Shown here: in pieces, positions 1 through 64,000 of the stretch | Position numbering within the stretch: position 1 is the first letter of the stretch | Layout: every line of letters starts with the position of its first letter | Source: a virus | Lineage: Duplodnaviria; Caudoviricetes | IMG/VR virus record: IMGVR_UViG_2838948833_000001 | Coordinates: 10,725 to 74,724 of that record | DNA length: 64,000 nucleotides | Reading direction: 5' to 3' (one strand) | Notes under the pieces: generated by a model | The model's input: the letters and a program-made list of their open reading frames with translations, nothing else | The model's database searches: none | Told to the model about the DNA's origin: nothing | Position numbers and translations under genes: made by a program

Positions 1-51
1 AAATAGGAAAATCTCACCGAATATCTCGACAAGCCCTAAAAGACTATACCC

Positions 52-294
52 ATGGAGAATGACGAATTTTTATATACCCCTCACTCCTACCCTGCTGAGG
101 ATAGTTTGAAGTTCAGAGGGTTTAAGGAATTATCCTCTTTGATTACTGACCAAGACAAAGACCTTTTTATCATCATCAACAAAACAAGAAAGCAATTTTT
201 TATTGTTGGTGATAGTGTTTTAAAACACTCACAAAGGCTTACAACAATCAATTTAATCACTTTAAAAGACCTACAAAAATGGCAAACGAAATAA
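52..294 (+). CDS. Hypothetical phage protein
   Basis: 80-aa ORF overlapping the next gene in a tightly packed operon. Confidence 0.6.
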   Translation: MENDEFLYTPHSYPAEDSLKFRGFKELSSLITDQDKDLFIIINKTRKQFFIVGDSVLKHSQRLTTINLITLKDLQKWQTK

Positions 295-1238
295 GCACAC
301 TCCCTCATTATCAATTAGCAGCAGCAGAAACCATAAACGAACAAGTACTTGCCGTTTTATCTGATAAGAGTCAGAACTTCAAAAACGCTTTTGCAATGGC
401 CAATGCGATTTCAATAATCCGAAATACATTAACTCCAGAGGTAATGCAACCTATTATGAGCTTAGCTGGTTCTAAGCTTGGTTTTAGAACAGATAAAGAT
501 AAACCCTCAAAAGGGCAAACTCCTCAACCCTATTCACTAGATATTGTAAAGGATTGTTTAATTGATGCTGTATTGTTAGGGTTAAATCCTACAGGTAATC
601 AATTCAATATCATTGCGAGCAATATGTATGTAACCAAGGAAGGTTTTACTTTCTTACTTAAAAAGATTAAAGGGCTTCGTTACAGTATTATTTATCCATC
701 AACAAACTTTGCTCAAAACAGAGAAACTGCGCAAGTTAATTGCGAAGTAACATACCAAATCGGAGAAGAAAAACCAATCAAACAATTACTTGAATTTACA
801 GTAAAATCTGGACCTTATGCAACAACCGATTCTTGTAATGGCAAAGCAGAGCGAAAAGCTAAATGTTGGTTGTATAATCATATTGAAGGAACTGATATCA
901 CAGATGGTGACGCAGAAGATATTCAGTACACAGAAGTAAGTTCAACAAGGCTTTCTAAAGAAGAGCAGATAAAAGAAAAAGAACTAAGCCGATTGAAAGA
1001 TCATTTAGAAAGAGCTGATAAATTAAGTGCTATTTTACAAGTCAAACAATCGATTGCGGATTCGGATAATTTTGAGTTACAAGAACTTTATAACTCAAAA
1101 GAAAATGAGCTTATCCCCTTAGCAATCCAAGGTATTGAAAACTTGAAAGACCTTGAAAAACTTTCTCCACACATTGAGCAAATAGAACACATTGTTTTGC
1201 TAGATGATAAAAAGAGGGAATTAGGTGCCCAAGCCTAA
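279..1238 (+). CDS. RecT/Redbeta-like single-strand annealing protein (putative)
   Basis: AVLLGLNP..NQFNII...MYVTKEGF core resembles RecT-family proteins; exonuclease gene nearby. Confidence 0.6.
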   Translation: MANEISTLPHYQLAAAETINEQVLAVLSDKSQNFKNAFAMANAISIIRNTLTPEVMQPIMSLAGSKLGFRTDKDKPSKGQTPQPYSLDIVKDCLIDAVLLGLNPTGNQFNIIASNMYVTKEGFTFLLKKIKGLRYSIIYPSTNFAQNRETAQVNCEVTYQIGEEKPIKQLLEFTVKSGPYATTDSCNGKAERKAKCWLYNHIEGTDITDGDAEDIQYTEVSSTRLSKEEQIKEKELSRLKDHLERADKLSAILQVKQSIADSDNFELQELYNSKENELIPLAIQGIENLKDLEKLSPHIEQIEHIVLLDDKKRELGAQA

Positions 1239-1644
1239 AACTTGTGAATGTGGTAAGGAATTTATACAGTATAATTCACTTCAAAAATACTGCTCCTATC
1301 CTTGCCAAATGAAATACGCTAAACCTAAGCGAATCAATCAGGTTTCCAAAAAAAGACAAGAGGATAATGAAATCTACAAAGTTATCCGACAAGAGTTCCT
1401 CTCTAAAGAATACAATCAGAAATGTTTTATCGAACAATGCAATAAGCAAGCAACCACTATCGAACATACACGTGGACGCGTTGGTTATGCAGACGATTGG
1501 GCAAGAGAAAACGGAATAACACTTTTTCTAGATGTCAGATTTTGGAAACCTTGTTGTTTAGAACACAATCTCGAATTAGAGAGAAATCCAGAATTATCAA
1601 AACAATATCAACTCTCCAGAATACATGGAGGCAAAAAAGAATAA
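1225..1644 (+). CDS. Zn-finger/HNH-like (NinG-like) protein
   Basis: CECG...CSYPC, then C..C...EH...CC..HN; GTG start overlapping the upstream gene. Confidence 0.6.
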   Translation: MPKPKTCECGKEFIQYNSLQKYCSYPCQMKYAKPKRINQVSKKRQEDNEIYKVIRQEFLSKEYNQKCFIEQCNKQATTIEHTRGRVGYADDWARENGITLFLDVRFWKPCCLEHNLELERNPELSKQYQLSRIHGGKKE

Positions 1645-1648
1645 TAAT

Positions 1649-2140
1649 ATGATACTAAAAATAGAAGTCGATTTAACTGACATATATACAGAATATGAAA
1701 GCGAAGCATCAATTACGGATTTAATAAAAGATGAAATAGCGCATAGAATCAAAAAAGATGCTTACGAGATGTTTTCTAAAGATGCAAAAGAGTCTTTTAC
1801 CAACCAAGTGGTTAGGAGAATTGAATTAGATAAAGAACTTAAAATACAAGAGCTATTAAAAGAGTTGTTTTCTAACAAAAAGATTTTCAAAACAAATTAT
1901 AACGGAGAAATCACAGAAATGACTTTAGAAGAAAAAATATCATATGAACTTGAGAGAAATTACAATAACGAATCAAAGTTCAATGATTACTTCAGAAAGC
2001 ATTTTGAGAATTGTACCGCACAAATTTCTAAGGAGTTAAAGGATAGATACGATTTGCTTTTTGCAAGTCAAATTGTTGCGAAACTAAACGAACAAGGCAT
2101 GCTAAAAGAAGATGTTGCTAAAATTCTACTTAACAAGTAA
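1649..2140 (+). CDS. Hypothetical phage protein
   Basis: ORF 1625..2140; ATG at 1649, just after the upstream stop, is the more likely start. Confidence 0.7.
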   Translation: MILKIEVDLTDIYTEYESEASITDLIKDEIAHRIKKDAYEMFSKDAKESFTNQVVRRIELDKELKIQELLKELFSNKKIFKTNYNGEITEMTLEEKISYELERNYNNESKFNDYFRKHFENCTAQISKELKDRYDLLFASQIVAKLNEQGMLKEDVAKILLNK

Positions 2141-2146
2141 TAACCT

Positions 2147-3127
2147 ATGCAAACAGAAAACCTAATATTCACCAATTGGAAAGAAAGATGTTCTTCACTT
2201 GGAAAGTTATTGACAAACCTTCCCGAACCCTTAAGAGAAGCAACAGAAGAAGACAGTGTAAGAATACAAACACTACTTGATATTAAAAGAACAGGAAAAA
2301 ATCCTGAGACAAATCGCCCTAATAAATGGGATGATACTAAAGAAAAGGAATTAGAACAACTCCAAAACATTGTCAAAAGAATAGAGCCTAAAGATAAACT
2401 TCCGACAGGCGCAATTACCCACTTAGAAGAAGTGTTTCGCCATTTATTTTGGAAACGCAGAAGATTTCTTGAAAACAAATATCTAAGTAAGGGAACTATT
2501 TGCGAAGAGGATGCTCTCGATTTAAAATCTCAACGCGATGAGTTTTTCTACCGAAAGAACGATGAACATCTAAGTAATGATTTTATCCAAGGAACCCCAG
2601 ATAATCTTCAAAAGAAGACTAAAGACACTAAGACCAATTGGGACTTAGAATCATTTGACAACGCAGAACTAACAACACTGTACGAATGGCAATTGAAAGG
2701 TTATATGTGGATTGTTCATAGCTATGACTTACCTGAATTAGAAACCAAAACAGAATCTGAACTTGTGTATTGTTTAGTTAACGCTCCTCTTCATCTAATT
2801 GAAGATGAAAAGAGAAGAATGTGGTTTCAAATGGGACAACCTGACGACACAGACGAAGAATTTCGTTACAAAGTTGCTCAACTAGAGCGAAACATGATTT
2901 TCGACGTATCGAAGTTTAAAAAAGAATATCCTGGTTACGACTTCTACAACCCGATTAAAGACTTTTCAATACCTCCACATATGCGTCTTAAATCATTCAA
3001 TGTAACTCTTACAGAAGAAGATATCAAACACATGACTAGACGAGTTACAATGGCTCGTGAATGGCTTGTAAATAAAGAACGTGAAACCCTAAAACAAATA
3101 GCAGATGGCTGGCGAAGAAATAACTAA
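2147..3127 (+). CDS. YqaJ/lambda-exonuclease-like PD-(D/E)XK nuclease
   Basis: RCSSLGKL, KG..CEEDA, GTPD, DTK, YEWQLKGYM motifs. Confidence 0.8.
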   Translation: MQTENLIFTNWKERCSSLGKLLTNLPEPLREATEEDSVRIQTLLDIKRTGKNPETNRPNKWDDTKEKELEQLQNIVKRIEPKDKLPTGAITHLEEVFRHLFWKRRRFLENKYLSKGTICEEDALDLKSQRDEFFYRKNDEHLSNDFIQGTPDNLQKKTKDTKTNWDLESFDNAELTTLYEWQLKGYMWIVHSYDLPELETKTESELVYCLVNAPLHLIEDEKRRMWFQMGQPDDTDEEFRYKVAQLERNMIFDVSKFKKEYPGYDFYNPIKDFSIPPHMRLKSFNVTLTEEDIKHMTRRVTMAREWLVNKERETLKQIADGWRRNN

Positions 3128-3512
3128 AGCACTATCCGTAAAGCAACCTTGGGCAGAGTTAATCTGCCTAGGGATTAAAGATGTCGAGAATAGAACTTGG
3201 CGAACTAGATTCAAAGGCCGAGTTTACATACATGCGTCAATGCATCCAGATAAGAGCGCTCGACTTTCAAAAGAAAGAGAAGAAGTCACAGATAATATTG
3301 ACGAGTTTCAATTTAAAAATTCAGCAATTATCGGCGAAGTTACTATTGCAGATTGTGTTCAAAACCACAAATCAATTTGGGCAGATAAAGGAGAAGGCAT
3401 TTGGCATTGGGTTTTAAAAGACGCTGTTTTTTATGATAAGCCTATAGAGAATGTAAAAGGCAAATTGGGTATTTGGGATATAAATATCAAAGACTACTTG
3501 CAAAGTGCCTAA
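3105..3512 (+). CDS. ASCH domain protein
   Basis: ALSVKQPWAELI..GIKDVENRTW...GRVYIHAS...KGKLGIW signature. Confidence 0.9.
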   Translation: MAGEEITKALSVKQPWAELICLGIKDVENRTWRTRFKGRVYIHASMHPDKSARLSKEREEVTDNIDEFQFKNSAIIGEVTIADCVQNHKSIWADKGEGIWHWVLKDAVFYDKPIENVKGKLGIWDINIKDYLQSA

Positions 3513-3789
3513 TAATTCAGATTACAATCCTAATGATTGGATATCTCCTAAAATACCAAGAGCATGTTATTATGCTACTCATAAGATTTCTAATCAAAAA
3601 GTGTTGATTCCCATGTGTTGGGGAACAGTTCATTCAAATGATATAGAAGACTGTTGTTGTGACTTAAAAAAAGAACCAACTATACGAGATTTAAAGCAAG
3701 AGAACCAAACTCTTAAGGATAGAGTAAATGAATTAGAAGAGGAATTAACCTATTACCAAAATAACTATGGCAATATTCAAGAATTATAG
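3505..3789 (+). CDS. Hypothetical protein (Cys cluster plus coiled coil)
   Basis: 94-aa ORF coupled to its neighbours. Confidence 0.65.
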   Translation: MPNNSDYNPNDWISPKIPRACYYATHKISNQKVLIPMCWGTVHSNDIEDCCCDLKKEPTIRDLKQENQTLKDRVNELEEELTYYQNNYGNIQEL

Positions 3790-3913
3790 AAACGGACATG
3801 GAACAGTTCAAAGAGTTGAGGTATTACGTGTAAGTAGAGAATACACCTTTTGCAAGAATGAAAAAGGTAAAGTTTTCCAAGCGAAAACATCCGGATTAAA
3901 AAGTATTAAGTAA
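3767..3913 (+). CDS. Small hypothetical protein (48 aa, MAIFKNYRNG...)
   Basis: Read from sequence; fills the gap in the operon; below the ORF-track cutoff. Confidence 0.55.
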   Translation: MAIFKNYRNGHGTVQRVEVLRVSREYTFCKNEKGKVFQAKTSGLKSIK

Positions 3914-3925
3914 TAATTAAAAAGT

Positions 3926-4180
3926 ATGAAAGATAAATATAACCCAAACATAGGTAATGGACCTGCAGGATCATTCCAACGCGACTTTTTAGAAGCTAAT
4001 CTAAAAGGCACTAAAGTAAAAGGCAAAACAGTTGAAAAAGTTAGTAACAAATATGTTTACACTGAGTGTGGAGATAAAATACCAACTAAAGGTTTAAGAG
4101 TAAGATTCAAGGTGAAGCCTGAAACTAAAAGTATGATTAGACCTTGTACACAAGGTGATACAGAAGCAGACCGTTTTTAA
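3926..4180 (+). CDS. Hypothetical protein
   Basis: 84-aa basic ORF in the operon. Confidence 0.6.
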   Translation: MKDKYNPNIGNGPAGSFQRDFLEANLKGTKVKGKTVEKVSNKYVYTECGDKIPTKGLRVRFKVKPETKSMIRPCTQGDTEADRF

Positions 4181-4190
4181 TTAAGTAGTT

Positions 4191-4397
4191 ATGAGAGGTA
4201 TAGTTGAACGAAAGATTTTCCAAGCTTCATGTGAGAAATGTAGGGCTTTATTTGAAGACGATGGACACAACTGTTATGATTCACTTGATGAAATAAAACA
4301 TGAACTAGAGCAAAATGGCTGGGTTATAGATCCAAAAATTGAATGCCCTGATTGTTTTAATAAATATTATCAAAAAAATAAAACTTCCCACTTGTAG
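4191..4397 (+). CDS. Small Zn-ribbon protein
   Basis: CEKC...GW.....CPDC. Confidence 0.7.
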   Translation: MRGIVERKIFQASCEKCRALFEDDGHNCYDSLDEIKHELEQNGWVIDPKIECPDCFNKYYQKNKTSHL

Positions 4398-4413
4398 TAA
4401 GTGGTCAAAGAGA

Positions 4414-4743
4414 ATGAAAAAAGTAAAAAGTAAATCTTATACACTCAGAAAGAGTGATGGTATTTGGTTAGGTCAAATAGTATTGACATCAGATGGAATG
4501 TTCGCATCTGTTACAGATTATGGGAATCTTTCCTTTGCTTGGCGACATACAGGTGTTGATGATTTTAGAGGTTTCTTGTGTGGATTGGATGTTGAATACT
4601 TTGGAAGAAAGATGTACTAAGGTAATACATACATCCTGTATTCTAAAGCTTGTGAAAAAGCTTGTCATCGTTTCGCAAAAGAAATACTTCCAACACTTCA
4701 AGAGGTTTTAAAACAAGATTTGATTGATAATCCTAAGTGGTAA
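4414..4743 (+). pseudogene. Hypothetical gene interrupted by an in-frame TAA (4618-4620)
   Basis: The frame stays open for 40 codons after the TAA (GNTYILYSKAC...NPKW) and ends at TAA 4743, just before the next ATG at 4749. Confidence 0.7.
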
Positions 4744-4748
4744 TTGAG

Positions 4749-4991
4749 ATGGAAAATATTTTCGATGAAATTAAACAAGAAAGAGAAAGACAAGATGAAA
4801 AATGGGGAGTGCAAAATCACCATCCTTTTGTTTGGCTTGGAATTTTAGGAGAAGAAGTAGGCGAAGTCAATAAAGCTGTACTAGATCATAATTTTGATGG
4901 TAAAACCTTAGAAAATTATAGAGAAGAATTAATACAAGTTGCTGCAGTAGCCGTGTCAATGATTCAATGTTTAGATAGAAATAACAACTAA
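4749..4991 (+). CDS. MazG-like nucleotide pyrophosphohydrolase
   Basis: ERERQDEKWG...LGEEVGEV..A...EELIQVAAVA. Confidence 0.85.
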   Translation: MENIFDEIKQERERQDEKWGVQNHHPFVWLGILGEEVGEVNKAVLDHNFDGKTLENYREELIQVAAVAVSMIQCLDRNNN

Positions 4992-5023
4992 AACTTCCCG
5001 ATTTTAGGAATCGGCAAAATAAA

Positions 5024-5428
5024 ATGAAAATAGTAATTAAAGTAAAAAAAGAAGTCGAAGCTAAATATTTATTAGTATCTGCGGGTGTTAGATACTATGA
5101 AGATGCTACTGTAAATGGAATCGAAGACGTAGAAGGAAGTTTAATTCCTTGTAAAGTCAATGATCGTTGGTGCCCAAAAATAAATATTGATACTGGAGTT
5201 ATTGAAAATTGGGAAAAAGGAAAAGTAGCCAATATTCATTATAAAGTTTGTGATGATGGAAACTACAAATTGCTTGATGTGAATGAAAACATCATTATTG
5301 ATAAAGATTCTTATGTTCCTAGCTGTTTATCTCCTAAAGAAAATGGATATGGCGATTACATTATTATGGATGTATCAGAAGAAGGTGTTATTTCAAATTG
5401 GAAGTTTGATTTTAAAGAATTTAAATAG
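5024..5428 (+). CDS. Conserved hypothetical phage protein
   Basis: GVRYYEDA.VNG..D, W.P.I...G.I.NW, HYKVCD.G.Y, GYGDYI motifs recur in phage proteins. Confidence 0.75.
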   Translation: MKIVIKVKKEVEAKYLLVSAGVRYYEDATVNGIEDVEGSLIPCKVNDRWCPKINIDTGVIENWEKGKVANIHYKVCDDGNYKLLDVNENIIIDKDSYVPSCLSPKENGYGDYIIMDVSEEGVISNWKFDFKEFK

Positions 5429-5437
5429 CAGTTAACC

Positions 5438-5872
5438 ATGTACACACAAGGCAGAATAAAACTAATTGGACAAGTCCAAGACATTAGCTCAAGTTTCAGA
5501 AAAAGAGAGTTTGTCGTTACAACGGATGAACAATATCCGCAAGACATCCTAATTGAAGTAACTCAAGATCGAGTGAGTTTACTAGACGGATTCCAAGTTG
5601 GAGCTTACGTAAAGGTTGATATCAATTTGCGTGGAAGAGAGTGGACTTCACCACAAGGCGAAGTAAGATATTTCAATACGATTCAAGCTTGGAAAATTAC
5701 TGCAGCTGTAAACCAACCACAAATGCAAGACGGCACTTACCACGGCCAAGGTTCGGCAGCAGATGCTCATCAACAATGGAAACAAAATCAACAAAGTCAA
5801 CCTGCTCCAGGTAATCAATTCCCTTCTACACCACAGTACAACGAAGATGACCACGATGATCTCCCTTTCTGA
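5438..5872 (+). CDS. DUF3127 OB-fold ssDNA-binding protein
   Basis: FRKREFVV.T.EQYPQ, NLRGREW, YFNTIQAWKI and an acidic DDLPF tail. Confidence 0.9.
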   Translation: MYTQGRIKLIGQVQDISSSFRKREFVVTTDEQYPQDILIEVTQDRVSLLDGFQVGAYVKVDINLRGREWTSPQGEVRYFNTIQAWKITAAVNQPQMQDGTYHGQGSAADAHQQWKQNQQSQPAPGNQFPSTPQYNEDDHDDLPF

Positions 5873-5900
5873 TTTAGATTAATTTTTAACCTTATTAAAA

Positions 5901-6110
5901 ATGACTAAGCAAACCAAAAAGAAGCGGGTTCTTGAAAAAGAGCCCCTTTCTATCTGGGAAGAACAAGTTGAGTTGAAAGATAAAGCAAAGACACTTTCTC
6001 AGAAGAATGAAGAACGCGAACATAAAAAGTTCAATGAAGGTTACACTTGGGTGCAAGTGGATGGAAGGACACGTAAACTTTTAAAAATAGATAACAGTGG
6101 CAGAGAATAA
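5901..6110 (+). CDS. Hypothetical protein
   Basis: 69-aa ORF preceded by an AACCTTATTAAAA box. Confidence 0.65.
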   Translation: MTKQTKKKRVLEKEPLSIWEEQVELKDKAKTLSQKNEEREHKKFNEGYTWVQVDGRTRKLLKIDNSGRE

Positions 6111-6963
6111 AAACTCCTTTGTTCTATATAAAGATATGATTAGCACTATTGAGAAACTCAGTGATGAAACTGCAGGAAAACTATTCAAGCACATATTACG
6201 ATATGTAAATGACCAAAGCCCCACTCCTGAAAACGAAATATTAGATCTTGTTTTTGAACCGATAAAAAATCAATTAAAAAGAGATTTGAATAAGTATAAA
6301 AAAACAAAAGCTGATAGGTCACTAAATGGACGAATGGGAAATTTAAAAAGGTATAATCCTGATTTATACAGACAAGTCGCTGATAATCAAATCACAATAG
6401 ACGAAGCTGAAAAAATCGCAAGTCATCGCAAAGCCTCGCCTAGCGACAATAGCGATAATAAAACCTCGCAAACACTCGCAAACGTCGCTGTAAGTGTTAG
6501 TGATAATGTAAGTGTTAGTGATAGTGTTAATGATATTCTTTTAGAAAAAGAAACAAAAGAATATTTAGGGCAAAATGAAAAAATTGAAGAATTCGATTCA
6601 GTTGAATTAGAAGCCGAAGAATCTTTCCAAAAAAAAGTTGCGCGAAAAACAAGGTTTTCAAAACCGACAGTTGAAGAAATTCATGAATACTGTTTTGAAC
6701 GAAACAACGGAATCGATGCACAAAGATTTTTCGACCACTACGAAAGCAATGGCTGGATGGTTGGGAAAACAAAAATGAAAGATTGGAAAGCAGCAGTTCG
6801 CACTTGGGAGAGAAATAGTAACAACAAAAATCAGAATCAGAATGGACAACAGCAAGAAAGGTTTGTCGGTCGCCAATCAATCGACACAATCCAACACAAC
6901 GCCAATGTTGGTTACGAAGCAGCTGAGCGAATTAGAAAGCAGATGCTTGGCGACGCCAATTAG
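6097..6963 (+). CDS. Phage replication initiator (DUF6291-like N-terminus)
   Basis: KNSFVLY.D...LSDE.AGKLFK.I..Y; C-terminal F.KPTVEEI..Y...F.DHYESNGW.VG...MKDWKAAVRTWE; internal repeats. Confidence 0.85.
   Translation: MAENKNSFVLYKDMISTIEKLSDETAGKLFKHILRYVNDQSPTPENEILDLVFEPIKNQLKRDLNKYKKTKADRSLNGRMGNLKRYNPDLYRQVADNQITIDEAEKIASHRKASPSDNSDNKTSQTLANVAVSVSDNVSVSDSVNDILLEKETKEYLGQNEKIEEFDSVELEAEESFQKKVARKTRFSKPTVEEIHEYCFERNNGIDAQRFFDHYESNGWMVGKTKMKDWKAAVRTWERNSNNKNQNQNGQQQERFVGRQSIDTIQHNANVGYEAAERIRKQMLGDAN
6415..6535. repeat. Iteron-like repeats inside the initiator gene (putative origin)
   Basis: Clustered TCGC(A)/GCGA units (ATCGCAA x2, CTCGCAAAC x2) and tandem GTAAGTGTTAGTGATA x2, followed by AT-rich DNA. 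Confidence 0.6.
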
Positions 6964-7744
6964 TTTTGTGAAAAAAACTTACCTAAGCAAAACGATTCGG
7001 GAACGCTTGGATGATGAAGTTTTATCAATGTTGCTTACTGAGGTTTTTACTCAATCCATTGCTTTGAGTGGGATGAAAGAAAAGACAGATCCACTGACCA
7101 TGCATGAAATCATGAGAATGTGTATGATGGTTTATGCTCACCTAACACCAGAAGAAATTTACAAAGCTTTTGAACTAGAGCGAATGCGGATGTATGAAAG
7201 CAAAACCGAACACTATCAGCTTTTTGATACGGGATACGCTGCAGAAATTCTTCAAAAATACGAAGCTTGGAAATTAGAACTCAAGCAAAAGCACAACATC
7301 ACCCGCGAAACTGCAGTTCCTGTTCAAAATCAACTTCCTGCTGTTTCAGAAAGTCAGAAAACGGAGATTATGAACCAAGCAATCGAAAGACTGTTTGAAG
7401 AATATAAATCAAACAAGGCTTTTTTACCGCCTTTTAGCCACGTATTTCAAGAATTAGTCGAAAGAGGAGTTATCCCTTACCCGAATGAAAAATCATCGCC
7501 TAAACTCAAAGAATGGTATTCTGAAAAAAGACGATCAGCTCAGGAATTGGTCGAAAAAGAAATTCAAAACGAAATTTTAAATCCTGACCGTACTCAAAGT
7601 AAAACTGTTTTACAGCAAATCCTTTCTCAAGTACAACAAAGCGAACACGAGAAAATAGAGTTAAAACTCCAGCAAATCGTACTAGAGGGAGTATTCCAAA
7701 AGCGAATCAACGAAAATAAATCAATCGAGGATTGGCTTAAATAA
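6842..7744 (+). CDS. Replication-associated protein (possible helicase loader)
   Basis: Overlaps the initiator 3' end, as in lambdoid O/P pairs; helical protein with LT.EEI..AF motif. Confidence 0.55.
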   Translation: MDNSKKGLSVANQSTQSNTTPMLVTKQLSELESRCLATPISFVKKTYLSKTIRERLDDEVLSMLLTEVFTQSIALSGMKEKTDPLTMHEIMRMCMMVYAHLTPEEIYKAFELERMRMYESKTEHYQLFDTGYAAEILQKYEAWKLELKQKHNITRETAVPVQNQLPAVSESQKTEIMNQAIERLFEEYKSNKAFLPPFSHVFQELVERGVIPYPNEKSSPKLKEWYSEKRRSAQELVEKEIQNEILNPDRTQSKTVLQQILSQVQQSEHEKIELKLQQIVLEGVFQKRINENKSIEDWLK

Positions 7745-7810
7745 AAAAACAAGAAAACTTATTGTTTAACACTATCCGAAACAAATCGGACAGATAATCT
7801 ATTGTTTGAA

Positions 7811-8428
7811 ATGAACACACAAAACGAGCCTAAATACTTCATCATTACAAAAGGTGAAGGCAGTAATAAAACATACTACAATGGAAAATATGATTACTTC
7901 AGTGATTTAGCAAATGCGACATACGCTACCACTAACAAAGAAGCACAAGCGATTATTACTGTTAGACAACTAATCGGGGCTAAAGTTGAGACGATTACAG
8001 AAAGTGAATTAGTTTATTCTAAAGCTAATGCAATGACTAAAATCACAATTATGTCTGCCTCGCTTAGTGTATTATTTGAGCATACACTCCCAAATCTTCC
8101 TATCAAAAGCCAAACTATGAAAGGTGCCTATAAACACCTAAAGCATGCATCAGAAGCAGTAAAAGGATTACTACCCGATTACAATCATTTTATCAAGCAA
8201 AAGGAAGAAGATGTCGATGATGTCCAAGGTTGTTTCGATGAACTTATACATGAAATCGCATCAATAAACTTTGTTGACTTGACCAATTTAACTGGCTTAA
8301 TTCAAGCCTATAAAGAGGATGAAAAGTCAATGATAGGCATTGCGAGAAAAGTTTTGAAAGAAGCTGAACGTAAGAAGAAAGAAAAGGTTGCACAGAAGAA
8401 CCAATTATCAATTTTAGATCAGATTTAG
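7811..8428 (+). CDS. Hypothetical protein
   Basis: Long ORF in the operon (ATG at 7811). Confidence 0.7.
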   Translation: MNTQNEPKYFIITKGEGSNKTYYNGKYDYFSDLANATYATTNKEAQAIITVRQLIGAKVETITESELVYSKANAMTKITIMSASLSVLFEHTLPNLPIKSQTMKGAYKHLKHASEAVKGLLPDYNHFIKQKEEDVDDVQGCFDELIHEIASINFVDLTNLTGLIQAYKEDEKSMIGIARKVLKEAERKKKEKVAQKNQLSILDQI

Positions 8429-8430
8429 TT

Positions 8431-9072
8431 ATGAATTATGGAACCTTACCTAAAGAAATCGGGACCATTCAGAATGGAATCGATGAGATGATGTTTTACC
8501 AGTACTTACCAATCAAAGGGAATGATACTTTTTGGATTGACCTTCCAAGTCAGTTAAATAATGATTTTTTACAAGAATTAATCACAATCGTAAATAATGA
8601 CTTTATCAACCTTAGAGGTGCGCAAGAATTCAAAGAACACTACATCTATCTAACTGTAAAACACCTTTATGTTACTCATGGAAAAGGATTGAATCGCCCA
8701 GGCATTCATTCGGATGGATTTATGACAGATGATATAAATTACATATGGTCAAATGAACTTCCAACTGTTTTTTATTCAGGCGAATTTCCTAATGTTCCAA
8801 TGGATGATGAGCTATCAATCAATTACTTTGAAGAGCAAAAACAGTATTGTGAAAGAGTAGTCTACCCAACAAACAACATCCTTCGCCTTGATCAATTCAA
8901 TATTCATGAAACAAACACAATTGAGAAATTCAGCGGCTTAAGATGCTTTGTGAAAATTTCCTTTTCGAAGGACAAATATGATTTAAAAGGAAACGCTAAA
9001 AACAGTTGTATAACATCTGATTGGGAGTATAGAGAAAGAAGTCAAACAAGGAATATTCCACAAAAGATTTAG
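8431..9072 (+). CDS. 2OG-Fe(II) oxygenase-like protein
   Basis: HxD (GIHSDG), distal His (FNIHE) and Arg (LRCFVK) spaced as in DSBH dioxygenases. Confidence 0.6.
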   Translation: MNYGTLPKEIGTIQNGIDEMMFYQYLPIKGNDTFWIDLPSQLNNDFLQELITIVNNDFINLRGAQEFKEHYIYLTVKHLYVTHGKGLNRPGIHSDGFMTDDINYIWSNELPTVFYSGEFPNVPMDDELSINYFEEQKQYCERVVYPTNNILRLDQFNIHETNTIEKFSGLRCFVKISFSKDKYDLKGNAKNSCITSDWEYRERSQTRNIPQKI

Positions 9073-9074
9073 TT

Positions 9075-10346
9075 ATGCAAAAATTAAAAGTTGGTTCCGA
9101 CTTCTCTGGAGTTGGAGCCTTTGATCAAGCGTTATTAAGACTTGAAGTGGACTATGAAAGTGTATTTGCTTGTGACATGGATAGTAATGCTAGACATTCG
9201 TTTATTTTAAACTATGGTACTGAAAAGGATTTAGAATTGTTAACGCATCCATATGTTATATTTTGTAATAAAATGTATGGTTCATTTTCTAAGCATGGAA
9301 ACTTTAAAAAGCAAACATATTCAGATGTTAAGAAACTCGCTAGAATACAAGACGAAGCTGCTCGCCTATTTTCTTTCTATTATCCATGGAATGTCAAGTA
9401 TAGAAAAGAATCTGCCCCTCTAGATATTTATATGACTTCACCTCCTTGTCAGGCTTTTAGTTTAGCTGGGAAACGCAAAGGAGAGGAAGATAAAAGAGGG
9501 GTATTGTTTTATAATTCGCATGAGTTTATTCAAAAAAACAAACCGAGATACTTCATTTTTGAGAATGTGAAAGGACTACTTAGCGACGATGGAGGAAAAA
9601 CCTTTCAACGTTGGATTGATTTTCTCGGGGGGAAATCTGTAAACGGCAACCCTGTTATTTTTCCTCATGAAGAATCAGTTCCATATCATATTTATTATAA
9701 AGTACTGAATGCCAAAAATTATGGGGTCCCTCAAAATCGCGAGCGGATTTTTATAGTTGGGATTCGTGATGATCAAGACAATAACTTTTCTTTTCCTGTT
9801 GAAATTGAACTTAAAAAAAGATTGAAGGATATTTTAGAAACTGATGTAGATGAGAAGTATTTCTTAAGTGATAAATTAATTGATTTTTTTATAAGTCATA
9901 CAGAGAAACATAAACAAAAAGGTAATGGATTTAGTTTTAAGCCAAAAGACATTGAAAGTATAGGTCAAGCAGTAACGACTAAAGCAGGAACAAGGGTAGA
10001 CGATAATTACATTTATGTAAAATCAGCCAATTCTAAAGGCTATGAAATAGCCGAAGAAGAAGAAGATTCTATAAACTTCGAACACCCAAACAGCGAAACA
10101 AGACGAGGAAGGGTTGGAAAAGGAGTTGCGCAAACACTTACCACAAGCTGTAATCAAGGTATTTACTCCAATCTTATGATAAGAAAATTAACACCTCGTG
10201 AATGCTTTAGGTTGATGGATTTCCCTGATTCATTCAAATGGAATGTTTCAGACTCTCAAGCCTATAAACAAGCTGGTAATAGTATAGTTGTAGCTGTCCT
10301 AGCTGCAATAATTCAAAAACTAAATTTAAATGAAATCAAAGTCTAA
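9075..10346 (+). CDS. DNA (cytosine-5)-methyltransferase
   Basis: Motif I FSGVG, catalytic PPCQ, ENV, QNRER and motif X YKQAGNS. Confidence 0.95.
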   Translation: MQKLKVGSDFSGVGAFDQALLRLEVDYESVFACDMDSNARHSFILNYGTEKDLELLTHPYVIFCNKMYGSFSKHGNFKKQTYSDVKKLARIQDEAARLFSFYYPWNVKYRKESAPLDIYMTSPPCQAFSLAGKRKGEEDKRGVLFYNSHEFIQKNKPRYFIFENVKGLLSDDGGKTFQRWIDFLGGKSVNGNPVIFPHEESVPYHIYYKVLNAKNYGVPQNRERIFIVGIRDDQDNNFSFPVEIELKKRLKDILETDVDEKYFLSDKLIDFFISHTEKHKQKGNGFSFKPKDIESIGQAVTTKAGTRVDDNYIYVKSANSKGYEIAEEEEDSINFEHPNSETRRGRVGKGVAQTLTTSCNQGIYSNLMIRKLTPRECFRLMDFPDSFKWNVSDSQAYKQAGNSIVVAVLAAIIQKLNLNEIKV

Positions 10347-10434
10347 ACACCCATCCTTAGAAACAGCTTTACTAATTGCAATGATAACAGCAATAGTAGT
10401 TTTGAATTACATCTTTTCTTAAAAAAAACATACC

Positions 10435-11073
10435 ATGAAACATACCGAAGACAATTTTCTTCCTCAAGAGTTATTTGAGGAACTGCAAAACTATTGCCTA
10501 AACACAGATTTTCAACGAATCAAACTAGGCGAGAAGGAGTTCGATATTTTAGAAACTCCGAAGGAAATACTTCCCTATTTACAAGAGGAAGGACACGAAC
10601 TAATTGTAACATTTATTAGGCAAGCGACACCCGATTTTGATACCGATTTGCGCATTCATGCAGACAACATCATCCAAGGCGAAAAAACAGCACTCGCCAA
10701 GGTATTATACATCAACCCAAAAGACGGAACTACTGAAAACGGAACAGCATTTTGGAAACACCATATTCACGGAGAAGAACTACCAGAAGATGTTACAAAC
10801 GAAGAGTTTAATCGTTTGATTACAGAAGATGCAAACGATTGGGAGAAATGGAGTATTCAACAAATATTATTTAGTGAGCCAAATCGCTTAGTTACTTACA
10901 AATCAAACTTGTTTCACAGCAAGTTTCCCGCAAAAATTCACAACGGAAAACGCATTGTATTAGTTGCATTTTACAAGAAGTTCGAACACCAATTCAAAGA
11001 ACTATCTATTGAAGAAGTAAACGAGAATCGTTCATCAGCATACGAATATTTAAACTTCGAGAAAGATGAGTAG
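10435..11073 (+). CDS. 2OG-Fe(II) oxygenase-like protein (prolyl-hydroxylase/DUF6445-like)
   Basis: DNFLP, IHAD, VLYIN, GTAFW, PNRLV.Y...FHS, R...V.F. Confidence 0.8.
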   Translation: MKHTEDNFLPQELFEELQNYCLNTDFQRIKLGEKEFDILETPKEILPYLQEEGHELIVTFIRQATPDFDTDLRIHADNIIQGEKTALAKVLYINPKDGTTENGTAFWKHHIHGEELPEDVTNEEFNRLITEDANDWEKWSIQQILFSEPNRLVTYKSNLFHSKFPAKIHNGKRIVLVAFYKKFEHQFKELSIEEVNENRSSAYEYLNFEKDE

Positions 11074-11419
11074 AGAAATATTATTTGAATACGGATTTAA
11101 AAGCGTAAACGGTATAGTTAAAAAACAATACGGTTTACACGATATATCAAACATAAAAGAAAAATGTGATGTATGGAATGAATTACCACTAGTGTATATT
11201 AGGCAATACACTGGAAAAGAAGATAGAAACGGAGTTAAGATTTTCGAAGGTGATATTGATCAAGACGGAGCCATTGTAATGTTTTACAACAATGCTTTTC
11301 AAATGTGTTCAATAAAAGATGGAAAAGTAGTGCAAGCAATTCCTTTTTGGTGCTTTGATGATGATATGTATCCACAAATAGAAATAATCGGAAACATTCA
11401 CGAAAAACAAAGCGTATGA
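11066..11419 (+). CDS. YopX family protein
   Basis: REI.F, QYTG..D.NG..IFEGDI, EIIGNIHE. Confidence 0.85.
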   Translation: MSREILFEYGFKSVNGIVKKQYGLHDISNIKEKCDVWNELPLVYIRQYTGKEDRNGVKIFEGDIDQDGAIVMFYNNAFQMCSIKDGKVVQAIPFWCFDDDMYPQIEIIGNIHEKQSV

Positions 11420-11703
11420 AACTAACAGTAAAAGCAAAGAATGATTTTTTAAAATGGGCTAAAAAAAGATGTAACATTAAACTGCATGAATTAATAAAAA
11501 TGGAAATGTGGTTTAGTATTCAAGACAATGCATTTAAGAACGCACTTATAATCGAATGGTTTGATTCAGTTGGCATTTGGAGCAACATAGTTAATGACAT
11601 GCTTATAATTGATAAGGATTATTTTAAAAAATTTAATTGGCAAACAAATGTTGAACTATTAATTATTACAGCAAATGAAATATATAACGAAAAACAAGAG
11701 TAG
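11416..11703 (+). CDS. Hypothetical protein
   Basis: Coupled ORF. Confidence 0.7.
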   Translation: MKLTVKAKNDFLKWAKKRCNIKLHELIKMEMWFSIQDNAFKNALIIEWFDSVGIWSNIVNDMLIIDKDYFKKFNWQTNVELLIITANEIYNEKQE

Positions 11704-11705
11704 TT

Positions 11706-11972
11706 ATGAGTAAAACGCATTACGGCTGGAGCAATAGTTATGACCCATACGGGGAAGATATTCCCGATAAATATGCTTGTGGGTCAACTGTAGGTTATGA
11801 TTATTCAGCCTCTACAATTAAGGCGGATATATCATGTAAGAAGTGTTTAAAGAAATTTGACGCATTCGTAAAGGAAACTAATGAGCATTTATTAATACAA
11901 GCTCAGCAAATGGGAGAAATGGCAGATTTTTTTATAGAACAAGAAAATAAAAAAAACAGTAAAGATGAGTAA
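11706..11972 (+). CDS. Hypothetical protein (H/C metal-binding motif)
   Basis: KTH...CG...CKKC. Confidence 0.65.
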   Translation: MSKTHYGWSNSYDPYGEDIPDKYACGSTVGYDYSASTIKADISCKKCLKKFDAFVKETNEHLLIQAQQMGEMADFFIEQENKKNSKDE

Positions 11973-12222
11973 AAATAAAGTACAAGACTTTAAAGAGTCT
12001 ATTTCAGAAACAACAGCAAAAGATATAATCCTTGAAGAGTTAGACGAGCAAGGGCACCCAGTAATGGTTGAAGATGTTATTGTTTGGGCATTGGAGTACT
12101 ATGCAGAAAACTTTGACAAAGGGCATCCAACAAGTGGAAAAGCAGTCGCCTACTATATGGTTGAAAGGATTAAAGAAGAAGAACAAAAAACAATTGACCG
12201 CGCAAGATGGTCTATAGAATAA
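11965..12222 (+). CDS. Hypothetical protein
   Basis: Coupled ORF. Confidence 0.65.
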   Translation: MSKNKVQDFKESISETTAKDIILEELDEQGHPVMVEDVIVWALEYYAENFDKGHPTSGKAVAYYMVERIKEEEQKTIDRARWSIE

Positions 12223-12242
12223 TTACAAACCCTATTAAAATC

Positions 12243-12491
12243 ATGGCAATGTTTAATCTCTTTAAAAAAAAGCCCATTACATGTGATCATCCTGAAATAG
12301 AAACTAAAACTAAAGAAGTTATTCAAGTTATTCAAGGACTTATTAATTCAGATCGAGATGTAAACGAAACTCGTTATATCACATATGAAATAACAAAATG
12401 TGTTAAATGTGACAAAACTTTAAATACAAAAATAATTGATAAGAAAGTAAAATTAACTCCTCTTCATCAAATTATATTATTAATAAAATAA
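12243..12491 (+). CDS. Hypothetical protein (C.H...C..C)
   Basis: ATG at 12243 directly follows an AACCCTATTAAAA box. Confidence 0.55.
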   Translation: MAMFNLFKKKPITCDHPEIETKTKEVIQVIQGLINSDRDVNETRYITYEITKCVKCDKTLNTKIIDKKVKLTPLHQIILLIK

Positions 12492-12512
12492 CCCTATTAA
12501 AAATTTACCACA

Positions 12513-13568
12513 ATGATTAATTTATTCAATACGCAGATTGAAACATTATCTGTACACCAAGTAAACAACAAAGCAAGAAACGAGGATGTTTTCTTAACTG
12601 AGAACCCTTATACGTTAACAGACGAAATAGCGCCTTTGCTTAAAGAGTATTTCTTTAAACCGTTCCGAGAGAAAGACGAAGACTATTTCCGATTTGAACA
12701 TGATGTTGATTTAGAATTTCATACTATGTATAATATCGCAACGAGCATTTTCCAAAATCCTAATTCGGCTCATGATAAATCAAAAGAAATAGCTCGACAT
12801 CTTTACGAGCAATCCGGACACCCTCATATCAAAAGTGGAGAGCTTTATGTTACTTACCTAACCAATGTATCGATCGATAACAATGTAGTTGACGCGATCG
12901 GTATCTTTAAAAGTGAAATCAAAACTGATTTTATCCAATTCGACAAGGAAGAATCAAACTTAAAGATGCGACTAGAGCAGGGGGTAAACCTAGGCAAGCT
13001 GGATAAAGGAGTTTTAATATTCAACTACAAAAAAGAAGAAGGCTACAAAATTCTAACAATTGACAGTAACCGATATGATGCGCGTTATTGGATGGGACAC
13101 TTCCTTGAATTAGATATTTTTGAGGATGAAAACTTCCATACCAAAAAGTATTTGAAATTCTGCCAAGACTTCGCGAAAGAAGTGGTCCTTCCTGCTGAAG
13201 ATAAAAAAGAAGAAGTAATGTTTTTGAATCGATCAGTTGATTACTTCGCGAAGAATGATGATTTCGAAGAAACGAATTTCTTAAACGAAGTCCTCGATAA
13301 CCCCGACCTAATCGCCGAGTTCAAAAACTACAAAGTAGACAAAGGGGAGAAGTACAGTATCGAAGATGTGAGCTCCTTTCCAATCTCAAACAAGGCCGTA
13401 ACCGAAGCACGAAAGAAGTTTAAAAACGTAATCAACCTGGATACGAATATCCAAATCAAATTTGATTTCGTGAATCCTGAAAGCGCAGATAAATTTGTAG
13501 AAAAAGGATGGGATGAGGAAAGACAGATGTACTACTATTTAATTTATTTTAATAAAGAAGTTAAATAA
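12513..13568 (+). CDS. Nucleoid-associated protein (NA37/YejK-like, Bacteroidetes type)
   Basis: HP.IKSGELYV.Y, IGIFKSE, KLDKG.LI, YW..FL, INLDTN, KGWDEE.QMYYY..YFNKE. Confidence 0.85.
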   Translation: MINLFNTQIETLSVHQVNNKARNEDVFLTENPYTLTDEIAPLLKEYFFKPFREKDEDYFRFEHDVDLEFHTMYNIATSIFQNPNSAHDKSKEIARHLYEQSGHPHIKSGELYVTYLTNVSIDNNVVDAIGIFKSEIKTDFIQFDKEESNLKMRLEQGVNLGKLDKGVLIFNYKKEEGYKILTIDSNRYDARYWMGHFLELDIFEDENFHTKKYLKFCQDFAKEVVLPAEDKKEEVMFLNRSVDYFAKNDDFEETNFLNEVLDNPDLIAEFKNYKVDKGEKYSIEDVSSFPISNKAVTEARKKFKNVINLDTNIQIKFDFVNPESADKFVEKGWDEERQMYYYLIYFNKEVK

Positions 13569-13569
13569 C

Positions 13570-13758
13570 ATGGAATTTGTAGAACAAAAAGTTGGTGGTT
13601 TTGGTATTATTCAAAAAAACGAAGATGGATCAATAAGTCAAATAGGGCTTACAGAAGAACAATACATAGTATTTGAATTGCTTTTAGCAGGGCTTAGTAA
13701 TGGTAAGTCATTTTATAAACTTCCTAAAGTTTTTGACCTTGTACCAGCTATTAAATAG
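13570..13758 (+). CDS. Hypothetical protein
   Basis: Last ORF before the terminator. Confidence 0.6.
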   Translation: MEFVEQKVGGFGIIQKNEDGSISQIGLTEEQYIVFELLLAGLSNGKSFYKLPKVFDLVPAIK

Positions 13759-13760
13759 AT

Positions 13761-13790
13761 AAAAATCCCTTAATTGGGTTTTTTATTTTG
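13761..13790 (+). terminator. Intrinsic terminator
   Basis: AAAAATCC-CTTAATT-GGGTTTTT hairpin plus T run. Confidence 0.6.
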
Positions 13791-13902
13791 TTTTGAATTG
13801 AAATTACATTAAAACTGTATGAGTTGTTAATTGTTGTTTTTTTATTTTTAGTTAAATTAACATTATGTATATTTAGGATAACTAATCTTTAAATTAAATA
13901 TC

Positions 13903-14697
13903 ATGAGTAAAATTAAAACAACATTTGTCGGTATTGTTTGTCTATTATTTTTTGTAAAATGTTCAGATGATGCGAAAGATATTGAAGGTAAAAATTATCA
14001 AACAAAAAATGATAATAATATAGAGCTTTCTATCGACCAGATTTCTGAAATGGCTAAAATGCACAATAGAATTTTGAAAGATATTCATTTGAATAGGGGA
14101 GATGTTTATTTGTATGATGAAAATGAAAAATTAGAATTAACTAGAGACATGTATCGTAGACATATGTCTGGTTTTGAAAGAGAAATGGAATTAGAGGCTG
14201 TGATTAATTTCTCTAGAAATGTATCTAGGGTAGATAACCCAGCGGATTTGTTAATTTATGATTATGAAAAAAGATATTTAGCAGAAGCCAATGAGGTACT
14301 ACATAGATCTGCAAATTTAAATGAATTAAATCGCTCACTCGATAGAGTAGCAGCAAGTATTATGTCAGATGAAAGAGAAATGTACAAAACACCAATACTT
14401 TTATATATTGAAACATTAAAAGAGTCTTCATATTATTGGGCTTCTGTAGAAGAGGGAGGAGAAGGATTCGGATTTTCTTTATTAGAATCTAGAACTACTA
14501 ACTCAGCTGTAAAAACGAAAAGAAATTGGAGAAATACAGCAATAGCAGATGCACAAGGAATGACAACAGGGATGTTAGGTCTTGCTGCTTATGGTGCTTG
14601 GGGGGTAATGTTCGGTCCAGCAACATTTGCCTTAGGTGCGGGAGCATTAGTATGGGTTGCTGTTGAATCGGCTATGGCCTCAGCACTATTTGGATAA
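13903..14697 (+). CDS. Exported (lipo)protein with a C-terminal Gly/Ala-rich hydrophobic bacteriocin-like segment
   Basis: Signal ending FFVK-C-SDD; C-terminal ADAQG...GAWG..FGP...GAGA..W. Confidence 0.6.
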   Translation: MSKIKTTFVGIVCLLFFVKCSDDAKDIEGKNYQTKNDNNIELSIDQISEMAKMHNRILKDIHLNRGDVYLYDENEKLELTRDMYRRHMSGFEREMELEAVINFSRNVSRVDNPADLLIYDYEKRYLAEANEVLHRSANLNELNRSLDRVAASIMSDEREMYKTPILLYIETLKESSYYWASVEEGGEGFGFSLLESRTTNSAVKTKRNWRNTAIADAQGMTTGMLGLAAYGAWGVMFGPATFALGAGALVWVAVESAMASALFG

Positions 14698-14894
14698 TGA
14701 AAAAATGGTTGTACTTAATAATTGTTGTTACTTTTATTATATTAGTTAATCATTTTCTGTATTGCAAAATTTACGATTTATACATGTTTGATTTTTCTAG
14801 AGTAGAAGTACTTAAATCAATTATTTTCTCAATTATATTTTCAGTAACCTTAGGGATTTTTATTTTCAAAAAATATTTGTTTAAAAAGAATTAA
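14697..14894 (+). CDS. Small two-TM membrane protein (candidate immunity protein)
   Basis: TAATG translational coupling; two hydrophobic helices. Confidence 0.55.
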   Translation: MKKWLYLIIVVTFIILVNHFLYCKIYDLYMFDFSRVEVLKSIIFSIIFSVTLGIFIFKKYLFKKN

Positions 14895-14915
14895 AAAAGA
14901 AAATACCCCTTGTTT

Positions 14916-14956
14916 AAGACAGCATCAATTGTAATGATTGGTGCTGTTTTTTTTTT
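14916..14956 (+). terminator. Intrinsic terminator
   Basis: ACAGCATCAATT...GATTGGTGCTGT hairpin plus long T run. Confidence 0.8.
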
Positions 14957-15184
14957 ACTAGGACACATCGAGAATAATTGATGTTTATTATTTCAGTACT
15001 ATAAAGCATAGTAGTATTGACTCCAGCGTATTTTTGGTATAATGTGATAAATTGAATATGTAAGTATATTAAAAATGGTCAACTTAATTATTAAATAAAA
15101 ACCTCGCTAAGTATTTAAGCTAGGTTTTTTATTTTTACATTTAGATATTTTCATCTCGAATCTTGATTATTAATAGAGTTTAGC

Positions 15185-15566
15185 CTAAACTACTTTATTG
15201 TTATAATCAAATTTTAATATTCTTTCAGGAGATAACTTAACAAATTTAGAGATAAAATAATTTGCAAATATCTTTTCACATTCTGTTAAAGTATGCGCTT
15301 TATCACTTAAATCTGTAATACCCTTTTTCTCATCAAAAATATTATTTTCTTCACAATTTAAATAAGGAATATATTTATTCTTATGTAAAAGAGGAGCTGA
15401 GTTGAATGAAATAATCCCATAATCAAATAAGAAACTATCAAAAAAAGCATTATATGTTTTACTATTACTTTCTCTAAATCTAGAATTAAGTAATTTTATT
15501 ATTTCTGTATTATCTGATGATAGATACTTTTTCATTTCGCGATTAAAAATTACTGTTGTACTCATA
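15185..15566 (-). CDS. Hypothetical low-GC moron protein
   Basis: ORF 15185..15598; the ATG of MSTTVIF is the likely start. Confidence 0.55.
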
Positions 15567-15747
15567 TTAAATTCTTTTTTTGTATAATTACAAACCAATA
15601 TAGTTAATTAATCATATTAAAATACATTTTCACTCAATAAAATACTTCATTTTACCTTTTGTAGTTAAACGATTTTTAGCTATTTTTATTCTAGTCATAT
15701 TGACTAGCATATTTCGCCTGCTATCAGGCATAAGCCCTAAAAGCTTA

Positions 15748-15990
15748 ATGGGAACCTCAAAAAACGATTCTACAACTCCAAGTTATGAATCACTATTAAA
15801 ATCATTTAACCTTATTAAAGAGTTTAAATCAACAGATGAATTAGTTAACATCGAAAAATCGATGTCTACTTTATTCATGCAGTTTATTAGAACTCAATAT
15901 TTCGCAGATCTAAAATCAGAGCATCGAGATGATATCGTTTATCATTGTGAAGCTATGCAAAGGTTTCTAAAAGGAATTGCAGAAGTTTAA
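15748..15990 (+). CDS. Hypothetical protein
   Basis: ORF 15700..15990; ATG at 15748 likely; terminator follows. Confidence 0.55.
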   Translation: MGTSKNDSTTPSYESLLKSFNLIKEFKSTDELVNIEKSMSTLFMQFIRTQYFADLKSEHRDDIVYHCEAMQRFLKGIAEV

Positions 15991-16051
15991 AAGAACAGCT
16001 CTTTAACCTCAGCGTAATTGGAATGCTGTTTGAAGATACTGTTCTAATAGT

Positions 16052-16076
16052 AAAAAGCCCCAATTAAGGGGCTTTA
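16052..16076. terminator. Bidirectional terminator hairpin
   Basis: AAAGCCCC-AATTAA-GGGGCTTT between convergent genes. Confidence 0.7.
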
Positions 16077-16208
16077 TTAGATAGTGTCATAAGTACTTTT
16101 AGTAGACTTATCATCACTTATAGATAAAGTTAAATCTGAAATGTATCTCAACCCAAAACTAGAATTCTTAAATTAGTAAATAAGGTTAACTCTATTTAGA
16201 TACAAATG

Positions 16209-16457
16209 TTAATTAGACGGTCTTATGACATAATGTAAAGTACTCTTCTTAAAAAAGATAAATTTATTTATTTTAATTTCCTCTCTTTTAATTATAAAAT
16301 TTTCTTTTACTAAACGATAGTGCAATCTTTTTGGGATACTTTTCATTATAACATAATTCTGTCCTTGTTTTTTTCGTTGTTCTAAAAGAAATAAAAAATT
16401 TTCAAAATCATCAGTTTCCCCTGATAATTTTAATTGATTAAAAGCTGATTCTAACAT
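16209..16457 (-). CDS. Hypothetical basic protein
   Basis: ORF from the ATG of MLESAFNQ; very low GC. Confidence 0.45.
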   Translation of the reverse strand: MLESAFNQLKLSGETDDFENFLFLLEQRKKQGQNYVIMKSIPKRLHYRLVKENFIIKREEIKINKFIFFKKSTLHYVIRPSN

Positions 16458-16561
16458 TTTATTTTGATTTATTAAGGGGGTCAAAAAAAAAAACAAAATA
16501 AATATTTTTTTTCACAAATACAATATAAGAAATACCATAAGTAATATCCATATTTAATCGG

Positions 16562-16981
16562 TTAATTTATTTTTACTTGGCTTAATGAAATTATTTTAGT
16601 CCCAATTTTGGAAAGAATAATACATTTAATATCTCTATCTACAGAAGGCCCTGCAGTAGGTGGGTCAGTATTATAAGGTGTATAAGTTGAAAAGATAATT
16701 GGGAAAAGCATAAATTGCACTTCACCAGATATTATTTGATTATCATAGTTCTTGAATTGTACTATTTTTTTTTCATTTCCAACATAATGCTTTTTATATA
16801 CATTGAAAACTTGATTTTTTCCAAAAACATCCATACTTACAAGTTCAAAATAAAGATTATCTATATTATTATACATAGGGTAGTCTTCTAAAAACTTTTT
16901 AAGATAGTTATTGTAATTATTGTTTTGAGAAAAAGAATTTAGAGAAAATAAAATGGTCAGTAGTAGTAAAATTTTCTTCAT
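16562..16981 (-). CDS. Secreted protein (moron)
   Basis: Bacteroidetes-type signal peptide MKKILLLLTILFSLNSFS-Q. Confidence 0.7.
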   Translation of the reverse strand: MKKILLLLTILFSLNSFSQNNNYNNYLKKFLEDYPMYNNIDNLYFELVSMDVFGKNQVFNVYKKHYVGNEKKIVQFKNYDNQIISGEVQFMLFPIIFSTYTPYNTDPPTAGPSVDRDIKCIILSKIGTKIISLSQVKIN

Positions 16982-17076
16982 AATATTTAGTTTAAATTGA
17001 TAATCGCTGATACTTATTTTAAATATTTAAATAGGTTTGTTATAAAATAATATTTAATAGTACAATATAGTAAATT

Positions 17077-20000
17077 TTATTTCACCAACTTCTCATATTC
17101 AAACCATACTTCACTATTAACTGCACTGTTTCTTCTAAGCAAAATCATTATTTCTTTTTCCTTTTCTTGAAGTTTAGACGGATCCTTTAAAGCATCCCCA
17201 AATTTATCTACAAGTAGAACAGCTTTCTCTTTTGCTGAACGCGCATATTTTACCTCAAACACAAAGGCAGGTGTCTTTTGGTTTTTTAATTGATCACTAA
17301 TTCGTTTAGCTACTCTTCTAGCTTCAAATGGCTCGTTTTCCGCTAACTTGTCAAGCTCTTTATCTATTTCCTTTTGTGTAATTTTTCCTTCTTTTAAATC
17401 AGATACAAGAGTGTTGAAGTTTAATTTTGTTTTCAATCGGTTGATTTCAATTTCTTCAACTGCTTCTTTTATTTTCTCTTTATTTCCGATTCGTCTATTG
17501 TACTCAGAAGTTTCTTTTACTACGCGATTAACAGACGATTTTGCCATATCCTTAGCAAATTTCTGCATTACTTGTTCAGTGTCTTTATCTGAAAACATCG
17601 CGTCCATTCCGCCATAAATCATACCGACATACGGTGAAGTTGAAGGAGTAGTAATAATACTCTCGACAGCTGCTTTCATTCGTGCAGGTGACCAACCAGA
17701 AGTCTCTCCGATTTTTTTGTAAAAATCCTCTACTGATTTACTTCCATATCCCTCTGCCGAAACGGGAACTTTTCCTCTATCAGGTGAAATATCTTGTTCG
17801 CGAAAGAAGTCATATCCCGTACTCATTGACAAGGCTGCTTTAGCTAAAGGATTTCTAGCCAAGTTATCAGTAATAGCAAATTCAACTGGAGAAATATTGT
17901 TTTGTAGAATCCAGTTTAAATCCTCAATCATATTTCCACTTTCTTTATCTCCAACACTTTCTCTCATTAATTTTTGAAGAGTACCTTCGACCATAGTAAA
18001 GAAAGGAGTTAATTGCTGTGCCTTTGCAATTCGGTAGTATTGAAACTCTCCGTTTGCTGAACGATTCCCGTTGAAAATAATAAAATAGTTAGAGCGATCG
18101 TATTTACTCACTCCCTTTAAAGCTTTATTGTAAAGTTCTACTGATGACAATTCTTTTTCATCATCTCCGCGCTCACTTCCACCTAAAAACATAAGGCTTA
18201 ACCCAATTGGAATAGGAGCAACAATAGCAGCTGCTTGAGTAACTCGCAATGTTGTTTCAATTGGTCTATCTCGGAAGTTGTCAAACATTACTCGAGTACC
18301 TTGAGAAGCCGCGTTCAAATATGGAATAAACGCATCCATGTCTTTTGTTAGAGTTCCGCCTTGGTTAAAGTCCATGGTGTTACGGGCAGAAGAAGCTGCA
18401 GTGTGGTAAATATCGTCAAGAGTACGTTTATCTTGAACTTCGGATATGTCTTTTAGACCAAGCTCTTTTAATTGATTCGCAATTGATCTTCTGAAAACCC
18501 CCATTCTAAAACCAATTTCGGAATACATCTGTAATTTTTGAAGTGTAACAGCATCAAAGAATTTACCCCAACGTTCTCTTGTTTTATTATCCACCTTTGG
18601 TAACCTCGCATTTAAGGTATTAGTACCTTTAAATTTCCCTTGGTCCATAAGGAAGTCGGTCATTCCTCCATACTTGACAAAGTTCTTGTAAGTATCATTC
18701 TCTTTTTTAATATCACGAATTCCTAAAGTTGCATCTTTGGCTAGTTTGGCCATATTCAATAAAACGTTCTTTCCATATTCTTCTGAGAAAGTAGAAATAA
18801 ATAAGAAGTCACGTGGAGTATTGGTAATAAAGAAAGTCGGGTTGTTTCCCGTCGCAATCGATTTTACTAAACCAGTTCCGCTTGCCATTGCAAATTTTTC
18901 TTTTACATCTGGATTTGAAAATATGCGTTTTAAGGCATCAAAATATTGGTCGTGAAACTCTTGTTCCATAAACATATTTTGCTTCACTCCATTAACCCAA
19001 TAGTACGCATTTGCATATCCGTTAGGTGTAGTTTGTTTGTATTTTGGATTACCACTTTCTGTAAAACCGATAATAGGATTCTCTTTAACTCGCTTTTGAA
19101 GTAGTTCAAAATATTTGATGATATCCTTTTCCTTTTTGGTAGGTTTATCTTTCTTTTTGAGTTCTTCTACTTTGACTGCTTGTTCTTTCATGAAGTCAGC
19201 AAGCCTGCGGTTAGTATTGTTCATCGCGATAATTTTTGCTCTAACCCCTAGGGCACGAGAAAGCAAATATTGAGAATCAGTAACAAGAGCCGTATCTAAT
19301 CCTTTCTCTAGTTTTTGAATTTGCTCTTTACCTAATCCCCCTGTTGTTCCATTATCCAAATGAGCTGTTTCGGTTTCTGCGTTTTGCATAAACTCTAAAA
19401 ACTGTCTAGGTTGGTAATCGATATCAAAGAAACTATCTCGACTTGCTTTGGAAATAATTCCGCTTTCATACATATCATTTAGCAGCCCTTTGAAAGTATC
19501 AAAATAAGCATCAGTACGTTTAGTCAAATCATTATAAGCTTTCTCTCCTAATTCTTGTTTTAATGATTCAAGGTAAGATTTAGCTACATTTTCATTTATG
19601 TAATCCGGATGAACCACTGCAGCTAAATTATTTCTACGTCGGTTTTCGTCAATAGCTATGAATCGGCGTAGTTGAATTACCTTGTCAAGTAATTTAATTT
19701 GATTAGAAGAAAGCCCTTTGTAAATCTTATCATAAGCCTTTTCATACAAATACTTCGCGTAACCAGAAGCCCCTTTTGCTGTTACAATATAATCCCGAAC
19801 AACACGGCCACCCGCTTTGTTTAAAATGAATTTTGGCAAGAACTGTCTATCAAAGAATTTAGTAACAAAATTTCTAAATAATTTATTGATATCAAACTTA
19901 GGATTAGTAAGTTCTTCCATCTTCTTTTCTGCCTTATTGAATGAATCATCTACTTGTTTTTTAGCCTTAATAGGATCTACTTCTTTTTGTCTTTCAAAAT

Positions 20001-23000
20001 AATCTTTCGCAACCATTTTTTCCATACGGTCATCGAAGGAAGCAAGAATTTCGTTTTCGGTTTTTCCCTCTTTTAAAGCTTGTTCAATTTCGTTTTCAAT
20101 CTTCGTTCTATTTCGGGAGTTTCGATTTGTTTCGTATGGCTTGTTTAAATAGTCAATAAAATTTGAATCTAAATCGGTTTTCTCTTTTTGAGAAAGGTTT
20201 TGGTACCATTCCGTTTCTTTTACAGCATTTAATCCAGCAGAAATAATATCAGCTACACTCTTAGCTGTTTTGGCGGCAACTTTCATCGCTTGTAATGCTT
20301 GACGCGCTACAACTAAAGGTAAATTCATCCCAAGATTTTCCTTACCAAATTGATCTAGTTGGTCAATAGCTCTATCAAGGTTTTCAATAAACTTATCTAA
20401 TTTTAAATCTTTAGAAAGATTGATATCTATCTCTTTAGCTAAAAAATCAATATCAAAATCAAGAAAATTTTGTACCTTTGTTCCATCAGGAAGGGATGCC
20501 TCAAAGCGGTTTCGGACGTTAGCGGAAGGAGGATTACCTGCATTCTGGCGTTGACGGATACCTTCCTGGTTTTTAAAGAAAGTTTTTAGAGTCAATCTAC
20601 CCCCAGACTTTCCATAAGCTTGAACAATAACATAATCATTATTGTTACTGTCCTTCTTGATAAATTCAAATAATTTATTACCTGTTTTCTCATCAACCCC
20701 TATATAATTAACTGTATCAGGATTGTTTACAACATTGATAATTTCTGAATAATCCTCTTTTGTCAGTGGAATATTTCTATGGTCATTTTCATTTCCTGAG
20801 AAATGACGCTTTTTACTGTGTCTTAATTCACCTTCGTTTATTTCAAAAGTAACTTCTCTTTTGAATTTTAAACCAGAAATATCCTCAAGGACCTTTTTAG
20901 CAGATTCATTGAATTTACCTAATTGAATTATTTCAGATCCTTTAACTCTTGTAAAGGCCTTATCAATAACATCATTTAATAAATTTTGAGCGACTTCTCT
21001 TAATCTTCCTTGTCTTTCGGTTTCTCGGCTTCCTGAGCTTTCAGTTCCTTTATTCTCTCTTGGACCATCTTGTTGTACTCTGGATTCTTCTGCATTGTTT
21101 CTGCTATCTGAGATTTCAGAAGAGTTCTCTGTGCTTCTGTCAACTGTTTCTTGCTCATACTGTTCTCTTTGATTATGTAAATGTAATAATTCTTCATCAG
21201 ACATAAAGTCTAATGAAGTAGTGTTTTCAAGTTTTTTGTTTTTATTATCATTTTGATTTACAACTTCTTGCAATAACTCATTAGTAGCAGGAAGTCCTGT
21301 TAACTCTTCAAATCTTGATTTTAAAGAATTGATATCCGAATGAAAACCATTATTCAAAAACGTTTGCGCACCAGTTGGATTTTCAAGAATAAAATCAACA
21401 ATATCTTGTTCCGTAATTTCAATTCCTGCAATTTCGCTAAGTTCTTTTGCCTTTGTGTCAAGTGGAGTTCCGTCTTTGCGTAAGTATTGAATAGGAATAC
21501 TACCACCTTCTTTCGCATGCACTTCATCTGAGTTTTGAATAAAACTTTCACGACTGACATGACCTAAGTTCTCAGCAATTACTTTTTGCTTATAATCAAC
21601 ACCATTTCTATAATCTTCAATCTCATTACCAAGGATAGTTTCAGCAACTTCTAGGGCGCTTTCGGACTTCTCAGCAATGAATTTATTTGCTTCTTTTACA
21701 GTCATGTTAGCTAATTCGCTACTATCAGTAACCCCTTCAACTTCATGGGCGCGTCTACCTTCTGTAAGGTCAGTTTGTTTAGCGTATTCTAAAGCAAGTC
21801 GATTAGATGTTCTTTTGCTTGGAGTATTACCTTCTCTATCTTTAAATACAATTCTACCTTCTTCATTGGATACAGTATATTCTCTACCATTATCAGAAGC
21901 TTTTATTGTTTTTAAAGATTCATCCTGTTTGTTTTCTATATTAGAAAAATCTTTAAGCGTAAAACCTAATCTTCTTTCTAAATATTCTCTTGATAATATA
22001 TTCTCTGTATTATTAGGGTTTAATAATTTTCTATTTAAATTTATTAGTATTCTTTCATCAGAAAGATTTAGGATTTTATTAGACAAAAGATTTGCAAGTT
22101 CTCTAGCTGTTTTAGTTATATCTTCTTTATTATTCCAGTCAGTATTTTCAAGAATATCTAATCCTTCTTTATATGTGTCTTCAAAGCCTTCTCTTATAGG
22201 TAAGCTTCGGATATTATCTAAACTATATTCATCTTGTTTGTTTTGATCTTCTTGTATTGGGTCCAACTGTTCATTTGAAGATTTAGTACCTCCATCATCA
22301 ACAATACCTTCTGTTTGTGTTGTTTCATTTGGTAAATTTTGTTTTCGATGATTCTCTAAAGCACGTTCAGAAATTTCATTATCCTTAATGGTTATGTTTT
22401 TAGTACCATCAGGATTCTTCTCTTGCATCAATTGTCTGCCTGCCTCGTCTTTTAAACGAACAACTTCTTCTTGTGGTAATAGATTAAGCAAAGCATTCGA
22501 TTCTCGGTTTAAAATGCCTACACGTTGATTTTCTACTGCTTCAAATTCTTGTTTTAAATTAGAAACAATCTGATCCTTTAAATCTTGTTCCAAATCCGAC
22601 GACTGAATCTCTCTAGCTTGATTTTTTAAATTTGACTGAGTTTTTTCAATTCTTTTAATCGCTTCAAACTCCTGGTTAGACAAATCAGAAATACCTTTTA
22701 CTTCTTGCTCAAGTAACTCTTGATTTCTCAACTTAGCCTTAGATAATTGGCTTTCTACAATAGTTCGATTTGATAGAGACAAAGAACTGTCATCTAGTGC
22801 TTTTTCAAGTTTTAAAATTTCACGATTGGCTTGATCAATTCTTGAATCTAAAGAAAACGACTTTATTGATTTTGAAACTACACTTGCTGAGAATGGAATA
22901 ATTGCCCCCATAGCAAAACCAGCTGCAGAAGCATCTAATACATTATCAAACACTCCTACATCTTTCTTGTCAAGAGCATAGATATCCATTAAGTTTTGCA

Positions 23001-24987
23001 TGATTTCGGTAGCTGCTTCATCAACACCTTCATATGTTGAGTTAATAGCTACTGCTTTACCTGTATTTGAAATACCTTTCCACATTCCATCAGCAATCAT
23101 TTTTCTTTCAGGAGCTGTAGCTGATTGAATAATTCTTGCTGAATTCATTAAAACAAGTCGGTCAACATAAGCCGAAACCGTCTCAGAAACTCCATACCCA
23201 AGAGGCACTAAAGTCTTTTGAAAATAGTTATAATCTCCCTCTCCTTTATCCATTTCGTTCTGCATTTCTTCCCACTGAGTTCCAGTAGCAGAAACACCCA
23301 AAGCACCAATTCCTCCAATACCTGTGGCAACTGCTGCATAAATTGGAATCTGAGAAGCCAAAGCGGTATTAGAAAACCACTGACCAAAGTCACCTAAAGT
23401 ATTTATATTTTCAACCGAAATAGGCTTAGCAATTCCTTCTCGGACATCTGTTGCCGTATCAGTTAATAATTTAGAAGCTTTTCTAATTTGCTTGGTTGCA
23501 TTGGGGCTTTCAAAACCGTTAGCTTCGTTTGCCCAATTCATAACATCAAGAAGTCCAGCTGTTAGATCTAATCCGGTAGCACCAGCATTATCAGCAAAGT
23601 TTTTCAACCAACCATAATTGCGTTTAAGAACATCAATATTGTCTTTTGCTTCGCCAATATCTTTTTGGTTAGAAACAAATTCTTGGTAAGTGTTTAATGA
23701 TTCTTGAATAACTCCCTTATACCTTGTGTCTAATTCTTGTCCTCTTTGTGCATATTCTTCTTCTGTAATTTCTCCTTTTTGAGCTTTTGATACTAACTCA
23801 TTTACCTCATTTTGGATATTGTCAATCTCTAATCGTTGAATATTTTGTTGAGTAAGATTGAGTTTATCTTTCTCAGATAAAGAAGCGAGTTCGCTTGTTT
23901 GAAATAAATTAAGTTTGTCCTTGTCAGACATACCGAATTTATCTACTTCTTTTTGAGCGTCTTTTAAATAGGACCTTACTTGACTTTCAGACTGAGAAGA
24001 TATTTCTTTTTCAACTTTCAATTGTTTCGCTTTGGCAATTCGTTGCTCGTCAGTCAAAGTTTGAGCTGGTCTATTTTCTTTTTTAGCATTTGCTACCTCT
24101 TGCTTAATTTGGTTGTCAACTTCTTTTAATTCAGAAGCAATCGGATTAGTTTCTAATTGAAACTTTTCTTTAATTGACTGATGATTGCTTTTAGGTATTC
24201 CAGAAAAAGAAACTGCAGCATCCACCATCGCATTAAACCCCTTTTTACCATAAGCTTTAATATTGTTCCACCAACCACTTTGATTTACCTCATCATCTAC
24301 AGATTGGGCGATTTGTTGTTTCTTTTCTTCTGAAACAGATTTAGCCGTTTGGTAAGTATCAAACAGCTTCGTTATTTCAGGATTACTTTGTTTTATTTTT
24401 TGTTGATTCCAAGCAAGTGTGCCTTCAACATTCCCATCATAGAAAGGAGATTTATTAGAGGCTATTCTTCCTCTTGCGTGTTTAACTGCTTTATCGATTA
24501 TAGTCTCACCAATAGCACTTCTGTCATTGGGATCATTCCCTTTTAGTAGCCATTTTTTTTCTGATTCGCTTAGTGTTGGTATAAGAGTTGGGATTTCAAT
24601 TTCATTTCCATTGATGTTTACACCAATAGAAATTTCGGTTGCAAAGTCATTGCTCCCGTCCTTCATTTTTAATTCCCCAAAATAGCCTCTTCCTTTTTTT
24701 GTTCCGTCATTTCGACGCCCATAGTCCAAAGAACCATTTCCCGAATTGGATTCCGAATTTTGTTGAGGAACAGAAGAATCGGATGTGTCTTTTTTTTTTG
24801 ATGATAATCTATTTTCAAAAGAGTTGTAATCTCCTAATGAAAATCCTTTTTCATTAACTGCATCATAAAACCTTTTTCTATCTTCTGAGGTCTTCATCTT
24901 TGATTCAAAAGAATCATAATCTCCAATATTAAACTTTGCTGATACAGCAGTATGTAATTTTTTTAATTCTTTATCTTCACTTACCAT
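17077..24987 (-). CDS. Large polyvalent virion/ejection protein with a PBECR-like nuclease domain and a C-terminal LPD38-like region
   Basis: 2636 aa at the end of the ejection cluster. RH...RH...PLT.ED...I..VVNNPD...L.LKTFF segment; DF..GG......IPYLNA..QG and GYDFF...I.P motifs near the C-terminus. Confidence 0.75.
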   Translation of the reverse strand: MVSEDKELKKLHTAVSAKFNIGDYDSFESKMKTSEDRKRFYDAVNEKGFSLGDYNSFENRLSSKKKDTSDSSVPQQNSESNSGNGSLDYGRRNDGTKKGRGYFGELKMKDGSNDFATEISIGVNINGNEIEIPTLIPTLSESEKKWLLKGNDPNDRSAIGETIIDKAVKHARGRIASNKSPFYDGNVEGTLAWNQQKIKQSNPEITKLFDTYQTAKSVSEEKKQQIAQSVDDEVNQSGWWNNIKAYGKKGFNAMVDAAVSFSGIPKSNHQSIKEKFQLETNPIASELKEVDNQIKQEVANAKKENRPAQTLTDEQRIAKAKQLKVEKEISSQSESQVRSYLKDAQKEVDKFGMSDKDKLNLFQTSELASLSEKDKLNLTQQNIQRLEIDNIQNEVNELVSKAQKGEITEEEYAQRGQELDTRYKGVIQESLNTYQEFVSNQKDIGEAKDNIDVLKRNYGWLKNFADNAGATGLDLTAGLLDVMNWANEANGFESPNATKQIRKASKLLTDTATDVREGIAKPISVENINTLGDFGQWFSNTALASQIPIYAAVATGIGGIGALGVSATGTQWEEMQNEMDKGEGDYNYFQKTLVPLGYGVSETVSAYVDRLVLMNSARIIQSATAPERKMIADGMWKGISNTGKAVAINSTYEGVDEAATEIMQNLMDIYALDKKDVGVFDNVLDASAAGFAMGAIIPFSASVVSKSIKSFSLDSRIDQANREILKLEKALDDSSLSLSNRTIVESQLSKAKLRNQELLEQEVKGISDLSNQEFEAIKRIEKTQSNLKNQAREIQSSDLEQDLKDQIVSNLKQEFEAVENQRVGILNRESNALLNLLPQEEVVRLKDEAGRQLMQEKNPDGTKNITIKDNEISERALENHRKQNLPNETTQTEGIVDDGGTKSSNEQLDPIQEDQNKQDEYSLDNIRSLPIREGFEDTYKEGLDILENTDWNNKEDITKTARELANLLSNKILNLSDERILINLNRKLLNPNNTENILSREYLERRLGFTLKDFSNIENKQDESLKTIKASDNGREYTVSNEEGRIVFKDREGNTPSKRTSNRLALEYAKQTDLTEGRRAHEVEGVTDSSELANMTVKEANKFIAEKSESALEVAETILGNEIEDYRNGVDYKQKVIAENLGHVSRESFIQNSDEVHAKEGGSIPIQYLRKDGTPLDTKAKELSEIAGIEITEQDIVDFILENPTGAQTFLNNGFHSDINSLKSRFEELTGLPATNELLQEVVNQNDNKNKKLENTTSLDFMSDEELLHLHNQREQYEQETVDRSTENSSEISDSRNNAEESRVQQDGPRENKGTESSGSRETERQGRLREVAQNLLNDVIDKAFTRVKGSEIIQLGKFNESAKKVLEDISGLKFKREVTFEINEGELRHSKKRHFSGNENDHRNIPLTKEDYSEIINVVNNPDTVNYIGVDEKTGNKLFEFIKKDSNNNDYVIVQAYGKSGGRLTLKTFFKNQEGIRQRQNAGNPPSANVRNRFEASLPDGTKVQNFLDFDIDFLAKEIDINLSKDLKLDKFIENLDRAIDQLDQFGKENLGMNLPLVVARQALQAMKVAAKTAKSVADIISAGLNAVKETEWYQNLSQKEKTDLDSNFIDYLNKPYETNRNSRNRTKIENEIEQALKEGKTENEILASFDDRMEKMVAKDYFERQKEVDPIKAKKQVDDSFNKAEKKMEELTNPKFDINKLFRNFVTKFFDRQFLPKFILNKAGGRVVRDYIVTAKGASGYAKYLYEKAYDKIYKGLSSNQIKLLDKVIQLRRFIAIDENRRRNNLAAVVHPDYINENVAKSYLESLKQELGEKAYNDLTKRTDAYFDTFKGLLNDMYESGIISKASRDSFFDIDYQPRQFLEFMQNAETETAHLDNGTTGGLGKEQIQKLEKGLDTALVTDSQYLLSRALGVRAKIIAMNNTNRRLADFMKEQAVKVEELKKKDKPTKKEKDIIKYFELLQKRVKENPIIGFTESGNPKYKQTTPNGYANAYYWVNGVKQNMFMEQEFHDQYFDALKRIFSNPDVKEKFAMASGTGLVKSIATGNNPTFFITNTPRDFLFISTFSEEYGKNVLLNMAKLAKDATLGIRDIKKENDTYKNFVKYGGMTDFLMDQGKFKGTNTLNARLPKVDNKTRERWGKFFDAVTLQKLQMYSEIGFRMGVFRRSIANQLKELGLKDISEVQDKRTLDDIYHTAASSARNTMDFNQGGTLTKDMDAFIPYLNAASQGTRVMFDNFRDRPIETTLRVTQAAAIVAPIPIGLSLMFLGGSERGDDEKELSSVELYNKALKGVSKYDRSNYFIIFNGNRSANGEFQYYRIAKAQQLTPFFTMVEGTLQKLMRESVGDKESGNMIEDLNWILQNNISPVEFAITDNLARNPLAKAALSMSTGYDFFREQDISPDRGKVPVSAEGYGSKSVEDFYKKIGETSGWSPARMKAAVESIITTPSTSPYVGMIYGGMDAMFSDKDTEQVMQKFAKDMAKSSVNRVVKETSEYNRRIGNKEKIKEAVEEIEINRLKTKLNFNTLVSDLKEGKITQKEIDKELDKLAENEPFEARRVAKRISDQLKNQKTPAFVFEVKYARSAKEKAVLLVDKFGDALKDPSKLQEKEKEIMILLRRNSAVNSEVWFEYEKLVK

Positions 24988-26429
24988 TCAATTGTTTCTT
25001 TTTGAGATGAATTTGAATCGCTTTTTGAGGTTGACATATTTTGTTTTGTGAAGTTTGCGCGTTGCTTTAATTCTTCCGTTGTAGTATTAAGCATCTTCGC
25101 TATTCGGCTTTCTGTTTCTTTTGAAACAATGGTTTTCATTTTTTTATTTTCAGTAGAGGTATTCTTTATCTCTACACCATCTATAAAACTACTTGAAGCA
25201 GCCTTTCCTTCTGAATAACTACCCGTAACCATCATTCGCCCATCATCTGAATAAGTGTAGTTATCAATAGTTACGTTTGATAAAGTCTTGGTTTTATCTC
25301 CTGTTTTTAAATCTATTGCTTCCAGCTTAACTTTTCCATCTACTGGCACACTCTTGGCCCCATCTGCAATTTTGCTATAATGATTCCCCCAGGTATTTTC
25401 AGTTGGAGTTACAGCTTCACCTATTCCAGTTGTTTCTTTTGTTTTACTATCTTGATGATGTCTTTCACGTTGAGCGCGATTCTTATCTCCTTGTTCAGCA
25501 GTAGAATCCCTTTCTCGCAAACTTTCTCTATCTTTTGAATTGAATATTCTTTCTGACACATCTCTCTCAATTCCTTTAAGTACATCTTCGCTTGGATTTT
25601 TGTAATCATACCCTAATTCGGTCAATCTTGATTTAGCGAAATTGGTTAAAGCACCATCCGAATCATACATTAATGATTGGGCAGAAGTTTTCGCCACATC
25701 AAGAGGAATTCCTTTTTCTGTAATAATATCATAACCTTCGCGATCTTTTGTCTTGACTGTACCTAATCCTTTAGACATGTCAGTTATCATCTTATCGTAA
25801 TCTAATTTTGGCTGAAACTCCCAAACACCAATACTATCTTTTAGATTATCCCAAGGCATTAGGTCTATCTTCCCGTCACCATCTAAGTCCTTAAAACCTA
25901 TCATCGGGAAACCATTTTCATCGATTCCTCCTAAGTAGTTTTCAAAACCATTCAGCACCTTCTTCTCAAAGTCAAGATTTCTAAAAAGAGAGCCGTTTTT
26001 GACTCCTTCCATATAGTTCTGATTCATCTTTGTAAAGTTTTGAGTAGCCACTTTCAAATTGGTACCCAGCTTATCAAGATTCAAGTTTTCCATTTCAAGC
26101 TTTATACGTTCCGAATCTGATATATTACCCGAACGAAGCTTCTTGTATATTTCTCCTTTTCGATTCATTGCCTGCATGACTATACGCCCTTGCAATTCAT
26201 TCAACGAACCAGAACCAGTATCATAATTCTCGACAGATTTCAAAAGTCGTTCACGTAACTGTTCATCGCGGACGAATTGTTTATCTCGACGATGTTCCTC
26301 TAATTGTTGCTCACGCATTTTCTGGTCTTTGCGCGCTAAGTTTAATCTTTCTTGCTGGCCAATTGTATCAGCAAGACTAAAACCAGAAGCTTGAGAAGGA
26401 GCGTAAACGCTAGTATGATTTCCTGCCAT
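24981..26429 (-). CDS. Putative ejection/internal virion protein
   Basis: Position in the cluster; coiled-coil N-terminus. Confidence 0.6.
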   Translation of the reverse strand: MAGNHTSVYAPSQASGFSLADTIGQQERLNLARKDQKMREQQLEEHRRDKQFVRDEQLRERLLKSVENYDTGSGSLNELQGRIVMQAMNRKGEIYKKLRSGNISDSERIKLEMENLNLDKLGTNLKVATQNFTKMNQNYMEGVKNGSLFRNLDFEKKVLNGFENYLGGIDENGFPMIGFKDLDGDGKIDLMPWDNLKDSIGVWEFQPKLDYDKMITDMSKGLGTVKTKDREGYDIITEKGIPLDVAKTSAQSLMYDSDGALTNFAKSRLTELGYDYKNPSEDVLKGIERDVSERIFNSKDRESLRERDSTAEQGDKNRAQRERHHQDSKTKETTGIGEAVTPTENTWGNHYSKIADGAKSVPVDGKVKLEAIDLKTGDKTKTLSNVTIDNYTYSDDGRMMVTGSYSEGKAASSSFIDGVEIKNTSTENKKMKTIVSKETESRIAKMLNTTTEELKQRANFTKQNMSTSKSDSNSSQKETIEW

Positions 26430-26431
26430 AG

Positions 26432-27124
26432 CTACATATCGATTTTATAATTCATATTATTTTCTGTGGTAAATTTTGGAATAGGAGATAATTGAAAGCC
26501 AGCATTGAATAAGGGATTGAATCCTCCTTGTGATGGTGCAGGAATCGTCAATGATTGAAAACCTGGATGTTTTATAGAACCTGATAATGAAGTTTGAGAT
26601 TCTCTTGTTTGTGGTACAGAAGCGGATTTTGAACCAATAGTCCCTCCTAATGAGCCAGCAGCAGCAACTGCTCCATTAATTCCGTTCCACATATTTTGTT
26701 CACCTGCCATATATTGGCTACCAAGAGCAGCAATATTTTGATTATCTCGTTGCTCCTTGATTCCCATAATACGAGAATCTTCTCCTGCTATTGCGTAATC
26801 ACGTTGAATGATTTGATCGTCAATGTCTTTTTGAATCTGTCTGTTAACTTGATTTGTATTTGCTTGCACAGCAGGCAACAAAGCAAGTCCTCGACTTCCT
26901 CCACCTTGCAAAGCATCCACAATGTTTGCAGTAGTTCGCTGAGCTTCTTCTCGCATCAAATCAGTTCCGACTGTTGAAATTCCTACTCTTTCAAAAGCGT
27001 TATCTAATTCCTGTCGCTGGTAAGAGTTCATTTCTTCCTTTGCTTTTTTCTTTTGCTGTTCGCCTTGATATATTGAAGCTCCTGCTGCCGCAAGTCCAAT
27101 GCTCGCACTTGTTATAGCCGCCAT
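26432..27124 (-). CDS. Putative ejection (pilot) protein
   Basis: Ala/Gly-rich termini with a Gln-rich coiled coil, typical of podovirus ejected proteins. Confidence 0.65.
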   Translation of the reverse strand: MAAITSASIGLAAAGASIYQGEQQKKKAKEEMNSYQRQELDNAFERVGISTVGTDLMREEAQRTTANIVDALQGGGSRGLALLPAVQANTNQVNRQIQKDIDDQIIQRDYAIAGEDSRIMGIKEQRDNQNIAALGSQYMAGEQNMWNGINGAVAAAGSLGGTIGSKSASVPQTRESQTSLSGSIKHPGFQSLTIPAPSQGGFNPLFNAGFQLSPIPKFTTENNMNYKIDM

Positions 27125-27150
27125 AAAAAATAGATTTTACTTATTACCTT

Positions 27151-27177
27151 ACTCAAAGATAATAAATAAAATCTATT
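27151..27177 (-). promoter_or_regulatory. Late promoter, class A (TATCTTTG -7 element)
   Basis: 27-bp block identical to 37648-37674; matches the Bacteroidetes TAnnTTTG consensus. Confidence 0.75.
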
Positions 27178-27203
27178 GAAAATAAAATAACGATAAGTTT
27201 TAG

Positions 27204-27605
27204 TTATAGTATTTTAATCATTTCTGTTGTCTGAATAGAACCTTTAATATACTGACAATCTGCAAAATGATTAATTAGTGAAGCGTGTTTAAGATTAGTG
27301 TAAGCGACTTTAAAACCTTTTGATTTGGCTATATCTCCAAGTTCATTTATTAAATCTAACAACGCTTCTTTTCTGTCTGATTTTCGGTAGTTTGGATTTG
27401 AAACAATAAACTCAATCCAACACATTTTTGAGTTGGTATAGTAGATAAAACCTGCACAAATATTTACACCATCTTTAGAGAGTATAATTCCGCATGTTCC
27501 ATTATTTGGTAACATTTCTTGAGCAGGTGGCGGAAATTTCCACCACTTCCACCAGGATACTAATTCCTGATAATCTTCTTCTTTTAAAACACGAGCATTA
27601 AACAT
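27204..27605 (-). CDS. GNAT-like acetyltransferase of the virion module
   Basis: CAGFIY.TNS..CWIEFIVSNP.YR...R..AL; usual position between muzzle and ejection genes. Confidence 0.65.
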   Translation of the reverse strand: MFNARVLKEEDYQELVSWWKWWKFPPPAQEMLPNNGTCGIILSKDGVNICAGFIYYTNSKMCWIEFIVSNPNYRKSDRKEALLDLINELGDIAKSKGFKVAYTNLKHASLINHFADCQYIKGSIQTTEMIKIL

Positions 27606-28317
27606 ACGACTTGATTATATTAGAATTAATAGCAAATAGTTCTACTTGCTTATCATCGTTATTTTTCATTTCGATATCTGCATAGTAGCCTCGGATTTCG
27701 TCCCCTTCTACCCTAGCATTCTTACTTGATAAAATAAAGAATCCGGCATACCTATCAACAAGATTTACATTTACTTGAATTGAATCTTCTGTTTTTCCAA
27801 TAACATCACCTATCAAAATTGGTTTATCTCCATCTAGTTTGAATAATTGATCACCAATATTTGTGAAGTCTGATACCCTTTTAAAAAATAGAGTATCAGA
27901 ATCATTACTTTGGCAAATTCCGACTCCTTGTGCATTTCCGTTCAAATCTCCTTCTTGTTCGTTTCCTCGCAAATAAGCAAAGTATCTACTTTCCTTTTTA
28001 TTGAAATCTGTAGTTTTTAAAGAAGTTCTTGTAAGGTTAGTCTTTATTTCAACTTCCCAAGACGAGCTGCCTTCAATTACAAATGTTTTGAAAATCTTGT
28101 CATCAGTTTGAGCCTCATTAAACACCGTATTGATTTTTGACGGATACTTTACGCCAAAAAAAGTGTTGATAATTGGATTGGATTTATCGTTCTGCTGCCA
28201 AAGGTTTCCGTCTTTTATAACGAATGCAGTTCCGCCAAGCCTTAAATAAGCGTCAGGCAAAAAACTAAAGAATGATACCCATCCAGTTTCTTTTTCTTTA
28301 AATCCTAGTGTTTTCAT
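27598..28317 (-). CDS. Tail stabilization/muzzle protein, C-terminal part
   Basis: T..F.E...GWVSFFSF.P, NTFFG, VFN.....K.F, KKE..YFAY, IRGYY, ELFA. Confidence 0.7.
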   Translation of the reverse strand: MKTLGFKEKETGWVSFFSFLPDAYLRLGGTAFVIKDGNLWQQNDKSNPIINTFFGVKYPSKINTVFNEAQTDDKIFKTFVIEGSSSWEVEIKTNLTRTSLKTTDFNKKESRYFAYLRGNEQEGDLNGNAQGVGICQSNDSDTLFFKRVSDFTNIGDQLFKLDGDKPILIGDVIGKTEDSIQVNVNLVDRYAGFFILSSKNARVEGDEIRGYYADIEMKNNDDKQVELFAINSNIIKSYV

Positions 28318-31300
28318 AGTGCAATCATTTCGATTAAATAATCAGAAGTACTATTATCATTTCCTATTGTTCTAATTCTTACCTCATATTCTACTCCATT
28401 GGATAAATCAGGAATATTGTAAGTTTGTTCAGTGTTATCAACAAATGGAATAAATATACCCTCGCTCCATTGTGTTTCTTTGGAGCTTTTATATGATATC
28501 TCATTACCCTTTACAATATAATTATCTTGCTCATTTTTGAATTTAACATCGATTGAGGACTTATCAGCCCCATGAGCTAATTCGAAATAAGAAGGCGGCA
28601 ATACTTTTTCATAATCTGGATTATAACTACCATAATTATAGACAACATAAATATTCCCTTCAGATGTAAAATCAAATGAACCTTCAATCTCCTTTCCGTT
28701 TGTAGTTTTTAATGGAACAACCTGGCTAATAATTTTAGGTAAATCTGATTCTGTATAGTTTTCATCTGATATTACATAACCAATAGATAAATCAGCTATA
28801 TCGCTCTCACTGTAACTTCTCAATGTTATAGTATCCAATTTCTTAGGGAATTTGCCTTCTCCTTGGATTCCTGTTTCTTCTGAAAACTGGTTTACGTTAT
28901 TATCTTCAATAAGTAATTGATCAAAGAATTCTGGTCCACTATTTATAGAAATACTTTGATTCACATTCAGCCCATATACCATATCATTTGAAACAGTAAT
29001 AAATGTAATTCGTTGTTCAATTCCTTCTGGAGCAAATGAACGAATAGAATATGTCGCGGTTGCTGTTGTGGGCACTACTGTTGTTTGTATTGCTGCAGTT
29101 TCAGTTTCATCAACATTAATAACAAGTTGCCCAACACCAGTTACATTAGATTCTACATATTCACGACCAGCGTAAGTTGCTGAAACAGTAGCTCTACCTT
29201 CTGTGATATTGTATTCAAAAATAGTTTGACCAACTCGTCTAGGTAAGGCTAATTCAAAAACAAATTCATCGCTCACTTGATATCTTGCCAATTCAGAACC
29301 ACTGACTATTTGAGAGATATAATTTGGTGGATCTCCAATAGTCAAATTATATAGCTTGGTATAAGGATCATACCCACCTATTATTTTTGCTGCTTGCTTA
29401 TTGGTGAGATTATCCCTAAACCATCCTTCCAAACCATAAGTAATCGGGCTAATTCCATTAGTAGATAAACGTAGCGTTTGTCCTCGTTTAGCATCAACCC
29501 AATAACATCGATTTCCTTCCTTTTCAAATGATTCAGGATGCGACATTCCATATTCTCCTGAATAAGGGACTGATTCGCCCAATACATAAGGCACTTTGGC
29601 TACATTAGAAGTACCATCAGCATTATACATCACATCTTTTCCATACATCACTTGAGAAACTTTATCTGTTTGGTAAACAAGCAAATTACCTTCTCGCGCG
29701 ACTATTTTTTGAATCGCTCCATTTCCTTTATCTAGTTCTTTCCAGTTGATCAAAGTTTGATTAAAAGAACTAATTCCATTAAACCCTGTAGACTCTACAA
29801 ATGCTTCTGAATAAGTCAAATCTGAATACCTTGTAACTTCTGAATAATCTTCTTCACTTGTTGAAGTAGGTTGCAAATCAATATTCAAAGCATTCGCATT
29901 AAACTTATCTTTAATCTGATATGATTCAAGTCCATTTCCAAAGGCAAAACAGTTGAAAAAATCTAGTTCAATTTTAGCAGAAGAAACAGAAGTTTGATTA
30001 GAGATATTTCCTTGATGTAACCCATTAATAATATCAAATGATTGAGAGCTTTTATAAAAAATACCTGTATCTAAATTTTTCTTTTCTTCCGTTTCAAATA
30101 TGTAGTATCCAGTATTCGTTCTGACAACCATTTTAGCATCAAGATATCCTCTTCTTCCACCAGAGGAAGCACTATGAGTTCCGTCAATGTAGAGTCCGTC
30201 TTTACCACCAACATTAACTTTTCTTACTTTCCCTCTATAATTTTGGGAATCATTTCCTATATTTCCCCATAGATCTTTACCATCAATATATTCTTCATAC
30301 CATTTTTGAAGGTTATAATTCTCTTTATTGATTAACCATTCCTTTTCAAATGTATTTTCTTGCCATCCTGCATCTAAATGATTTCTAGAATACATCCATA
30401 AATAAACACTTGAACCCTCAGATAATTCTAGCCCTACCCAATTACTTTCTATTGGCAAAACTAAAGTTACATCAGGAAAATGCCCTCTACTCTTCCTAGT
30501 GTCGCTTTTAGAATCTTGGTATATTTTGTAATTATTCTCATTCATTACAAATCCATCTGCTTTTATTCGGATATAGGTACCTGCTTCTTCTATAATATCA
30601 TTCCCGCTAGCATCTTTATTCCCTTGAATGAAATCTTTAGGTTGAGATTTCTTCTCAAGTACAGGAATAGTTATAATTTTTGTTGCTTCTGCGTATGTAT
30701 CTTTCTTCAGTATAAGAATATCTCCATCTTTTACTTTGTCTTTAGAACTCCCTTCTAATTTGCACCATACAAAATCATCTTCAACATAAAACCTACTCAC
30801 GATTATGTTTGAATAGTTAAGAGGAATTGACTTTACTGCAAATCGATAAGAAGTAGCCCAATAAGGTGCTTTGTTTTTAACTTCAATATTCAGTTTATTT
30901 ATTGATGCTGATTTACTAGGGTCAATATAAATTGAATTCTCTACAGTAGTTAAGGCTGTAGAACACCTACCAAATTCATCAGAATAAACAATTGCAGCTT
31001 CATAATCTCTGTTTGACTTTAAAGACTGTCCTTTTCCAGCCTCAACAACTGAAAAATAGGCTTCCTCAGAAAACTTAGTTGACAATCTACCTTGTCCTGG
31101 ACCTTGTGCAATCCATCCATGACTAATATTTAGCAACAAATTATTGCCTAAAAATTGAAAACTTACCTTTGGGTACTCAGATATAGTATCGGTTGAACTT
31201 AGTTTCCAATTTTCAATATTGGATTCTATATAGTAGTTAATACTATCAACAAACTCAGAGAATGCACTATCATTATATATTTCATAAAGACTAGAGAAGT

Positions 31301-32579
31301 CTTTATATAATGTAAATAAAAATGTTTCCGAAACTAAGGTAGCCCCATAGTTTGGGTTCCCTTCAGAATAGTAATCATTTAAAACATCTATAAAGATTTT
31401 CAATCCGTACCCTTTTTTATACAGATTCAAGCTATTATTTAATTTCAATTGCTGGGTTCCTGAATTAACAGAGATTATTAATGTTTTATCGATTTCAACA
31501 GAATTGCTACTTAATCTAAAATCAATATTGATATCTTTTCCCTGGTTATCTTTCACATTGTAGCCTTCTGTGTAATTACCTAATACAACTCGATTCCCTA
31601 TAATATCTAAGGCTTTTGCTTTTCTTGGCACATTATCATATTGCTTAAAAAAATCTTTTTCGGGAAGAACTTTGTACAATTTATTGTTTGAATAGCTCAA
31701 GCTTTTCTCTTGATTGTTTCCGATGCTTTCTTTTTTCTTGTTGAAAGTTTCAACGATATAAACATTATTAGAGTTTGATTCTTTAGCGAGTACCTGAATT
31801 TCTTTTACTCGGTGGTCACCTGTATTAAAGAAAATCTTTATAGAATTGAACTTATTGATCATACTCAAATTATCTTGAGTAGAAAAATCAATTTCCAAAT
31901 CTCTCGGCTCAAACGCACATTCTGTAAATGGAGCCATTGCTGAAAATTCGCCATCAAGATATTTATAACGATAAGAAAACGATATAAATTTTTCCTCTAT
32001 GTTATTAGAAGACAATCTATCAAATGTCTTTTGTATTCTTGGTGCTTTAGTTGGCGGTTTCTTGATTAAATAGATATCTTCTTTCTGAAATGCATTGTAA
32101 AAAAAGGATTTTACACGTTCAATATTAATACAGCAAACCTCCATATTATTGTCAGTCCAAAGTAACATATCCTTAGATGTGTCTTCTGAAATAATTTTTC
32201 CAATTCCAGTGATGTATGTATTTCTTTTAAATTTTAAGACTCTTGTATTACTTGAGCGCTCATCAGTCAATAATCTTGTTAATGTCTTAGAATTGAAATT
32301 GTATTCCAGAACATAACACCCTCTATTAGAAATTACCCACCAATAAAGTTTATTCTTTGATTCATCAGAATAACAACCTACTGTTTCCACATTACTTCCT
32401 AAATCTAGGAAAGTGAGTTGCTTATTGGACAAACACTTTTCAATAGCTCCAACATCACTGCCTTCTGATGTATTAATGACAATATTTTCAGCATGTCGAA
32501 AATACCCATCATCTAAAAGACGCTCGTCCACGTCTTTATTCATGACTCCTTTTACAAATGTTCTTCTGATATTTGGCAT
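28314..32579 (-). CDS. Tail stabilization/muzzle protein (P22 gp10/crAss-like), N-terminal part with Ig/FN3-like C-terminus
   Basis: F.KG.MNKD.DERL...G.F..A.N, LLWTDN, FSYRYKY.DGE.S, NR..LGNY.EG, YSGEYG...PESF, IGGYD. Confidence 0.8.
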   Translation of the reverse strand: MPNIRRTFVKGVMNKDVDERLLDDGYFRHAENIVINTSEGSDVGAIEKCLSNKQLTFLDLGSNVETVGCYSDESKNKLYWWVISNRGCYVLEYNFNSKTLTRLLTDERSSNTRVLKFKRNTYITGIGKIISEDTSKDMLLWTDNNMEVCCINIERVKSFFYNAFQKEDIYLIKKPPTKAPRIQKTFDRLSSNNIEEKFISFSYRYKYLDGEFSAMAPFTECAFEPRDLEIDFSTQDNLSMINKFNSIKIFFNTGDHRVKEIQVLAKESNSNNVYIVETFNKKKESIGNNQEKSLSYSNNKLYKVLPEKDFFKQYDNVPRKAKALDIIGNRVVLGNYTEGYNVKDNQGKDINIDFRLSSNSVEIDKTLIISVNSGTQQLKLNNSLNLYKKGYGLKIFIDVLNDYYSEGNPNYGATLVSETFLFTLYKDFSSLYEIYNDSAFSEFVDSINYYIESNIENWKLSSTDTISEYPKVSFQFLGNNLLLNISHGWIAQGPGQGRLSTKFSEEAYFSVVEAGKGQSLKSNRDYEAAIVYSDEFGRCSTALTTVENSIYIDPSKSASINKLNIEVKNKAPYWATSYRFAVKSIPLNYSNIIVSRFYVEDDFVWCKLEGSSKDKVKDGDILILKKDTYAEATKIITIPVLEKKSQPKDFIQGNKDASGNDIIEEAGTYIRIKADGFVMNENNYKIYQDSKSDTRKSRGHFPDVTLVLPIESNWVGLELSEGSSVYLWMYSRNHLDAGWQENTFEKEWLINKENYNLQKWYEEYIDGKDLWGNIGNDSQNYRGKVRKVNVGGKDGLYIDGTHSASSGGRRGYLDAKMVVRTNTGYYIFETEEKKNLDTGIFYKSSQSFDIINGLHQGNISNQTSVSSAKIELDFFNCFAFGNGLESYQIKDKFNANALNIDLQPTSTSEEDYSEVTRYSDLTYSEAFVESTGFNGISSFNQTLINWKELDKGNGAIQKIVAREGNLLVYQTDKVSQVMYGKDVMYNADGTSNVAKVPYVLGESVPYSGEYGMSHPESFEKEGNRCYWVDAKRGQTLRLSTNGISPITYGLEGWFRDNLTNKQAAKIIGGYDPYTKLYNLTIGDPPNYISQIVSGSELARYQVSDEFVFELALPRRVGQTIFEYNITEGRATVSATYAGREYVESNVTGVGQLVINVDETETAAIQTTVVPTTATATYSIRSFAPEGIEQRITFITVSNDMVYGLNVNQSISINSGPEFFDQLLIEDNNVNQFSEETGIQGEGKFPKKLDTITLRSYSESDIADLSIGYVISDENYTESDLPKIISQVVPLKTTNGKEIEGSFDFTSEGNIYVVYNYGSYNPDYEKVLPPSYFELAHGADKSSIDVKFKNEQDNYIVKGNEISYKSSKETQWSEGIFIPFVDNTEQTYNIPDLSNGVEYEVRIRTIGNDNSTSDYLIEMIAL

Positions 32580-32581
32580 AA

Positions 32582-33409
32582 TTAAAAGTGTCTGATTATT
32601 TCATATAGTTTAAGATTCAATCGATCTAGTTTGGCTTCGTGTAGTGTTGTTTTATATCGAAGCAAAGCACGTTGTTTTTCATTGGCAGGCACATTTCTTC
32701 TACGTTCAATACATGCATAATAAATCCAATTCTCAAGTGTTTGTTGTAAGTCCTTATGAACGGTCACTTCTTCCTCGCTTAGTTCTGCTTGTAATCCATC
32801 TGATATATACTCAATAACAACTTCCTTGTCCATTAGGTCAGAAGAAAAAAGAATAACTCCTTTTCGCTCATCGATTACAAACTCGCCGTATTTTGAAACC
32901 TTACTTGTGTCTAGGAATTTACCTTGGCCACAACTACCCAAATCAGAAACTTTGTATCGTTTATATGGATGTGCAAAAGCATTGGAAGAATCAGAAGTAA
33001 GAATCATTCCTTTATTATCAAACAGCAGGTCTCCTTTGTGGTCCTGCAAATATCCAATTGCTGTATTTATGTTTCGATTCTCATTTAGTGGTTGAAGCAT
33101 AAAACCATTAGTAATTGGATCGCGTGTAACCAATGATATACGAACCCAATTCACATAATCTTTTGGCACCACAACAACCAAGTTATCCGGAACTGTGATT
33201 TCAAAGGCAAGGATATCGTTAGCAGCTTCTTGAGTAAGCTCCCTAATTCCTTGTTTGGCATATTGAAGCAAACGGAAACGAGCCGTATTCTTCAAATAAC
33301 TATCATCATCCAACGACTCCAAGACCATATTGTCAATAATAGTTTTCAAGGAAACATATTGGTATGCTCCATGTGCTTCCTTATTTTCGATATATTCTAA
33401 ATCAGTCAT
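32582..33409 (-). CDS. Tail tubular/ring (adaptor) protein
   Basis: AK.GIREL, P.DYVNWVRIS, EYISDG motifs. Confidence 0.75.
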   Translation of the reverse strand: MTDLEYIENKEAHGAYQYVSLKTIIDNMVLESLDDDSYLKNTARFRLLQYAKQGIRELTQEAANDILAFEITVPDNLVVVVPKDYVNWVRISLVTRDPITNGFMLQPLNENRNINTAIGYLQDHKGDLLFDNKGMILTSDSSNAFAHPYKRYKVSDLGSCGQGKFLDTSKVSKYGEFVIDERKGVILFSSDLMDKEVVIEYISDGLQAELSEEEVTVHKDLQQTLENWIYYACIERRRNVPANEKQRALLRYKTTLHEAKLDRLNLKLYEIIRHF

Positions 33410-34098
33410 TAGCTTTGAATTTCTTGGTTAAACTCAATGTTTTGTTGTTGCGTCATTACTTGCTGTAAATCTTGCTCCTTAAGATTAATTCCAACCTTCT
33501 GAAGTGTTTTAATAATGACATTTGATACTTCGCTAGGATGAATATCCAACTCTTGAAAATCGGCAGCATCTGGATTGAATATTTCAGCTCCATTCACAAC
33601 ATAGAAAGTCCAATTTGGAATTTTCGGTTTTCGTAGATAAGTAATCTCTGCTTTATCATATCCGATAGGGTATAAAACAATACTGTTTACACTGTTTTTA
33701 TATCCTATCGGATATGATGTGTTTGCAAGTCTTTTAACTACTTGGAACTCTTTTGCGTTTTTAACCATCTCAACTTCGCATTGATTTACGAAAACACTAT
33801 CCAAGTATCTTAAATCACTAGGTAGATTGAATTTATCGTCAGAAACAATTACCTCTTTTGATTCAATGTAATAATTGATTTTATCCCGAATCAAATCAGG
33901 AATATTCTCCAATCCATTTCCAATCAACCCTTTGTTTTGGCGATTGACCATTCGGTTTAATTCATAGAAGTAGGATTCGTATATTTCTTCAATGGTTGTA
34001 TTAATCAGCAAGCGCGCATCCGTAGGCTTCACGTTTCCTCGAATATCTGAGTTTGCAATTGTTAATACAGTTCGGTAAACTAAATCGATTAAATACAT
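33409..34098 (-). CDS. Tail ring/adaptor protein
   Basis: VY.TVL.I.N...RG...P, LP.DL, YLRKP..P.W.F, GINLK; ATG at 34098. Confidence 0.7.
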   Translation of the reverse strand: MYLIDLVYRTVLTIANSDIRGNVKPTDARLLINTTIEEIYESYFYELNRMVNRQNKGLIGNGLENIPDLIRDKINYYIESKEVIVSDDKFNLPSDLRYLDSVFVNQCEVEMVKNAKEFQVVKRLANTSYPIGYKNSVNSIVLYPIGYDKAEITYLRKPKIPNWTFYVVNGAEIFNPDAADFQELDIHPSEVSNVIIKTLQKVGINLKEQDLQQVMTQQQNIEFNQEIQS

Positions 34099-34111
34099 AG
34101 TGATTTGAGTT

Positions 34112-34138
34112 AAAAAAAGCACCCTTTCGAGTGCTTTA
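34112..34138 (-). terminator. Intrinsic terminator within the late operon
   Basis: Minus strand AAAGCACTC-GAAA-GGGTGCTTT hairpin plus T run. Confidence 0.8.
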
Positions 34139-34140
34139 GA

Positions 34141-35169
34141 TTATTCTTTAAGTTTTTTCAAGATCCACTCTAAATCTCCTTTCACAGTAGGTCCAGGTTC
34201 TTTATTAAACTTTTCAATGTACTTCGCGGTAGCTTCTTCCAAAGTCATTTCTACCTTTGCATCTTTATTAGAATCAACAACAGGAGGATTTAATTCATGA
34301 ACACTACCTTTATTAGCAGCTTCTAAAGCGGCTCTTAGTTCAGCAATTTCATCATCCTTTGCTTTAAGTTCTTTTTCAGAAATGGTATTGGTTGGAGCAG
34401 ATGCAGTTTGAGTTTTTGGTTCATCACCAATTCCAAGTTTTTGAGCAATGGTTTGCATAGTAATTAAAGCTTGGTCACTTCCGTTATTCAAGAAGTTTCC
34501 TAGTTTAATATTACCCGTTTCTCCAGCTGCTAATGTTAGAATTGATTGTTCTGTATCTCCCCATACAACCATAGTATGCCCCATATTGTTTTTAACAATA
34601 CCTTGGATATACGCTTGTGCAGAAATGAATTGACTTTCATAATCAACCCCTGATAACTTGCCAATAATAAACTCAGGTTTTTCAAAAGCTAACTGCTTCA
34701 ATTTTGCTTCAGCAACTTTAACTTCAAAATGCAAAGCTTGAATGCCGAAAACAACCATTGCTTTTGATCTTGTTTCTAAATCACTAACGTGCTTAACAAG
34801 ATCGATTGCTTTCTCTTTTAATTCGTAGCCTTTAAGTAATTTTTCGCTTTCAATGGTTTCGCTAGTAATTTCGTATTTTCTGCCAAACCAAGGGTGAGCC
34901 TTCAAGTACATTAATAGATTCGTGTTGCTATCATCAACAGTTAATTCTGTTTTGTTAGTAGCCGAATTAAATTCAAACAAGGGAATTTCAGAAGGCTTAA
35001 TGTCTTTATTCTTTCCTTCTACATCTTCTTTGTAAATTGAATTTTCACCAGGATAGTAATTGATAAACTTCTTTCCTGAACCAGGCTTATCAGCCATGAT
35101 ATTTATATAAGGTAAATCCCATGTTTGGGGTGTTCTACCTGTTGTAAGTACAAATACTATTTTTGCCAT
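34141..35169 (-). CDS. Conserved protein downstream of the MCP (possible capsid-associated)
   Basis: 342-aa ORF at a conserved position in the head module. Confidence 0.6.
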   Translation of the reverse strand: MAKIVFVLTTGRTPQTWDLPYINIMADKPGSGKKFINYYPGENSIYKEDVEGKNKDIKPSEIPLFEFNSATNKTELTVDDSNTNLLMYLKAHPWFGRKYEITSETIESEKLLKGYELKEKAIDLVKHVSDLETRSKAMVVFGIQALHFEVKVAEAKLKQLAFEKPEFIIGKLSGVDYESQFISAQAYIQGIVKNNMGHTMVVWGDTEQSILTLAAGETGNIKLGNFLNNGSDQALITMQTIAQKLGIGDEPKTQTASAPTNTISEKELKAKDDEIAELRAALEAANKGSVHELNPPVVDSNKDAKVEMTLEEATAKYIEKFNKEPGPTVKGDLEWILKKLKE

Positions 35170-35186
35170 TTTATTTAGGGTAAAAT

Positions 35187-35214
35187 AAGGCAGTAGAATA
35201 AACCACTGCCTTTA
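35187..35214 (-). terminator. Hairpin/terminator after the MCP
   Basis: AAGGCAGT...ACTGCCTT inverted repeat. Confidence 0.6.
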
Positions 35215-35220
35215 TTAATA

Positions 35221-36570
35221 TTAAGGATAAATCTCTTCGTTTCTTCCTACAAAGAAATTGTTTGCTCCAACAACTCGATTGGTAAATTCAGTAATCAATT
35301 CAACAGAAGAAGCATCTGGCTTAGCTTGAGTTCCAAAAACTCCCCAGCCTTTAGTCTTTCTTCTTCTATTCTCCATGCCATTAACTCTATATAAGATATC
35401 TAAGTACGGCACAGATTCAGTAGTTCCTCCTTGATTAGTTGCAAATGTATTTCCAGAAGGAACACCCACAAACGCTACTGTTTGAGTTAATGGTTTAGCT
35501 GTAGGATCATCTAACAATGCCCAAGCACAGAAGTGAAATGTTACACCATCAATATGAATAGTTGTAAAGTCTAAATACAACGCCATATCTTTAGAGTTAG
35601 CAAAAGAACCATAGTTTGCCCCGTTTACAAACGCAGCATTCAATCCAGCAGCTAATTTTCTGATATATTTTAATTGATCGTGAGAACACCAAAAAGTAAA
35701 TTCTCTACAAATACCTTGAACTTTAGCACGTTTTGCTAAGTTGGATAAATCATCATCCGAAGTAATGAAGTTGTTAGAAACATTTCCTCTATCTTCAATA
35801 GTAGGAACAACCCCATTCATACCCTGAGCGAAACCACCTTGAGCAGATTCAGAGTTATCTAAGGATCTTTTGTTGAAGATAGCTGTCAACTCTTCTTTAT
35901 TACCAAATAAAGTATTAAATCGCTCCATTTCAGCGTGCATCCAAATAGGTCCATTTGGTGTTTGAACCCAAGTAGCATGTGCTAAGTCTGAATCAGCAAT
36001 CTCATAGTAATCTTTAATGATATGAGAATAGTTTTGGTAAAACTTAGGAGCCCATTTTTTTCCTTGTTCAAAACCTTTATCTCCCTTTAAGAATCGGCTT
36101 GAAAAGTCACAAAGAATGCTTACGGGATCAGTTGGCAATGCTCCTGCACCATCATTCAAAAGTTTACATACTTTAGGAGAAATGACTTCAGAAACAGTCG
36201 CTTGATATTCTTTATCTCCATCTTGGAATCGAACAACATCATTTACACGCAATTGGTGGTCTTTAGGGAAAGTAGCAACTCCACTTGCGATAGTAACCCC
36301 ATCAATTGTGTTCATTAATCGACTCATTTCTCCATGCTGAACAAGGTCAGAAGCGTATGTTTTGTGAGTCCCTCCTGCGACAGCACGTAAGAAGCCTGTA
36401 ATGTTTCCTTTTCCATTTGCAAAGTTTAATTCCTTCAATAAATCAGGTTGATAAACAGTTGCATAATCATACTTGGTCATAAAGTTTTCAGGTAACTTTC
36501 TCCAAGATGCATCTGGCTCAGTAATAACTGCTAAGCCACTTAAATTGGTATCTTTTAATTCAAAAGCCAT
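35221..36570 (-). CDS. Major capsid protein
   Basis: 449 aa after portal and scaffold; N...I.KD.Y.I, G.NG....I..RGN motifs typical of this phage group. Confidence 0.8.
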   Translation of the reverse strand: MAFELKDTNLSGLAVITEPDASWRKLPENFMTKYDYATVYQPDLLKELNFANGKGNITGFLRAVAGGTHKTYASDLVQHGEMSRLMNTIDGVTIASGVATFPKDHQLRVNDVVRFQDGDKEYQATVSEVISPKVCKLLNDGAGALPTDPVSILCDFSSRFLKGDKGFEQGKKWAPKFYQNYSHIIKDYYEIADSDLAHATWVQTPNGPIWMHAEMERFNTLFGNKEELTAIFNKRSLDNSESAQGGFAQGMNGVVPTIEDRGNVSNNFITSDDDLSNLAKRAKVQGICREFTFWCSHDQLKYIRKLAAGLNAAFVNGANYGSFANSKDMALYLDFTTIHIDGVTFHFCAWALLDDPTAKPLTQTVAFVGVPSGNTFATNQGGTTESVPYLDILYRVNGMENRRRKTKGWGVFGTQAKPDASSVELITEFTNRVVGANNFFVGRNEEIYP

Positions 36571-36581
36571 TTTATAATAAA

Positions 36582-37613
36582 TTAAATTTCATTAATTCCT
36601 ACTATTTTAATTCCTGGCTTTTCTTGACTTGACAAATTATTTGATTGAGTTTGGTAGTTAACGTTACCACGTTGTTTCATTACTTCTTCGATTGCTTCAG
36701 CTCTTGCTTTGTGAACTAAAGAAGAAATTACTGTTTCTCTGTTTTTTGGATTTAACCAAAAAGCATCCTCAGCGAACTGCTTATGATTAAAACCTTGTTC
36801 ACTTTGGTAATTATCTTGAACATACTTCCCTAAATCAGAAACTATTGACACAGCACTGCTCCTGTCGTTATCTGAATAGTTATAGTCATAGTTCAATTCT
36901 TTTTGCTCTCCGTTTTCATCAATCACAACTTTAAATGAAGTCGCTGTAACACTGTTCACAGCTTCTTGGACCATTTGGTTATGTTTGACTAAACTTTGTT
37001 GAGCAATTTCAAAATCAGACTTTTTCATAAATGTGCCGTTGGCCAATTGCACATAGTCATCTTGATTTGTATTTTGGTTCTGCGGAACTTCTGGTTTAGG
37101 TAATGGTTGTTTGAATTTGGCTTGTTCTTCTAAACGTGCATCTTTAATCGATTTGCCGTATTTGGCTAACTCAATTAAATCGTTTGTAGTCAAACTATCC
37201 ATATCCTCGATACCTAGTTTACTTTGTAGATAATCGTTGATTTGGTCATTGTCCAACTTCATTCCTGTTTCTTTAAGAACTTGCGCTCTCGCAAATTCAA
37301 TAGGTGAAACTTCATCTAAATTGGTGTGTAATTTTTCGTAATCAGAACGTGAACGACCTGTTTCTCTTGTATATTTATAAAAAGCTTTATCTGCTTCACT
37401 CATTACATCTTCCCAAGGATTAACTTCTTTCGTTTCAATTACCTTTTCGGGTTCTTTAAACAAGTCCTCAATAGAATTTACTTCTCGTCCTTTTTCCTTA
37501 AAGTAATTCAAAACAGTTGTTTCGTCAACTACATTGGTTGCTGTAGTTTCTTCTCCTGCTGGTGGTGTTCCATTTACATCAGGTAAATCTTTTGTATTAT
37601 TTTCTTCTTCCAT
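36582..37613 (-). CDS. Putative scaffolding protein
   Basis: Acidic helical protein between portal and MCP. Confidence 0.65.
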   Translation of the reverse strand: MEEENNTKDLPDVNGTPPAGEETTATNVVDETTVLNYFKEKGREVNSIEDLFKEPEKVIETKEVNPWEDVMSEADKAFYKYTRETGRSRSDYEKLHTNLDEVSPIEFARAQVLKETGMKLDNDQINDYLQSKLGIEDMDSLTTNDLIELAKYGKSIKDARLEEQAKFKQPLPKPEVPQNQNTNQDDYVQLANGTFMKKSDFEIAQQSLVKHNQMVQEAVNSVTATSFKVVIDENGEQKELNYDYNYSDNDRSSAVSIVSDLGKYVQDNYQSEQGFNHKQFAEDAFWLNPKNRETVISSLVHKARAEAIEEVMKQRGNVNYQTQSNNLSSQEKPGIKIVGINEI

Positions 37614-37647
37614 AGCAATTTTAATAATAGATTTTTCCTATCGTTAG

Positions 37648-37674
37648 ACTCAAAGATAATAAATAAAATCTATT
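37648..37674 (-). promoter_or_regulatory. Late promoter, class A
   Basis: Identical to 27151-27177. Confidence 0.75.
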
Positions 37675-37712
37675 ATAAATGAAACTTTGATAAATTTTAT
37701 TTATAGTGATTT

Positions 37713-40100
37713 TTATTCCTCAAGCCAGCCATTTGTTTCAAAATCAATAGGCGCTAGATTATTTTTTCGTTGATTGGCGATTTCGCTTTGTTGCGTTGCT
37801 TGTATTCTAGTTCGTTCATCTTTTTTAGATTCTTTGTAAGCTTCCAAACTTTCTTTTCCCTTAGCAGCAATTTGAGCTAAATACACTTCTTGTTGAAACT
37901 TTTCATCTTCTTTTGGTTTGTTAATCTGATTCAAAGCTTGTTGTTTCATTAAATCAATTTGAGCCATTTCAGAAGCGAACTGCAAATCGATTTGTTTTTT
38001 GAACTGATAAGCTTCTGTATCTGCTTGAACTTTTGCTTGAGCGGCCATTGCATCATTTTGAGATTTAACTTGAAGCATACGCTCATTTTCTTCTGCTCTC
38101 ATTTGCATATTCTTTCTTCTTCGGTAAGCCAAGTATTGTTTTGCTAGTTTAGGATTGGTCTTGAAAATATTCATAGCTTCTGATTTTTCTTCAACTGATA
38201 TAGATCCTTCTTTTAAAGCTATGTTCATATCTTCTCTAAACTCTTGCATCGCTTCCATAGCTGGTACAATATTGAAAGTAAATCCGAACTCGTGAAGATG
38301 TCTATTTTTCAATACTGATAAGTGATCGTTGAAATGCTTTGATATTACATTGTCATACAACTTTCTAATACTTGAAGCTTCAGAGTAATTGTAAATAGAT
38401 TGGATGCGTGTTGATATCAATTCGCTTAGTTTTAAACGGAATCTAACCCAAGTATCAACGATATCTTTTGTTGCGCGATTACCTGCCAACCTGTTCATCT
38501 CAGAAACACCAACTAGAGCATTTGCGTCAATGGATCCATCAACAGCCGGATTAATACCAGTATTTTCTCTGATCAAATTGTAGTCATTTGCCCAACTATT
38601 TAATAAAGTTGTAATTTGATTGCCTTGCCCAGCTGGTTTTACGTTTACAGCCCCAGTGTCTTTAATCCCATATTCTCCAGCATCAATTCTCTTTCTAAGT
38701 ACAATACTTTTAGTTTCGAATAAATCAAATGCTTCTTGCCAAGCGGCTCTTTTAGTCCCTCCTTCACTTGGCAAATTAGCTAACGCATCTAAATCAATTT
38801 CGATTACATCCGATCTCAACTCATTTAATAATTGCTTAATTTTTAAAGCTGTAAGCTGCATTCCATCAGCAATAACTTCTATCTCATCAGTAAACGCATA
38901 TAGTACATTATTTCTAATATCTAAAGCGTGAGTTAAGAATGGAGACATCGCTTTGTTCATTACATCATCGTATAGATTCTCACATTCTTTCCACTCATAT
39001 AAGTAGTCTGAACCAATAACGTAATTCCCTTCAAACCAAGTGTCAAATGTTTTTTCTAAAACGCCTGTATCAATATGGTCAGGAGCTATAAAATCATCAT
39101 TACGCTTTGATAATTTTACAACTTCACCTTGTCTTTTTTTCTGTTTGTATTTGATGGTTTTTACCGTTTTCCAAGCGAAACGAAGTACGTCAACTTTATG
39201 GCCTTGCAACTTATCGTAGTTTTCTGCAGGAGTTAATCCTTGGCTCCAAGTATATCCGTATCCAAGTGCGATTTTTCTTGCTTGTTCAAGTCCTAATCCA
39301 CTTTCACGAATCAAGTCTGAAACAGTTATTGTATCAACAACTCCCTCATAAAACTTATCATCGAAATTATTTTTCTTGACAAAGGAGTGCACGTAGTTTT
39401 CGGGGTCCACATAAGCTACTTTTACACCATCACTTTTATCAGTATAAACGCGAGTAACCATTATTCCGCAATTGACTAAATCAGCACGGAGTTGAGCGTC
39501 CAATTCCAGCCAATCATTCGTTTTCAAAATCCAATCGATAAGGAGTTCTTCAGCAATCTCAATCTTTGGGCGATCTTTAATCGCGATAAACAATTCAAGC
39601 TCTTCTTCGTCTTCAGGGACGAATGAATTAGGCATTAGATTAATACCAAGCTCTTTTAAAGTATTGTTTAGCATTAATTTACTCACCATACACTTACGGT
39701 AATTGTCCATCTTTTCCTCATTCATTTTGACTGTTATTTTATCAGTCGAACGAATATCAAGCGAATAATTTTCTGGACTCATTCCGTTTATTACAATGTT
39801 GCAAAATTTACGTGCGATGTTGATATATCGGAAGTCAATATTCAAATACTTCAAGCTGTTTTTATTACTAGCAATAAGATTTTTAAATTGATTTACATCT
39901 TTCTCGCCACGGACAAACTTTCGCTTATTTATAATGTAATCTCGTCTAGTATTGAAAGCACAAGAACCGCTGCCTATTACACCACCACCAAACCATTGGC
40001 TAGCTATAAATCGAGCGATATTAAGTCCGTACTCTTTATCTTTCTTTTGCTCAAATGGAACAAAAGGATCTATTGGTTTTAAATTGTTGTCTTGTTTCAT
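37713..40100 (-). CDS. Portal protein
   Basis: 795 aa directly after TerL; KF..IV.NG, YVDP.N, IR..TGIN...DG, coiled-coil C-terminus. Confidence 0.85.
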   Translation of the reverse strand: MKQDNNLKPIDPFVPFEQKKDKEYGLNIARFIASQWFGGGVIGSGSCAFNTRRDYIINKRKFVRGEKDVNQFKNLIASNKNSLKYLNIDFRYINIARKFCNIVINGMSPENYSLDIRSTDKITVKMNEEKMDNYRKCMVSKLMLNNTLKELGINLMPNSFVPEDEEELELFIAIKDRPKIEIAEELLIDWILKTNDWLELDAQLRADLVNCGIMVTRVYTDKSDGVKVAYVDPENYVHSFVKKNNFDDKFYEGVVDTITVSDLIRESGLGLEQARKIALGYGYTWSQGLTPAENYDKLQGHKVDVLRFAWKTVKTIKYKQKKRQGEVVKLSKRNDDFIAPDHIDTGVLEKTFDTWFEGNYVIGSDYLYEWKECENLYDDVMNKAMSPFLTHALDIRNNVLYAFTDEIEVIADGMQLTALKIKQLLNELRSDVIEIDLDALANLPSEGGTKRAAWQEAFDLFETKSIVLRKRIDAGEYGIKDTGAVNVKPAGQGNQITTLLNSWANDYNLIRENTGINPAVDGSIDANALVGVSEMNRLAGNRATKDIVDTWVRFRLKLSELISTRIQSIYNYSEASSIRKLYDNVISKHFNDHLSVLKNRHLHEFGFTFNIVPAMEAMQEFREDMNIALKEGSISVEEKSEAMNIFKTNPKLAKQYLAYRRRKNMQMRAEENERMLQVKSQNDAMAAQAKVQADTEAYQFKKQIDLQFASEMAQIDLMKQQALNQINKPKEDEKFQQEVYLAQIAAKGKESLEAYKESKKDERTRIQATQQSEIANQRKNNLAPIDFETNGWLEE

Positions 40101-42322
40101 ATCGCTTTAGAAATGTATCCAGTGTTATCGTATGTTTGAAATGGGTTTATATCGAGTGGTTTTTCGGGCTCTTCTTCTTTTATTACTCTTCTATTTCCAA
40201 TTATTGATAAAGAAGAAGAAATGTAGGCATCGAATCGAGTTCTGTTATCAGGATCGGTTTCTTTCCATTGTGTAAGAGTTCTATTAAACGGCATATTTCC
40301 CATTTCCCCTATAGGTCTGTTATTGGTTGTTCTGGCGACTCCGATACTATCCTCTATGTAAGATAGTATCACATAAAACTGGGTATCTCTTATTTTTGAA
40401 CCTTGAGGGTTTACTCCTCCAAATTCCTTCTCTTGCTCGCTTAATTCTTTCCACAATTTTTTATGAGGGTCGTTTAAAATAAACCAGCGATATTTCCTTT
40501 CAACCAAATACCTAAGAAAGTTTTCATTAGCAGCTTCAGGAAGTATAGGAACTCCCCAATAAACCATAGCCATAATAACATCCTCAAAAAACAATTCTAC
40601 TTTCTTTGGCCGGAATAAATACTCCATTATAAAGGTATTGTTGGGGAAATATGGATTGTCTTTAGTATGTAAGTGCATTGCGCCATCTGAACCTCTACCA
40701 TCAACAGTTTTACTTCTATTGAATGGGTCAACTCCAATACATCCTAAATGCTCATTAGCCGGAGCAAAAGCGGAAATACCATGTTTGCTTCTTTGTATTT
40801 TTTTATTTCTAATATCAGCAGGAGGATGACAACCGTTTAAAACCCAGAATCTACCATTTATAGGATCAGGAGTCCAAATAACTTCACCATCTTTTATTCC
40901 GTTTTTCCAGCTTAAATTACCTCGTTCAATAGCATCATTTCCATTTTCATTATCACCTAATTCTTCTTCATTATGTTCGATTTGTTCAGTAAGATGGACA
41001 ACATTAAACGCGCAATCACTACTTTCATCTCGGAAAGCATCCGCAGGAGTATCAGGAAATTGACGTTTAAATTCATATTCTTTTTCAGGATCTCCTTTTA
41101 ATGATTCTACTTCTTGCTTTAGAAAAGTATCAGCGCCAATTGAAACCTTTTTTCCAAGGTCGTTTGTGATTGGCTCTTTTGGATCTTCAACGATACTAAA
41201 TCCGTACTCATCAAAGAAACCCTCTAAACAGTATTTAGCAGCAATGAATATTCGATACAGTCCTGACTTGGTTTGCCCGTTCTTGTTTCGGTTCGCTATA
41301 TTGCTGTCATCCCAAATTTTCTTGAATCCTGCACCACCTTTTTTCATTGCGTTTACAGTAGAAACAACCATTGACTTACCAACGATATTACTACCTAAAC
41401 GGTGGGCGGTTTTTACAATTTGCCAATATTCATCAAATGGTACTTCTTTAGGGTATTTTCCTGATTCATCCAGAAGTGAACGGAATATTTCCTCACCATC
41501 CATCGCGTTCATTTCGGTATTATGCCAGGAGATAGAAGTGTCAAGTCCTTGGCCTTCCTCTACTGTTTCGCCTTGTTTTCGCTTTTTGGTTTGCTCAGTA
41601 AATACAAGTTCAGTCTTTGGGGTATTGGTACCATCTGTTTCGGGTTTAAAGAAAGGAGGGTATCGTTTAAAGGCACGAACTAAACGATTGAATATCTTTT
41701 TAGCATCATTACCTTTCTTTGATATCATTCCAAGAATTTTATTTTCATGGATAGAACCACTTTCAAGCATTTCGTTATTACCTAGTGCAGAGGCTCCGAA
41801 ACGTCTGTTCTTTACATACTGCATTCCATAGCAGCGTTCATCAGCTTTACAAGCTTCCCAAAAGATCATTAATTCATTTTGGATGATACGAAGCTTTGGA
41901 TAGTCTGACCCCTCACGGAACCATTGTAAGAAATGCCAATAGGTACCAGTCATATAAACTGGTTTACCATTTAAGTAAATCCAAATACCCTCATCACGAT
42001 ACTTGAATTGTCTTTCTACAAATTCAGAAAACTTTGCATCCCAGCAATTCTCAGCATTCATTCCTTTGGGCAATTCTTCTCTTACCCATTTTTGAAGCTT
42101 TTGAGGTTTATCGAAATTGATTATTTCTTTTTTATCGGGTATTTGAGGTAACCCAATTGGAATGCCGTAAACGTCATATATTTCGCCTAGTGTACCATCT
42201 TTAGAGATAATGACGATATTTAAAATAGGGTTGTATCCGTATTCCCAAGACTTTGTTTTGTTCTTGGCAATTCGGAGTTTTTCATCAACTCTATCTTCAA
42301 TCTTAGTACCTAAGTAATACAT
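40097..42322 (-). CDS. terL: Terminase large subunit
   Basis: Walker A-like KNRRFGAS, Walker B LLDESGK, RQFP....AF, nuclease GVDP and FDA.I. Confidence 0.92.
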   Translation of the reverse strand: MYYLGTKIEDRVDEKLRIAKNKTKSWEYGYNPILNIVIISKDGTLGEIYDVYGIPIGLPQIPDKKEIINFDKPQKLQKWVREELPKGMNAENCWDAKFSEFVERQFKYRDEGIWIYLNGKPVYMTGTYWHFLQWFREGSDYPKLRIIQNELMIFWEACKADERCYGMQYVKNRRFGASALGNNEMLESGSIHENKILGMISKKGNDAKKIFNRLVRAFKRYPPFFKPETDGTNTPKTELVFTEQTKKRKQGETVEEGQGLDTSISWHNTEMNAMDGEEIFRSLLDESGKYPKEVPFDEYWQIVKTAHRLGSNIVGKSMVVSTVNAMKKGGAGFKKIWDDSNIANRNKNGQTKSGLYRIFIAAKYCLEGFFDEYGFSIVEDPKEPITNDLGKKVSIGADTFLKQEVESLKGDPEKEYEFKRQFPDTPADAFRDESSDCAFNVVHLTEQIEHNEEELGDNENGNDAIERGNLSWKNGIKDGEVIWTPDPINGRFWVLNGCHPPADIRNKKIQRSKHGISAFAPANEHLGCIGVDPFNRSKTVDGRGSDGAMHLHTKDNPYFPNNTFIMEYLFRPKKVELFFEDVIMAMVYWGVPILPEAANENFLRYLVERKYRWFILNDPHKKLWKELSEQEKEFGGVNPQGSKIRDTQFYVILSYIEDSIGVARTTNNRPIGEMGNMPFNRTLTQWKETDPDNRTRFDAYISSSLSIIGNRRVIKEEEPEKPLDINPFQTYDNTGYISKAI

Positions 42323-42367
42323 TCCTATTTAAGTATTTAAACTTCAATAGGCTTTTTGTTTTGACAG
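42323..42367 (-). promoter_or_regulatory. terL leader: conserved motif plus hairpin adjacent to the start codon
   Basis: mRNA CUGUCAAAACAAAAAG-CCUAUUGAAGU-UUAAAU-ACUUAAAUAGG-A-AUG. Confidence 0.7.
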
Positions 42368-42727
42368 TTATTTCTTAGTGTGTCTTTTTAAAGGGTTTTT
42401 ATTGGCTGGTGAGGATTTTACTTCATCTTCATTTTCTACAACATCCCAAAACGTAGGATCGTGTAATTCTCTTTCTAATTCATTAATCTTCCCAAGTATT
42501 CCATCTGCTCTATCTAAAGCAGCATCTCGTACACCTAAGAAAGAATACAATTGTTGCTCTGCAGTTTTTATTATATCGCCGTCTTTATCTGTAATATCAG
42601 AGAAAGTGGGAAGTGGTTTAGACACTGCATCAAAAGTATCATCTACTAATTTTTGATACTTCTCAATAAGTGTAGGAATTTCTTTTTTTCGTTTCTCTTG
42701 TAATTTTCCGTTATCCATATTATCCAA
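42368..42727 (-). CDS. Putative terminase small subunit
   Basis: Small helical protein immediately upstream of terL. Confidence 0.55.
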   Translation of the reverse strand: MDNMDNGKLQEKRKKEIPTLIEKYQKLVDDTFDAVSKPLPTFSDITDKDGDIIKTAEQQLYSFLGVRDAALDRADGILGKINELERELHDPTFWDVVENEDEVKSSPANKNPLKRHTKK

Positions 42728-43313
42728 CTTTAGCTAAACAATCTTTCGTTCGAATCCAAGTATATTCTTTGCCATCAATATAAACATCAACTCCGTAGTA
42801 ATCGTTGTAACGAATGGTGTCGCCTTTGATTACTTCATCCCTAAGCAAATCAGCATTTGGAATTTGCACAACGGCAACTCCTTTGATTTCTTTCGGTCTG
42901 GCGATTTCAGTAATAATTAATCCTGATTTATTTTCTTCTCCTGAGTCCATAACCTTAGAAACAATTAGATTTTCTCCAAAACCAATCCATTCGCTTTGAC
43001 TATCTTTTCTAACCGCAATTATCATATTTGCTTGAACTTTAAAAAATCCCTTGTGTCCTGAAATTTCATTGTTCGCTCCTTTACCATGATCATAAAGATT
43101 TTGAAAGTAAATAGTTGGATCAATAAAGGCCTGATAACCTACAATATCCTCGCCCTCATAATTAAGAGGCATTGCTTTAATTTCAACTTCGCGTTGTGCC
43201 AATCGCTTTTGAAGAAAACGATTATCTCCAAAAAGCTCTAAACCACTTTCTGTTTTGAAAGTTTCATTAAAAACAACATCAGTATAAACAATAAAGTCAT
43301 GTAGTGATTTCAT
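42720..43313 (-). CDS. GroES-like (tandem) co-chaperonin homologue
   Basis: Two GroES-like repeats, each with a mobile-loop-like (T/K)(E)SGL motif; GD.I.Y...IDGKEY..IR..D. Confidence 0.7.
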   Translation of the reverse strand: MKSLHDFIVYTDVVFNETFKTESGLELFGDNRFLQKRLAQREVEIKAMPLNYEGEDIVGYQAFIDPTIYFQNLYDHGKGANNEISGHKGFFKVQANMIIAVRKDSQSEWIGFGENLIVSKVMDSGEENKSGLIITEIARPKEIKGVAVVQIPNADLLRDEVIKGDTIRYNDYYGVDVYIDGKEYTWIRTKDCLAKVG

Positions 43314-43335
43314 AGATAAAAACTATTATGAATTG

Positions 43336-43364
43336 ATTCAAAGATAGAAAAAATTTATACAATT
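43336..43364 (-). promoter_or_regulatory. Late promoter, class B (TATCTTTG -7)
   Basis: Near-identical to 51538-51566. Confidence 0.7.
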
Positions 43365-43387
43365 ATTACACATTCGATATGTAATGA

Positions 43388-43822
43388 TTATATAAAAAAT
43401 CTTTTTAAAGACTTCCTAAAGACATATACACCAACTGAAATAATTGCCAAGAGTATAATTATTGGCCACCAACTAAATTGCTTTCGGTCAATATGTTTGT
43501 CTTTTTCTTGACTTTTGTCTTTTTCAGATTGGTCTATATCTGTTTCGGTCTGTTTTGATTTTTCTTCTAGAGTTTCCTTTTTCTGTTCTTTCTTTTCGGT
43601 AGAAGGATTGTAGATTTTCCTTTTTCCTGCTTCTTCAATGATAGAATCAGCTCGAAAGTTTTCAGTGTAGATGTATTCGGAAAGGCTTTTTCGTTCGTTT
43701 TCAAGCTCTTTAATCTTTACAGAAAGATTAGTTTCAATATCATTAATACGCTTGTGTAAATCAACTTTACGCGATCCACAACCAATAACAATAAATGATA
43801 ATAGGACGATTAAATACTTCAT
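43388..43822 (-). CDS. Lipoprotein with C-terminal TM helix (unimolecular spanin-like)
   Basis: Lipobox IVIG-C, coiled coil and C-terminal TM; follows the endolysin. Confidence 0.7.
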   Translation of the reverse strand: MKYLIVLLSFIVIGCGSRKVDLHKRINDIETNLSVKIKELENERKSLSEYIYTENFRADSIIEEAGKRKIYNPSTEKKEQKKETLEEKSKQTETDIDQSEKDKSQEKDKHIDRKQFSWWPIIILLAIISVGVYVFRKSLKRFFI

Positions 43823-43824
43823 AA

Positions 43825-44367
43825 CTATTGATTTTTATCCCATTTAATTAACCAATTCGAAACTATTTCAACCAAACAATCTTCATTTTCGTGAAATGCT
43901 TTCATGTCTCCAAGATTCGTTATAAATCCAAACTCAATCAGAACTGTAATTCCTCCTTTGGATAATATCCCGATTTTACCTCTTGCAGTTTGAGATTCTC
44001 TTCTAACACCTCTATTAGGGATCCCCATTGCTTTAGAACAGTTATCTACTAATTCTTGTGCAGCTATTAAGGTTTCAGAGCTTGCATTGTCATGAACAAA
44101 TACTCCGCATCCTGAAGCTGTTGGCCCTGCTGCATCTAAATGCATATCAAGCAGAACATCTCCTTTTACAGGTCGGATTCTAGATTGATATTGAGTATTA
44201 GTTTCGTGATTTTGGTCAGTAATATATTTGTGACCTAATAGTTCAAGTCTTTTGATAAGTTTATTTCTAAACCTATCCATTTCTTTCATTTCAATAAATC
44301 CATTCGCGACTGCTCCTGGATCATTGTCGTGATGCCCAGCACTAGGGTAAGACATTTCGTTTGCCAT
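43825..44367 (-). CDS. Endolysin, N-acetylmuramoyl-L-alanine amidase (Amidase_3)
   Basis: AGH...DPGAVANG..E, D.H.DA, VLIEFGFITN..D. Confidence 0.92.
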   Translation of the reverse strand: MANEMSYPSAGHHDNDPGAVANGFIEMKEMDRFRNKLIKRLELLGHKYITDQNHETNTQYQSRIRPVKGDVLLDMHLDAAGPTASGCGVFVHDNASSETLIAAQELVDNCSKAMGIPNRGVRRESQTARGKIGILSKGGITVLIEFGFITNLGDMKAFHENEDCLVEIVSNWLIKWDKNQ

Positions 44368-44410
44368 TTCAATTCAGTTTAAGGTGAAAAGGCTTTTTGT
44401 ATTTTGACAG
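44368..44410 (-). promoter_or_regulatory. Endolysin leader: conserved motif plus AUG-sequestering hairpin
   Basis: mRNA CUGUCAAAAUACAAAAA-GCCUUUUCA...UGAAAUGGC; the AUG lies in the 3' arm. Confidence 0.7.
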
Positions 44411-44938
44411 TTATTCTTCTTTATTTTTACTATCGAAGAATGCTTTTAAATCACCATTCTTCTCGAAGTCATAAAGTTTTTTCATTATAAATTCAGGAGG
44501 ATATTTTCCCCTACTTAAAATGTGGATGTTTTTTAAAACTTTAGATGTTGGATATAACAATGTTGTTATTTGAATTAACACCTTAAAAGCTTCTCCTACT
44601 AGATTATCTCCAGCTGTGTATCTTAGCATTTCCAACATTATATAGACTACAGATACTGCTAGTATCATGAAAGCATTTCTAACTAAGAAATCCCACCAAC
44701 TAAAGCTTTTATTTCTCAAATGAAATACTACACCAACCCCCATATTAACAGCTAATGCAATAATCATAAATTGACCAAACTGTTGATTTTCTGTAAACCA
44801 CCAATTTATTTGACTTAAAATAAAGGCGACTGGGGCTAATCTAGTGATTATAGACAGATAGTATTCTAATCTATCCGACCATTTAACGCAGGGCTCTGAC
44901 AGTAATGCAATTCTAGTAAGGATTTGTTGTAGGCTCAT
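44411..44938 (-). CDS. Holin
   Basis: Several TM segments, S..KN...L...K.PP motif; upstream of the endolysin. Confidence 0.75.
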   Translation of the reverse strand: MSLQQILTRIALLSEPCVKWSDRLEYYLSIITRLAPVAFILSQINWWFTENQQFGQFMIIALAVNMGVGVVFHLRNKSFSWWDFLVRNAFMILAVSVVYIMLEMLRYTAGDNLVGEAFKVLIQITTLLYPTSKVLKNIHILSRGKYPPEFIMKKLYDFEKNGDLKAFFDSKNKEE

Positions 44939-45231
44939 TACTCCATGTTTTGAAATTCTCCAGTCATTGGATTGATATTTACCCTTCCATATGTTTGTGT
45001 TAACTCATTGATCAGCTTTTGTCTTTCAAAAATAACTTCTGAATTGGAACCATCTAAAACACTTTTCGCTTGTTTAAGTTCAAACTCACGTTGATATAAT
45101 TCAGCAGCTTGCTGATTAATTTGTTCAAACTTCTGATTCGATTCTTGAAGTTTTGCTAAATGCAAGGAAGAAATCTTGTTTACTTTTTCTTCAACTGATT
45201 GCTCTACTGGTGTTTGTTTTTCTTTGTTCAT
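44938..45231 (-). CDS. Coiled-coil hypothetical protein (possible fibre chaperone)
   Basis: Ends L...YG.VNI...TGE. Confidence 0.65.
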   Translation of the reverse strand: MNKEKQTPVEQSVEEKVNKISSLHLAKLQESNQKFEQINQQAAELYQREFELKQAKSVLDGSNSEVIFERQKLINELTQTYGRVNINPMTGEFQNME

Positions 45232-45239
45232 TTTATTAT

Positions 45240-46127
45240 TTAAATTAAAGGTTGTTTTCTGAAAATTCCTGACCTAGCTTCTCCAATGTAAATCTCCAAT
45301 ACTGGTAAATCGTCAATGTTCATTAGGCCATAATCAATTGTTATTTTGTTTTGTCTAAAAGCTTCAAATGATAGTTTTTGATCTGGTTGTATTAAGTTTT
45401 CAAAATATCGAATGCAGTTAGTGCCTGTAATACTTTGAATGTGAATTTTAGCAGGATATTCACCACTTAAAAATGTCTCGAAAAAATCAATAACCTCTTG
45501 ACTATTTGTTGTTAGTGTTGAATTGTTCACACTATAATTCAAAGCATTTGCAAGGTCTTGGTGATTGATGTATTGCGTTCGTTCTAGGTTGAAAATATCT
45601 AGTTGGGCGAGGATATTAAAATTCAAAACTATATGTCCTATAGGTCCATAGTCTGTCGCTTCTGCATACATGTAATAGAATCGCTGCCTTGTATCTTCTG
45701 TAAATAAAACACCGTCATCAGACCATAATAAATCAACGTATCCCAAACGTGTTTCATATTGCCCAGCTCCACCACCATAACTAAACCCAATTTGGTTGTT
45801 TTCAAGATTTTCTCTTTTAATTACATCACCAACAATCAGGTTGAAATTAGGATGAGAAGCATAATCACTACTTCTAACATTCATATTGTTTATTTCGGCA
45901 ATTTTCAGGGCCTTAAATTCTCTCCCTTGATTTGGTTTATAAGGAGGGAAAGTGTCCGTAGTTACATCATTCAAAGTAAGGTTATACCCTTTAGAGACAT
46001 CATTTACAATACTAGTTAATTGGTTATCGTGGCTAATATCCTTATCCGCCCAAGTGATAACATTGCTGCCGGTTCTTATACTTGAACTAGATGTATTTCT
46101 AACTGCTATCAATTTCAATTCTGCCAT
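45240..46127 (-). CDS. Tail-associated structural protein
   Basis: Start MAELKLIA parallels MSELKIVA of the upstream gene. Confidence 0.65.
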   Translation of the reverse strand: MAELKLIAVRNTSSSSIRTGSNVITWADKDISHDNQLTSIVNDVSKGYNLTLNDVTTDTFPPYKPNQGREFKALKIAEINNMNVRSSDYASHPNFNLIVGDVIKRENLENNQIGFSYGGGAGQYETRLGYVDLLWSDDGVLFTEDTRQRFYYMYAEATDYGPIGHIVLNFNILAQLDIFNLERTQYINHQDLANALNYSVNNSTLTTNSQEVIDFFETFLSGEYPAKIHIQSITGTNCIRYFENLIQPDQKLSFEAFRQNKITIDYGLMNIDDLPVLEIYIGEARSGIFRKQPLI

Positions 46128-46128
46128 A

Positions 46129-46923
46129 TTATAAACCTGAATATTGACCACTTCCGACATCAGCGACATCGAATGTGATAGTTGTTGCAATTCCTTCTGC
46201 TGTACCTGGAGGATAGAAAGCTTTTAATTCTCCTGTTTCTAAATTCGTTGCGAAAAACTCTTGATTATTTTGAATTCTAACTCCATTGTATGTAATGATA
46301 GCTGGACCTACAATGCGAGGTGTTATTACTTTCAATGGCGCATCACCTTCAGGATCTCCATAAGGTGGTGTTGTATCCACAGTAAATACATTTATGTTTA
46401 AGGGGACGAGCATACCAATCGGGCATTCTATGGTGTTATTTCCGATTGAATTTGGTGGTAGATTTGTTCCTGATACAACATCGATAAACAACTTGGCAGA
46501 TTCGTTAATGTAATCTGAAGTAATATTTTCTACACTGTTAAATGCAGATGCTGTGTATTCTACGTAATCACTTCCAATGGCATTACCTTTTACTTTGAAA
46601 AGGTTTCCATCTAAAGTGGTTTTGCTGATTTCTCCATTTTGCACTGAGTTACTCACATAACGAATAACTTGACCATTATTGGTCAATGTTGCTATTGTTG
46701 CTGTACCAGATGGACGCAAAATGTTATCCACATTTATTCCTGGTCCAAGTACTTTAATTCCCGCAATAGGCCGACCAAATTCATGGCGATAACTTGGAGT
46801 AGAATTCGATAATTCTACTCTCGTTATATTGACTGTTTGCCCAACTACAACACGTATTCTAACGTCTCCAATTCGTTCAGGAGGTATATTCGAATTTGTT
46901 GCAACTATTTTAAGTTCTGACAT
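46129..46923 (-). CDS. Tail-associated protein with two Ig-like repeats
   Basis: PP..IG...I.......I.......T.P.Y repeated twice. Confidence 0.65.
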   Translation of the reverse strand: MSELKIVATNSNIPPERIGDVRIRVVVGQTVNITRVELSNSTPSYRHEFGRPIAGIKVLGPGINVDNILRPSGTATIATLTNNGQVIRYVSNSVQNGEISKTTLDGNLFKVKGNAIGSDYVEYTASAFNSVENITSDYINESAKLFIDVVSGTNLPPNSIGNNTIECPIGMLVPLNINVFTVDTTPPYGDPEGDAPLKVITPRIVGPAIITYNGVRIQNNQEFFATNLETGELKAFYPPGTAEGIATTITFDVADVGSGQYSGL

Positions 46924-46933
46924 AATTTACCTT

Positions 46934-49873
46934 TTAAAACATCCAAGGATTGAAATAAGCAACTCTCTCGTTGACAGAATAACCAAATACTCGGTTTACG
47001 CTACTTGTTGCATTATGGGCCATTAAAGCACCTTTATTAAACGTATGGAATATCTTTCCGTTGTTTATTTCATAAACTAAAGCTTCTAATTCTTTAGATA
47101 TATGTCCAGAATAATATCCTTTAAGTAATATTGATTTCATATCACCTAGTAAAATACCTAATACTGCTGTATTTCCAACATTTAGCTGTTCTGAGTTAGA
47201 AGTATCATTCCATTTTCGCCACTGACCGTCGTTACCTAAATAAACAACAGTAGGTTCAGATACATTTAATATTTTTTGACTGCTTAATATCTCTCCAGAA
47301 CCTGAACCGTAGTCAGAATTACTTAATTGTCCATGAGCTTTTTCTTCATTAAACACACTTATTCCAGAACCATATTTGGAAACCCAATCTTCAGAACCTG
47401 TTCCAGAACCACCACCACTAATATTTTCTTGAATAAATTTCCAATTCGGAATATCCATGTCGCCAAATGAATGTTGTGTTTTATATGATTGAACATTCGA
47501 AAATTCTCCTTTACCGTCTGAAAACATCTCATACGCATTGCTACGTATAGAAGCTGACTTTCCATTTCCAATGATAAATAGTGGCGAATAATTATTGATT
47601 GTATTAGTTGTAGTGCTTAAAATAGGATCGTTATAACGTCCAGTTACAGTGCATCCGCGTTGGTTGTTTTGTAAAAAAGGACCTATTACGACTCCTTCCA
47701 TTGCTGTATTTACAGAATATGGGCCTAAAGCTAAACCATACGTACCAGTATTAGCACTAAGCTCCCCAATAGCTAAACCAGAATTCCCATCTGAATTAGC
47801 AGCTGTACCAATGCCTATTGCGTTGTATTTTGTTGCTCCACTACCTCTACCAATTGCAATTGCTCCATCACGAGTAGCAAGTGAATCATAATTTCTAATT
47901 CTTAAACCTCCTTGTGGTGTATGCTCCCAAATAGAATCAGCTCCTTGGGCTATTTTTAATACAACATAATCGGATATTACTTTAGCTGTGACTGTTCTAC
48001 TAACTGTAGCAGTACCTGTATTTAAATCTGCTAATGTAATCGCAGGATATGTAGTGTTTGTCGCTGATATTACATTATTTGCACTGATTTGAATATTGGT
48101 ACCAGCTGTTAAGGTTTGAGTAGAAAAACCTTGAGCGGCTACCCAATCTCTATCGGCAAACATTTTCCAAGAGTTCTCAGTATTTTCCCCATCAAAAGTT
48201 TTGTACCATAGTAAATCTTGACCTGATGCTTTATGTATATGAAAACCAGTTTGATTTGTATTATTAGATACTCGTTCCCAACGTATACCACCACCTACTG
48301 TACCATAAGGATACCCTATGTTACCTGCTAATGTTCTATATGCTAATAATCCTGTATCTTTCAATCGAGAAGTAGAATCTTGATAATCTCTTAAAGCTAA
48401 TGAATCTAGTCTTATATTATTACCATCACTGATACTAATACTCCCCATAGAATTACCTAAAGTTAATGTTTGAATTTGGTTAGGTAAATTACCTGTATGA
48501 TATACTTCTTTCCAATTTGTATAACCACCGTTATGTTTAGTTCTTATAGCTAATCTCCCGCCATCATTAGTATTATGGCCAATTTCATAATGCATTTGTA
48601 ATGCCATATTGGAAGATGTACCTTGAAAATGTATTAATCCACCATAACCAAAAAAAGCTCCATTAGTTAACCAACCGCCTGTACCATAAGAAGCAACCAT
48701 ACCACCTGTTTTGTCATTAAACCAAGTATTTGCATCCGCACTAGTACCACCAACTGCTCTTGATGATAAATTATCAAAGTTCCAAAATTTACTTTTTGCC
48801 CAATTATTTAAAACTTTCGCATTCCATAATTGATTAACTGTTGATGTTCCTTCGTTAATTATTAAATCGTTACCTGCAGTATAGGTTGTGTCTGTTGTAA
48901 CATATCCTTGGTCGTTTTGAAGTTGTGAAAGTTTTGTTAGATTTCTACTATGCCAAATTCTATTCCATGTAGAACCATTAGTATCATTATTAACTCTAAA
49001 ATACATTTCATTACCATCTAGAGTATTGTATATTTGACTAATGTAATTTATACTACCTGATTGAAAATATCTCTGAGATAAAAAACCACCTTGGTTAGTT
49101 GGTTTATTTGTCGACCCTGAGTGAACGTATGCCTCATATGAACCGATTAGATTATCATTTAAATTATGCGAACTTGATGATAAACTTAGTGTTGCTTTTG
49201 GGTTATATACTAGATATAATCCCGCGTGATCTCCTCTGTCATAAGCTTGTTTCCATTGACTTGAATCACCGTGGATTGAACTTCTAATGAAACCATCTCC
49301 AGAAAATACTGTTTGGTTATCTGTAATTTGACAACCTAATGGTCTTATAACAACTCCTACAGTTGATGAAGAACCTAAAGAATTATTTGCTAATATAGTT
49401 CCATGTTGTCCTTTAGATAAGAAAGTAACACCACTGTTGTTAATCATCTGAGTAGCAGTTGAGAAGTCTAATACTCCAGACATTGTATCTCCAATCTTCT
49501 TTACAAATGTATTATCATCTGTAAAGACAACACTAGCATTTGCAAGATCCGATTTTAGTATATATCTAAATCCTGGAGTTCCATTCATTGAAACGGGAGC
49601 CATGAATACTGTGCCTTGTAATTGGTTTTTTAAAGACACAACCAAACTGCGATTGTTATAATCTAAGCTTTCAGTATTCAGGTTAAATATAGACGGAAAT
49701 GCGATTGATAAGCCAGGGATATATGACTCCTTACTTGCTGTACTAATTGTACCAAGTTCACGTTTAAATAAATTGCCATCAGTTTGTACAATAGCAGAAA
49801 GACTACTATTTGAAATTGGCAAATTCTCAATAGTAGCTGTACCTTCTATTACTACATTATCGCCTATTTTCAT
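46934..49873 (-). CDS. Tail fibre / receptor-binding protein with YadA-head-like repeats
   Basis: W....H..N repeats; 14-residue AIG repeats; LFIIGNG.....RSNA. Confidence 0.8.
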   Translation of the reverse strand: MKIGDNVVIEGTATIENLPISNSSLSAIVQTDGNLFKRELGTISTASKESYIPGLSIAFPSIFNLNTESLDYNNRSLVVSLKNQLQGTVFMAPVSMNGTPGFRYILKSDLANASVVFTDDNTFVKKIGDTMSGVLDFSTATQMINNSGVTFLSKGQHGTILANNSLGSSSTVGVVIRPLGCQITDNQTVFSGDGFIRSSIHGDSSQWKQAYDRGDHAGLYLVYNPKATLSLSSSSHNLNDNLIGSYEAYVHSGSTNKPTNQGGFLSQRYFQSGSINYISQIYNTLDGNEMYFRVNNDTNGSTWNRIWHSRNLTKLSQLQNDQGYVTTDTTYTAGNDLIINEGTSTVNQLWNAKVLNNWAKSKFWNFDNLSSRAVGGTSADANTWFNDKTGGMVASYGTGGWLTNGAFFGYGGLIHFQGTSSNMALQMHYEIGHNTNDGGRLAIRTKHNGGYTNWKEVYHTGNLPNQIQTLTLGNSMGSISISDGNNIRLDSLALRDYQDSTSRLKDTGLLAYRTLAGNIGYPYGTVGGGIRWERVSNNTNQTGFHIHKASGQDLLWYKTFDGENTENSWKMFADRDWVAAQGFSTQTLTAGTNIQISANNVISATNTTYPAITLADLNTGTATVSRTVTAKVISDYVVLKIAQGADSIWEHTPQGGLRIRNYDSLATRDGAIAIGRGSGATKYNAIGIGTAANSDGNSGLAIGELSANTGTYGLALGPYSVNTAMEGVVIGPFLQNNQRGCTVTGRYNDPILSTTTNTINNYSPLFIIGNGKSASIRSNAYEMFSDGKGEFSNVQSYKTQHSFGDMDIPNWKFIQENISGGGSGTGSEDWVSKYGSGISVFNEEKAHGQLSNSDYGSGSGEILSSQKILNVSEPTVVYLGNDGQWRKWNDTSNSEQLNVGNTAVLGILLGDMKSILLKGYYSGHISKELEALVYEINNGKIFHTFNKGALMAHNATSSVNRVFGYSVNERVAYFNPWMF

Positions 49874-49876
49874 CTA

Positions 49877-51079
49877 TTAACCTTTTGGAATGATTACTAC
49901 CTTAACTTTATTTAAACCTGGAGGTCTTCCAAATGATACCAAAATTTGAGTATTACTAATAATTTGATAATCTACTAAGTATTTTATTTTAGCAGGCATT
50001 TCAAAAAAATCTGCAATTAAATCTTCTGTATTAAGTCCGTGTTCAATTGTAAACTTGTTATTTGTTGTGTCTCCAAAAACAACAACATATCCCTTATTTG
50101 CAGAAGCATCTACAACCGCTTTCACCTTTTCAGGCGTCATCATTGTAGTATTATCTTCACCTGCCAAAGCCTCTGCTGTAGTTGAAATCCTAGCAATACC
50201 TGTACGTGTTTCAGTAGCAGTTCTTGCAGATAATCCAGCAGGAGTAATTGCCTTATTGTTATTATTTCCTGCTTGAACTTCTGCATTTGTTGCAAGCATA
50301 ACCATACCAAGAATGGTAGTTGTTGCTTGATCTGCATTAGTTTGCAAGAAGATATAATCATTCGCGTTAGTATTGCTTGGATTGTCTTTGTTGGCTACGA
50401 TTACATCACCAACTTGAAAAGGCACACCTTGAATAGAACCTGCTACCGTTACATACCAAAAATCAGCTTTCTTAGTATTTGCTCCACCTGGGAAATTTGT
50501 ATTTGTAGCAGCATCATAACCGCCTATCAATTTACCTAATCCAGCAATTGAAGCATCAACATAAGCCTTTACAGCCCCACTTGTTACAAGTGAAGTTCCA
50601 TTGGCACCTGATAAGTCATTTGCATTTATAATTGGAATAGCAGAAGATACCCCAGTTCCTGTAGCAGCTCGTCCAATTACAGTCATTGTTGGAATATCAT
50701 TTATCTTCGCAAATGTGACATTCTTGTCTGTAATTTTAACCGTGGTTACAGCGCTATTAGCCAATTTAGCAGTCGTAACACCTAAGTCTTTAAGTCTAAC
50801 AACACCACCACCGATTTCGATACCTGCATTATCTAAATTTAGGTTGATTGTTGCTACACCATCAGCTTGAGCAACATTGATACCTCCGTCTGTGTTTTCT
50901 ACTTTGTCTAGTGTGCCTAGTTTTACCCATTTGGTTCCCTCCCAATACTTAACTGCTTTTTCAGTAGTATTGTAATATATTTGGCTCTCAACAGGATTAG
51001 CTGGTGGTTGAGGGCGAGGATCTAGCGGCACATTAATTATTGCATGCTGATCTAAATTTAATACGTCTCCTATTCTCAT
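49877..51079 (-). CDS. Tail fibre protein
   Basis: VTTAKLAN.AVT repeats; AT....G...LAT.AE.......ITP repeats; HGL.T. Confidence 0.8.
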   Translation of the reverse strand: MRIGDVLNLDQHAIINVPLDPRPQPPANPVESQIYYNTTEKAVKYWEGTKWVKLGTLDKVENTDGGINVAQADGVATINLNLDNAGIEIGGGVVRLKDLGVTTAKLANSAVTTVKITDKNVTFAKINDIPTMTVIGRAATGTGVSSAIPIINANDLSGANGTSLVTSGAVKAYVDASIAGLGKLIGGYDAATNTNFPGGANTKKADFWYVTVAGSIQGVPFQVGDVIVANKDNPSNTNANDYIFLQTNADQATTTILGMVMLATNAEVQAGNNNNKAITPAGLSARTATETRTGIARISTTAEALAGEDNTTMMTPEKVKAVVDASANKGYVVVFGDTTNNKFTIEHGLNTEDLIADFFEMPAKIKYLVDYQIISNTQILVSFGRPPGLNKVKVVIIPKG

Positions 51080-51081
51080 TC

Positions 51082-51513
51082 TTACTTGATTAATACAATT
51101 CCAGTTTGAGGCCTTCCGAACTTGACAATTATTGTATTTAAATCTTCTTCGTAATGTATAGTGGTTAAAACTTTTTCTGTTCCAATGATAGGGATTGCTT
51201 CTACGTATCGACCAAGGTTATGAGGTATAACTACCTCTGAAAGATTGCTAAACTGATACGTCTTTCCTCCTACGTCTTTTACTGTAGCGAACTTATCAAC
51301 TCCATTTTCTCCATCATTAATCAAATCAGAAGTTTTCTTTGGCACTTCAAAGTCAATTTCAACTTCTTGCTTAATTACTTCTGATAAACTCTTGACAGAA
51401 AAGGTCTTGGTTTGAAGAACTTTTTTATTAGCAGCATCAGTACCAATAAGATAGTCCTCAATCGTTACATTGTAATCCTCTGGGTAAACATCCTTATTAC
51501 TAATCTTTGCCAT
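51082..51513 (-). CDS. Tail-associated protein
   Basis: MAKIS...Y......D.LIGTD; KTSDLINDG; HNLG. Confidence 0.7.
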   Translation of the reverse strand: MAKISNKDVYPEDYNVTIEDYLIGTDAANKKVLQTKTFSVKSLSEVIKQEVEIDFEVPKKTSDLINDGENGVDKFATVKDVGGKTYQFSNLSEVVIPHNLGRYVEAIPIIGTEKVLTTIHYEEDLNTIIVKFGRPQTGIVLIK

Positions 51514-51537
51514 TATAAATAAAATCTATCGTAATCA

Positions 51538-51578
51538 ATTCAAAGATAGAAAAAAATTATACAATTGTCATATATTTG
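51538..51578. promoter_or_regulatory. Divergent promoters: late class B (-) and TATATTTG (+) for the adjacent regulator
   Basis: CAAAGATA at 51541-51548 and TATATTTG at 51571-51578. Confidence 0.7.
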
Positions 51579-51614
51579 TTACGTAATGATTACACAAAAC
51601 AGAAAAAAAACACC

Positions 51615-52193
51615 ATGAGCAAGAGAATAGAATTGATGATCAAACTTCCTCCATTGGCTAAAAAAAGAATGGAAAACGACAAAACGAAAATTGTTGAGGC
51701 ATTTTTTAAAGGGAATGAAGCAGAAGCCTATACGAAATTACAATTCGCTAGGATATACAAAGGGTATGATTTACTTGAGGACTTTGGATATGTTCGACAT
51801 GCTATTCAAAGAAAGTACGATATCAGCGTAACGCTACTTGAAACTATCTTATACTTGGTTCCGAAAAACTACTTCATGGTGGATGACCTAAGAGAAATTA
51901 CTCAAATTCGCTACACCTATAAAAAAGTTGATACTTTAATCCGATTGGGGTATGTAACTCGCGCAGCTAAGGGAGGAAATAAAAATGAACACCTTTATAC
52001 AGCAACAGCCAAAGCACGTCAAATTTGCCAAGAAATGCACGAAATGTTAGCAGGGGAGATTCCTATTCCAGAAGAACTTTATAACACAAAAGAAGCTTCT
52101 AAAAGCGATTTAATAAAGGCTGAAATCATTAAAAAATTAAATAAAAAAGAAAAGCCCAAAACAGTGAAATTGCTTTGGGCTAGGAAAGCTTAA
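51615..52193 (+). CDS. Winged-helix (MarR-like) DNA-binding protein, candidate late regulator
   Basis: LE.ILYL...L......V..L...GYV.R.......Y..T.KAR pattern; divergent from the late operon. Confidence 0.55.
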   Translation: MSKRIELMIKLPPLAKKRMENDKTKIVEAFFKGNEAEAYTKLQFARIYKGYDLLEDFGYVRHAIQRKYDISVTLLETILYLVPKNYFMVDDLREITQIRYTYKKVDTLIRLGYVTRAAKGGNKNEHLYTATAKARQICQEMHEMLAGEIPIPEELYNTKEASKSDLIKAEIIKKLNKKEKPKTVKLLWARKA

Positions 52194-52773
52194 TAGTGTA
52201 TTCTACTGGCTTCATAAGACAATGAAATTTATCATTAATAACTAACTCTTGTCTATAGTTTTCATTGTTTTTATCCTTGAAATAAAAAACAATTTTACCT
52301 AATTTATTTTTTGACACCAAATTTCTTGATTTTATATCTGATAACTCAAAATCAATAGAGTGCCTAGTACTAAATAAAGTATGATCTATTTCGATTTCTA
52401 TTAAAATAGTTGTTCCTACATTAACAATAGTGTTTTCATATATTAGATTAGAAATTATTCTATAATCATTATGTAAATCAGTATCAAACTTGAAGTCTAT
52501 TAGCAAATTATCTTCTACTTCTAGTTTTATTTCAGTTCGATAAACATTTCTAAAATTATTTGACATCATACCTGAAAAGTCAACTAACTTTAAAAAAGGT
52601 TTATTGTTATCTCTGAATTTTTTAATCTCAAGATTTGTTATCTTCTGCTGCTCAACTAATGTTTTATTTTGAGCCTTTAAAGTTCTCCATAAAAATACAA
52701 TAGATACTATTGCGCCTAAGCTACTTATTGCTTGAATCCAATTAGGAACTATTTTCCAATCAATTTCACACAT
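52180..52773 (-). CDS. Membrane-anchored hypothetical protein (low GC)
   Basis: N-terminal TM followed by coiled coil and P.L motif. Confidence 0.65.
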   Translation of the reverse strand: MCEIDWKIVPNWIQAISSLGAIVSIVFLWRTLKAQNKTLVEQQKITNLEIKKFRDNNKPFLKLVDFSGMMSNNFRNVYRTEIKLEVEDNLLIDFKFDTDLHNDYRIISNLIYENTIVNVGTTILIEIEIDHTLFSTRHSIDFELSDIKSRNLVSKNKLGKIVFYFKDKNNENYRQELVINDKFHCLMKPVEYTIKLS

Positions 52774-52782
52774 AGGATAAAA

Positions 52783-53061
52783 TTATGAAGACACTGTGTT
52801 GATTACTGCTTCTTCTGGTGTTCTACCTATTTCATTCAAAAATAAACAATGAACACCACCTATATTAGTAGTCATCTGAACAGCTACTGATACTTGAAAA
52901 GGTTTGTCATCTCTATAACTAATTCCTTCTAATATACATTTTCTTACTTTATTATTTCCAAAACAAACATAATACGTTTCCCCAATAACTAAATCAAAAG
53001 TTTTTCTTAAACTAATATGTATAGGTTTTACATCTTTACTAACTTTAATTATTTTATGCAT
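52783..53061 (-). CDS. Hypothetical protein
   Basis: 92-aa ORF; EIG.TPEEAV.N motif. Confidence 0.6.
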   Translation of the reverse strand: MHKIIKVSKDVKPIHISLRKTFDLVIGETYYVCFGNNKVRKCILEGISYRDDKPFQVSVAVQMTTNIGGVHCLFLNEIGRTPEEAVINTVSS

Positions 53062-53240
53062 GTTATATATTTTTATACACGCAAGATAATCAAAAATAAT
53101 AAAAGGTAAATCTAATTTGAATTAGTGTAAAAGTTAGGTTATTCTATTCCATTTTGAATAATCTAACTTATTAAAAAAATATTTATCTTTGATATGTAGT
53201 TACTGGTTTTCCATAAATAAGATAAGTTGCTAAAAATCAG

Positions 53241-53280
53241 TAAAAAAAAAGCACCAGACTTCGAAATATGGTGCTTAAAA
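53241..53280. terminator. Bidirectional terminator
   Basis: A-run, then AAGCACCA...TGGTGCTT hairpin. Confidence 0.7.
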
Positions 53281-53544
53281 TTCCAATATAAATGGAGAAG
53301 TTTTTATTATTATTAACTGTCGTGCTCAAGGAGCATGGGCAGAAAGGAACATTAGTGCCGTTCCTCTTAGGTTTTAGTTTTGCACTTCTTGTTGTTGTAT
53401 ATATGTTTATCAAAACACTATAAAAAACAACTATTTAAAAGTCAGTAGTTAGAGCTGCTGGCTTTTATCCTTCCATGTGTTTACAAAAGTACAAACTTTT
53501 TTGTAAATTATCAAATTTTATAATTTGATAATTTTTAATTTTTT

Positions 53545-53799
53545 TTACAAAACAAACTCAACATCATCTTTTTCTCTCAAAACAAGATGTTCAATACCAT
53601 CAATTACCATTTGTAATCCATCCGAATATTTAAACTTTCGTACGCAATCACCTGATTTAATATACTTCACTTTTACGCCAACTTCAACTACTTTGTATTC
53701 ATTTTCGCTTTGGTAGTTTGTAGGTAAGATTAAGCCACTTTCTGTTTGCTTTTCTTCTACTATGCGAGTGCATAAAATTCTATCTCCTAATAGCTGCAT
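53545..53799 (-). CDS. groES: Co-chaperonin GroES homologue
   Basis: LGDRIL....EE..TESGLILP...VVEVG......GD.V....G....IDG...LVLRE.D. Confidence 0.9.
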   Translation of the reverse strand: MQLLGDRILCTRIVEEKQTESGLILPTNYQSENEYKVVEVGVKVKYIKSGDCVRKFKYSDGLQMVIDGIEHLVLREKDDVEFVL

Positions 53800-53802
53800 A
53801 GT

Positions 53803-54870
53803 TTACTTTTTAATATTTATTAATCTAATAGTCATCTCGTTTACATCTACCTCTAAAATAGAATCATTTGCTTTGATATCATATTCAATCGAAAGTCTTT
53901 TTAAAATTCTATTAAATAAGTATTTTTGAGAATAACCTTTATCAAAATCTTCATCAATAATATATTCAAGTCCTACATTAGTATATCCTCTTTTATGATA
54001 ATAAACATCTTCAATTCGATGTTTAGGAACAACTCTAATAAATCCTCTAGTAAATAGAGTTTGGACAGCATGATTGACTAAACGAGAGGTCCTACCCGTT
54101 CTACGTTTGGTATGTTTTGTATCTGTATCCACATTCAAAAAGTAAAAGAGGTCTTTAGTCCATTTAGCATCTGACAAAGCGTTGTGGCAATTAATCTCTT
54201 TTGGATATCCACCATATTTTTTCAAATCAATTGGAGTCATTTTTTGAATTTCCTCCTTAATTTGATTCACATCTATTGTATACATAGGAAAACCCTTTGG
54301 TAAGTCTTTCATTAGACCAAACAACCAACAAAAAACAACATGATCATAAGCCGAGTAATAGCCATATAGTTCTGGCTTTGTAATCGAACCTAAAAAACCA
54401 ATTATCTCACCAGCTATCTGCTTATTTGATTTGCCGTATTTATCCAATAGTTTTCTAAACCACTTCTTGTTTTTTGACCAAGTTTCATGCGATTTAAAAA
54501 CCTCAAGAGTAACTTCTTTTCCTTTATAAAGCCATTCATCTTTAAAATGGATATCGTGGAACTCGCGCATAGCTAACTCAAAGAAAATAGGCATTAGTAC
54601 GTTTTCTCGAATCCAATATACTTTTGTTATTATACCCTCTGGAAAATAGTTTCTCATATCTCCATAAGTAGGTACTAGCTTTTCATCATACCTGTTCCAA
54701 GCCTCATCTAGATTAAAATCTTTAGAAATAGCATAATACTCTCGGTTATCTTCTGAAACAATTCCAATTGAAATTAAATCGATGGTCGGTTTTGTTTTGC
54801 CAATAGGAAAACCTAAGAAACGTTTCGTTTGTGGGCCTTCTAAAAATTCGGTGTCATAAAAATATTTCAT
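53803..54870 (-). CDS. DEDDh 3'-5' exonuclease (Rv2179c-like) with C-terminal extension
   Basis: YFYDTEF.E, DLISIG.V.ED.REYYA, YYSAYDHV, HNAL.DA.W. Confidence 0.88.
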   Translation of the reverse strand: MKYFYDTEFLEGPQTKRFLGFPIGKTKPTIDLISIGIVSEDNREYYAISKDFNLDEAWNRYDEKLVPTYGDMRNYFPEGIITKVYWIRENVLMPIFFELAMREFHDIHFKDEWLYKGKEVTLEVFKSHETWSKNKKWFRKLLDKYGKSNKQIAGEIIGFLGSITKPELYGYYSAYDHVVFCWLFGLMKDLPKGFPMYTIDVNQIKEEIQKMTPIDLKKYGGYPKEINCHNALSDAKWTKDLFYFLNVDTDTKHTKRRTGRTSRLVNHAVQTLFTRGFIRVVPKHRIEDVYYHKRGYTNVGLEYIIDEDFDKGYSQKYLFNRILKRLSIEYDIKANDSILEVDVNEMTIRLINIKK

Positions 54871-55067
54871 ACAATTATATTTTTTTCTGCTGTTATTTCG
54901 TAATCATGGTATATATCGTATTTCTCTCCTTGTTTAATTCCATACATCACCTCTTTATTTCCTACAATGATATACGCAACTAATCGAGGTAATTGGTCAG
55001 GATCTGTTCTTAAATAAACAGTTTGCTTTATCTCAAATTCTATTTCAGTGACTATCGTTTTTGACAT
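54867..55067 (-). CDS. Hypothetical protein
   Basis: VYL.TDPDQ.PR.V motif. Confidence 0.7.
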   Translation of the reverse strand: MSKTIVTEIEFEIKQTVYLRTDPDQLPRLVAYIIVGNKEVMYGIKQGEKYDIYHDYEITAEKNIIV

Positions 55068-55078
55068 AGCAGTATATT

Positions 55079-55276
55079 TTACTTAACAATCTGCGCAAAC
55101 TCGCCTTGTTTCCAAAAGCAAATAATACCAGAAGGACTTGTTACTGTATCTTCATCCGGATTATACTGCAATCGAGGAACGTTGGTTACGTTTACTTCTT
55201 TGCCCAATTTCAAACAGTGAATTGCTTTGGCTTTAGCAAAGTGTTTTTCTATTTTCTTTAAATCTTTCTCGTTCAT
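55079..55276 (-). CDS. Hypothetical protein
   Basis: 65-aa ORF in the operon. Confidence 0.6.
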   Translation of the reverse strand: MNEKDLKKIEKHFAKAKAIHCLKLGKEVNVTNVPRLQYNPDEDTVTSPSGIICFWKQGEFAQIVK

Positions 55277-55340
55277 AACATTTCAAAATAAAAAAGCTGG
55301 CTTACGAGAAACCAGCCTTTAACAACACAACTAATTTTTT

Positions 55341-55613
55341 TTAATCGATGATAATCCAATCTTCTGATAGAATATCACTTCCACTCGGAACCCACATAGC
55401 ATGATCGCCTTGAGCAGTTCTCAATTGAAAATAAGGTCTGACTTTAAATAAATCACCTTCTTTCAATCCCCAAGCTTCAGCAGTTTGCTTATTACATGGA
55501 ATGCCATCAGGATAACCTTTTTGCAAAACAGCAAACATTCCTTGTCCGTTCCATCCTTCTCTTGATACTTTCTTACCTTGTTTTAATGCTTCTAAAGCTT
55601 TTCCAAAATTCAT
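55341..55613 (-). CDS. DUF2829 family protein (Thoeris anti-defence Tad2-like)
   Basis: MNFG.ALEALK.GKKV.R.GWNG.GMF...W.PS..D.L.EDW. Confidence 0.88.
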   Translation of the reverse strand: MNFGKALEALKQGKKVSREGWNGQGMFAVLQKGYPDGIPCNKQTAEAWGLKEGDLFKVRPYFQLRTAQGDHAMWVPSGSDILSEDWIIID

Positions 55614-55620
55614 AGCAATT

Positions 55621-55797
55621 TTATTTAGGGTTATTTTTAATTCGCTCAATTATCGTATTGTATTCTTGAATCCATTCAGTAGGAACAGCCATTTCTGATT
55701 TGCGGTAACGAACAATAGCTTCTACTATTTCGGTTAGACGTTCGTTGTCCAATTCATTCTGCGTTCTTATTCCATAAGGAGGGGCTTGCTCTAACAT
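55621..55797 (-). CDS. Small hypothetical protein (58 aa, MLEQAPPYGI...)
   Basis: Read from sequence; fills the gap between rusA and DUF2829. Confidence 0.65.
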   Translation of the reverse strand: MLEQAPPYGIRTQNELDNERLTEIVEAIVRYRKSEMAVPTEWIQEYNTIIERIKNNPK

Positions 55798-55799
55798 AC

Positions 55800-56120
55800 C
55801 TACTCGATTTTAAATTTCACATACTCTTCGCCTTTCTTTACAAGGACCTTTGAAACAGTTCCTCTGTAAATATCCCGATCATCAATACCGTACTTCTTGC
55901 ATAGTATATCTTGAAAAGGCTTTATAGGATTATCCCAATCAGAAAGTTTACTTGAAACTCCAAACTCAAAAGTGATTGAAAAAGGAGGGTTGGGTATTTC
56001 AATTCGCTTAGGCAACATCAGCAAAACCGCTTTTTCGTACTCTTTGTACCCTGTAGTCTTGAAGCGTTTGCCTTGCCACGCAGAATTTACCGAAAGGGGT
56101 TTGATATTAACTGTTATCAC
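55800..56120 (-). CDS. rusA: RusA-like Holliday junction resolvase
   Basis: PLSVN.AW, D.DNP.K...D.L...GIDD..I. Confidence 0.85.
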   Translation of the reverse strand: MITVNIKPLSVNSAWQGKRFKTTGYKEYEKAVLLMLPKRIEIPNPPFSITFEFGVSSKLSDWDNPIKPFQDILCKKYGIDDRDIYRGTVSKVLVKKGEEYVKFKIE

Positions 56121-56302
56121 TATTCAACCTTTTTACCTAATCCATCGGAATACACCCCCTCTTGATAGGCTTGTACACTCCAACCTTTACTTTTACTAAT
56201 CGATTTCATTTTTTCATATTCGGCAAGTGTCATTTTCTTTCTCATTACAACCTCAACAATAGTATTATCGGGAAGCAATGTTGTCTTGATTTGTTTCGCC
56301 AT
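56120..56302 (-). CDS. Hypothetical protein
   Basis: 60-aa coupled ORF. Confidence 0.6.
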   Translation of the reverse strand: MAKQIKTTLLPDNTIVEVVMRKKMTLAEYEKMKSISKSKGWSVQAYQEGVYSDGLGKKVE

Positions 56303-56381
56303 GATTCAATGATTTAAAAAAAGTATGGGGACTTTTTATAGTGCAGCGTTAAAGCATATTTCAGAATAACGGGACACTTTG

Positions 56382-56484
56382 CTAAGTAGTCAGGACTCGA
56401 ACCTGAACGTATTATATTCTGAATACCGCTATAATAAGCTATAATACCTCGGATAGTGCGTCTAACCAATTCCGCCACTACTTA
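56382..56484 (-). ncRNA. tRNA-Leu-like RNA with intact acceptor, D and T arms but a distorted anticodon arm (pseudo-tRNA)
   Basis: TAAGTAG/CTACTTA acceptor, TGGCGGAATTGGTTAGACGC D arm, TCAGG-TTCGAGT-CCTGA T arm; 103 nt. Confidence 0.7.
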
Positions 56485-56543
56485 CCATTACTTTTTACAG
56501 AAGCAACAAACTGGTTATTAACCAAAACCTATAATATGAATTG

Positions 56544-56617
56544 CAGTCTATACGAGATTCGAACTCGCGACCTCTTGCGTGACAAGCAAGCACTCTAGCC
56601 AACTGAGCTAATAGACT
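56544..56617 (-). tRNA. tRNA-Asp(GTC)
   Basis: AGTCTAT/ATAGACT acceptor, CTTGC-TTGTCAC-GCAAG anticodon arm, TTCGAAT T loop, G discriminator; no encoded CCA. Confidence 0.95.
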
Positions 56618-56732
56618 AAAAAAATGAAGTGTTTGTTTAAGAAAAAAAAGCCTTTCCTAAGAACGTCAATAAAGCAGATGAATACTTAATGATCAGAAAG
56701 GCTTTTTTAAAGGTTTGTTGTTTATTTAAAAG

Positions 56733-57041
56733 CTAGGTAATCCTAATTTTATCGCGAATGCAAATATCGACCTTGGATGCCGATGTGCCCAAATTTAGCG
56801 ATTTAGAGTAAGTATAAATATGTTTTTTATCAGGAAATATCCTGGGGACTAAAACATATTGCCTACCTACATAAGCTTTTAAATCCGCAGAAGCGAAAAC
56901 CGCATCCACTTTTACTACATCAGAAAAAGAAACAAGCTCTACTTTCTGTTTTGAATTTTCGCTCAGGTCTATTGTAGTCTTACAGATTCCCGCAATACTG
57001 AAGCATAACAGCATTGTAAAAAGCATAAACAAACGTTTCAT
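56733..57041 (-). CDS. Secreted hypothetical protein between tRNAs
   Basis: Start MKRLFMLFTMLLCFSIAG (signal peptide) a few nt after tRNA-Trp. Confidence 0.55.
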   Translation of the reverse strand: MKRLFMLFTMLLCFSIAGICKTTIDLSENSKQKVELVSFSDVVKVDAVFASADLKAYVGRQYVLVPRIFPDKKHIYTYSKSLNLGTSASKVDICIRDKIRIT

Positions 57042-57047
57042 AGTTTG

Positions 57048-57118
57048 CACGCAAGAAAGGATTCGAACCTCTGCAAACAGTTTTGGAGACTGTTGTGCTA
57101 CCACTACACCACATGCGC
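57048..57118 (-). tRNA. tRNA-Trp(CCA)
   Basis: ACAGT-CTCCAAA-ACTGT anticodon arm, AGAGG-TTCGAAT-CCTTT T arm, acceptor with one mismatch. Confidence 0.92.
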
Positions 57119-57125
57119 TTAAATA

Positions 57126-57250
57126 AAACCACTTGCCAGCCGTGCAATAAGGATGTCAAAAAGCCTCTTCAAAGCACCCTTGAATCTGCTATTACGATTC
57201 CACGTTGGTCTGTCATTACCTCAGCTAATCTAGTTAGCGACAAGTAGTTT
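57126..57250 (-). ncRNA. Putative structured small RNA abutting the 5' end of tRNA-Trp
   Basis: 12-bp closing stem AAACTACTTGTC/GGCAAGTGGTTT, internal hairpins, raised GC, no ORF; complementary to the terL and endolysin leaders. Confidence 0.65.
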
Positions 57251-57287
57251 AATTTTTATATACACAAATGCCAAAAATGTCAATGAT

Positions 57288-57593
57288 CTATTTCAAATAT
57301 TCCAAAGCCAATCGGTCATATAATTCGGAAGCAGTTTCAATTAACACCTCATCCCCTTTTTCGATTCGCCCAAAATTGCAGAAGAAACAATAGTGATCAA
57401 TTTCACTCAAGACTTCCTTTTGACCGTTAAAATGAAAAAGTACTATATCCTTAATCGCTTTCAACAAAAATGAGTTATCATAAACAGGCACCGTTGTTCC
57501 ATACAACTGAGTCAAACCATTTGAGATTTCATAATCTCGTGTCGTTTGCTCTTTTATCGATTCAATTACCAATACAAAGAGGTCCTTGTTCAT
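57288..57593 (-). CDS. Hypothetical protein
   Basis: Start MNKDLF; I..Y.F..NFG and ELYD.L motifs common in phage proteins. Confidence 0.7.
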   Translation of the reverse strand: MNKDLFVLVIESIKEQTTRDYEISNGLTQLYGTTVPVYDNSFLLKAIKDIVLFHFNGQKEVLSEIDHYCFFCNFGRIEKGDEVLIETASELYDRLALEYLK

Positions 57594-58151
57594 AATTTCA
57601 TTTTTGATACATGACAAATATATAAAACATTTTACACAATTACATAACAATCATATAAATTATTTTACACAAAAAATTACATGATTACATAAAATAGATT
57701 TTGAACTAAAGACAAACAAAAGAAAAGGCCGTTTTTAAGCCTTGAAATTATCAAAATGAGTATTCGGTTATTTGAAAGAAGAAAACCTCTTAGAAGTAAA
57801 GAAAAGGAGGTTAAATATTAAAATTGAGATATGGTAGTGTGTTTGGGATGGTATACATGTTTCAGAACGAACGGACCGCAAAAGGAAAACGCGATTAAAA
57901 AGGGTATTGGGGGTAGATTTGCATTTCAACTCAAAAACATTTTAGCTTTTTATATCCATGCATCCAAAGCTAATTTTAAGCAGCAACTAATTTCAACATT
58001 ATGTTTCTAGCTTTATCGATTATCCAGGATCTAAACTGCTGCAAAAGAAAACTGTAATCCTAGTATGATTCGAATCAAACAACTCAAACAACTGTAAAAC
58101 AACGCCTTAAGATTTCATTATTTAAAAGTTGCACAACCATTGCACAACTAC

Positions 58152-58307
58152 TCATAAACTATGACGCTTCTTCCAGTACTCTAAAAGGTCGTTAAGTTCC
58201 TGTACTGCTGCGTTATACTTCGCTGGGACTTTCTTTTTACGAATGGATTGGTTATTGCCTGACAATACCTTACTTAGTTCCGCTACGTTGATTAATTCAT
58301 TTATCAT
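58152..58307 (-). CDS. Small HTH-like hypothetical protein
   Basis: MINELINVAELSKVLSGN..SIR...P.KY; internal ATG preferred. Confidence 0.6.
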   Translation of the reverse strand: MINELINVAELSKVLSGNNQSIRKKKVPAKYNAAVQELNDLLEYWKKRHSL

Positions 58308-58647
58308 AATATACAGTTTTATGTACTTTTCTCCCGAGCTAAGATACAGTTTTATGTATTTCAATCAAAACTAAACTACACAAACAAAAAGCAAGCTAAA
58401 CGACAGCGCGTTTGTGTTTGTTTTTTCAACCTCCTTCCCTCACATCAATACGATTCATTTGCTATTATATCTCATAACAGTTCAATTATTTACTCATCTT
58501 AATAGTTGTATGCACGAACTTTAATTAAAGCCTTTAAAACAAAGGGAATTAAGTTATTATAAGCTTTGTCTATTGAATTGTACTGTACCATAGAAATTAC
58601 GTATCAAAACTTTTCAAACAATGCTTTTTTATGTAAAATTCTTACTA

Positions 58648-58655
58648 TACATTTG
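58648..58655 (+). promoter_or_regulatory. Putative early promoter -7 element
   Basis: TACATTTG matches TAnnTTTG upstream of the rightward gene cluster. Confidence 0.55.
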
Positions 58656-58846
58656 TGTAGTAGAAAATAAGAAATAAAACATCTTCTTTTTACACTCCCC
58701 CCTGGGGGCGTTCTTTGACTTACTGTCTGCTCTCTTATATGTCTTGGTTGTAGTTGTTAGATTATAACTAAGCGAATCAGGCTTGATAATTACCACTATG
58801 CAAGCCGTTACCACAAATATTAAATAACCCTATTAAAACTTATAAA

Positions 58847-59356
58847 ATGGATACAAACTATTTTACAAATTGCAAAACATTAGACGAAGCTAAGAACTTA
58901 TTTAAAAAGCTTTGTTTTGAGTTACATCCTGACACTAGTGGTTACAACTCACAATCTGAATTCATACAAATGTTTAAGGAATTCAAATCTTTAGAAAACC
59001 GTTTCAATACTTCTAACACAGAAGAAAATAAAAACAACTCTTTTAATGCTGAACAATTCTATAACATCGTAAAGATGTTCGAAGGATTAGAAGGAATCAA
59101 TATTTCTTTTGTCGGTTCCTTTATATGGCTTACAGACTTAACACCCGGGGCGATGTACTCACAAAAAGAAAGAATCAAAACTATTGCGATTGATAATTAT
59201 AACGCTCCCCGCTGGGCAGGACAAAAGAAGTCTTGGTATTTCTCTCCTAGTGATTATGTGAAGAAAGGAAGATCTAACAAAGACCTAAGCGAATTAAAAG
59301 ATTTATTCGGCTCTACTGATTTTCAAACTAAGTCAAACTTAAAACTAGCAATGTAA
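58847..59356 (+). CDS. J-domain (DnaJ-like) protein
   Basis: L.EAK..FKKL...LHPD; C-terminal GS.IW...W...KK.WY domain. Confidence 0.85.
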   Translation: MDTNYFTNCKTLDEAKNLFKKLCFELHPDTSGYNSQSEFIQMFKEFKSLENRFNTSNTEENKNNSFNAEQFYNIVKMFEGLEGINISFVGSFIWLTDLTPGAMYSQKERIKTIAIDNYNAPRWAGQKKSWYFSPSDYVKKGRSNKDLSELKDLFGSTDFQTKSNLKLAM

Positions 59357-59598
59357 TGACACCACATCAATACCGCCTTAAAACAGAATCTTTTTGCAAA
59401 CTAAGAAGCACAAAAGGATTAAACAATGATTTAGACATAAATGATCAAACTTGGGATCAAAGGCAAATATTAAAAGTCATTGCTTATGACAGGACTTATT
59501 CTTTATTAATTGTTGAGAATGAAAACGGTCTTCAATGGAAAACAGATTTAAAAAAAATGGAATTCTGTTGGGAAGACGGAAGAAAAGTAAATAAATAA
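59356..59598 (+). CDS. Hypothetical protein
   Basis: TAATG coupling. Confidence 0.6.
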   Translation: MTPHQYRLKTESFCKLRSTKGLNNDLDINDQTWDQRQILKVIAYDRTYSLLIVENENGLQWKTDLKKMEFCWEDGRKVNK

Positions 59599-59658
59599 CC
59601 AAAACCGCCCTTACTACTTACCACACAATGTAAGGGCGGTTACTAAACCCTATTAAAA

Positions 59659-59886
59659 ATGAAATACAATCTTATCCTTGCCCTTGCGGGCGTGTGCTTG
59701 GTACTTACTGTATCTGCTATTTGGGCTTTTCATAGCATAACTAAGCAAATCGAAAAAATAGAAGAAGCTAACGAACAATACTACCGCTTCATTTGGAATG
59801 ATGACCCCGAAGGACTTCCGTCTGCAGGAAACAAAATTGTTATCGAAGAAATCAACGGTAACACAATCTACCTAGGCAATGAGTAA
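59659..59886 (+). CDS. Small membrane-anchored protein
   Basis: N-terminal TM; preceded by hairpin and box motif. Confidence 0.65.
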   Translation: MKYNLILALAGVCLVLTVSAIWAFHSITKQIEKIEEANEQYYRFIWNDDPEGLPSAGNKIVIEEINGNTIYLGNE

Positions 59887-60020
59887 TACTAAACACAGCA
59901 AGCGCCTAAGCTATCAATTGATAGTATTCGCACTCGTTTACTTTACTTTCCAAGTATCAAGAATATTTTTTTAACCCTATTAAAGCACCTGGAGCATGTC
60001 GTTAAACTGCTCTATTTATC

Positions 60021-60410
60021 ATGAAAACAAAAGAAGAAGTAATACGTGAAGCGTGGGGAGATAATTATAACGACCAAATAAATAAAAATGGTTGGCTTAC
60101 AGTAGGTTTTAACTACGAATATAATCACAATGATTTTGACACAATAAGATATTTAGACTGCGTGGAAATCAGACCAAAATCACTCCAAGGAATCGAAAGT
60201 AATAACGGTTGGATTCGTATTGAAAGTAAAAAAGATTTACCTAAAGAAAGTTGTCCTGTATTTATCAAAGATTTTACGGGATGCATTTCAGAAATCCCAT
60301 ATTACTACTTTAACGAATACAAGTTATTTAAAGGACAGAACACCTGTTTAAAATGGGAGGATGTAATAAGTTACTCAACAATTTTTAAACCTAAAAAACC
60401 ACACTATTAA
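60021..60410 (+). CDS. Hypothetical phage protein (DUF551-like C-terminus)
   Basis: RPKSL.GIE.NNGWI.IES..DLP. Confidence 0.7.
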   Translation: MKTKEEVIREAWGDNYNDQINKNGWLTVGFNYEYNHNDFDTIRYLDCVEIRPKSLQGIESNNGWIRIESKKDLPKESCPVFIKDFTGCISEIPYYYFNEYKLFKGQNTCLKWEDVISYSTIFKPKKPHY

Positions 60411-60559
60411 TGAAAACAGCAATATACATTCCAACTGGAGAAACAGTACAACTAACAAATGAAACAAGGGATTTGTACGGACAAGAAGAAATGAAAGTGA
60501 TTTTCCCTAATGGAGCTGAACACTTTGAATTTATGGACGATTTAAACTTTGAAGCATGA
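60410..60559 (+). CDS. Small hypothetical protein (49 aa, MKTAIYIPTG...)
   Basis: TAATG and ATGA overlaps with both neighbours. Confidence 0.65.
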   Translation: MKTAIYIPTGETVQLTNETRDLYGQEEMKVIFPNGAEHFEFMDDLNFEA

Positions 60560-61005
60560 TACAAGCAAGTGAATTAAGGCTAGGAAACCTAGTATTTGTT
60601 GACAACAAGAAATACCATCCCAAACTAAAAAATATTCCTGTAGTAGTTACAGGGATTGAGAAAAAGACATTAACCAATGATCAAAAACAGTCATTCCCTT
60701 TTTCTGATTCATCCATAAGAATCGTACCTACTCAAGGAGAGTTTAAAGATTTAGAGATTGGACAACTGAATGAATTTATCAAACCAATTGAGCTGACAGA
60801 AGAAAGATTGCTGCAATGTGGATTTAAACACACTGGGAATGGTTTCTACGAATTGTTAGGCACTCACATAGGATTATGTAATATTGGTGATGTATTTTTT
60901 AATGTAGGATTTAAAGGGATTACTATTGGTAATATAAAATACCTTCACCAACTCCAGAACCTTTATTTCGCTCTTACAGGAAAAGAATTAGAAATTAATC
61001 TTTAG
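60556..61005 (+). CDS. Conserved Bacteroidetes phage hypothetical protein
   Basis: ELRLGN.V, PI.LTEE.L...GF, YLHQLQNLYFALTG.EL. Confidence 0.8.
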   Translation: MIQASELRLGNLVFVDNKKYHPKLKNIPVVVTGIEKKTLTNDQKQSFPFSDSSIRIVPTQGEFKDLEIGQLNEFIKPIELTEERLLQCGFKHTGNGFYELLGTHIGLCNIGDVFFNVGFKGITIGNIKYLHQLQNLYFALTGKELEINL

Positions 61006-61112
61006 ATTTACTCAATAAAAAAATCCCGTTGGGTTACCACACACCAACGGGAAACATGTCTGCATTTTTTTAAACCCTATTAAAAATTTGCAACTACAAA
61101 ATTAAAAATATT

Positions 61113-61325
61113 ATGTCGTTAAAAGAAGAAATTGCCCAAAAATTAAAAGCCCGCAGAATTGAACTCGGACTTACTATGGAGGAACTTGCAATACTCGTTT
61201 GGGGAGATCCTAAAAAGAGCGGGCAGATTTCCAATTATGAGAACGGAAAACGAGCGTTATCTCTCGATACTTTGGAGTTATTTTTGGAAGCTTTACAGAT
61301 GGAATTAATTTTAAAAAACAGATAA
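61113..61325 (+). CDS. XRE-family HTH transcriptional regulator
   Basis: LK.RR..LGLT.EELA.......IS.YENGKR..SL.TL. Confidence 0.9.
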   Translation: MSLKEEIAQKLKARRIELGLTMEELAILVWGDPKKSGQISNYENGKRALSLDTLELFLEALQMELILKNR

Positions 61326-61471
61326 ACAAAAGACCGTAATTTGTATTATTATGTTTATCTAATGTAAAACAGATATAAATGTATTTAAATTTTGCTGTGA
61401 AGATGTTGTGCAAATCATTAAAAAATAAAATACAAAAACCTAATAATCAATAAATTAAATTACAAAATACT

Positions 61472-61488
61472 AATCCTGACTGGATCAC
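61472..61488 (+). other. Putative attR core (duplicated tRNA 3' end)
   Basis: AATCCTGA-CTGGATC-AC reads as T-loop end, T stem, acceptor 3' strand and discriminator; followed by a terminator at the phage/host junction. Confidence 0.7.
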
Positions 61489-61489
61489 A

Positions 61490-61520
61490 AAAAAGCCTTG
61501 GAAAAATCGAAGGCTTTTTT
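61490..61520. terminator. Intrinsic terminator (bidirectional)
   Basis: AAAAAGCCTT...AAGGCTTTTTT. Confidence 0.8.
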
Positions 61521-61543
61521 ATTTATTTGAAGGAAGCTTAAGT

Positions 61544-62587
61544 CTAGGCTTTCGGATTACTAAATCCGTTTTTTTCTTTCGTACTTCTCAGAAAAATCAA
61601 ACGGTCCTTAAAAACCAGATATTCTACCTGCATGGGGGTCTCTACCGAATGCAAGAAAGTATTATTTAAAGCTGATACATTAGATTGAATATGATGTAAA
61701 CCACCTGATAATCTAATCCAACCCTCTTGTGTTGCAGCACTTCTATGTCGTACTTCCGTCAAATACCACTCTGCGGCAGTACCCCGAAAAACCTGTACTG
61801 CTACTGATGCATCTCTTTTATTTCTAAGTGCCTGTATTTGGGATAGATTCATCAATAGATATATAGTAAATAGCAAAAAGATCGTCGAACCAAAAATGAC
61901 ACACATATAACCAAACATTTCCCAACTTGCACTCCCCTCTTGATATTCAACTAATCCTAAAGTTCCTAGAATAATAAGAAAAATAATCCCTGCAAGTAAT
62001 GCAAATTCCCCTACCCCTTTCCATTGCCTACGAGATACGATTCGCCAATCTTCTGCAGTTGCCTGTCGGTCCTTCATGCATTGATCTTGATTAGGATAAA
62101 TAGCTCCAGCAATCTTCCCATTCGCTAATAAGTAGAGTTCTATCGCTTCAGTGGTTTTGGCAACAACCTCCTTAAATTGAATCCCCCGAAATGTTCCAAA
62201 TCCTGGAACAATTAATGTGCTTTCGAAAACTTGCCCATCAATGATATACCTTACGCGTTTTCTAGGCAACGACTGTATATGTTCCAATTGTCCTTTAATC
62301 ACTGAAAAATCCCCCTTATCCAGCGTATTATCTAACAATTTCGTCCATTTATAATGATAGAAGACAAAGTAGCTACATAGAGCAAAAAAAAAGAATAAGA
62401 TAAGCACTAAAGCCAATTGAAAACCTATGTTTTGCCCCATAAAAGCATTAATAGCAATGAGGAGTACAACCAAAGAGAAGCAAGCTGCAACACCTGAGAT
62501 AGAAGAGTAAATTTTATGATACCTTCTGTGCTCTTGCAATATCCTGTGAATTAACGGCGGTAAGATGGAGGAGGTCTTTTGATTCAT
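61544..62587 (-). CDS. Host membrane protein with two repeats of a 2-TM plus beta domain
   Basis: Four TM helices in two similar halves; higher GC than the phage flank. Confidence 0.75.
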   Translation of the reverse strand: MNQKTSSILPPLIHRILQEHRRYHKIYSSISGVAACFSLVVLLIAINAFMGQNIGFQLALVLILFFFFALCSYFVFYHYKWTKLLDNTLDKGDFSVIKGQLEHIQSLPRKRVRYIIDGQVFESTLIVPGFGTFRGIQFKEVVAKTTEAIELYLLANGKIAGAIYPNQDQCMKDRQATAEDWRIVSRRQWKGVGEFALLAGIIFLIILGTLGLVEYQEGSASWEMFGYMCVIFGSTIFLLFTIYLLMNLSQIQALRNKRDASVAVQVFRGTAAEWYLTEVRHRSAATQEGWIRLSGGLHHIQSNVSALNNTFLHSVETPMQVEYLVFKDRLIFLRSTKEKNGFSNPKA

Positions 62588-62770
62588 GCGGTTACTTTAT
62601 CTTTTGCTGTAAAGTTAATTTGTTATTTCTGATAAAACAATGCAGTCAAGTTGTCCTATTACAAATCCAGGCTTCGCTCTTTGGTGCAAAATTAGAACCT
62701 GGTTATTCTCCTTTTATTTTCCGTAGAAACAAAGGTCAAATGAATAGAAAGAAAAGAACGCTATCTACAC

Positions 62771-63692
62771 AAGAAAGAAAAACTGCCTATCTTGTTAAGA
62801 ATTAAAGGTTTATTTTTTTAACATTTTAACTTCTTCTATCTTTAAAAGAACCAATTTTAAACGATAAATAAAAATGAAAAAATTACTAGTAGGATTAGCC
62901 TTAGCACTTTCTTTTGGTTCATTTGCCAACACTAAAGAAAACGATACAAACGAACAAGTCATAGAAGTACAAAATTGTTATCAGATAGAAATATACGCGG
63001 TTGAATTTTTTCAAGGGATAAAGCTTGGTTCCATGAAAATTGGAACCCATCGCAATCTCTGTACGAGTTCGGAAGCGTGGACGTGGTATAATGAAGTAAT
63101 AGCCTCTTATGACGGGGTAGGTGGATATAACCCATTGACAAAAACCGAAGTTCGAATCCAAATTCCTTTGATGCCAGAGCTATTAGCAAAAGATAAATGT
63201 AATGATTTAGGATTCAGTGTTGTAACAAAGCCATTACCTTCAGAGATCATGTAAAAGAAAAGAAAAATTTTCTTTCTATAAAAGCACTAAGCTACTAAGT
63301 AAAATTAGTAGCTTTTTTTTAAAAAGCAACCTATTGTTCATTCTTCTATCTTCTCTTACTTTCATTGAATGCTCTTTTCTTTCAAGATGGTAAGCATCAA
63401 ATAAATTCGCAACCAAACTCGTGATTTTCCAATACAACAATCAGATTTACTTGTTCAATGAATGTCTCTTATTTTCTCTTTCACAAAAAATGAATACAAC
63501 AGTATATCACTGTTTGCTATACAATAGGTATAAAAGAAAGAAAAACTACCTATCTTGTTAAGAATTAAAGGTTTATTTTTTTAACATTTTAACTTCTTCT
63601 ATCTTTAAAAGAACCAATTTTAAACGATATAACAATGAAAAAATTACTAGTAGGGCTAGCCTTAGCACTTTCTTTTGGTTCATTTGCCAACA
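62771..63692 (+). repeat. ~160-bp direct repeat (62771-62932 and 63534-63692) covering promoter region and signal peptide
   Basis: Near-identical sequence in both copies. Confidence 0.9.
62874..63254 (+). CDS. Host secreted protein, paralogue 1
   Basis: Signal peptide; conserved Cys pattern. Confidence 0.8.
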   Translation: MKKLLVGLALALSFGSFANTKENDTNEQVIEVQNCYQIEIYAVEFFQGIKLGSMKIGTHRNLCTSSEAWTWYNEVIASYDGVGGYNPLTKTEVRIQIPLMPELLAKDKCNDLGFSVVTKPLPSEIM

Positions 63693-64000
63693 CAGGAGAA
63701 ATAGACAAACAAGAAGAGCAACGATTAGAAAGAATCAACTGTTACGAAATACAAATTTATGCAGTAACATTGAACCAAGGGGTTGAAGTAAATTCTACAC
63801 GAATTGGAATACATCATAAAAGCTGTACAGATAGCGAATCTCGTATTTGGTATCAAGAGGTTGTATCCTCGTATGACGGGATGTTCCATTACGATCGTCA
63901 AACACAAACAGGGATATTAGTACAAATCCCTTTAATGCCTCACCAAATGGCTGATGACGTTTGTGGAATATACACAACCATGCCCGTTATTACTAAATAA
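63635..64000 (+). CDS. Host secreted protein, paralogue 2
   Basis: Identical signal peptide; shared CY.I.IYAV, CT.SE...WY.EV..SYDG, VQIPLMP-like motifs. Confidence 0.8.
   Translation: MKKLLVGLALALSFGSFANTGEIDKQEEQRLERINCYEIQIYAVTLNQGVEVNSTRIGIHHKSCTDSESRIWYQEVVSSYDGMFHYDRQTQTGILVQIPLMPHQMADDVCGIYTTMPVITK

What the first reader, a model, noticed from the sequence alone, without database searches (positions are those of the whole stretch)
42323..57250. Candidate natural toehold-switch circuit: a tRNA-linked sRNA that could unlock terminase and endolysin translation
Seen in sequence: the intergenic leaders of terL (42323-42367) and the endolysin (44368-44410) both begin right after the upstream UAA with CUGUCAAAA(UA)CAAAAAGCCU. 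In both, a hairpin starts at the GCC/CC. For terL, CCUAUU.AAGU/ACUU.AAUAGG ends 1 nt before the AUG. For the endolysin, GCC.UUUCA/UGAAA.GGC contains the AUG. About 13 kb away on the same strand, a structured RNA (57126-57250) contains UUUGAAGAGGCUUUUUGACA. This pairs over 15 consecutive nt (one G.U) with the endolysin leader CAAAAAGCCUUUUCA. It pairs over 10 perfect nt plus an interrupted extension with the terL leader. Both pairings cover the unpaired toehold and invade the 5' arm of the hairpin. The CUGUCA box can pair with UUUUGACA or with a second UGACAG (57210-57215), giving a bipartite target. Established knowledge: P1/P7 C4 and P4 CI RNAs are processed phage RNAs with bipartite targets but act as repressors; synthetic toehold switches use this geometry. 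Inference: a trans-activating RNA gates DNA packaging and lysis together. I do not know of a description of this in Bacteroidetes phages.
Basis: partly seen in the sequence, partly recalled or inferred. Interest (0 to 1): 0.9.

Follow-up and report, generated by a model that had tools for sequence, protein, structure and literature searches.

The report
Phage small RNA matching late-gene leaders
A prophage of a Flavobacteriaceae bacterium encodes a folded small RNA next to a tRNA, and two of its loops match, and have co-evolved with, a two-part box in front of the phage's tail-fibre, endolysin and terminase genes, so it probably controls their translation.

Summary
All features lie on the minus strand of a prophage. 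The terL and endolysin leaders share CUGUCA-N3-5-CAAAAAGCC directly after the upstream stop codon (2 copies, 0 expected).

The region 57250..57119 is a structured RNA conserved in 7 related prophages. In 6 aligned members, 17 of 36 pairs show compensatory changes. It has no Rfam match. A tRNA or tRNA-like sequence always follows it.

Two loops are complementary to the two half-boxes: P3 (UGACAG) and P6 (GGCUUUUUG). Among 3,713 ORF starts in the host genome, the endolysin leader ranks 1, terL 2 and a tail-fibre-like gene 4.

Loops and boxes covary at three positions. One relative keeps the scaffold but has other loops and lacks the boxes. Relatives without the RNA also lack them. In two relatives the targets lie on the opposite strand, so the action must be in trans.

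The sign of regulation is open. Hairpins that tie box 2 to the start codon favour activation. RNA-library contigs cover the RNA, but they show neither its ends nor the state of the cells.

I rate it a new variant of a known kind (loop-based phage riboregulator).

The parts
57119..57250 (-). Structured small RNA of about 130 nt with six helices P1-P6. The covariance model R1 matches 57250..57117.
   Evidence: MFE -36.5 kcal/mol, z -2.4. In 6 homologues 98.1% of cells are paired and 17 of 36 pairs have changes on both sides; 0 of 500 shuffles reach this. No Rfam family. Single copy in the genome.
57210..57217 (-). P3 hairpin loop AAUGACAG, complementary to half-box 1 (CUGUCA).
   Evidence: Mean unpaired probability 0.86 here and 0.82-0.99 in all 7 homologues. 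The last loop nucleotide is G or A and covaries with the first box nucleotide, C or U.
57156..57174 (-). P6 hairpin loop CUUUGAAGAGGCUUUUUGA, complementary to half-box 2 (CAAAAAGCCU...).
   Evidence: The core GGCUUUUUG is invariant in 5 of 6 box-matching homologues and is GGCUAUUUU in G406. Mean unpaired probability 0.45 here, 0.45-0.72 across homologues. The stem covaries.
57047..57118 (-). tRNA-Trp (CCA) starting about 8 nt after the RNA's terminal stem. Inferred: RNase P cleavage at the tRNA 5' end sets the RNA's 3' end.
   Evidence: ARAGORN and Rfam. A tRNA is called within about 10 nt downstream in 5 of 7 homologues; in the other 2 (G401, G405) a tRNA-like sequence follows that ARAGORN does not call.
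57255..57283 (-). Possible promoter TTGACA-17 nt-TATAAA upstream of the RNA. This is an inference only.
   Evidence: Read. The block is conserved in 5 genomes. The consensus scan did not list it, because its rule needs a T at position 6 of the second hexamer. No canonical Bacteroidetes TAnnTTTG box lies directly upstream; the nearest is TATATTTG at about 57618..57611 (read).
44368..44410 (-). Endolysin leader. Box 1 CUGUCA is at 44410..44405 and box 2 CAAAAAGCCUUUUCA at 44399..44385. The hairpin 44393..44363 contains the AUG (44367).
   Evidence: 15 bp with the P6 loop. Rank 1 of 3,713 ORF starts. The AUG's unpaired probability goes from 0.15/1.0/0.0 to 0.88/0.97/0.31 when the boxes are masked.
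42323..42367 (-). terL leader. Box 1 CUGUCA is at 42367..42362 and box 2 CAAAAAGCCU at 42358..42349. The hairpin 42351..42324 ends 1 nt before the AUG (42322).
   Evidence: 10 bp plus extension. Rank 2 of 3,713. Conserved in 6 relatives.
51104..51128 (-). Third box site, UUGUCA-N8-GGAAGGCCUCAAAC, 49 nt before the AUG of the 400-aa tail-fibre-like gene (51079). It overlaps the 3' end of the upstream ORF.
   Evidence: Rank 4 of 3,713 and third sense-strand site in the window scan. The position after GCC covaries with the RNA as U:A, C:G and A:U in three lineages.
36615..36635 (-). Weak fourth box site, UUGUCA-N8-GAAAAGCCA, 65 nt before the AUG of a 449-aa virion structural protein (36570). It lies inside the upstream ORF.
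   Evidence: Conserved position in 5 genomes (window, G401, G402, G403, G407). Only rank 235 here, with 8-9 bp. PHROG 13704. Uncertain.
40097..42322 (-). Terminase large subunit gene.
   Evidence: PHROG 6681, E 1e-251.
43825..44367 (-). Endolysin (N-acetylmuramoyl-L-alanine amidase).
   Evidence: Pfam Amidase_3 and PHROG 435. The holin (PHROG 14914) lies directly upstream at 44411-44938.

Best explanation
The prophage makes a structured RNA of about 130 nt. Its 3' end is probably cut free when RNase P matures the tRNA that follows it. The RNA acts in trans. Its P3 loop pairs with CUGUCA, and its P6 loop pairs with CAAAAAGCC(U), 3-5 nt downstream in the two intergenic leaders. This two-part box sits 40-49 nt before the start codons of the tail-fibre-like, endolysin and terL cistrons. 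Box 2 is also the 5' arm of a local hairpin whose 3' arm is the start-codon region (AUGGC for the endolysin, AUAGG-A-AUG for terL). Pairing with the RNA should therefore release the start region and switch translation on, as in anti-antisense activation. Shown here: the RNA's structure, the complementarity, its specificity, and covariation of loops and boxes. Inferred: that the RNA exists as a discrete molecule, that RNase P processes it, and the sign of regulation. I put the pairing itself at about 0.75, and activation given pairing at about 0.6.
For: RNA structure: 17 of 36 pairs compensatory, 98.1% of cells paired, 0 of 500 shuffles as high (on an alignment fitted to the model). An independent RNAalifold run on a MAFFT alignment found 10 of 40 pairs compensatory.

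Specificity: the best sense-strand sites among 42,638 windows are the endolysin leader (-28.7), the terL leader (-24.5) and the tail-fibre site (-23.0). Their ranks among 3,713 ORF starts are 1, 2 and 4. Shuffled loops reach the observed energy in 0-1 of 2000 trials for all 11 pairs, including G406, which played no part in the discovery. Energies corrected for accessibility are -9.9 to -16.7 kcal/mol in 11 of 11 pairs.

Covariation:
(i) First nucleotide of box 1 against the last nucleotide of the P3 loop. It is C:G in 6 of 6 intergenic leaders of window, G404 and G403. It is U:A in 5 of 5 leaders of G401, G402 and G406. All 19 sites are paired at this position.
(ii) In G406, box 2 reads AAAUAGCC and the P6 loop GGCUAUUU. 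That 8-mer occurs exactly twice in the 21.5-kb contig, at these two places.
(iii) The position after GCC at the tail-fibre site is U:A, C:G and A:U in three lineages. At this position 17 of 19 sites are paired.

Presence and absence: G405 keeps the scaffold (74.5 bits) but has other loops and no terL leader. G408, G409 and G411 have no RNA by the model and no terL leader.

Trans action: in G401 and G402 the target module is inverted, so the RNA and terL lie on opposite strands.

The box is kept in front of two unrelated endolysins, Amidase_3 and GH108.

Sign: the endolysin AUG is paired in the leader fold and is freed when the boxes are masked. Relatives without boxes have terL coupled to the upstream ORF by TAAATG.
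Against: There are only 6 box-matching genomes, of 4 distinct types and closely related, so the independent covariation events number about 3-4.

The cognate RNA is not always the best partner. The G401 and G402 leaders and G403 terL pair as well or better with the window-type RNA.

Pairing beyond the 9-10-bp core is not conserved: 15 bp here, 12 in G404, 10 in G401/G402.

For terL the AUG is already mostly unpaired, and masking the boxes barely changes the start region (0.49 to 0.48-0.53).

G405 shows that the scaffold can exist without these loops, so the scaffold may have another function.

No transcript ends, strand or level are known. The RNA-library contigs come from one study and cannot exclude DNA. 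If they do reflect lysogens, an always-present activator would gate nothing.

RNAcofold does not return the loop contacts, but it cannot model them.
Confidence: 0.45

Rival explanations
1. The RNA-leader pairing is the same, but the sign is opposite. The RNA is a repressor or immunity factor in the manner of P1 C4 and P4 CI. It is made in the lysogen together with the tRNA and the downstream lipoprotein gene. It covers the unstructured A-rich stretch where ribosomes would load, or it triggers cleavage or termination. This keeps tail-fibre, endolysin and terminase synthesis off in the lysogen, or in a superinfecting relative. The loop/box types would then be immunity specificities.
For: All the pairing, ranking and covariation evidence applies equally. 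RNA-library contigs, 100% identical, cover the RNA in 3 of 4 runs and the adjacent tRNA/lipoprotein stretch in the 4th, while late genes are covered only in patches. The boxes lie in an A-rich single-stranded stretch. From recalled knowledge, such stretches serve ribosome loading in Bacteroidetes, which lack Shine-Dalgarno use. The known loop-based phage RNAs are repressors (recalled). The distinct loop/box types resemble P1/P7 heteroimmunity (recalled).
Against: The boxes lie at -45 to -27 from the AUG, outside a normal ribosome footprint. Hairpins that tie box 2 to the start codon make little sense if the default state is ON. The contigs give no strand, level or cell state, and DNA carry-over is not excluded.
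Confidence: 0.28
2. The leader box is a signal for something other than this RNA, such as a protein-binding site, an RNA-processing site or part of a late control element. The complementarity to the RNA loops would then have no regulatory meaning.
For: The core is short and A/U-rich. The 9-mer has 59 copies in the genome, and the strict bipartite pattern occurs once elsewhere against about 1.5 expected. The boxes begin exactly at stop codons, which suits a coupling or processing signal.
Against: Three positions covary between loops and boxes. In the RNA gene the two half-sites are about 40 nt apart (57210-57217 and 57156-57174), in separate hairpin loops, so one DNA- or RNA-binding protein would not see the same site there. 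Canonical TTG...TAtcTTTG promoters lie elsewhere, before the genes at 51513, 43313, 37613 and 27124. Box and matching loops are lost together in G405.
Confidence: 0.15
3. The RNA's main role is something else, tied to its invariant scaffold (CCAACGUGG, UAAUAGCA loop, CACGGCUGGC) and to the tRNA next to it. It might be a tRNA-precursor element, a protein-binding RNA or a decoy. The variable loops would be incidental.
For: G405 keeps the scaffold at 74.5 bits with unrelated P3 and P6 loops, and I found no bipartite complement in 80 kb around it. The unpaired junction and P5-loop sequences are more conserved than needed for a mere platform. A tRNA or tRNA-like sequence always follows. T4 also has tRNA-linked stable RNAs of unknown function (recalled).
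Against: This does not explain the ranks 1, 2 and 4 of the late-gene leaders, nor the covariation. The complement of the P5 loop is not enriched: 5 sites against 3.5 expected. The two roles could coexist.
Confidence: 0.1

Closest known systems
P1/P7 C4 antisense RNA and P4 CI RNA (Rfam C4 family); properties recalled, not tested here
   Same: It is a phage-encoded, trans-acting, structured small RNA. Recognition uses two separate loops complementary to two short boxes in the target. Maturation is linked to RNase P (here inferred from the abutting tRNA). The loop sequences differ between related phages.
   Different: There is no sequence or structure match to any Rfam family. The targets are three to four late cistrons in other operons, 13-21 kb away, and on the opposite strand in two relatives, not an antirepressor in the RNA's own operon. 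The host phylum is Bacteroidota. The sign may be activation.
Anti-antisense activating sRNAs (DsrA/RprA/ArcZ on rpoS, RNAIII on hla, IsrK on orf45/anrP); the first two recalled, IsrK seen in passages of PMC12197685
   Same: The leader hairpin ties up the start region. The sRNA pairs with the 5' arm and a single-stranded stretch upstream of it.
   Different: Recognition is bipartite and through loops. One RNA serves several phage late genes. The start codon, not a Shine-Dalgarno sequence, is the sequestered element. Activation is not shown.
Synthetic toehold switches (recalled)
   Same: An unpaired 5' toehold is followed by a hairpin that holds the AUG, and the trigger is complementary to the toehold plus the 5' arm.
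   Different: The conserved pairing enters only 3-5 nt of the stem in most relatives (9 nt only in this genome). The trigger is a folded RNA that uses two loops. No ribosome-binding site sits in the loop.
OxyS-fhlA two-site kissing interaction (recalled)
   Same: Two hairpin loops of one sRNA contact two short sites of one mRNA.
   Different: OxyS is a host RNA and a repressor, and one of its sites covers the ribosome-binding site.
tRNA-linked stable RNAs (T4 species 1 and 2 RNAs; the 3'ETS-leuZ sponge of E. coli) (recalled)
   Same: A small RNA encoded beside a tRNA, likely released by tRNA-processing enzymes.
   Different: Here the RNA lies 5' of the tRNA, has its own covarying six-helix fold and has candidate mRNA targets.

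Membership tests
C4 antisense RNA family (P1 C4 / P4 CI), Rfam | Match to the family covariance model | tested here: not met
   No Rfam family other than tRNA reaches the gathering score in the window. At E up to 10 on 56400-57700 the only overlapping hit is an 18-bit match to DUF2693 RNA against a threshold of 81.3.
C4 antisense RNA family (P1 C4 / P4 CI), Rfam | Two loops complementary to two target boxes | tested here: met
   The P3 loop matches box 1 and the P6 loop matches box 2, with covariation. This is a likeness of mechanism only.
C4 antisense RNA family (P1 C4 / P4 CI), Rfam | End generated by RNase P | not testable with these tools
   A tRNA is called within about 10 nt downstream in 5 of 7 homologues. 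No read ends are available.
C4 antisense RNA family (P1 C4 / P4 CI), Rfam | Represses an antirepressor or early gene downstream in its own operon | tested here: not met
   The best targets are late genes 6-15 kb away, on the other strand in G401 and G402.
Anti-antisense (activating) sRNA mechanism | Target leader folds so that the start region is paired | tested here: inconclusive
   Met for the endolysin (AUG unpaired probability 0.15/1.0/0.0). For terL the hairpin ends 1 nt before a mostly unpaired AUG. No covariation supports the leader hairpins.
Anti-antisense (activating) sRNA mechanism | sRNA pairs with the 5' arm of that hairpin | tested here: met
   Box 2 ends in GCC(U), which opens the 5' arm. 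The contiguous runs are 8-15 bp.
Anti-antisense (activating) sRNA mechanism | Translation rises when the sRNA is present | not testable with these tools
   Needs reporter fusions or toeprinting.
Toehold switch (synthetic design) | Trigger unwinds the whole stem by strand displacement from a single-stranded toehold | tested here: inconclusive
   The toehold is unpaired in the MFE folds. Invasion covers 9 nt of the arm in the window's endolysin leader but only 3-5 nt in the other leaders and relatives.
tRNA | Cloverleaf recognised by ARAGORN or RF00005 | tested here: not met
   Only 57047-57118 and 56543-56617 are called as tRNAs. The RNA itself is not.

The most novel reading that the evidence does not exclude
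A temperate Flavobacteriaceae phage uses one RNA, matured from a tRNA precursor, as a master key. Its two loops recognise a two-part lock in front of the tail-fibre, endolysin and terminase cistrons, and perhaps a major virion protein. Binding frees start codons that the lock otherwise holds in hairpins. Assembly, packaging and lysis proteins would then be made only when the RNA is present. Loop and lock sequences have diverged together into specificity types. This would be the first natural multi-target, toehold-like activator of phage late genes, and the first trans-acting phage riboregulator described in Bacteroidota.
Probability: 0.4. Interest if true: 0.8.

Novelty: new variant of a known kind. 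Interest (0 to 1): 0.7.

Why it matters
Phage late-gene control is textbook transcriptional biology: antiterminators, late activators and sigma factors. A trans-acting RNA that addresses several late cistrons at the level of translation would add a layer not described for any phage group in the review I consulted. I saw passages of PMC12197685. It has no occurrence of terminase, tRNA or Bacteroid-, and its only endolysin case is a cis-antisense RNA.

Little is known about riboregulation in Bacteroidota, which lack Shine-Dalgarno-led initiation (recalled). A start codon held by an upstream anti-start box would be a clean model for how their translation can be switched.

The system is small and gives direct predictions for compensatory mutants. 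The matched loop/box variants could serve as orthogonal natural RNA switches.

Tried and rejected
Host housekeeping RNA (SRP RNA, 6S and the like): rejected. There is no Rfam hit. A DNA search of 400 other genomes of the family gave only short chance matches, with best E 2.4e-4 over 30 nt. The RNA is single-copy in its own genome.

The leader box as the ordinary promoter: rejected. Canonical TTG...TAtcTTTG promoters recur elsewhere.

The leader hairpins as terminators: on the sense strand no U-run follows them, and the scan lists none there. On the antisense strand they look terminator-like, but no genes run that way.

RNAcofold of the full RNA with each leader gave ddG of only -0.1 to -1.8 kcal/mol and no loop contacts. 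The method cannot place intermolecular pairs inside hairpin loops, so this says nothing either way. I used loop-restricted duplex energies with opening costs instead.

A bipartite target for the G405 loops: none found in 80 kb.

A target for the invariant P5 loop: its complement is not enriched, 5 sites against 3.5 expected.

More family members:
- Pattern scans of viral contigs returned only the three known records plus three contigs that the model rejects.
- The metagenome pattern scan gave 69 loci. None matches the model convincingly; the best E values are 0.2 and 0.49.
- The TerL search of 400 family genomes found only the own genome.
- Cellulophaga phages phi46:3 and phi19:3 have no RNA, and phi46:3 has no box in its endolysin leader.
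The 120 TerL relatives listed could therefore not be placed on DNA.

Invertible-segment idea for the 19-kb inversion: no inverted repeats at the junctions, and no Pfam family for the ORF at the junction.

RNA-library contigs: parts without cover, and contig ends near 57258-57312, are not evidence about transcript ends.

Supplementary files of papers were not consulted.

Full report
WHERE AND WHAT. The window is G000:C1:781095-845094 of a 4.3-Mb single-contig genome of a Flavobacteriaceae-type bacterium. Its closest prophage relatives sit in Myroides and Flavobacterium records. From about 17 kb to 58 kb the genes run on the minus strand. They are phage genes: portal, large terminase, GroES-like co-chaperonin, Amidase_3 endolysin, holin, tail-fibre-like and virion structural proteins, an RNase H-like protein and a RusA-like protein. 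The nearest named phages are Cellulophaga phages of the Pachyviridae. Every feature of the finding lies on the minus strand.

THE OBSERVATION. The terL leader (42367..42323) and the endolysin leader (44410..44368) both start directly after the TAA of the upstream gene. They read CTGTCAAAACAAAAAGCC and CTGTCAAAATACAAAAAGCC: 2 matches, against none in 100 shuffles. The hairpins are as described. The terL hairpin ends 1 nt before the AUG, and the endolysin hairpin contains the AUG. Both leaders fold better than shuffles, with z about -2.5 and -2.4. The 9-mer CAAAAAGCC occurs three times in the window on both strands: in the two leaders and opposite the RNA's loop. The RNA holds UUUGAAGAGGCUUUUUGACA at 57173..57154 and UGACAG at 57215..57210. 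The stated pairings of 15 bp and 10 bp are reproduced.

THE RNA IS REAL AS A CONSERVED STRUCTURE.
- The stretch 57255..57119 folds at -36.5 kcal/mol, z -2.4.
- DNA search found homologues in the records of four TerL relatives: G401, G402, G403 and G404.
- A covariance model built from these five sequences found two more. G406 scored 99.5 bits and G405 scored 74.5 bits.
- On the six-sequence alignment, 98.1% of cells are paired and 17 of 36 pairs have changes on both sides. No shuffle of 500 reaches this, and versions with the partners slid by 1-3 columns give at most 5 such pairs. That alignment is fitted to the model. RNAalifold on the independent MAFFT alignment already gave 10 of 40 compensatory pairs.
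- The fold has a 12-bp terminal stem P1, hairpins P2 and P3, and a stem P4 that carries hairpins P5 and P6.
- No Rfam family matches. The RNA is single-copy in its genome and was not found in 400 other genomes of the family.
- A tRNA follows within about 10 nt in 5 of 7 homologues: Trp four times and Leu-UAG once. In the other two a tRNA-like sequence follows that ARAGORN does not call.

TWO LOOPS, TWO HALF-BOXES. The P3 loop (AAUGACAG; unpaired probability 0.82-0.99) is complementary to CUGUCA. The P6 loop (CUUUGAAGAGGCUUUUUGA; 0.45-0.72) is complementary to CAAAAAGCCU and beyond. It is missing in G406 and G403, so P3 is the conserved partner.

I summed loop-restricted duplex energies for the two loops over all 42,638 45-nt windows of both strands. 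Apart from the trivial antisense of the RNA itself, the endolysin leader is best at -28.7. Next come the terL leader, and an antisense-strand site inside a gene, both at -24.5. A site 49 nt before the tail-fibre-like gene 51079 follows at -23.0. The mean is -10.3 and the SD 2.9.

Among 3,713 ATG-ORF starts (100 aa or more) of the whole genome, these three leaders rank 1, 2 and 4. The strict pattern CTGTCA-N0-12-(9-mer complement of P6) occurs three times in the genome, and two of those are the leaders. Composition-preserving shuffles of the loops reach the observed energy in 0 or 1 of 2000 trials, for each of 11 leader/own-RNA pairs in six genomes. After subtracting the cost of opening both partners, the net energies are -9.9 to -16.7 kcal/mol.

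COVARIATION BETWEEN RNA AND LEADERS.
(i) Box 1, first nucleotide, against the P3 loop's last nucleotide. The window, G404 and G403 have CUGUCA in 6 of 6 intergenic leaders and UGACAG in the loop. G401, G402 and G406 have UUGUCA in 5 of 5 leaders and UGACAA in the loop. Over all 19 sites examined this position is always paired, by Watson-Crick or G.U.
(ii) In G406, box 2 reads AAAUAGCC and the P6 loop GGCUAUUU. In that 21.5-kb contig the 8-mer occurs exactly twice on both strands, at these two places.
(iii) The nucleotide after GCC. At the tail-fibre site it is U, C and A in the window, G401/G402 and G403. The RNA nucleotide opposite is A, G and U. At the endolysin site G403 again has A:U where the window has U:A. 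Over all sites 17 of 19 are paired. The exceptions are the weak fourth site in the window and terL in G403.

In the cross matrix the own RNA is the best partner for window_lys, window_terL, G404_lys, G404_terL, G403_lys and G406_terL. It is not the best for the four G401/G402 leaders or for G403_terL. These phages are close kin, so the independent events are few, about three or four.

PRESENCE AND ABSENCE. G405 keeps the scaffold, but its P3 loop is AACUAUAA and its P6 loop AUUUCAUA. Its terL start overlaps the upstream stop (TAAATG), and no box-like motif was found in its locus. G408, G409 and G411 have no model hit, and their terL is likewise coupled to the upstream ORF. Whole-genome model searches there scored only 150 of about 330 candidates. 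The Cellulophaga phages have neither RNA nor box. G407 has a variant box, but its contig ends before the place where the RNA would lie.

TRANS ACTION AND TIE TO FUNCTION. In G401 and G402 the segment equivalent to window 32582-51600 is inverted relative to its flanks. That segment holds the head, packaging, lysis and tail-fibre genes. The RNA and its targets therefore lie on opposite strands, 16-18 kb apart. G406 is colinear with the window. The box-bearing leader precedes an Amidase_3 endolysin in the window, G402 and G404. It precedes an unrelated GH108/PG_binding_3 endolysin in G401 and G403. The element thus belongs to the lysis slot, not to a particular gene.

HOW IT MAY WORK. Box 2 ends in GCC(U/A), which opens the 5' arm of a hairpin. 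The 3' arm of that hairpin is the start region: AAAUGGC for the endolysin, AAUAGG-A-AUG for terL, and AUGGCUUUU at long range for the fourth site. The P6 loop (GGCUUUUU) thus resembles the start region and could compete with it.

In the endolysin leader the A and G of the AUG are paired (unpaired probability 0.15 and 0.0) and are freed when the boxes are masked (0.88 and 0.31). Over -18..+12 the mean unpaired probability goes from 0.54 to 0.73. For terL the change is negligible (0.49 to 0.48-0.53). Relatives without boxes couple terL to the upstream ORF. That fits a scenario in which an inserted, self-closing spacer needs an opener. This is why I favour activation.

Against it stand three points. 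The boxes lie in an A-rich unstructured stretch that could itself be the ribosome landing site. The known loop-based phage RNAs are repressors (recalled). And 100%-identical contigs from four metatranscriptome runs of one study cover 57039-57312 in three runs and 56720-57112 in the fourth, while late genes are covered only patchily. These are contigs. They give no strand, ends or levels and cannot exclude DNA.

No canonical Bacteroidetes promoter lies directly before the RNA. A conserved TTGACA-17-TATAAA does, but the scan's rule does not list it. The nearest TAnnTTTG box precedes the upstream ORF, so the RNA may be cut out of a longer transcript.

COMPARISON WITH WHAT IS KNOWN. It works like P1 C4 and P4 CI in being a processed phage RNA with two-loop recognition. 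It works like DsrA-type anti-antisense activators, or a toehold switch, in the geometry at the leader. It is not a member of the C4 family, because the model does not match.

Full-text searches found no description of such an element in Flavobacteriaceae or other Bacteroidota phages. They also found no phage sRNA aimed at terminase. The searches were made, of which I saw listings and abstracts, of which I saw passages of PMC12197685. Supplements were closed.

VERDICT. The sign and the existence of a discrete transcript remain to be shown. I rate it a new variant of a known kind, with interest 0.7.

Noticed in passing
window 32582-51612; G402 (L159-L162) 15893-36152; G401 (L163-L166) 9850-29086: In two related proviruses the whole 19-kb head, packaging, lysis and tail-fibre module is inverted relative to its flanks, compared with the window and with G406. 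I found no inverted repeats at the junctions, and no recombinase family for the + strand ORF 51576-52193 that sits at one junction.
   Followed up: partly
window 53245-53477 (minus strand): An ORF-poor unit of about 225 nt has a canonical TACTTTTG promoter box (53491..53484) and a strong terminator hairpin with a U-run. In two of the four RNA-library runs, contigs at 53263-53467 have the highest depth of the stretch laid (23.7 and 58.6). No Rfam family matches. It may be another prophage small RNA.
   Followed up: partly
L023:7927-8481, L062:6810-7364 versus window 43825-44367: The endolysin slot holds an Amidase_3 enzyme in three phages and an unrelated GH108 + PG_binding_3 enzyme in two. Both sit behind the same leader, and both start with AUGGCA.
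   Followed up: yes
L171:1501-1760 (G405) and L071 (G401) downstream of the RNA: G405 has the RNA scaffold with different P3 and P6 loops. In G405 and G401 the RNA is followed by a tRNA-like sequence with a long insertion that ARAGORN does not call.
   Followed up: partly
L066:10001-10321 (G404): In this Myroides odoratus record the 98%-identical terL match stops after residue 107, and the open frame is 107 aa. The prophage there may be broken or interrupted, yet it keeps the RNA and both leaders.
   Followed up: no
window upstream of 51513, 43313, 37613 and 27124 (minus strand): Promoter-like blocks with TATCTTTG recur, partly flanked by inverted AATAGATTTT/AAAATCTATT copies, before four late operons. 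They are distinct from the leader box.
   Followed up: no
window 56733-57041 (minus strand): A 102-aa ORF with a lipoprotein-like signal peptide starts 6 nt after tRNA-Trp. A hairpin with a U-run follows it near 56700-56640. Together with the RNA and the tRNA it may form a unit expressed in the lysogen. RNA-library contigs cover it in all 4 runs.
   Followed up: no
window 42720-43313 (minus strand): A phage-encoded GroES-like co-chaperonin (Cpn10 domain, PHROG 13932) lies between the endolysin and terL, as in the Cellulophaga phages.
   Followed up: no

Follow-up and report, generated by a model that had tools for sequence, protein, structure and literature searches.

The RNAC and RNAD RNAs of phage T4, also called the "species 1 and 2" RNAs, mature together with tRNAs, and in temperate phages the c4 RNAs of P1 and P7 and the CI RNA of P4 are matured by RNase P. 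GOLLD and ROOL, two further kinds of RNA, are about 500 to 800 nt in length. The eukaryotic nuclear long RNAs MALAT1 (with mascRNA) and MEN-beta carry a tRNA-shaped element downstream, which sets a 3′ end made by RNase P. One source on T4 describes two small RNAs of unknown role from the tRNA region (PMC3014915), and another describes GOLLD and ROOL as structured RNAs of unknown function that are often found near tRNAs and in prophages and are possibly co-transcribed (PMC5737381); the processed antisense RNAs c4 of P1/P7 and CI of P4 are cited in the reference list of a third (PMC3632133).

Here, we describe a predicted folded RNA gene of ~125 nt with six helices, located on the minus strand at positions 57126 to 57250 of a 64,000-nt stretch of prophage DNA (the window), directly before a tRNA-Trp gene. 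Like T4 RNAC and RNAD, this RNA is phage-encoded and tied to a tRNA gene cluster, but it differs from them in host phylum, in belonging to a temperate phage and in its fold; when the phage collection was searched by blastn with this region, tRNA(-Trp) matches alone were returned and no other similar DNA. With GOLLD and ROOL, it shares a position beside tRNAs in prophages, whereas its length of ~125 nt and the lack of an Rfam match at any threshold tried set it apart. The logic that we propose for it is the same as that of MALAT1/mascRNA and MEN-beta, except that the signal here would be a real, presumably functional tRNA and that cleavage is only proposed. The c4 and CI RNAs are small structured RNAs cut from an operon leader in temperate phages, as proposed for the window RNA; theirs is a loop-to-target pairing within the phage, whereas neither a conserved target nor an Rfam match was found for the window RNA. 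By sequence or fold, the RNA lies outside all of the known systems compared, and it represents a new family within a known, poorly understood kind, namely phage RNAs tied to tRNA genes.

The window lies within a 4.3-Mb single-contig genome (contig positions 781095 to 845094). The region is a prophage, with genes for a portal protein, a large terminase, virion proteins and a tail-fibre-like protein at 28 to 51 kb, on the same strand, and with a repressor-like HTH gene at 61113–61325. The genes just downstream of the RNA encode a RusA-like resolvase, a Tad2-like protein and an RNase H/exonuclease-like protein. The Tad2-like protein (Thoeris anti-defence 2; 102 aa; 55341–55649, minus strand; Pfam, 91.5 bits) is encoded 1.4 kb downstream on the strand of the RNA, and the accessory region may be an anti-defence island.

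Six homologues of the RNA were found, three of them on IMG/VR proviral contigs (L010, L011 and L064) and three in genomes whose record titles name Myroides odoratus (L044), Myroides sp. (L046) and an uncultured Flavobacterium metagenome-assembled genome (L039). L010 and L011 were found by using P0001, the ORF upstream of the RNA, as an anchor in IMG/VR, the more distant L064 by an alignment of P0001 homologues, and L044, L046 and L039 by scanning one genome per species with a sequence pattern. With a covariance model made from the first three sequences, these last three scored 143 to 160 bits and L064 scored 100.5 bits. Identity to the window over the RNA ranged from 98% (L044) down to 68% (L064), and since L010 and L011 are nearly identical, the seven loci represent about five distinct lineages. 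The RNA is present once per genome or record in all five checked (5/5). Because all seven loci are syntenic relatives, the link to a tRNA counts as one evolutionary observation and not as seven.

Wider searches added no further members. A blastn search of 201 genomes of the family with the RNA and the promoter region gave matches at E ≤ 0.01 in eight, of which seven were fragments of 19 to 32 nt and not homologues. Searches with the covariance model returned a single genome out of 151 in the genus (the window's own), one out of 121 in what is apparently the same genus set (the centre genome itself), and one out of 151 in the family sampled at one genome per genus (again the window's own). In IMG/VR, an exact 25-mer had no matches; two patterns of 15 to 18 bases hit 16 and 13 stretches, among which the model fitted the two contigs already known and no others; the invariant pattern CCAACGTGG-N5-TAATAGCA recovered the three known contigs and none other; and a gapped pattern hit 50 stretches, among which the model fitted the known ones plus one 15-bit chance match. 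A pattern scan of metagenomes yielded 14 stretches and zero true matches, a result of little weight for metagenomes, as the pattern fits just 4/7 known members. The ESM Atlas gave zero usable matches with P0001. Cyanobacterial matches (L040, L042 and L043) were rejected as chance matches, as they lie in coding sequence and score 14.5 to 20 bits; within this coding sequence, the 21-base search pattern recurs in tandem at intervals of ~240 nt in L040 and L043 and occurs a single time in L042. As far as these sequence searches reach, the family is narrow, comprising one lineage of temperate Flavobacteriaceae phages.

Folded alone, the 125-nt sequence reached −34.6 kcal/mol (z = −2.04), with equally good folds in 6 of 200 shuffles; the single-sequence fold is thus modestly better than chance, which is suggestive but not proof. 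The alignment of seven sequences (A5) was fitted to the covariance model, which favours the structure, and gave a consensus of 37 pairs, comprising helices P1 to P6 and a weak apical helix. Standard pairs occupied 98.5% of the 259 pair cells, and 16 of the 37 pairs showed changes on both sides. Specifically, P1, P2, P5 and P6 each contained three or four double-changed pairs and P3 contained one. The covariation score was 0.453, compared with 0.222 in shuffles, with none of 500 shuffles reaching the observed values, and sliding the pairing partners by 1 to 3 columns as a control lowered pairing to 35–49%. An independent MAFFT/RNAalifold run on three sequences recovered the same 37 pairs, eight of them compensated and none broken. 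G-U pairs filled 23 of the 259 pair cells and would be A-C on the opposite strand, which places the RNA on the tRNA (minus) strand. Invariant columns made up 32 of the 52 unpaired positions and 35 of the 74 paired ones; conservation is higher in loops and junctions than in stems, a pattern seen in functional RNAs. None of the reading frames stays open across all seven sequences. At the level of sequence comparison, these data confirm a genuine folded RNA, with a predicted fold conserved in related prophages.

Read on the minus strand from 57250 to 57126, the RNA starts with AAACUACUUGUC and ends with GGCAAGUGGUUU. These two ends (57250–57239 and 57137–57126) form the 12-bp terminal helix P1, which contains two G-U pairs; all of its cells are paired, and four of its pairs carry two-sided changes and four carry one-sided changes. 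A helix joining the 5′ and 3′ ends, as P1 does, is common in stable RNAs. The remaining helices, all on the minus strand, are arranged around a four-way junction (P1/P2/P3/P4) and a three-way junction (P4/P5/P6). P2 (57224–57238) is a hairpin of 5 bp, GCUAA/UUAGC, with a 5-nt loop nUnGn, 100% pairing and three of five pairs changed on both sides. It is followed by J2/3 (57221–57223), which reads UGA but UGC in L064, and by the P3 hairpin (57207–57220), in which one of three base pairs changed on both sides and the loop AA(U)UGACA is invariant save for one insertion in L064. The invariant block CCAACGUGG (57201–57206) consists of J3/4 (AA) and the 5′ strand of P4 (CGUG), and a second invariant block, CACGGCUGGC (57138–57144), consists of the 3′ strand of P4 (CACG) and J4/1 (GCU); the four P4 pairs show zero variation in any of the seven sequences, so covariation is uninformative there. 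P5 (57182–57200), a fully paired hairpin of 5 bp (GAAUC/GAUUC) with four of its five pairs changed on both sides, encloses the invariant loop UAAUAGCA. P6 (57151–57179) has a 5-bp basal helix (97.1% paired, 4/5 pairs changed on both sides), a variable interior and an apex with a conserved GCU and a U-run, where the small helix 7 has weak support (85.7% paired, zero double changes). J6/4 (57145–57150) is UUAUUG but UUUUUU in L064. Three additional pairings were considered and rejected: the P5 loop with the P6 apex (73.8% paired, without covariation), UAAUAG of the P5 loop with UUAUUG of J6/4 (broken in L064), and the P6 apex with the arm of a downstream terminator (without compensation in L064).

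At its 3′ end, P1 (3′ strand, 57126–57137) runs into UUUUAUUU and then into the tRNA, and P1 and a U-rich run are present in 7/7 loci. The spacer between P1 and the tRNA is UAUUUAA (57119–57125, minus strand; 7 nt, U/A-rich), and the gene behind it, the proposed processing signal, is tRNA-Trp (CCA) at 57047–57118 on the minus strand, called by ARAGORN and by the Rfam tRNA model (64.2 bits). In six of the seven loci the spacer measures 7 nt, too short to hold a promoter of the tRNA's own, and in L044 it measures 17 nt; for L011, the distance runs to a tRNA-like gene whose first base was placed by eye. In all seven loci, the 3′ end of the RNA is followed immediately by a tRNA or tRNA-like fold. 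This is tRNA-Trp in five of them (the window, L010, L039, L046 and L064); L044 has tRNA-Leu(TAG) there, and L011 has a tRNA-like gene without an ARAGORN call. The RNA occupies the same position, at the head of the phage tRNA cluster, in every locus (7/7); it is the constant part and the tRNA behind it the variable part.

The initial annotation had drawn a ~125-nt multi-stem RNA ahead of tRNA-Trp, and this survives in a structure conserved on the tRNA strand in seven loci. Its 12-bp terminal stem with G-U pairs that work only on the minus strand corresponds to P1, with the G-U cells noted above; its hairpins GCUAA/UUAGC (57238–57224) and GAAUC/GAUUC (57200–57182) are both present as P2 and P5; and the distance of about 7 nt to tRNA-Trp is exactly 7 nt (57125–57119). 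Structural conservation in related phages, which it had named as a test, was found in homologues that keep the fold and score 100.5 to 160 bits with the covariance model. The proposed inner helix UGAGG..AUG.CAGA / UUUG.CAU.CCUUA did not hold up: 85.7% of its cells pair but with 0 double changes, and it is incompatible with P3 and P6, both of which covary. For the seed that this helix was thought to hide, likewise, no counterpart was found: the conserved loops had zero conserved antisense targets in the window and across the seven loci.

Upstream, the RNA is preceded by P0001 (57291–57593, minus strand), a 101-aa ORF of phrog_20973 with no assigned function that is syntenic in 7/7 loci. Just past its stop codon is a promoter-like element on the minus strand, with a −35-like hexamer TTGACA at 57278–57283 and, 17 nt further on, a −10-like hexamer TATAAA at 57255–57260, which ends 4 nt before P1. 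TTGACA is found in six of the seven loci and TTGATA in L064, and a TATA-rich hexamer follows in all seven, directly after the P0001 stop; the spacing is about 15 to 17 nt in 6/7 loci (17 in the window) and 13 nt in L046. A promoter scan missed the element because it demands a T at the sixth base of the second hexamer. TTGACA-N17-TATAAA is an E. coli-type element and not of the TAnnTTTG type, which is the consensus of the Bacteroidetes −7 promoter. The sequence TATATTTG is found at 57622–57615 on the minus strand, ~20 nt before the P0001 start codon; we take it to fit this −7 consensus, in contrast to the E. coli-type element before the RNA. TTGACA-N17-TATAAA would act as a promoter; arguing against the RNA having its own promoter are the TAnnTTTG-type element of the neighbour P0001 and the hexamer spacing of just 13 nt in L046.

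Two metatranscriptome runs of a synthetic community contained contigs 100% identical to the window, one covering 57053–57266 (tRNA and RNA) and the other 57139–57312 (RNA and the end of P0001). Contig depth was 2 to 9, without an increase at the RNA relative to the flanking sequence, and the libraries may contain carried-over DNA. The contigs show the presence of the sequence in RNA libraries only, not ends, strand or abundance, and the coverage gaps (57024–57052, 57104–57138 and other uncovered parts) and the depths are uninterpretable. Because one contig crosses the putative promoter, the RNA could also be the tail of the upstream mRNA. A third RNA library contained two diverged relatives (90–95% identity), in which the RNA core is replaced or diverged.

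Comparison with Rfam 15 placed the RNA in no known family. At gathering thresholds, the window gave two tRNAs alone (57047–57118 and 56543–56617), and at E-values up to 10 nothing credible overlapped the RNA; four homologous loci searched at E up to 1 and the L064 copy searched alone matched zero families. These results agree with the impression of the initial annotation that the element resembles no known riboswitch or ribozyme, and the Rfam hit to an unrelated known family that it had listed as counter-evidence was not found. DUF2693 RNA (RF02956) was rejected at 18.1 bits and E = 0.94, against a gathering threshold of 81.3 for a model of 165 positions; its alignment covers 57233–57288 only, that is, the promoter-like region, the P1 5′ strand and part of P2, and the match vanishes when the RNA is scanned alone. 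The element was also rejected as a tRNA or tRNA-like RNA, as it is without a T-loop sequence and ARAGORN and RF00005 call only 57047–57118 and 56543–56617. A related motif could be contained in the supplementary lists that accompany PMC5737381, though Rfam 15 should contain those motifs. Since a preprint ties arrays of noncoding RNAs in Bacteroidota prophages to UG27 reverse transcriptases (10.64898/2026.09.22.753630), we searched for a reverse transcriptase gene; the sole RVT_1 match in the genome lies at contig positions 1770307 to 1770681, ~0.9 Mb from the window, and a retron- or UG27-type template RNA was rejected.

We consider the best explanation, with a rough probability of 0.45, to be a stable small RNA that acts in trans and lies at the head of a tRNA precursor, its 3′ end being set by RNase P and its integrity protected by P1. 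Transcription would proceed on the tRNA strand, from the conserved TTGACA-N17-TATAAA element or else from the P0001 promoter, and would yield a precursor with the RNA at its 5′ end and the phage tRNA array behind it. Cleavage by RNase P at the 5′ end of the abutting tRNA would then release the RNA with a short 3′ tail, and the 12-bp P1, by pairing both ends, would protect the released product. The invariant loops and junctions (AAUGACA, CCAACGUGG, UAAUAGCA and CACGGCUGGC) would act in trans, with a protein or some other macromolecule as the most likely binding partner. A 3′ end set by RNase P, as the initial annotation had suggested, is plausible and consistent with the constant spacer of 7 nt in six of seven loci and with the retention of the RNA where the tRNA is replaced. 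Co-transcription, maturation by RNase P, stability and action in trans are each what we infer for this RNA.

The same arrangement could belong to a cis-acting leader of the tRNA array, the main rival reading, which we hold to be possible but doubtful. An attenuator- or riboswitch-like RNA of this kind would stop the polymerase before the tRNA by means of P1 and the U-run UUUUAUUU whenever its fold was completed or stabilised by a ligand or protein, and would otherwise permit read-through into the tRNAs and the genes beyond; in a variant, the leader would tune the processing of the tRNAs by RNase P. Consistent with a leader, the RNA is promoter-proximal and abuts the first tRNA in 7/7 loci, the 3′ strand of P1 enters a U-rich tract directly in all seven, and the conservation of unpaired columns (32/52 invariant) is aptamer-like. 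However, no conserved anti-terminator fold was found, the sole candidate being the inner helix with its 0 double changes, and the "terminator" would have to close 107 nt of structure on a weak base rich in A-U and G-U pairs, where the scan tool calls none. The U-run may be nothing special, since tRNA-Asp too is preceded by U-rich spacers, and it would be unusual for a metabolite sensor to occur in a single phage lineage only. A conditional gate on the phage tRNA supply, in which the RNA would be a sensor, P1 and the U-run would stop transcription before the tRNA array and the long block of same-strand genes behind it, and a cellular or phage signal would open the way, seems unlikely to us. If true, it would be the first riboswitch-like control of tRNA genes, and the leader, once released, might have a second role in trans, in a region that includes a Tad2-like anti-defence gene.

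It is very unlikely that the RNA belongs with the processed antisense immunity RNAs such as P1/P7 c4 and P4 CI, with loops that block downstream expression through targets in the same phage. The phage is temperate, has a repressor-like gene nearby at 61113–61325 and carries the RNA at the head of a long block of genes on one strand, and the conserved loops of the RNA are exposed, but the 64-kb window contains no stretch of 12 nt or longer that is complementary to the RNA, and the four 11-mer complements found there approximate the chance estimate (about 4). Complements of 7 to 8 nt to the loops of P3 and P5 lack a conserved position across the seven loci (TGTCAT is found in 4/7 only), the pairing of the P6 apex with the downstream terminator fails in L064, and Rfam gave zero matches, although it includes the C4 RNA family. 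Highly improbable, too, is a self-cleaving ribozyme that trims the tRNA precursor: the compact multi-helix fold, the invariant junction nucleotides and the position beside an RNA processing site would suit one, but no ribozyme family of Rfam 15 matched the RNA alone even at E up to 10, and RNase P already makes the cut that a ribozyme would supply. Least probable of all is a locus without RNA function, whether it folds by chance, acts as DNA or encodes a short protein, a reading for which the single-sequence z of −2.04 and the small family of close relatives can be cited and which is disfavoured by 16/37 double-changed pairs, 98.5% paired cells, strand-specific G-U pairs and the lack of a common open frame.

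The tRNA array behind the RNA contains other features, which we record as separate observations. A 102-aa ORF (56736–57041, minus strand) with an N terminus like that of a secreted protein or lipoprotein lies between tRNA-Trp and tRNA-Asp; it is kept in 6/7 loci and has zero Pfam or PHROG matches. Between this small secreted-protein ORF and tRNA-Asp, a large hairpin at 56642–56708 (minus strand; AAAAAAGCCUUUC ... GAAAGGCUUUUUUUU, with a loop of ~40 nt) is conserved in L010, L039 and L046, and a different hairpin takes its place in L064; the tRNA-Asp behind it is without an obvious promoter. The arrays also hold tRNA-like genes, at 56388–56483 on the minus strand of the window and at ~4127–4262 in L010, ~3478–3632 in L011 and ~7683–7890 in L044. 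These have a tRNA-Leu-like D arm (GGCGGAAUUGGU.AGACGC) and a normal T arm and acceptor stem, and an insert replaces the anticodon and variable region, the whole gene being about 96 to 208 nt long. ARAGORN calls none of them, the Rfam tRNA model gives at most 16 bits, and folding shows no clear anticodon arm; they may be intron-bearing tRNAs or tRNA mimics.

That phage tRNA clusters harbour extra small RNAs has been established for a long time. The putative stable small RNA defines a compact, covariation-backed family in a phylum other than those of the earlier RNAs of tRNA clusters (T4 RNAC/RNAD; GOLLD and ROOL). Because it sits in an accessory region by a Tad2-like gene, a role in anti-defence or host takeover is testable. 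Its clean layout, in which a promoter-like element, a folded RNA, 7 nt and a tRNA follow one another, makes it a tractable model for asking whether a tRNA can serve as the 3′-end processing signal for another RNA in bacteria and phages, and what role such RNAs play.
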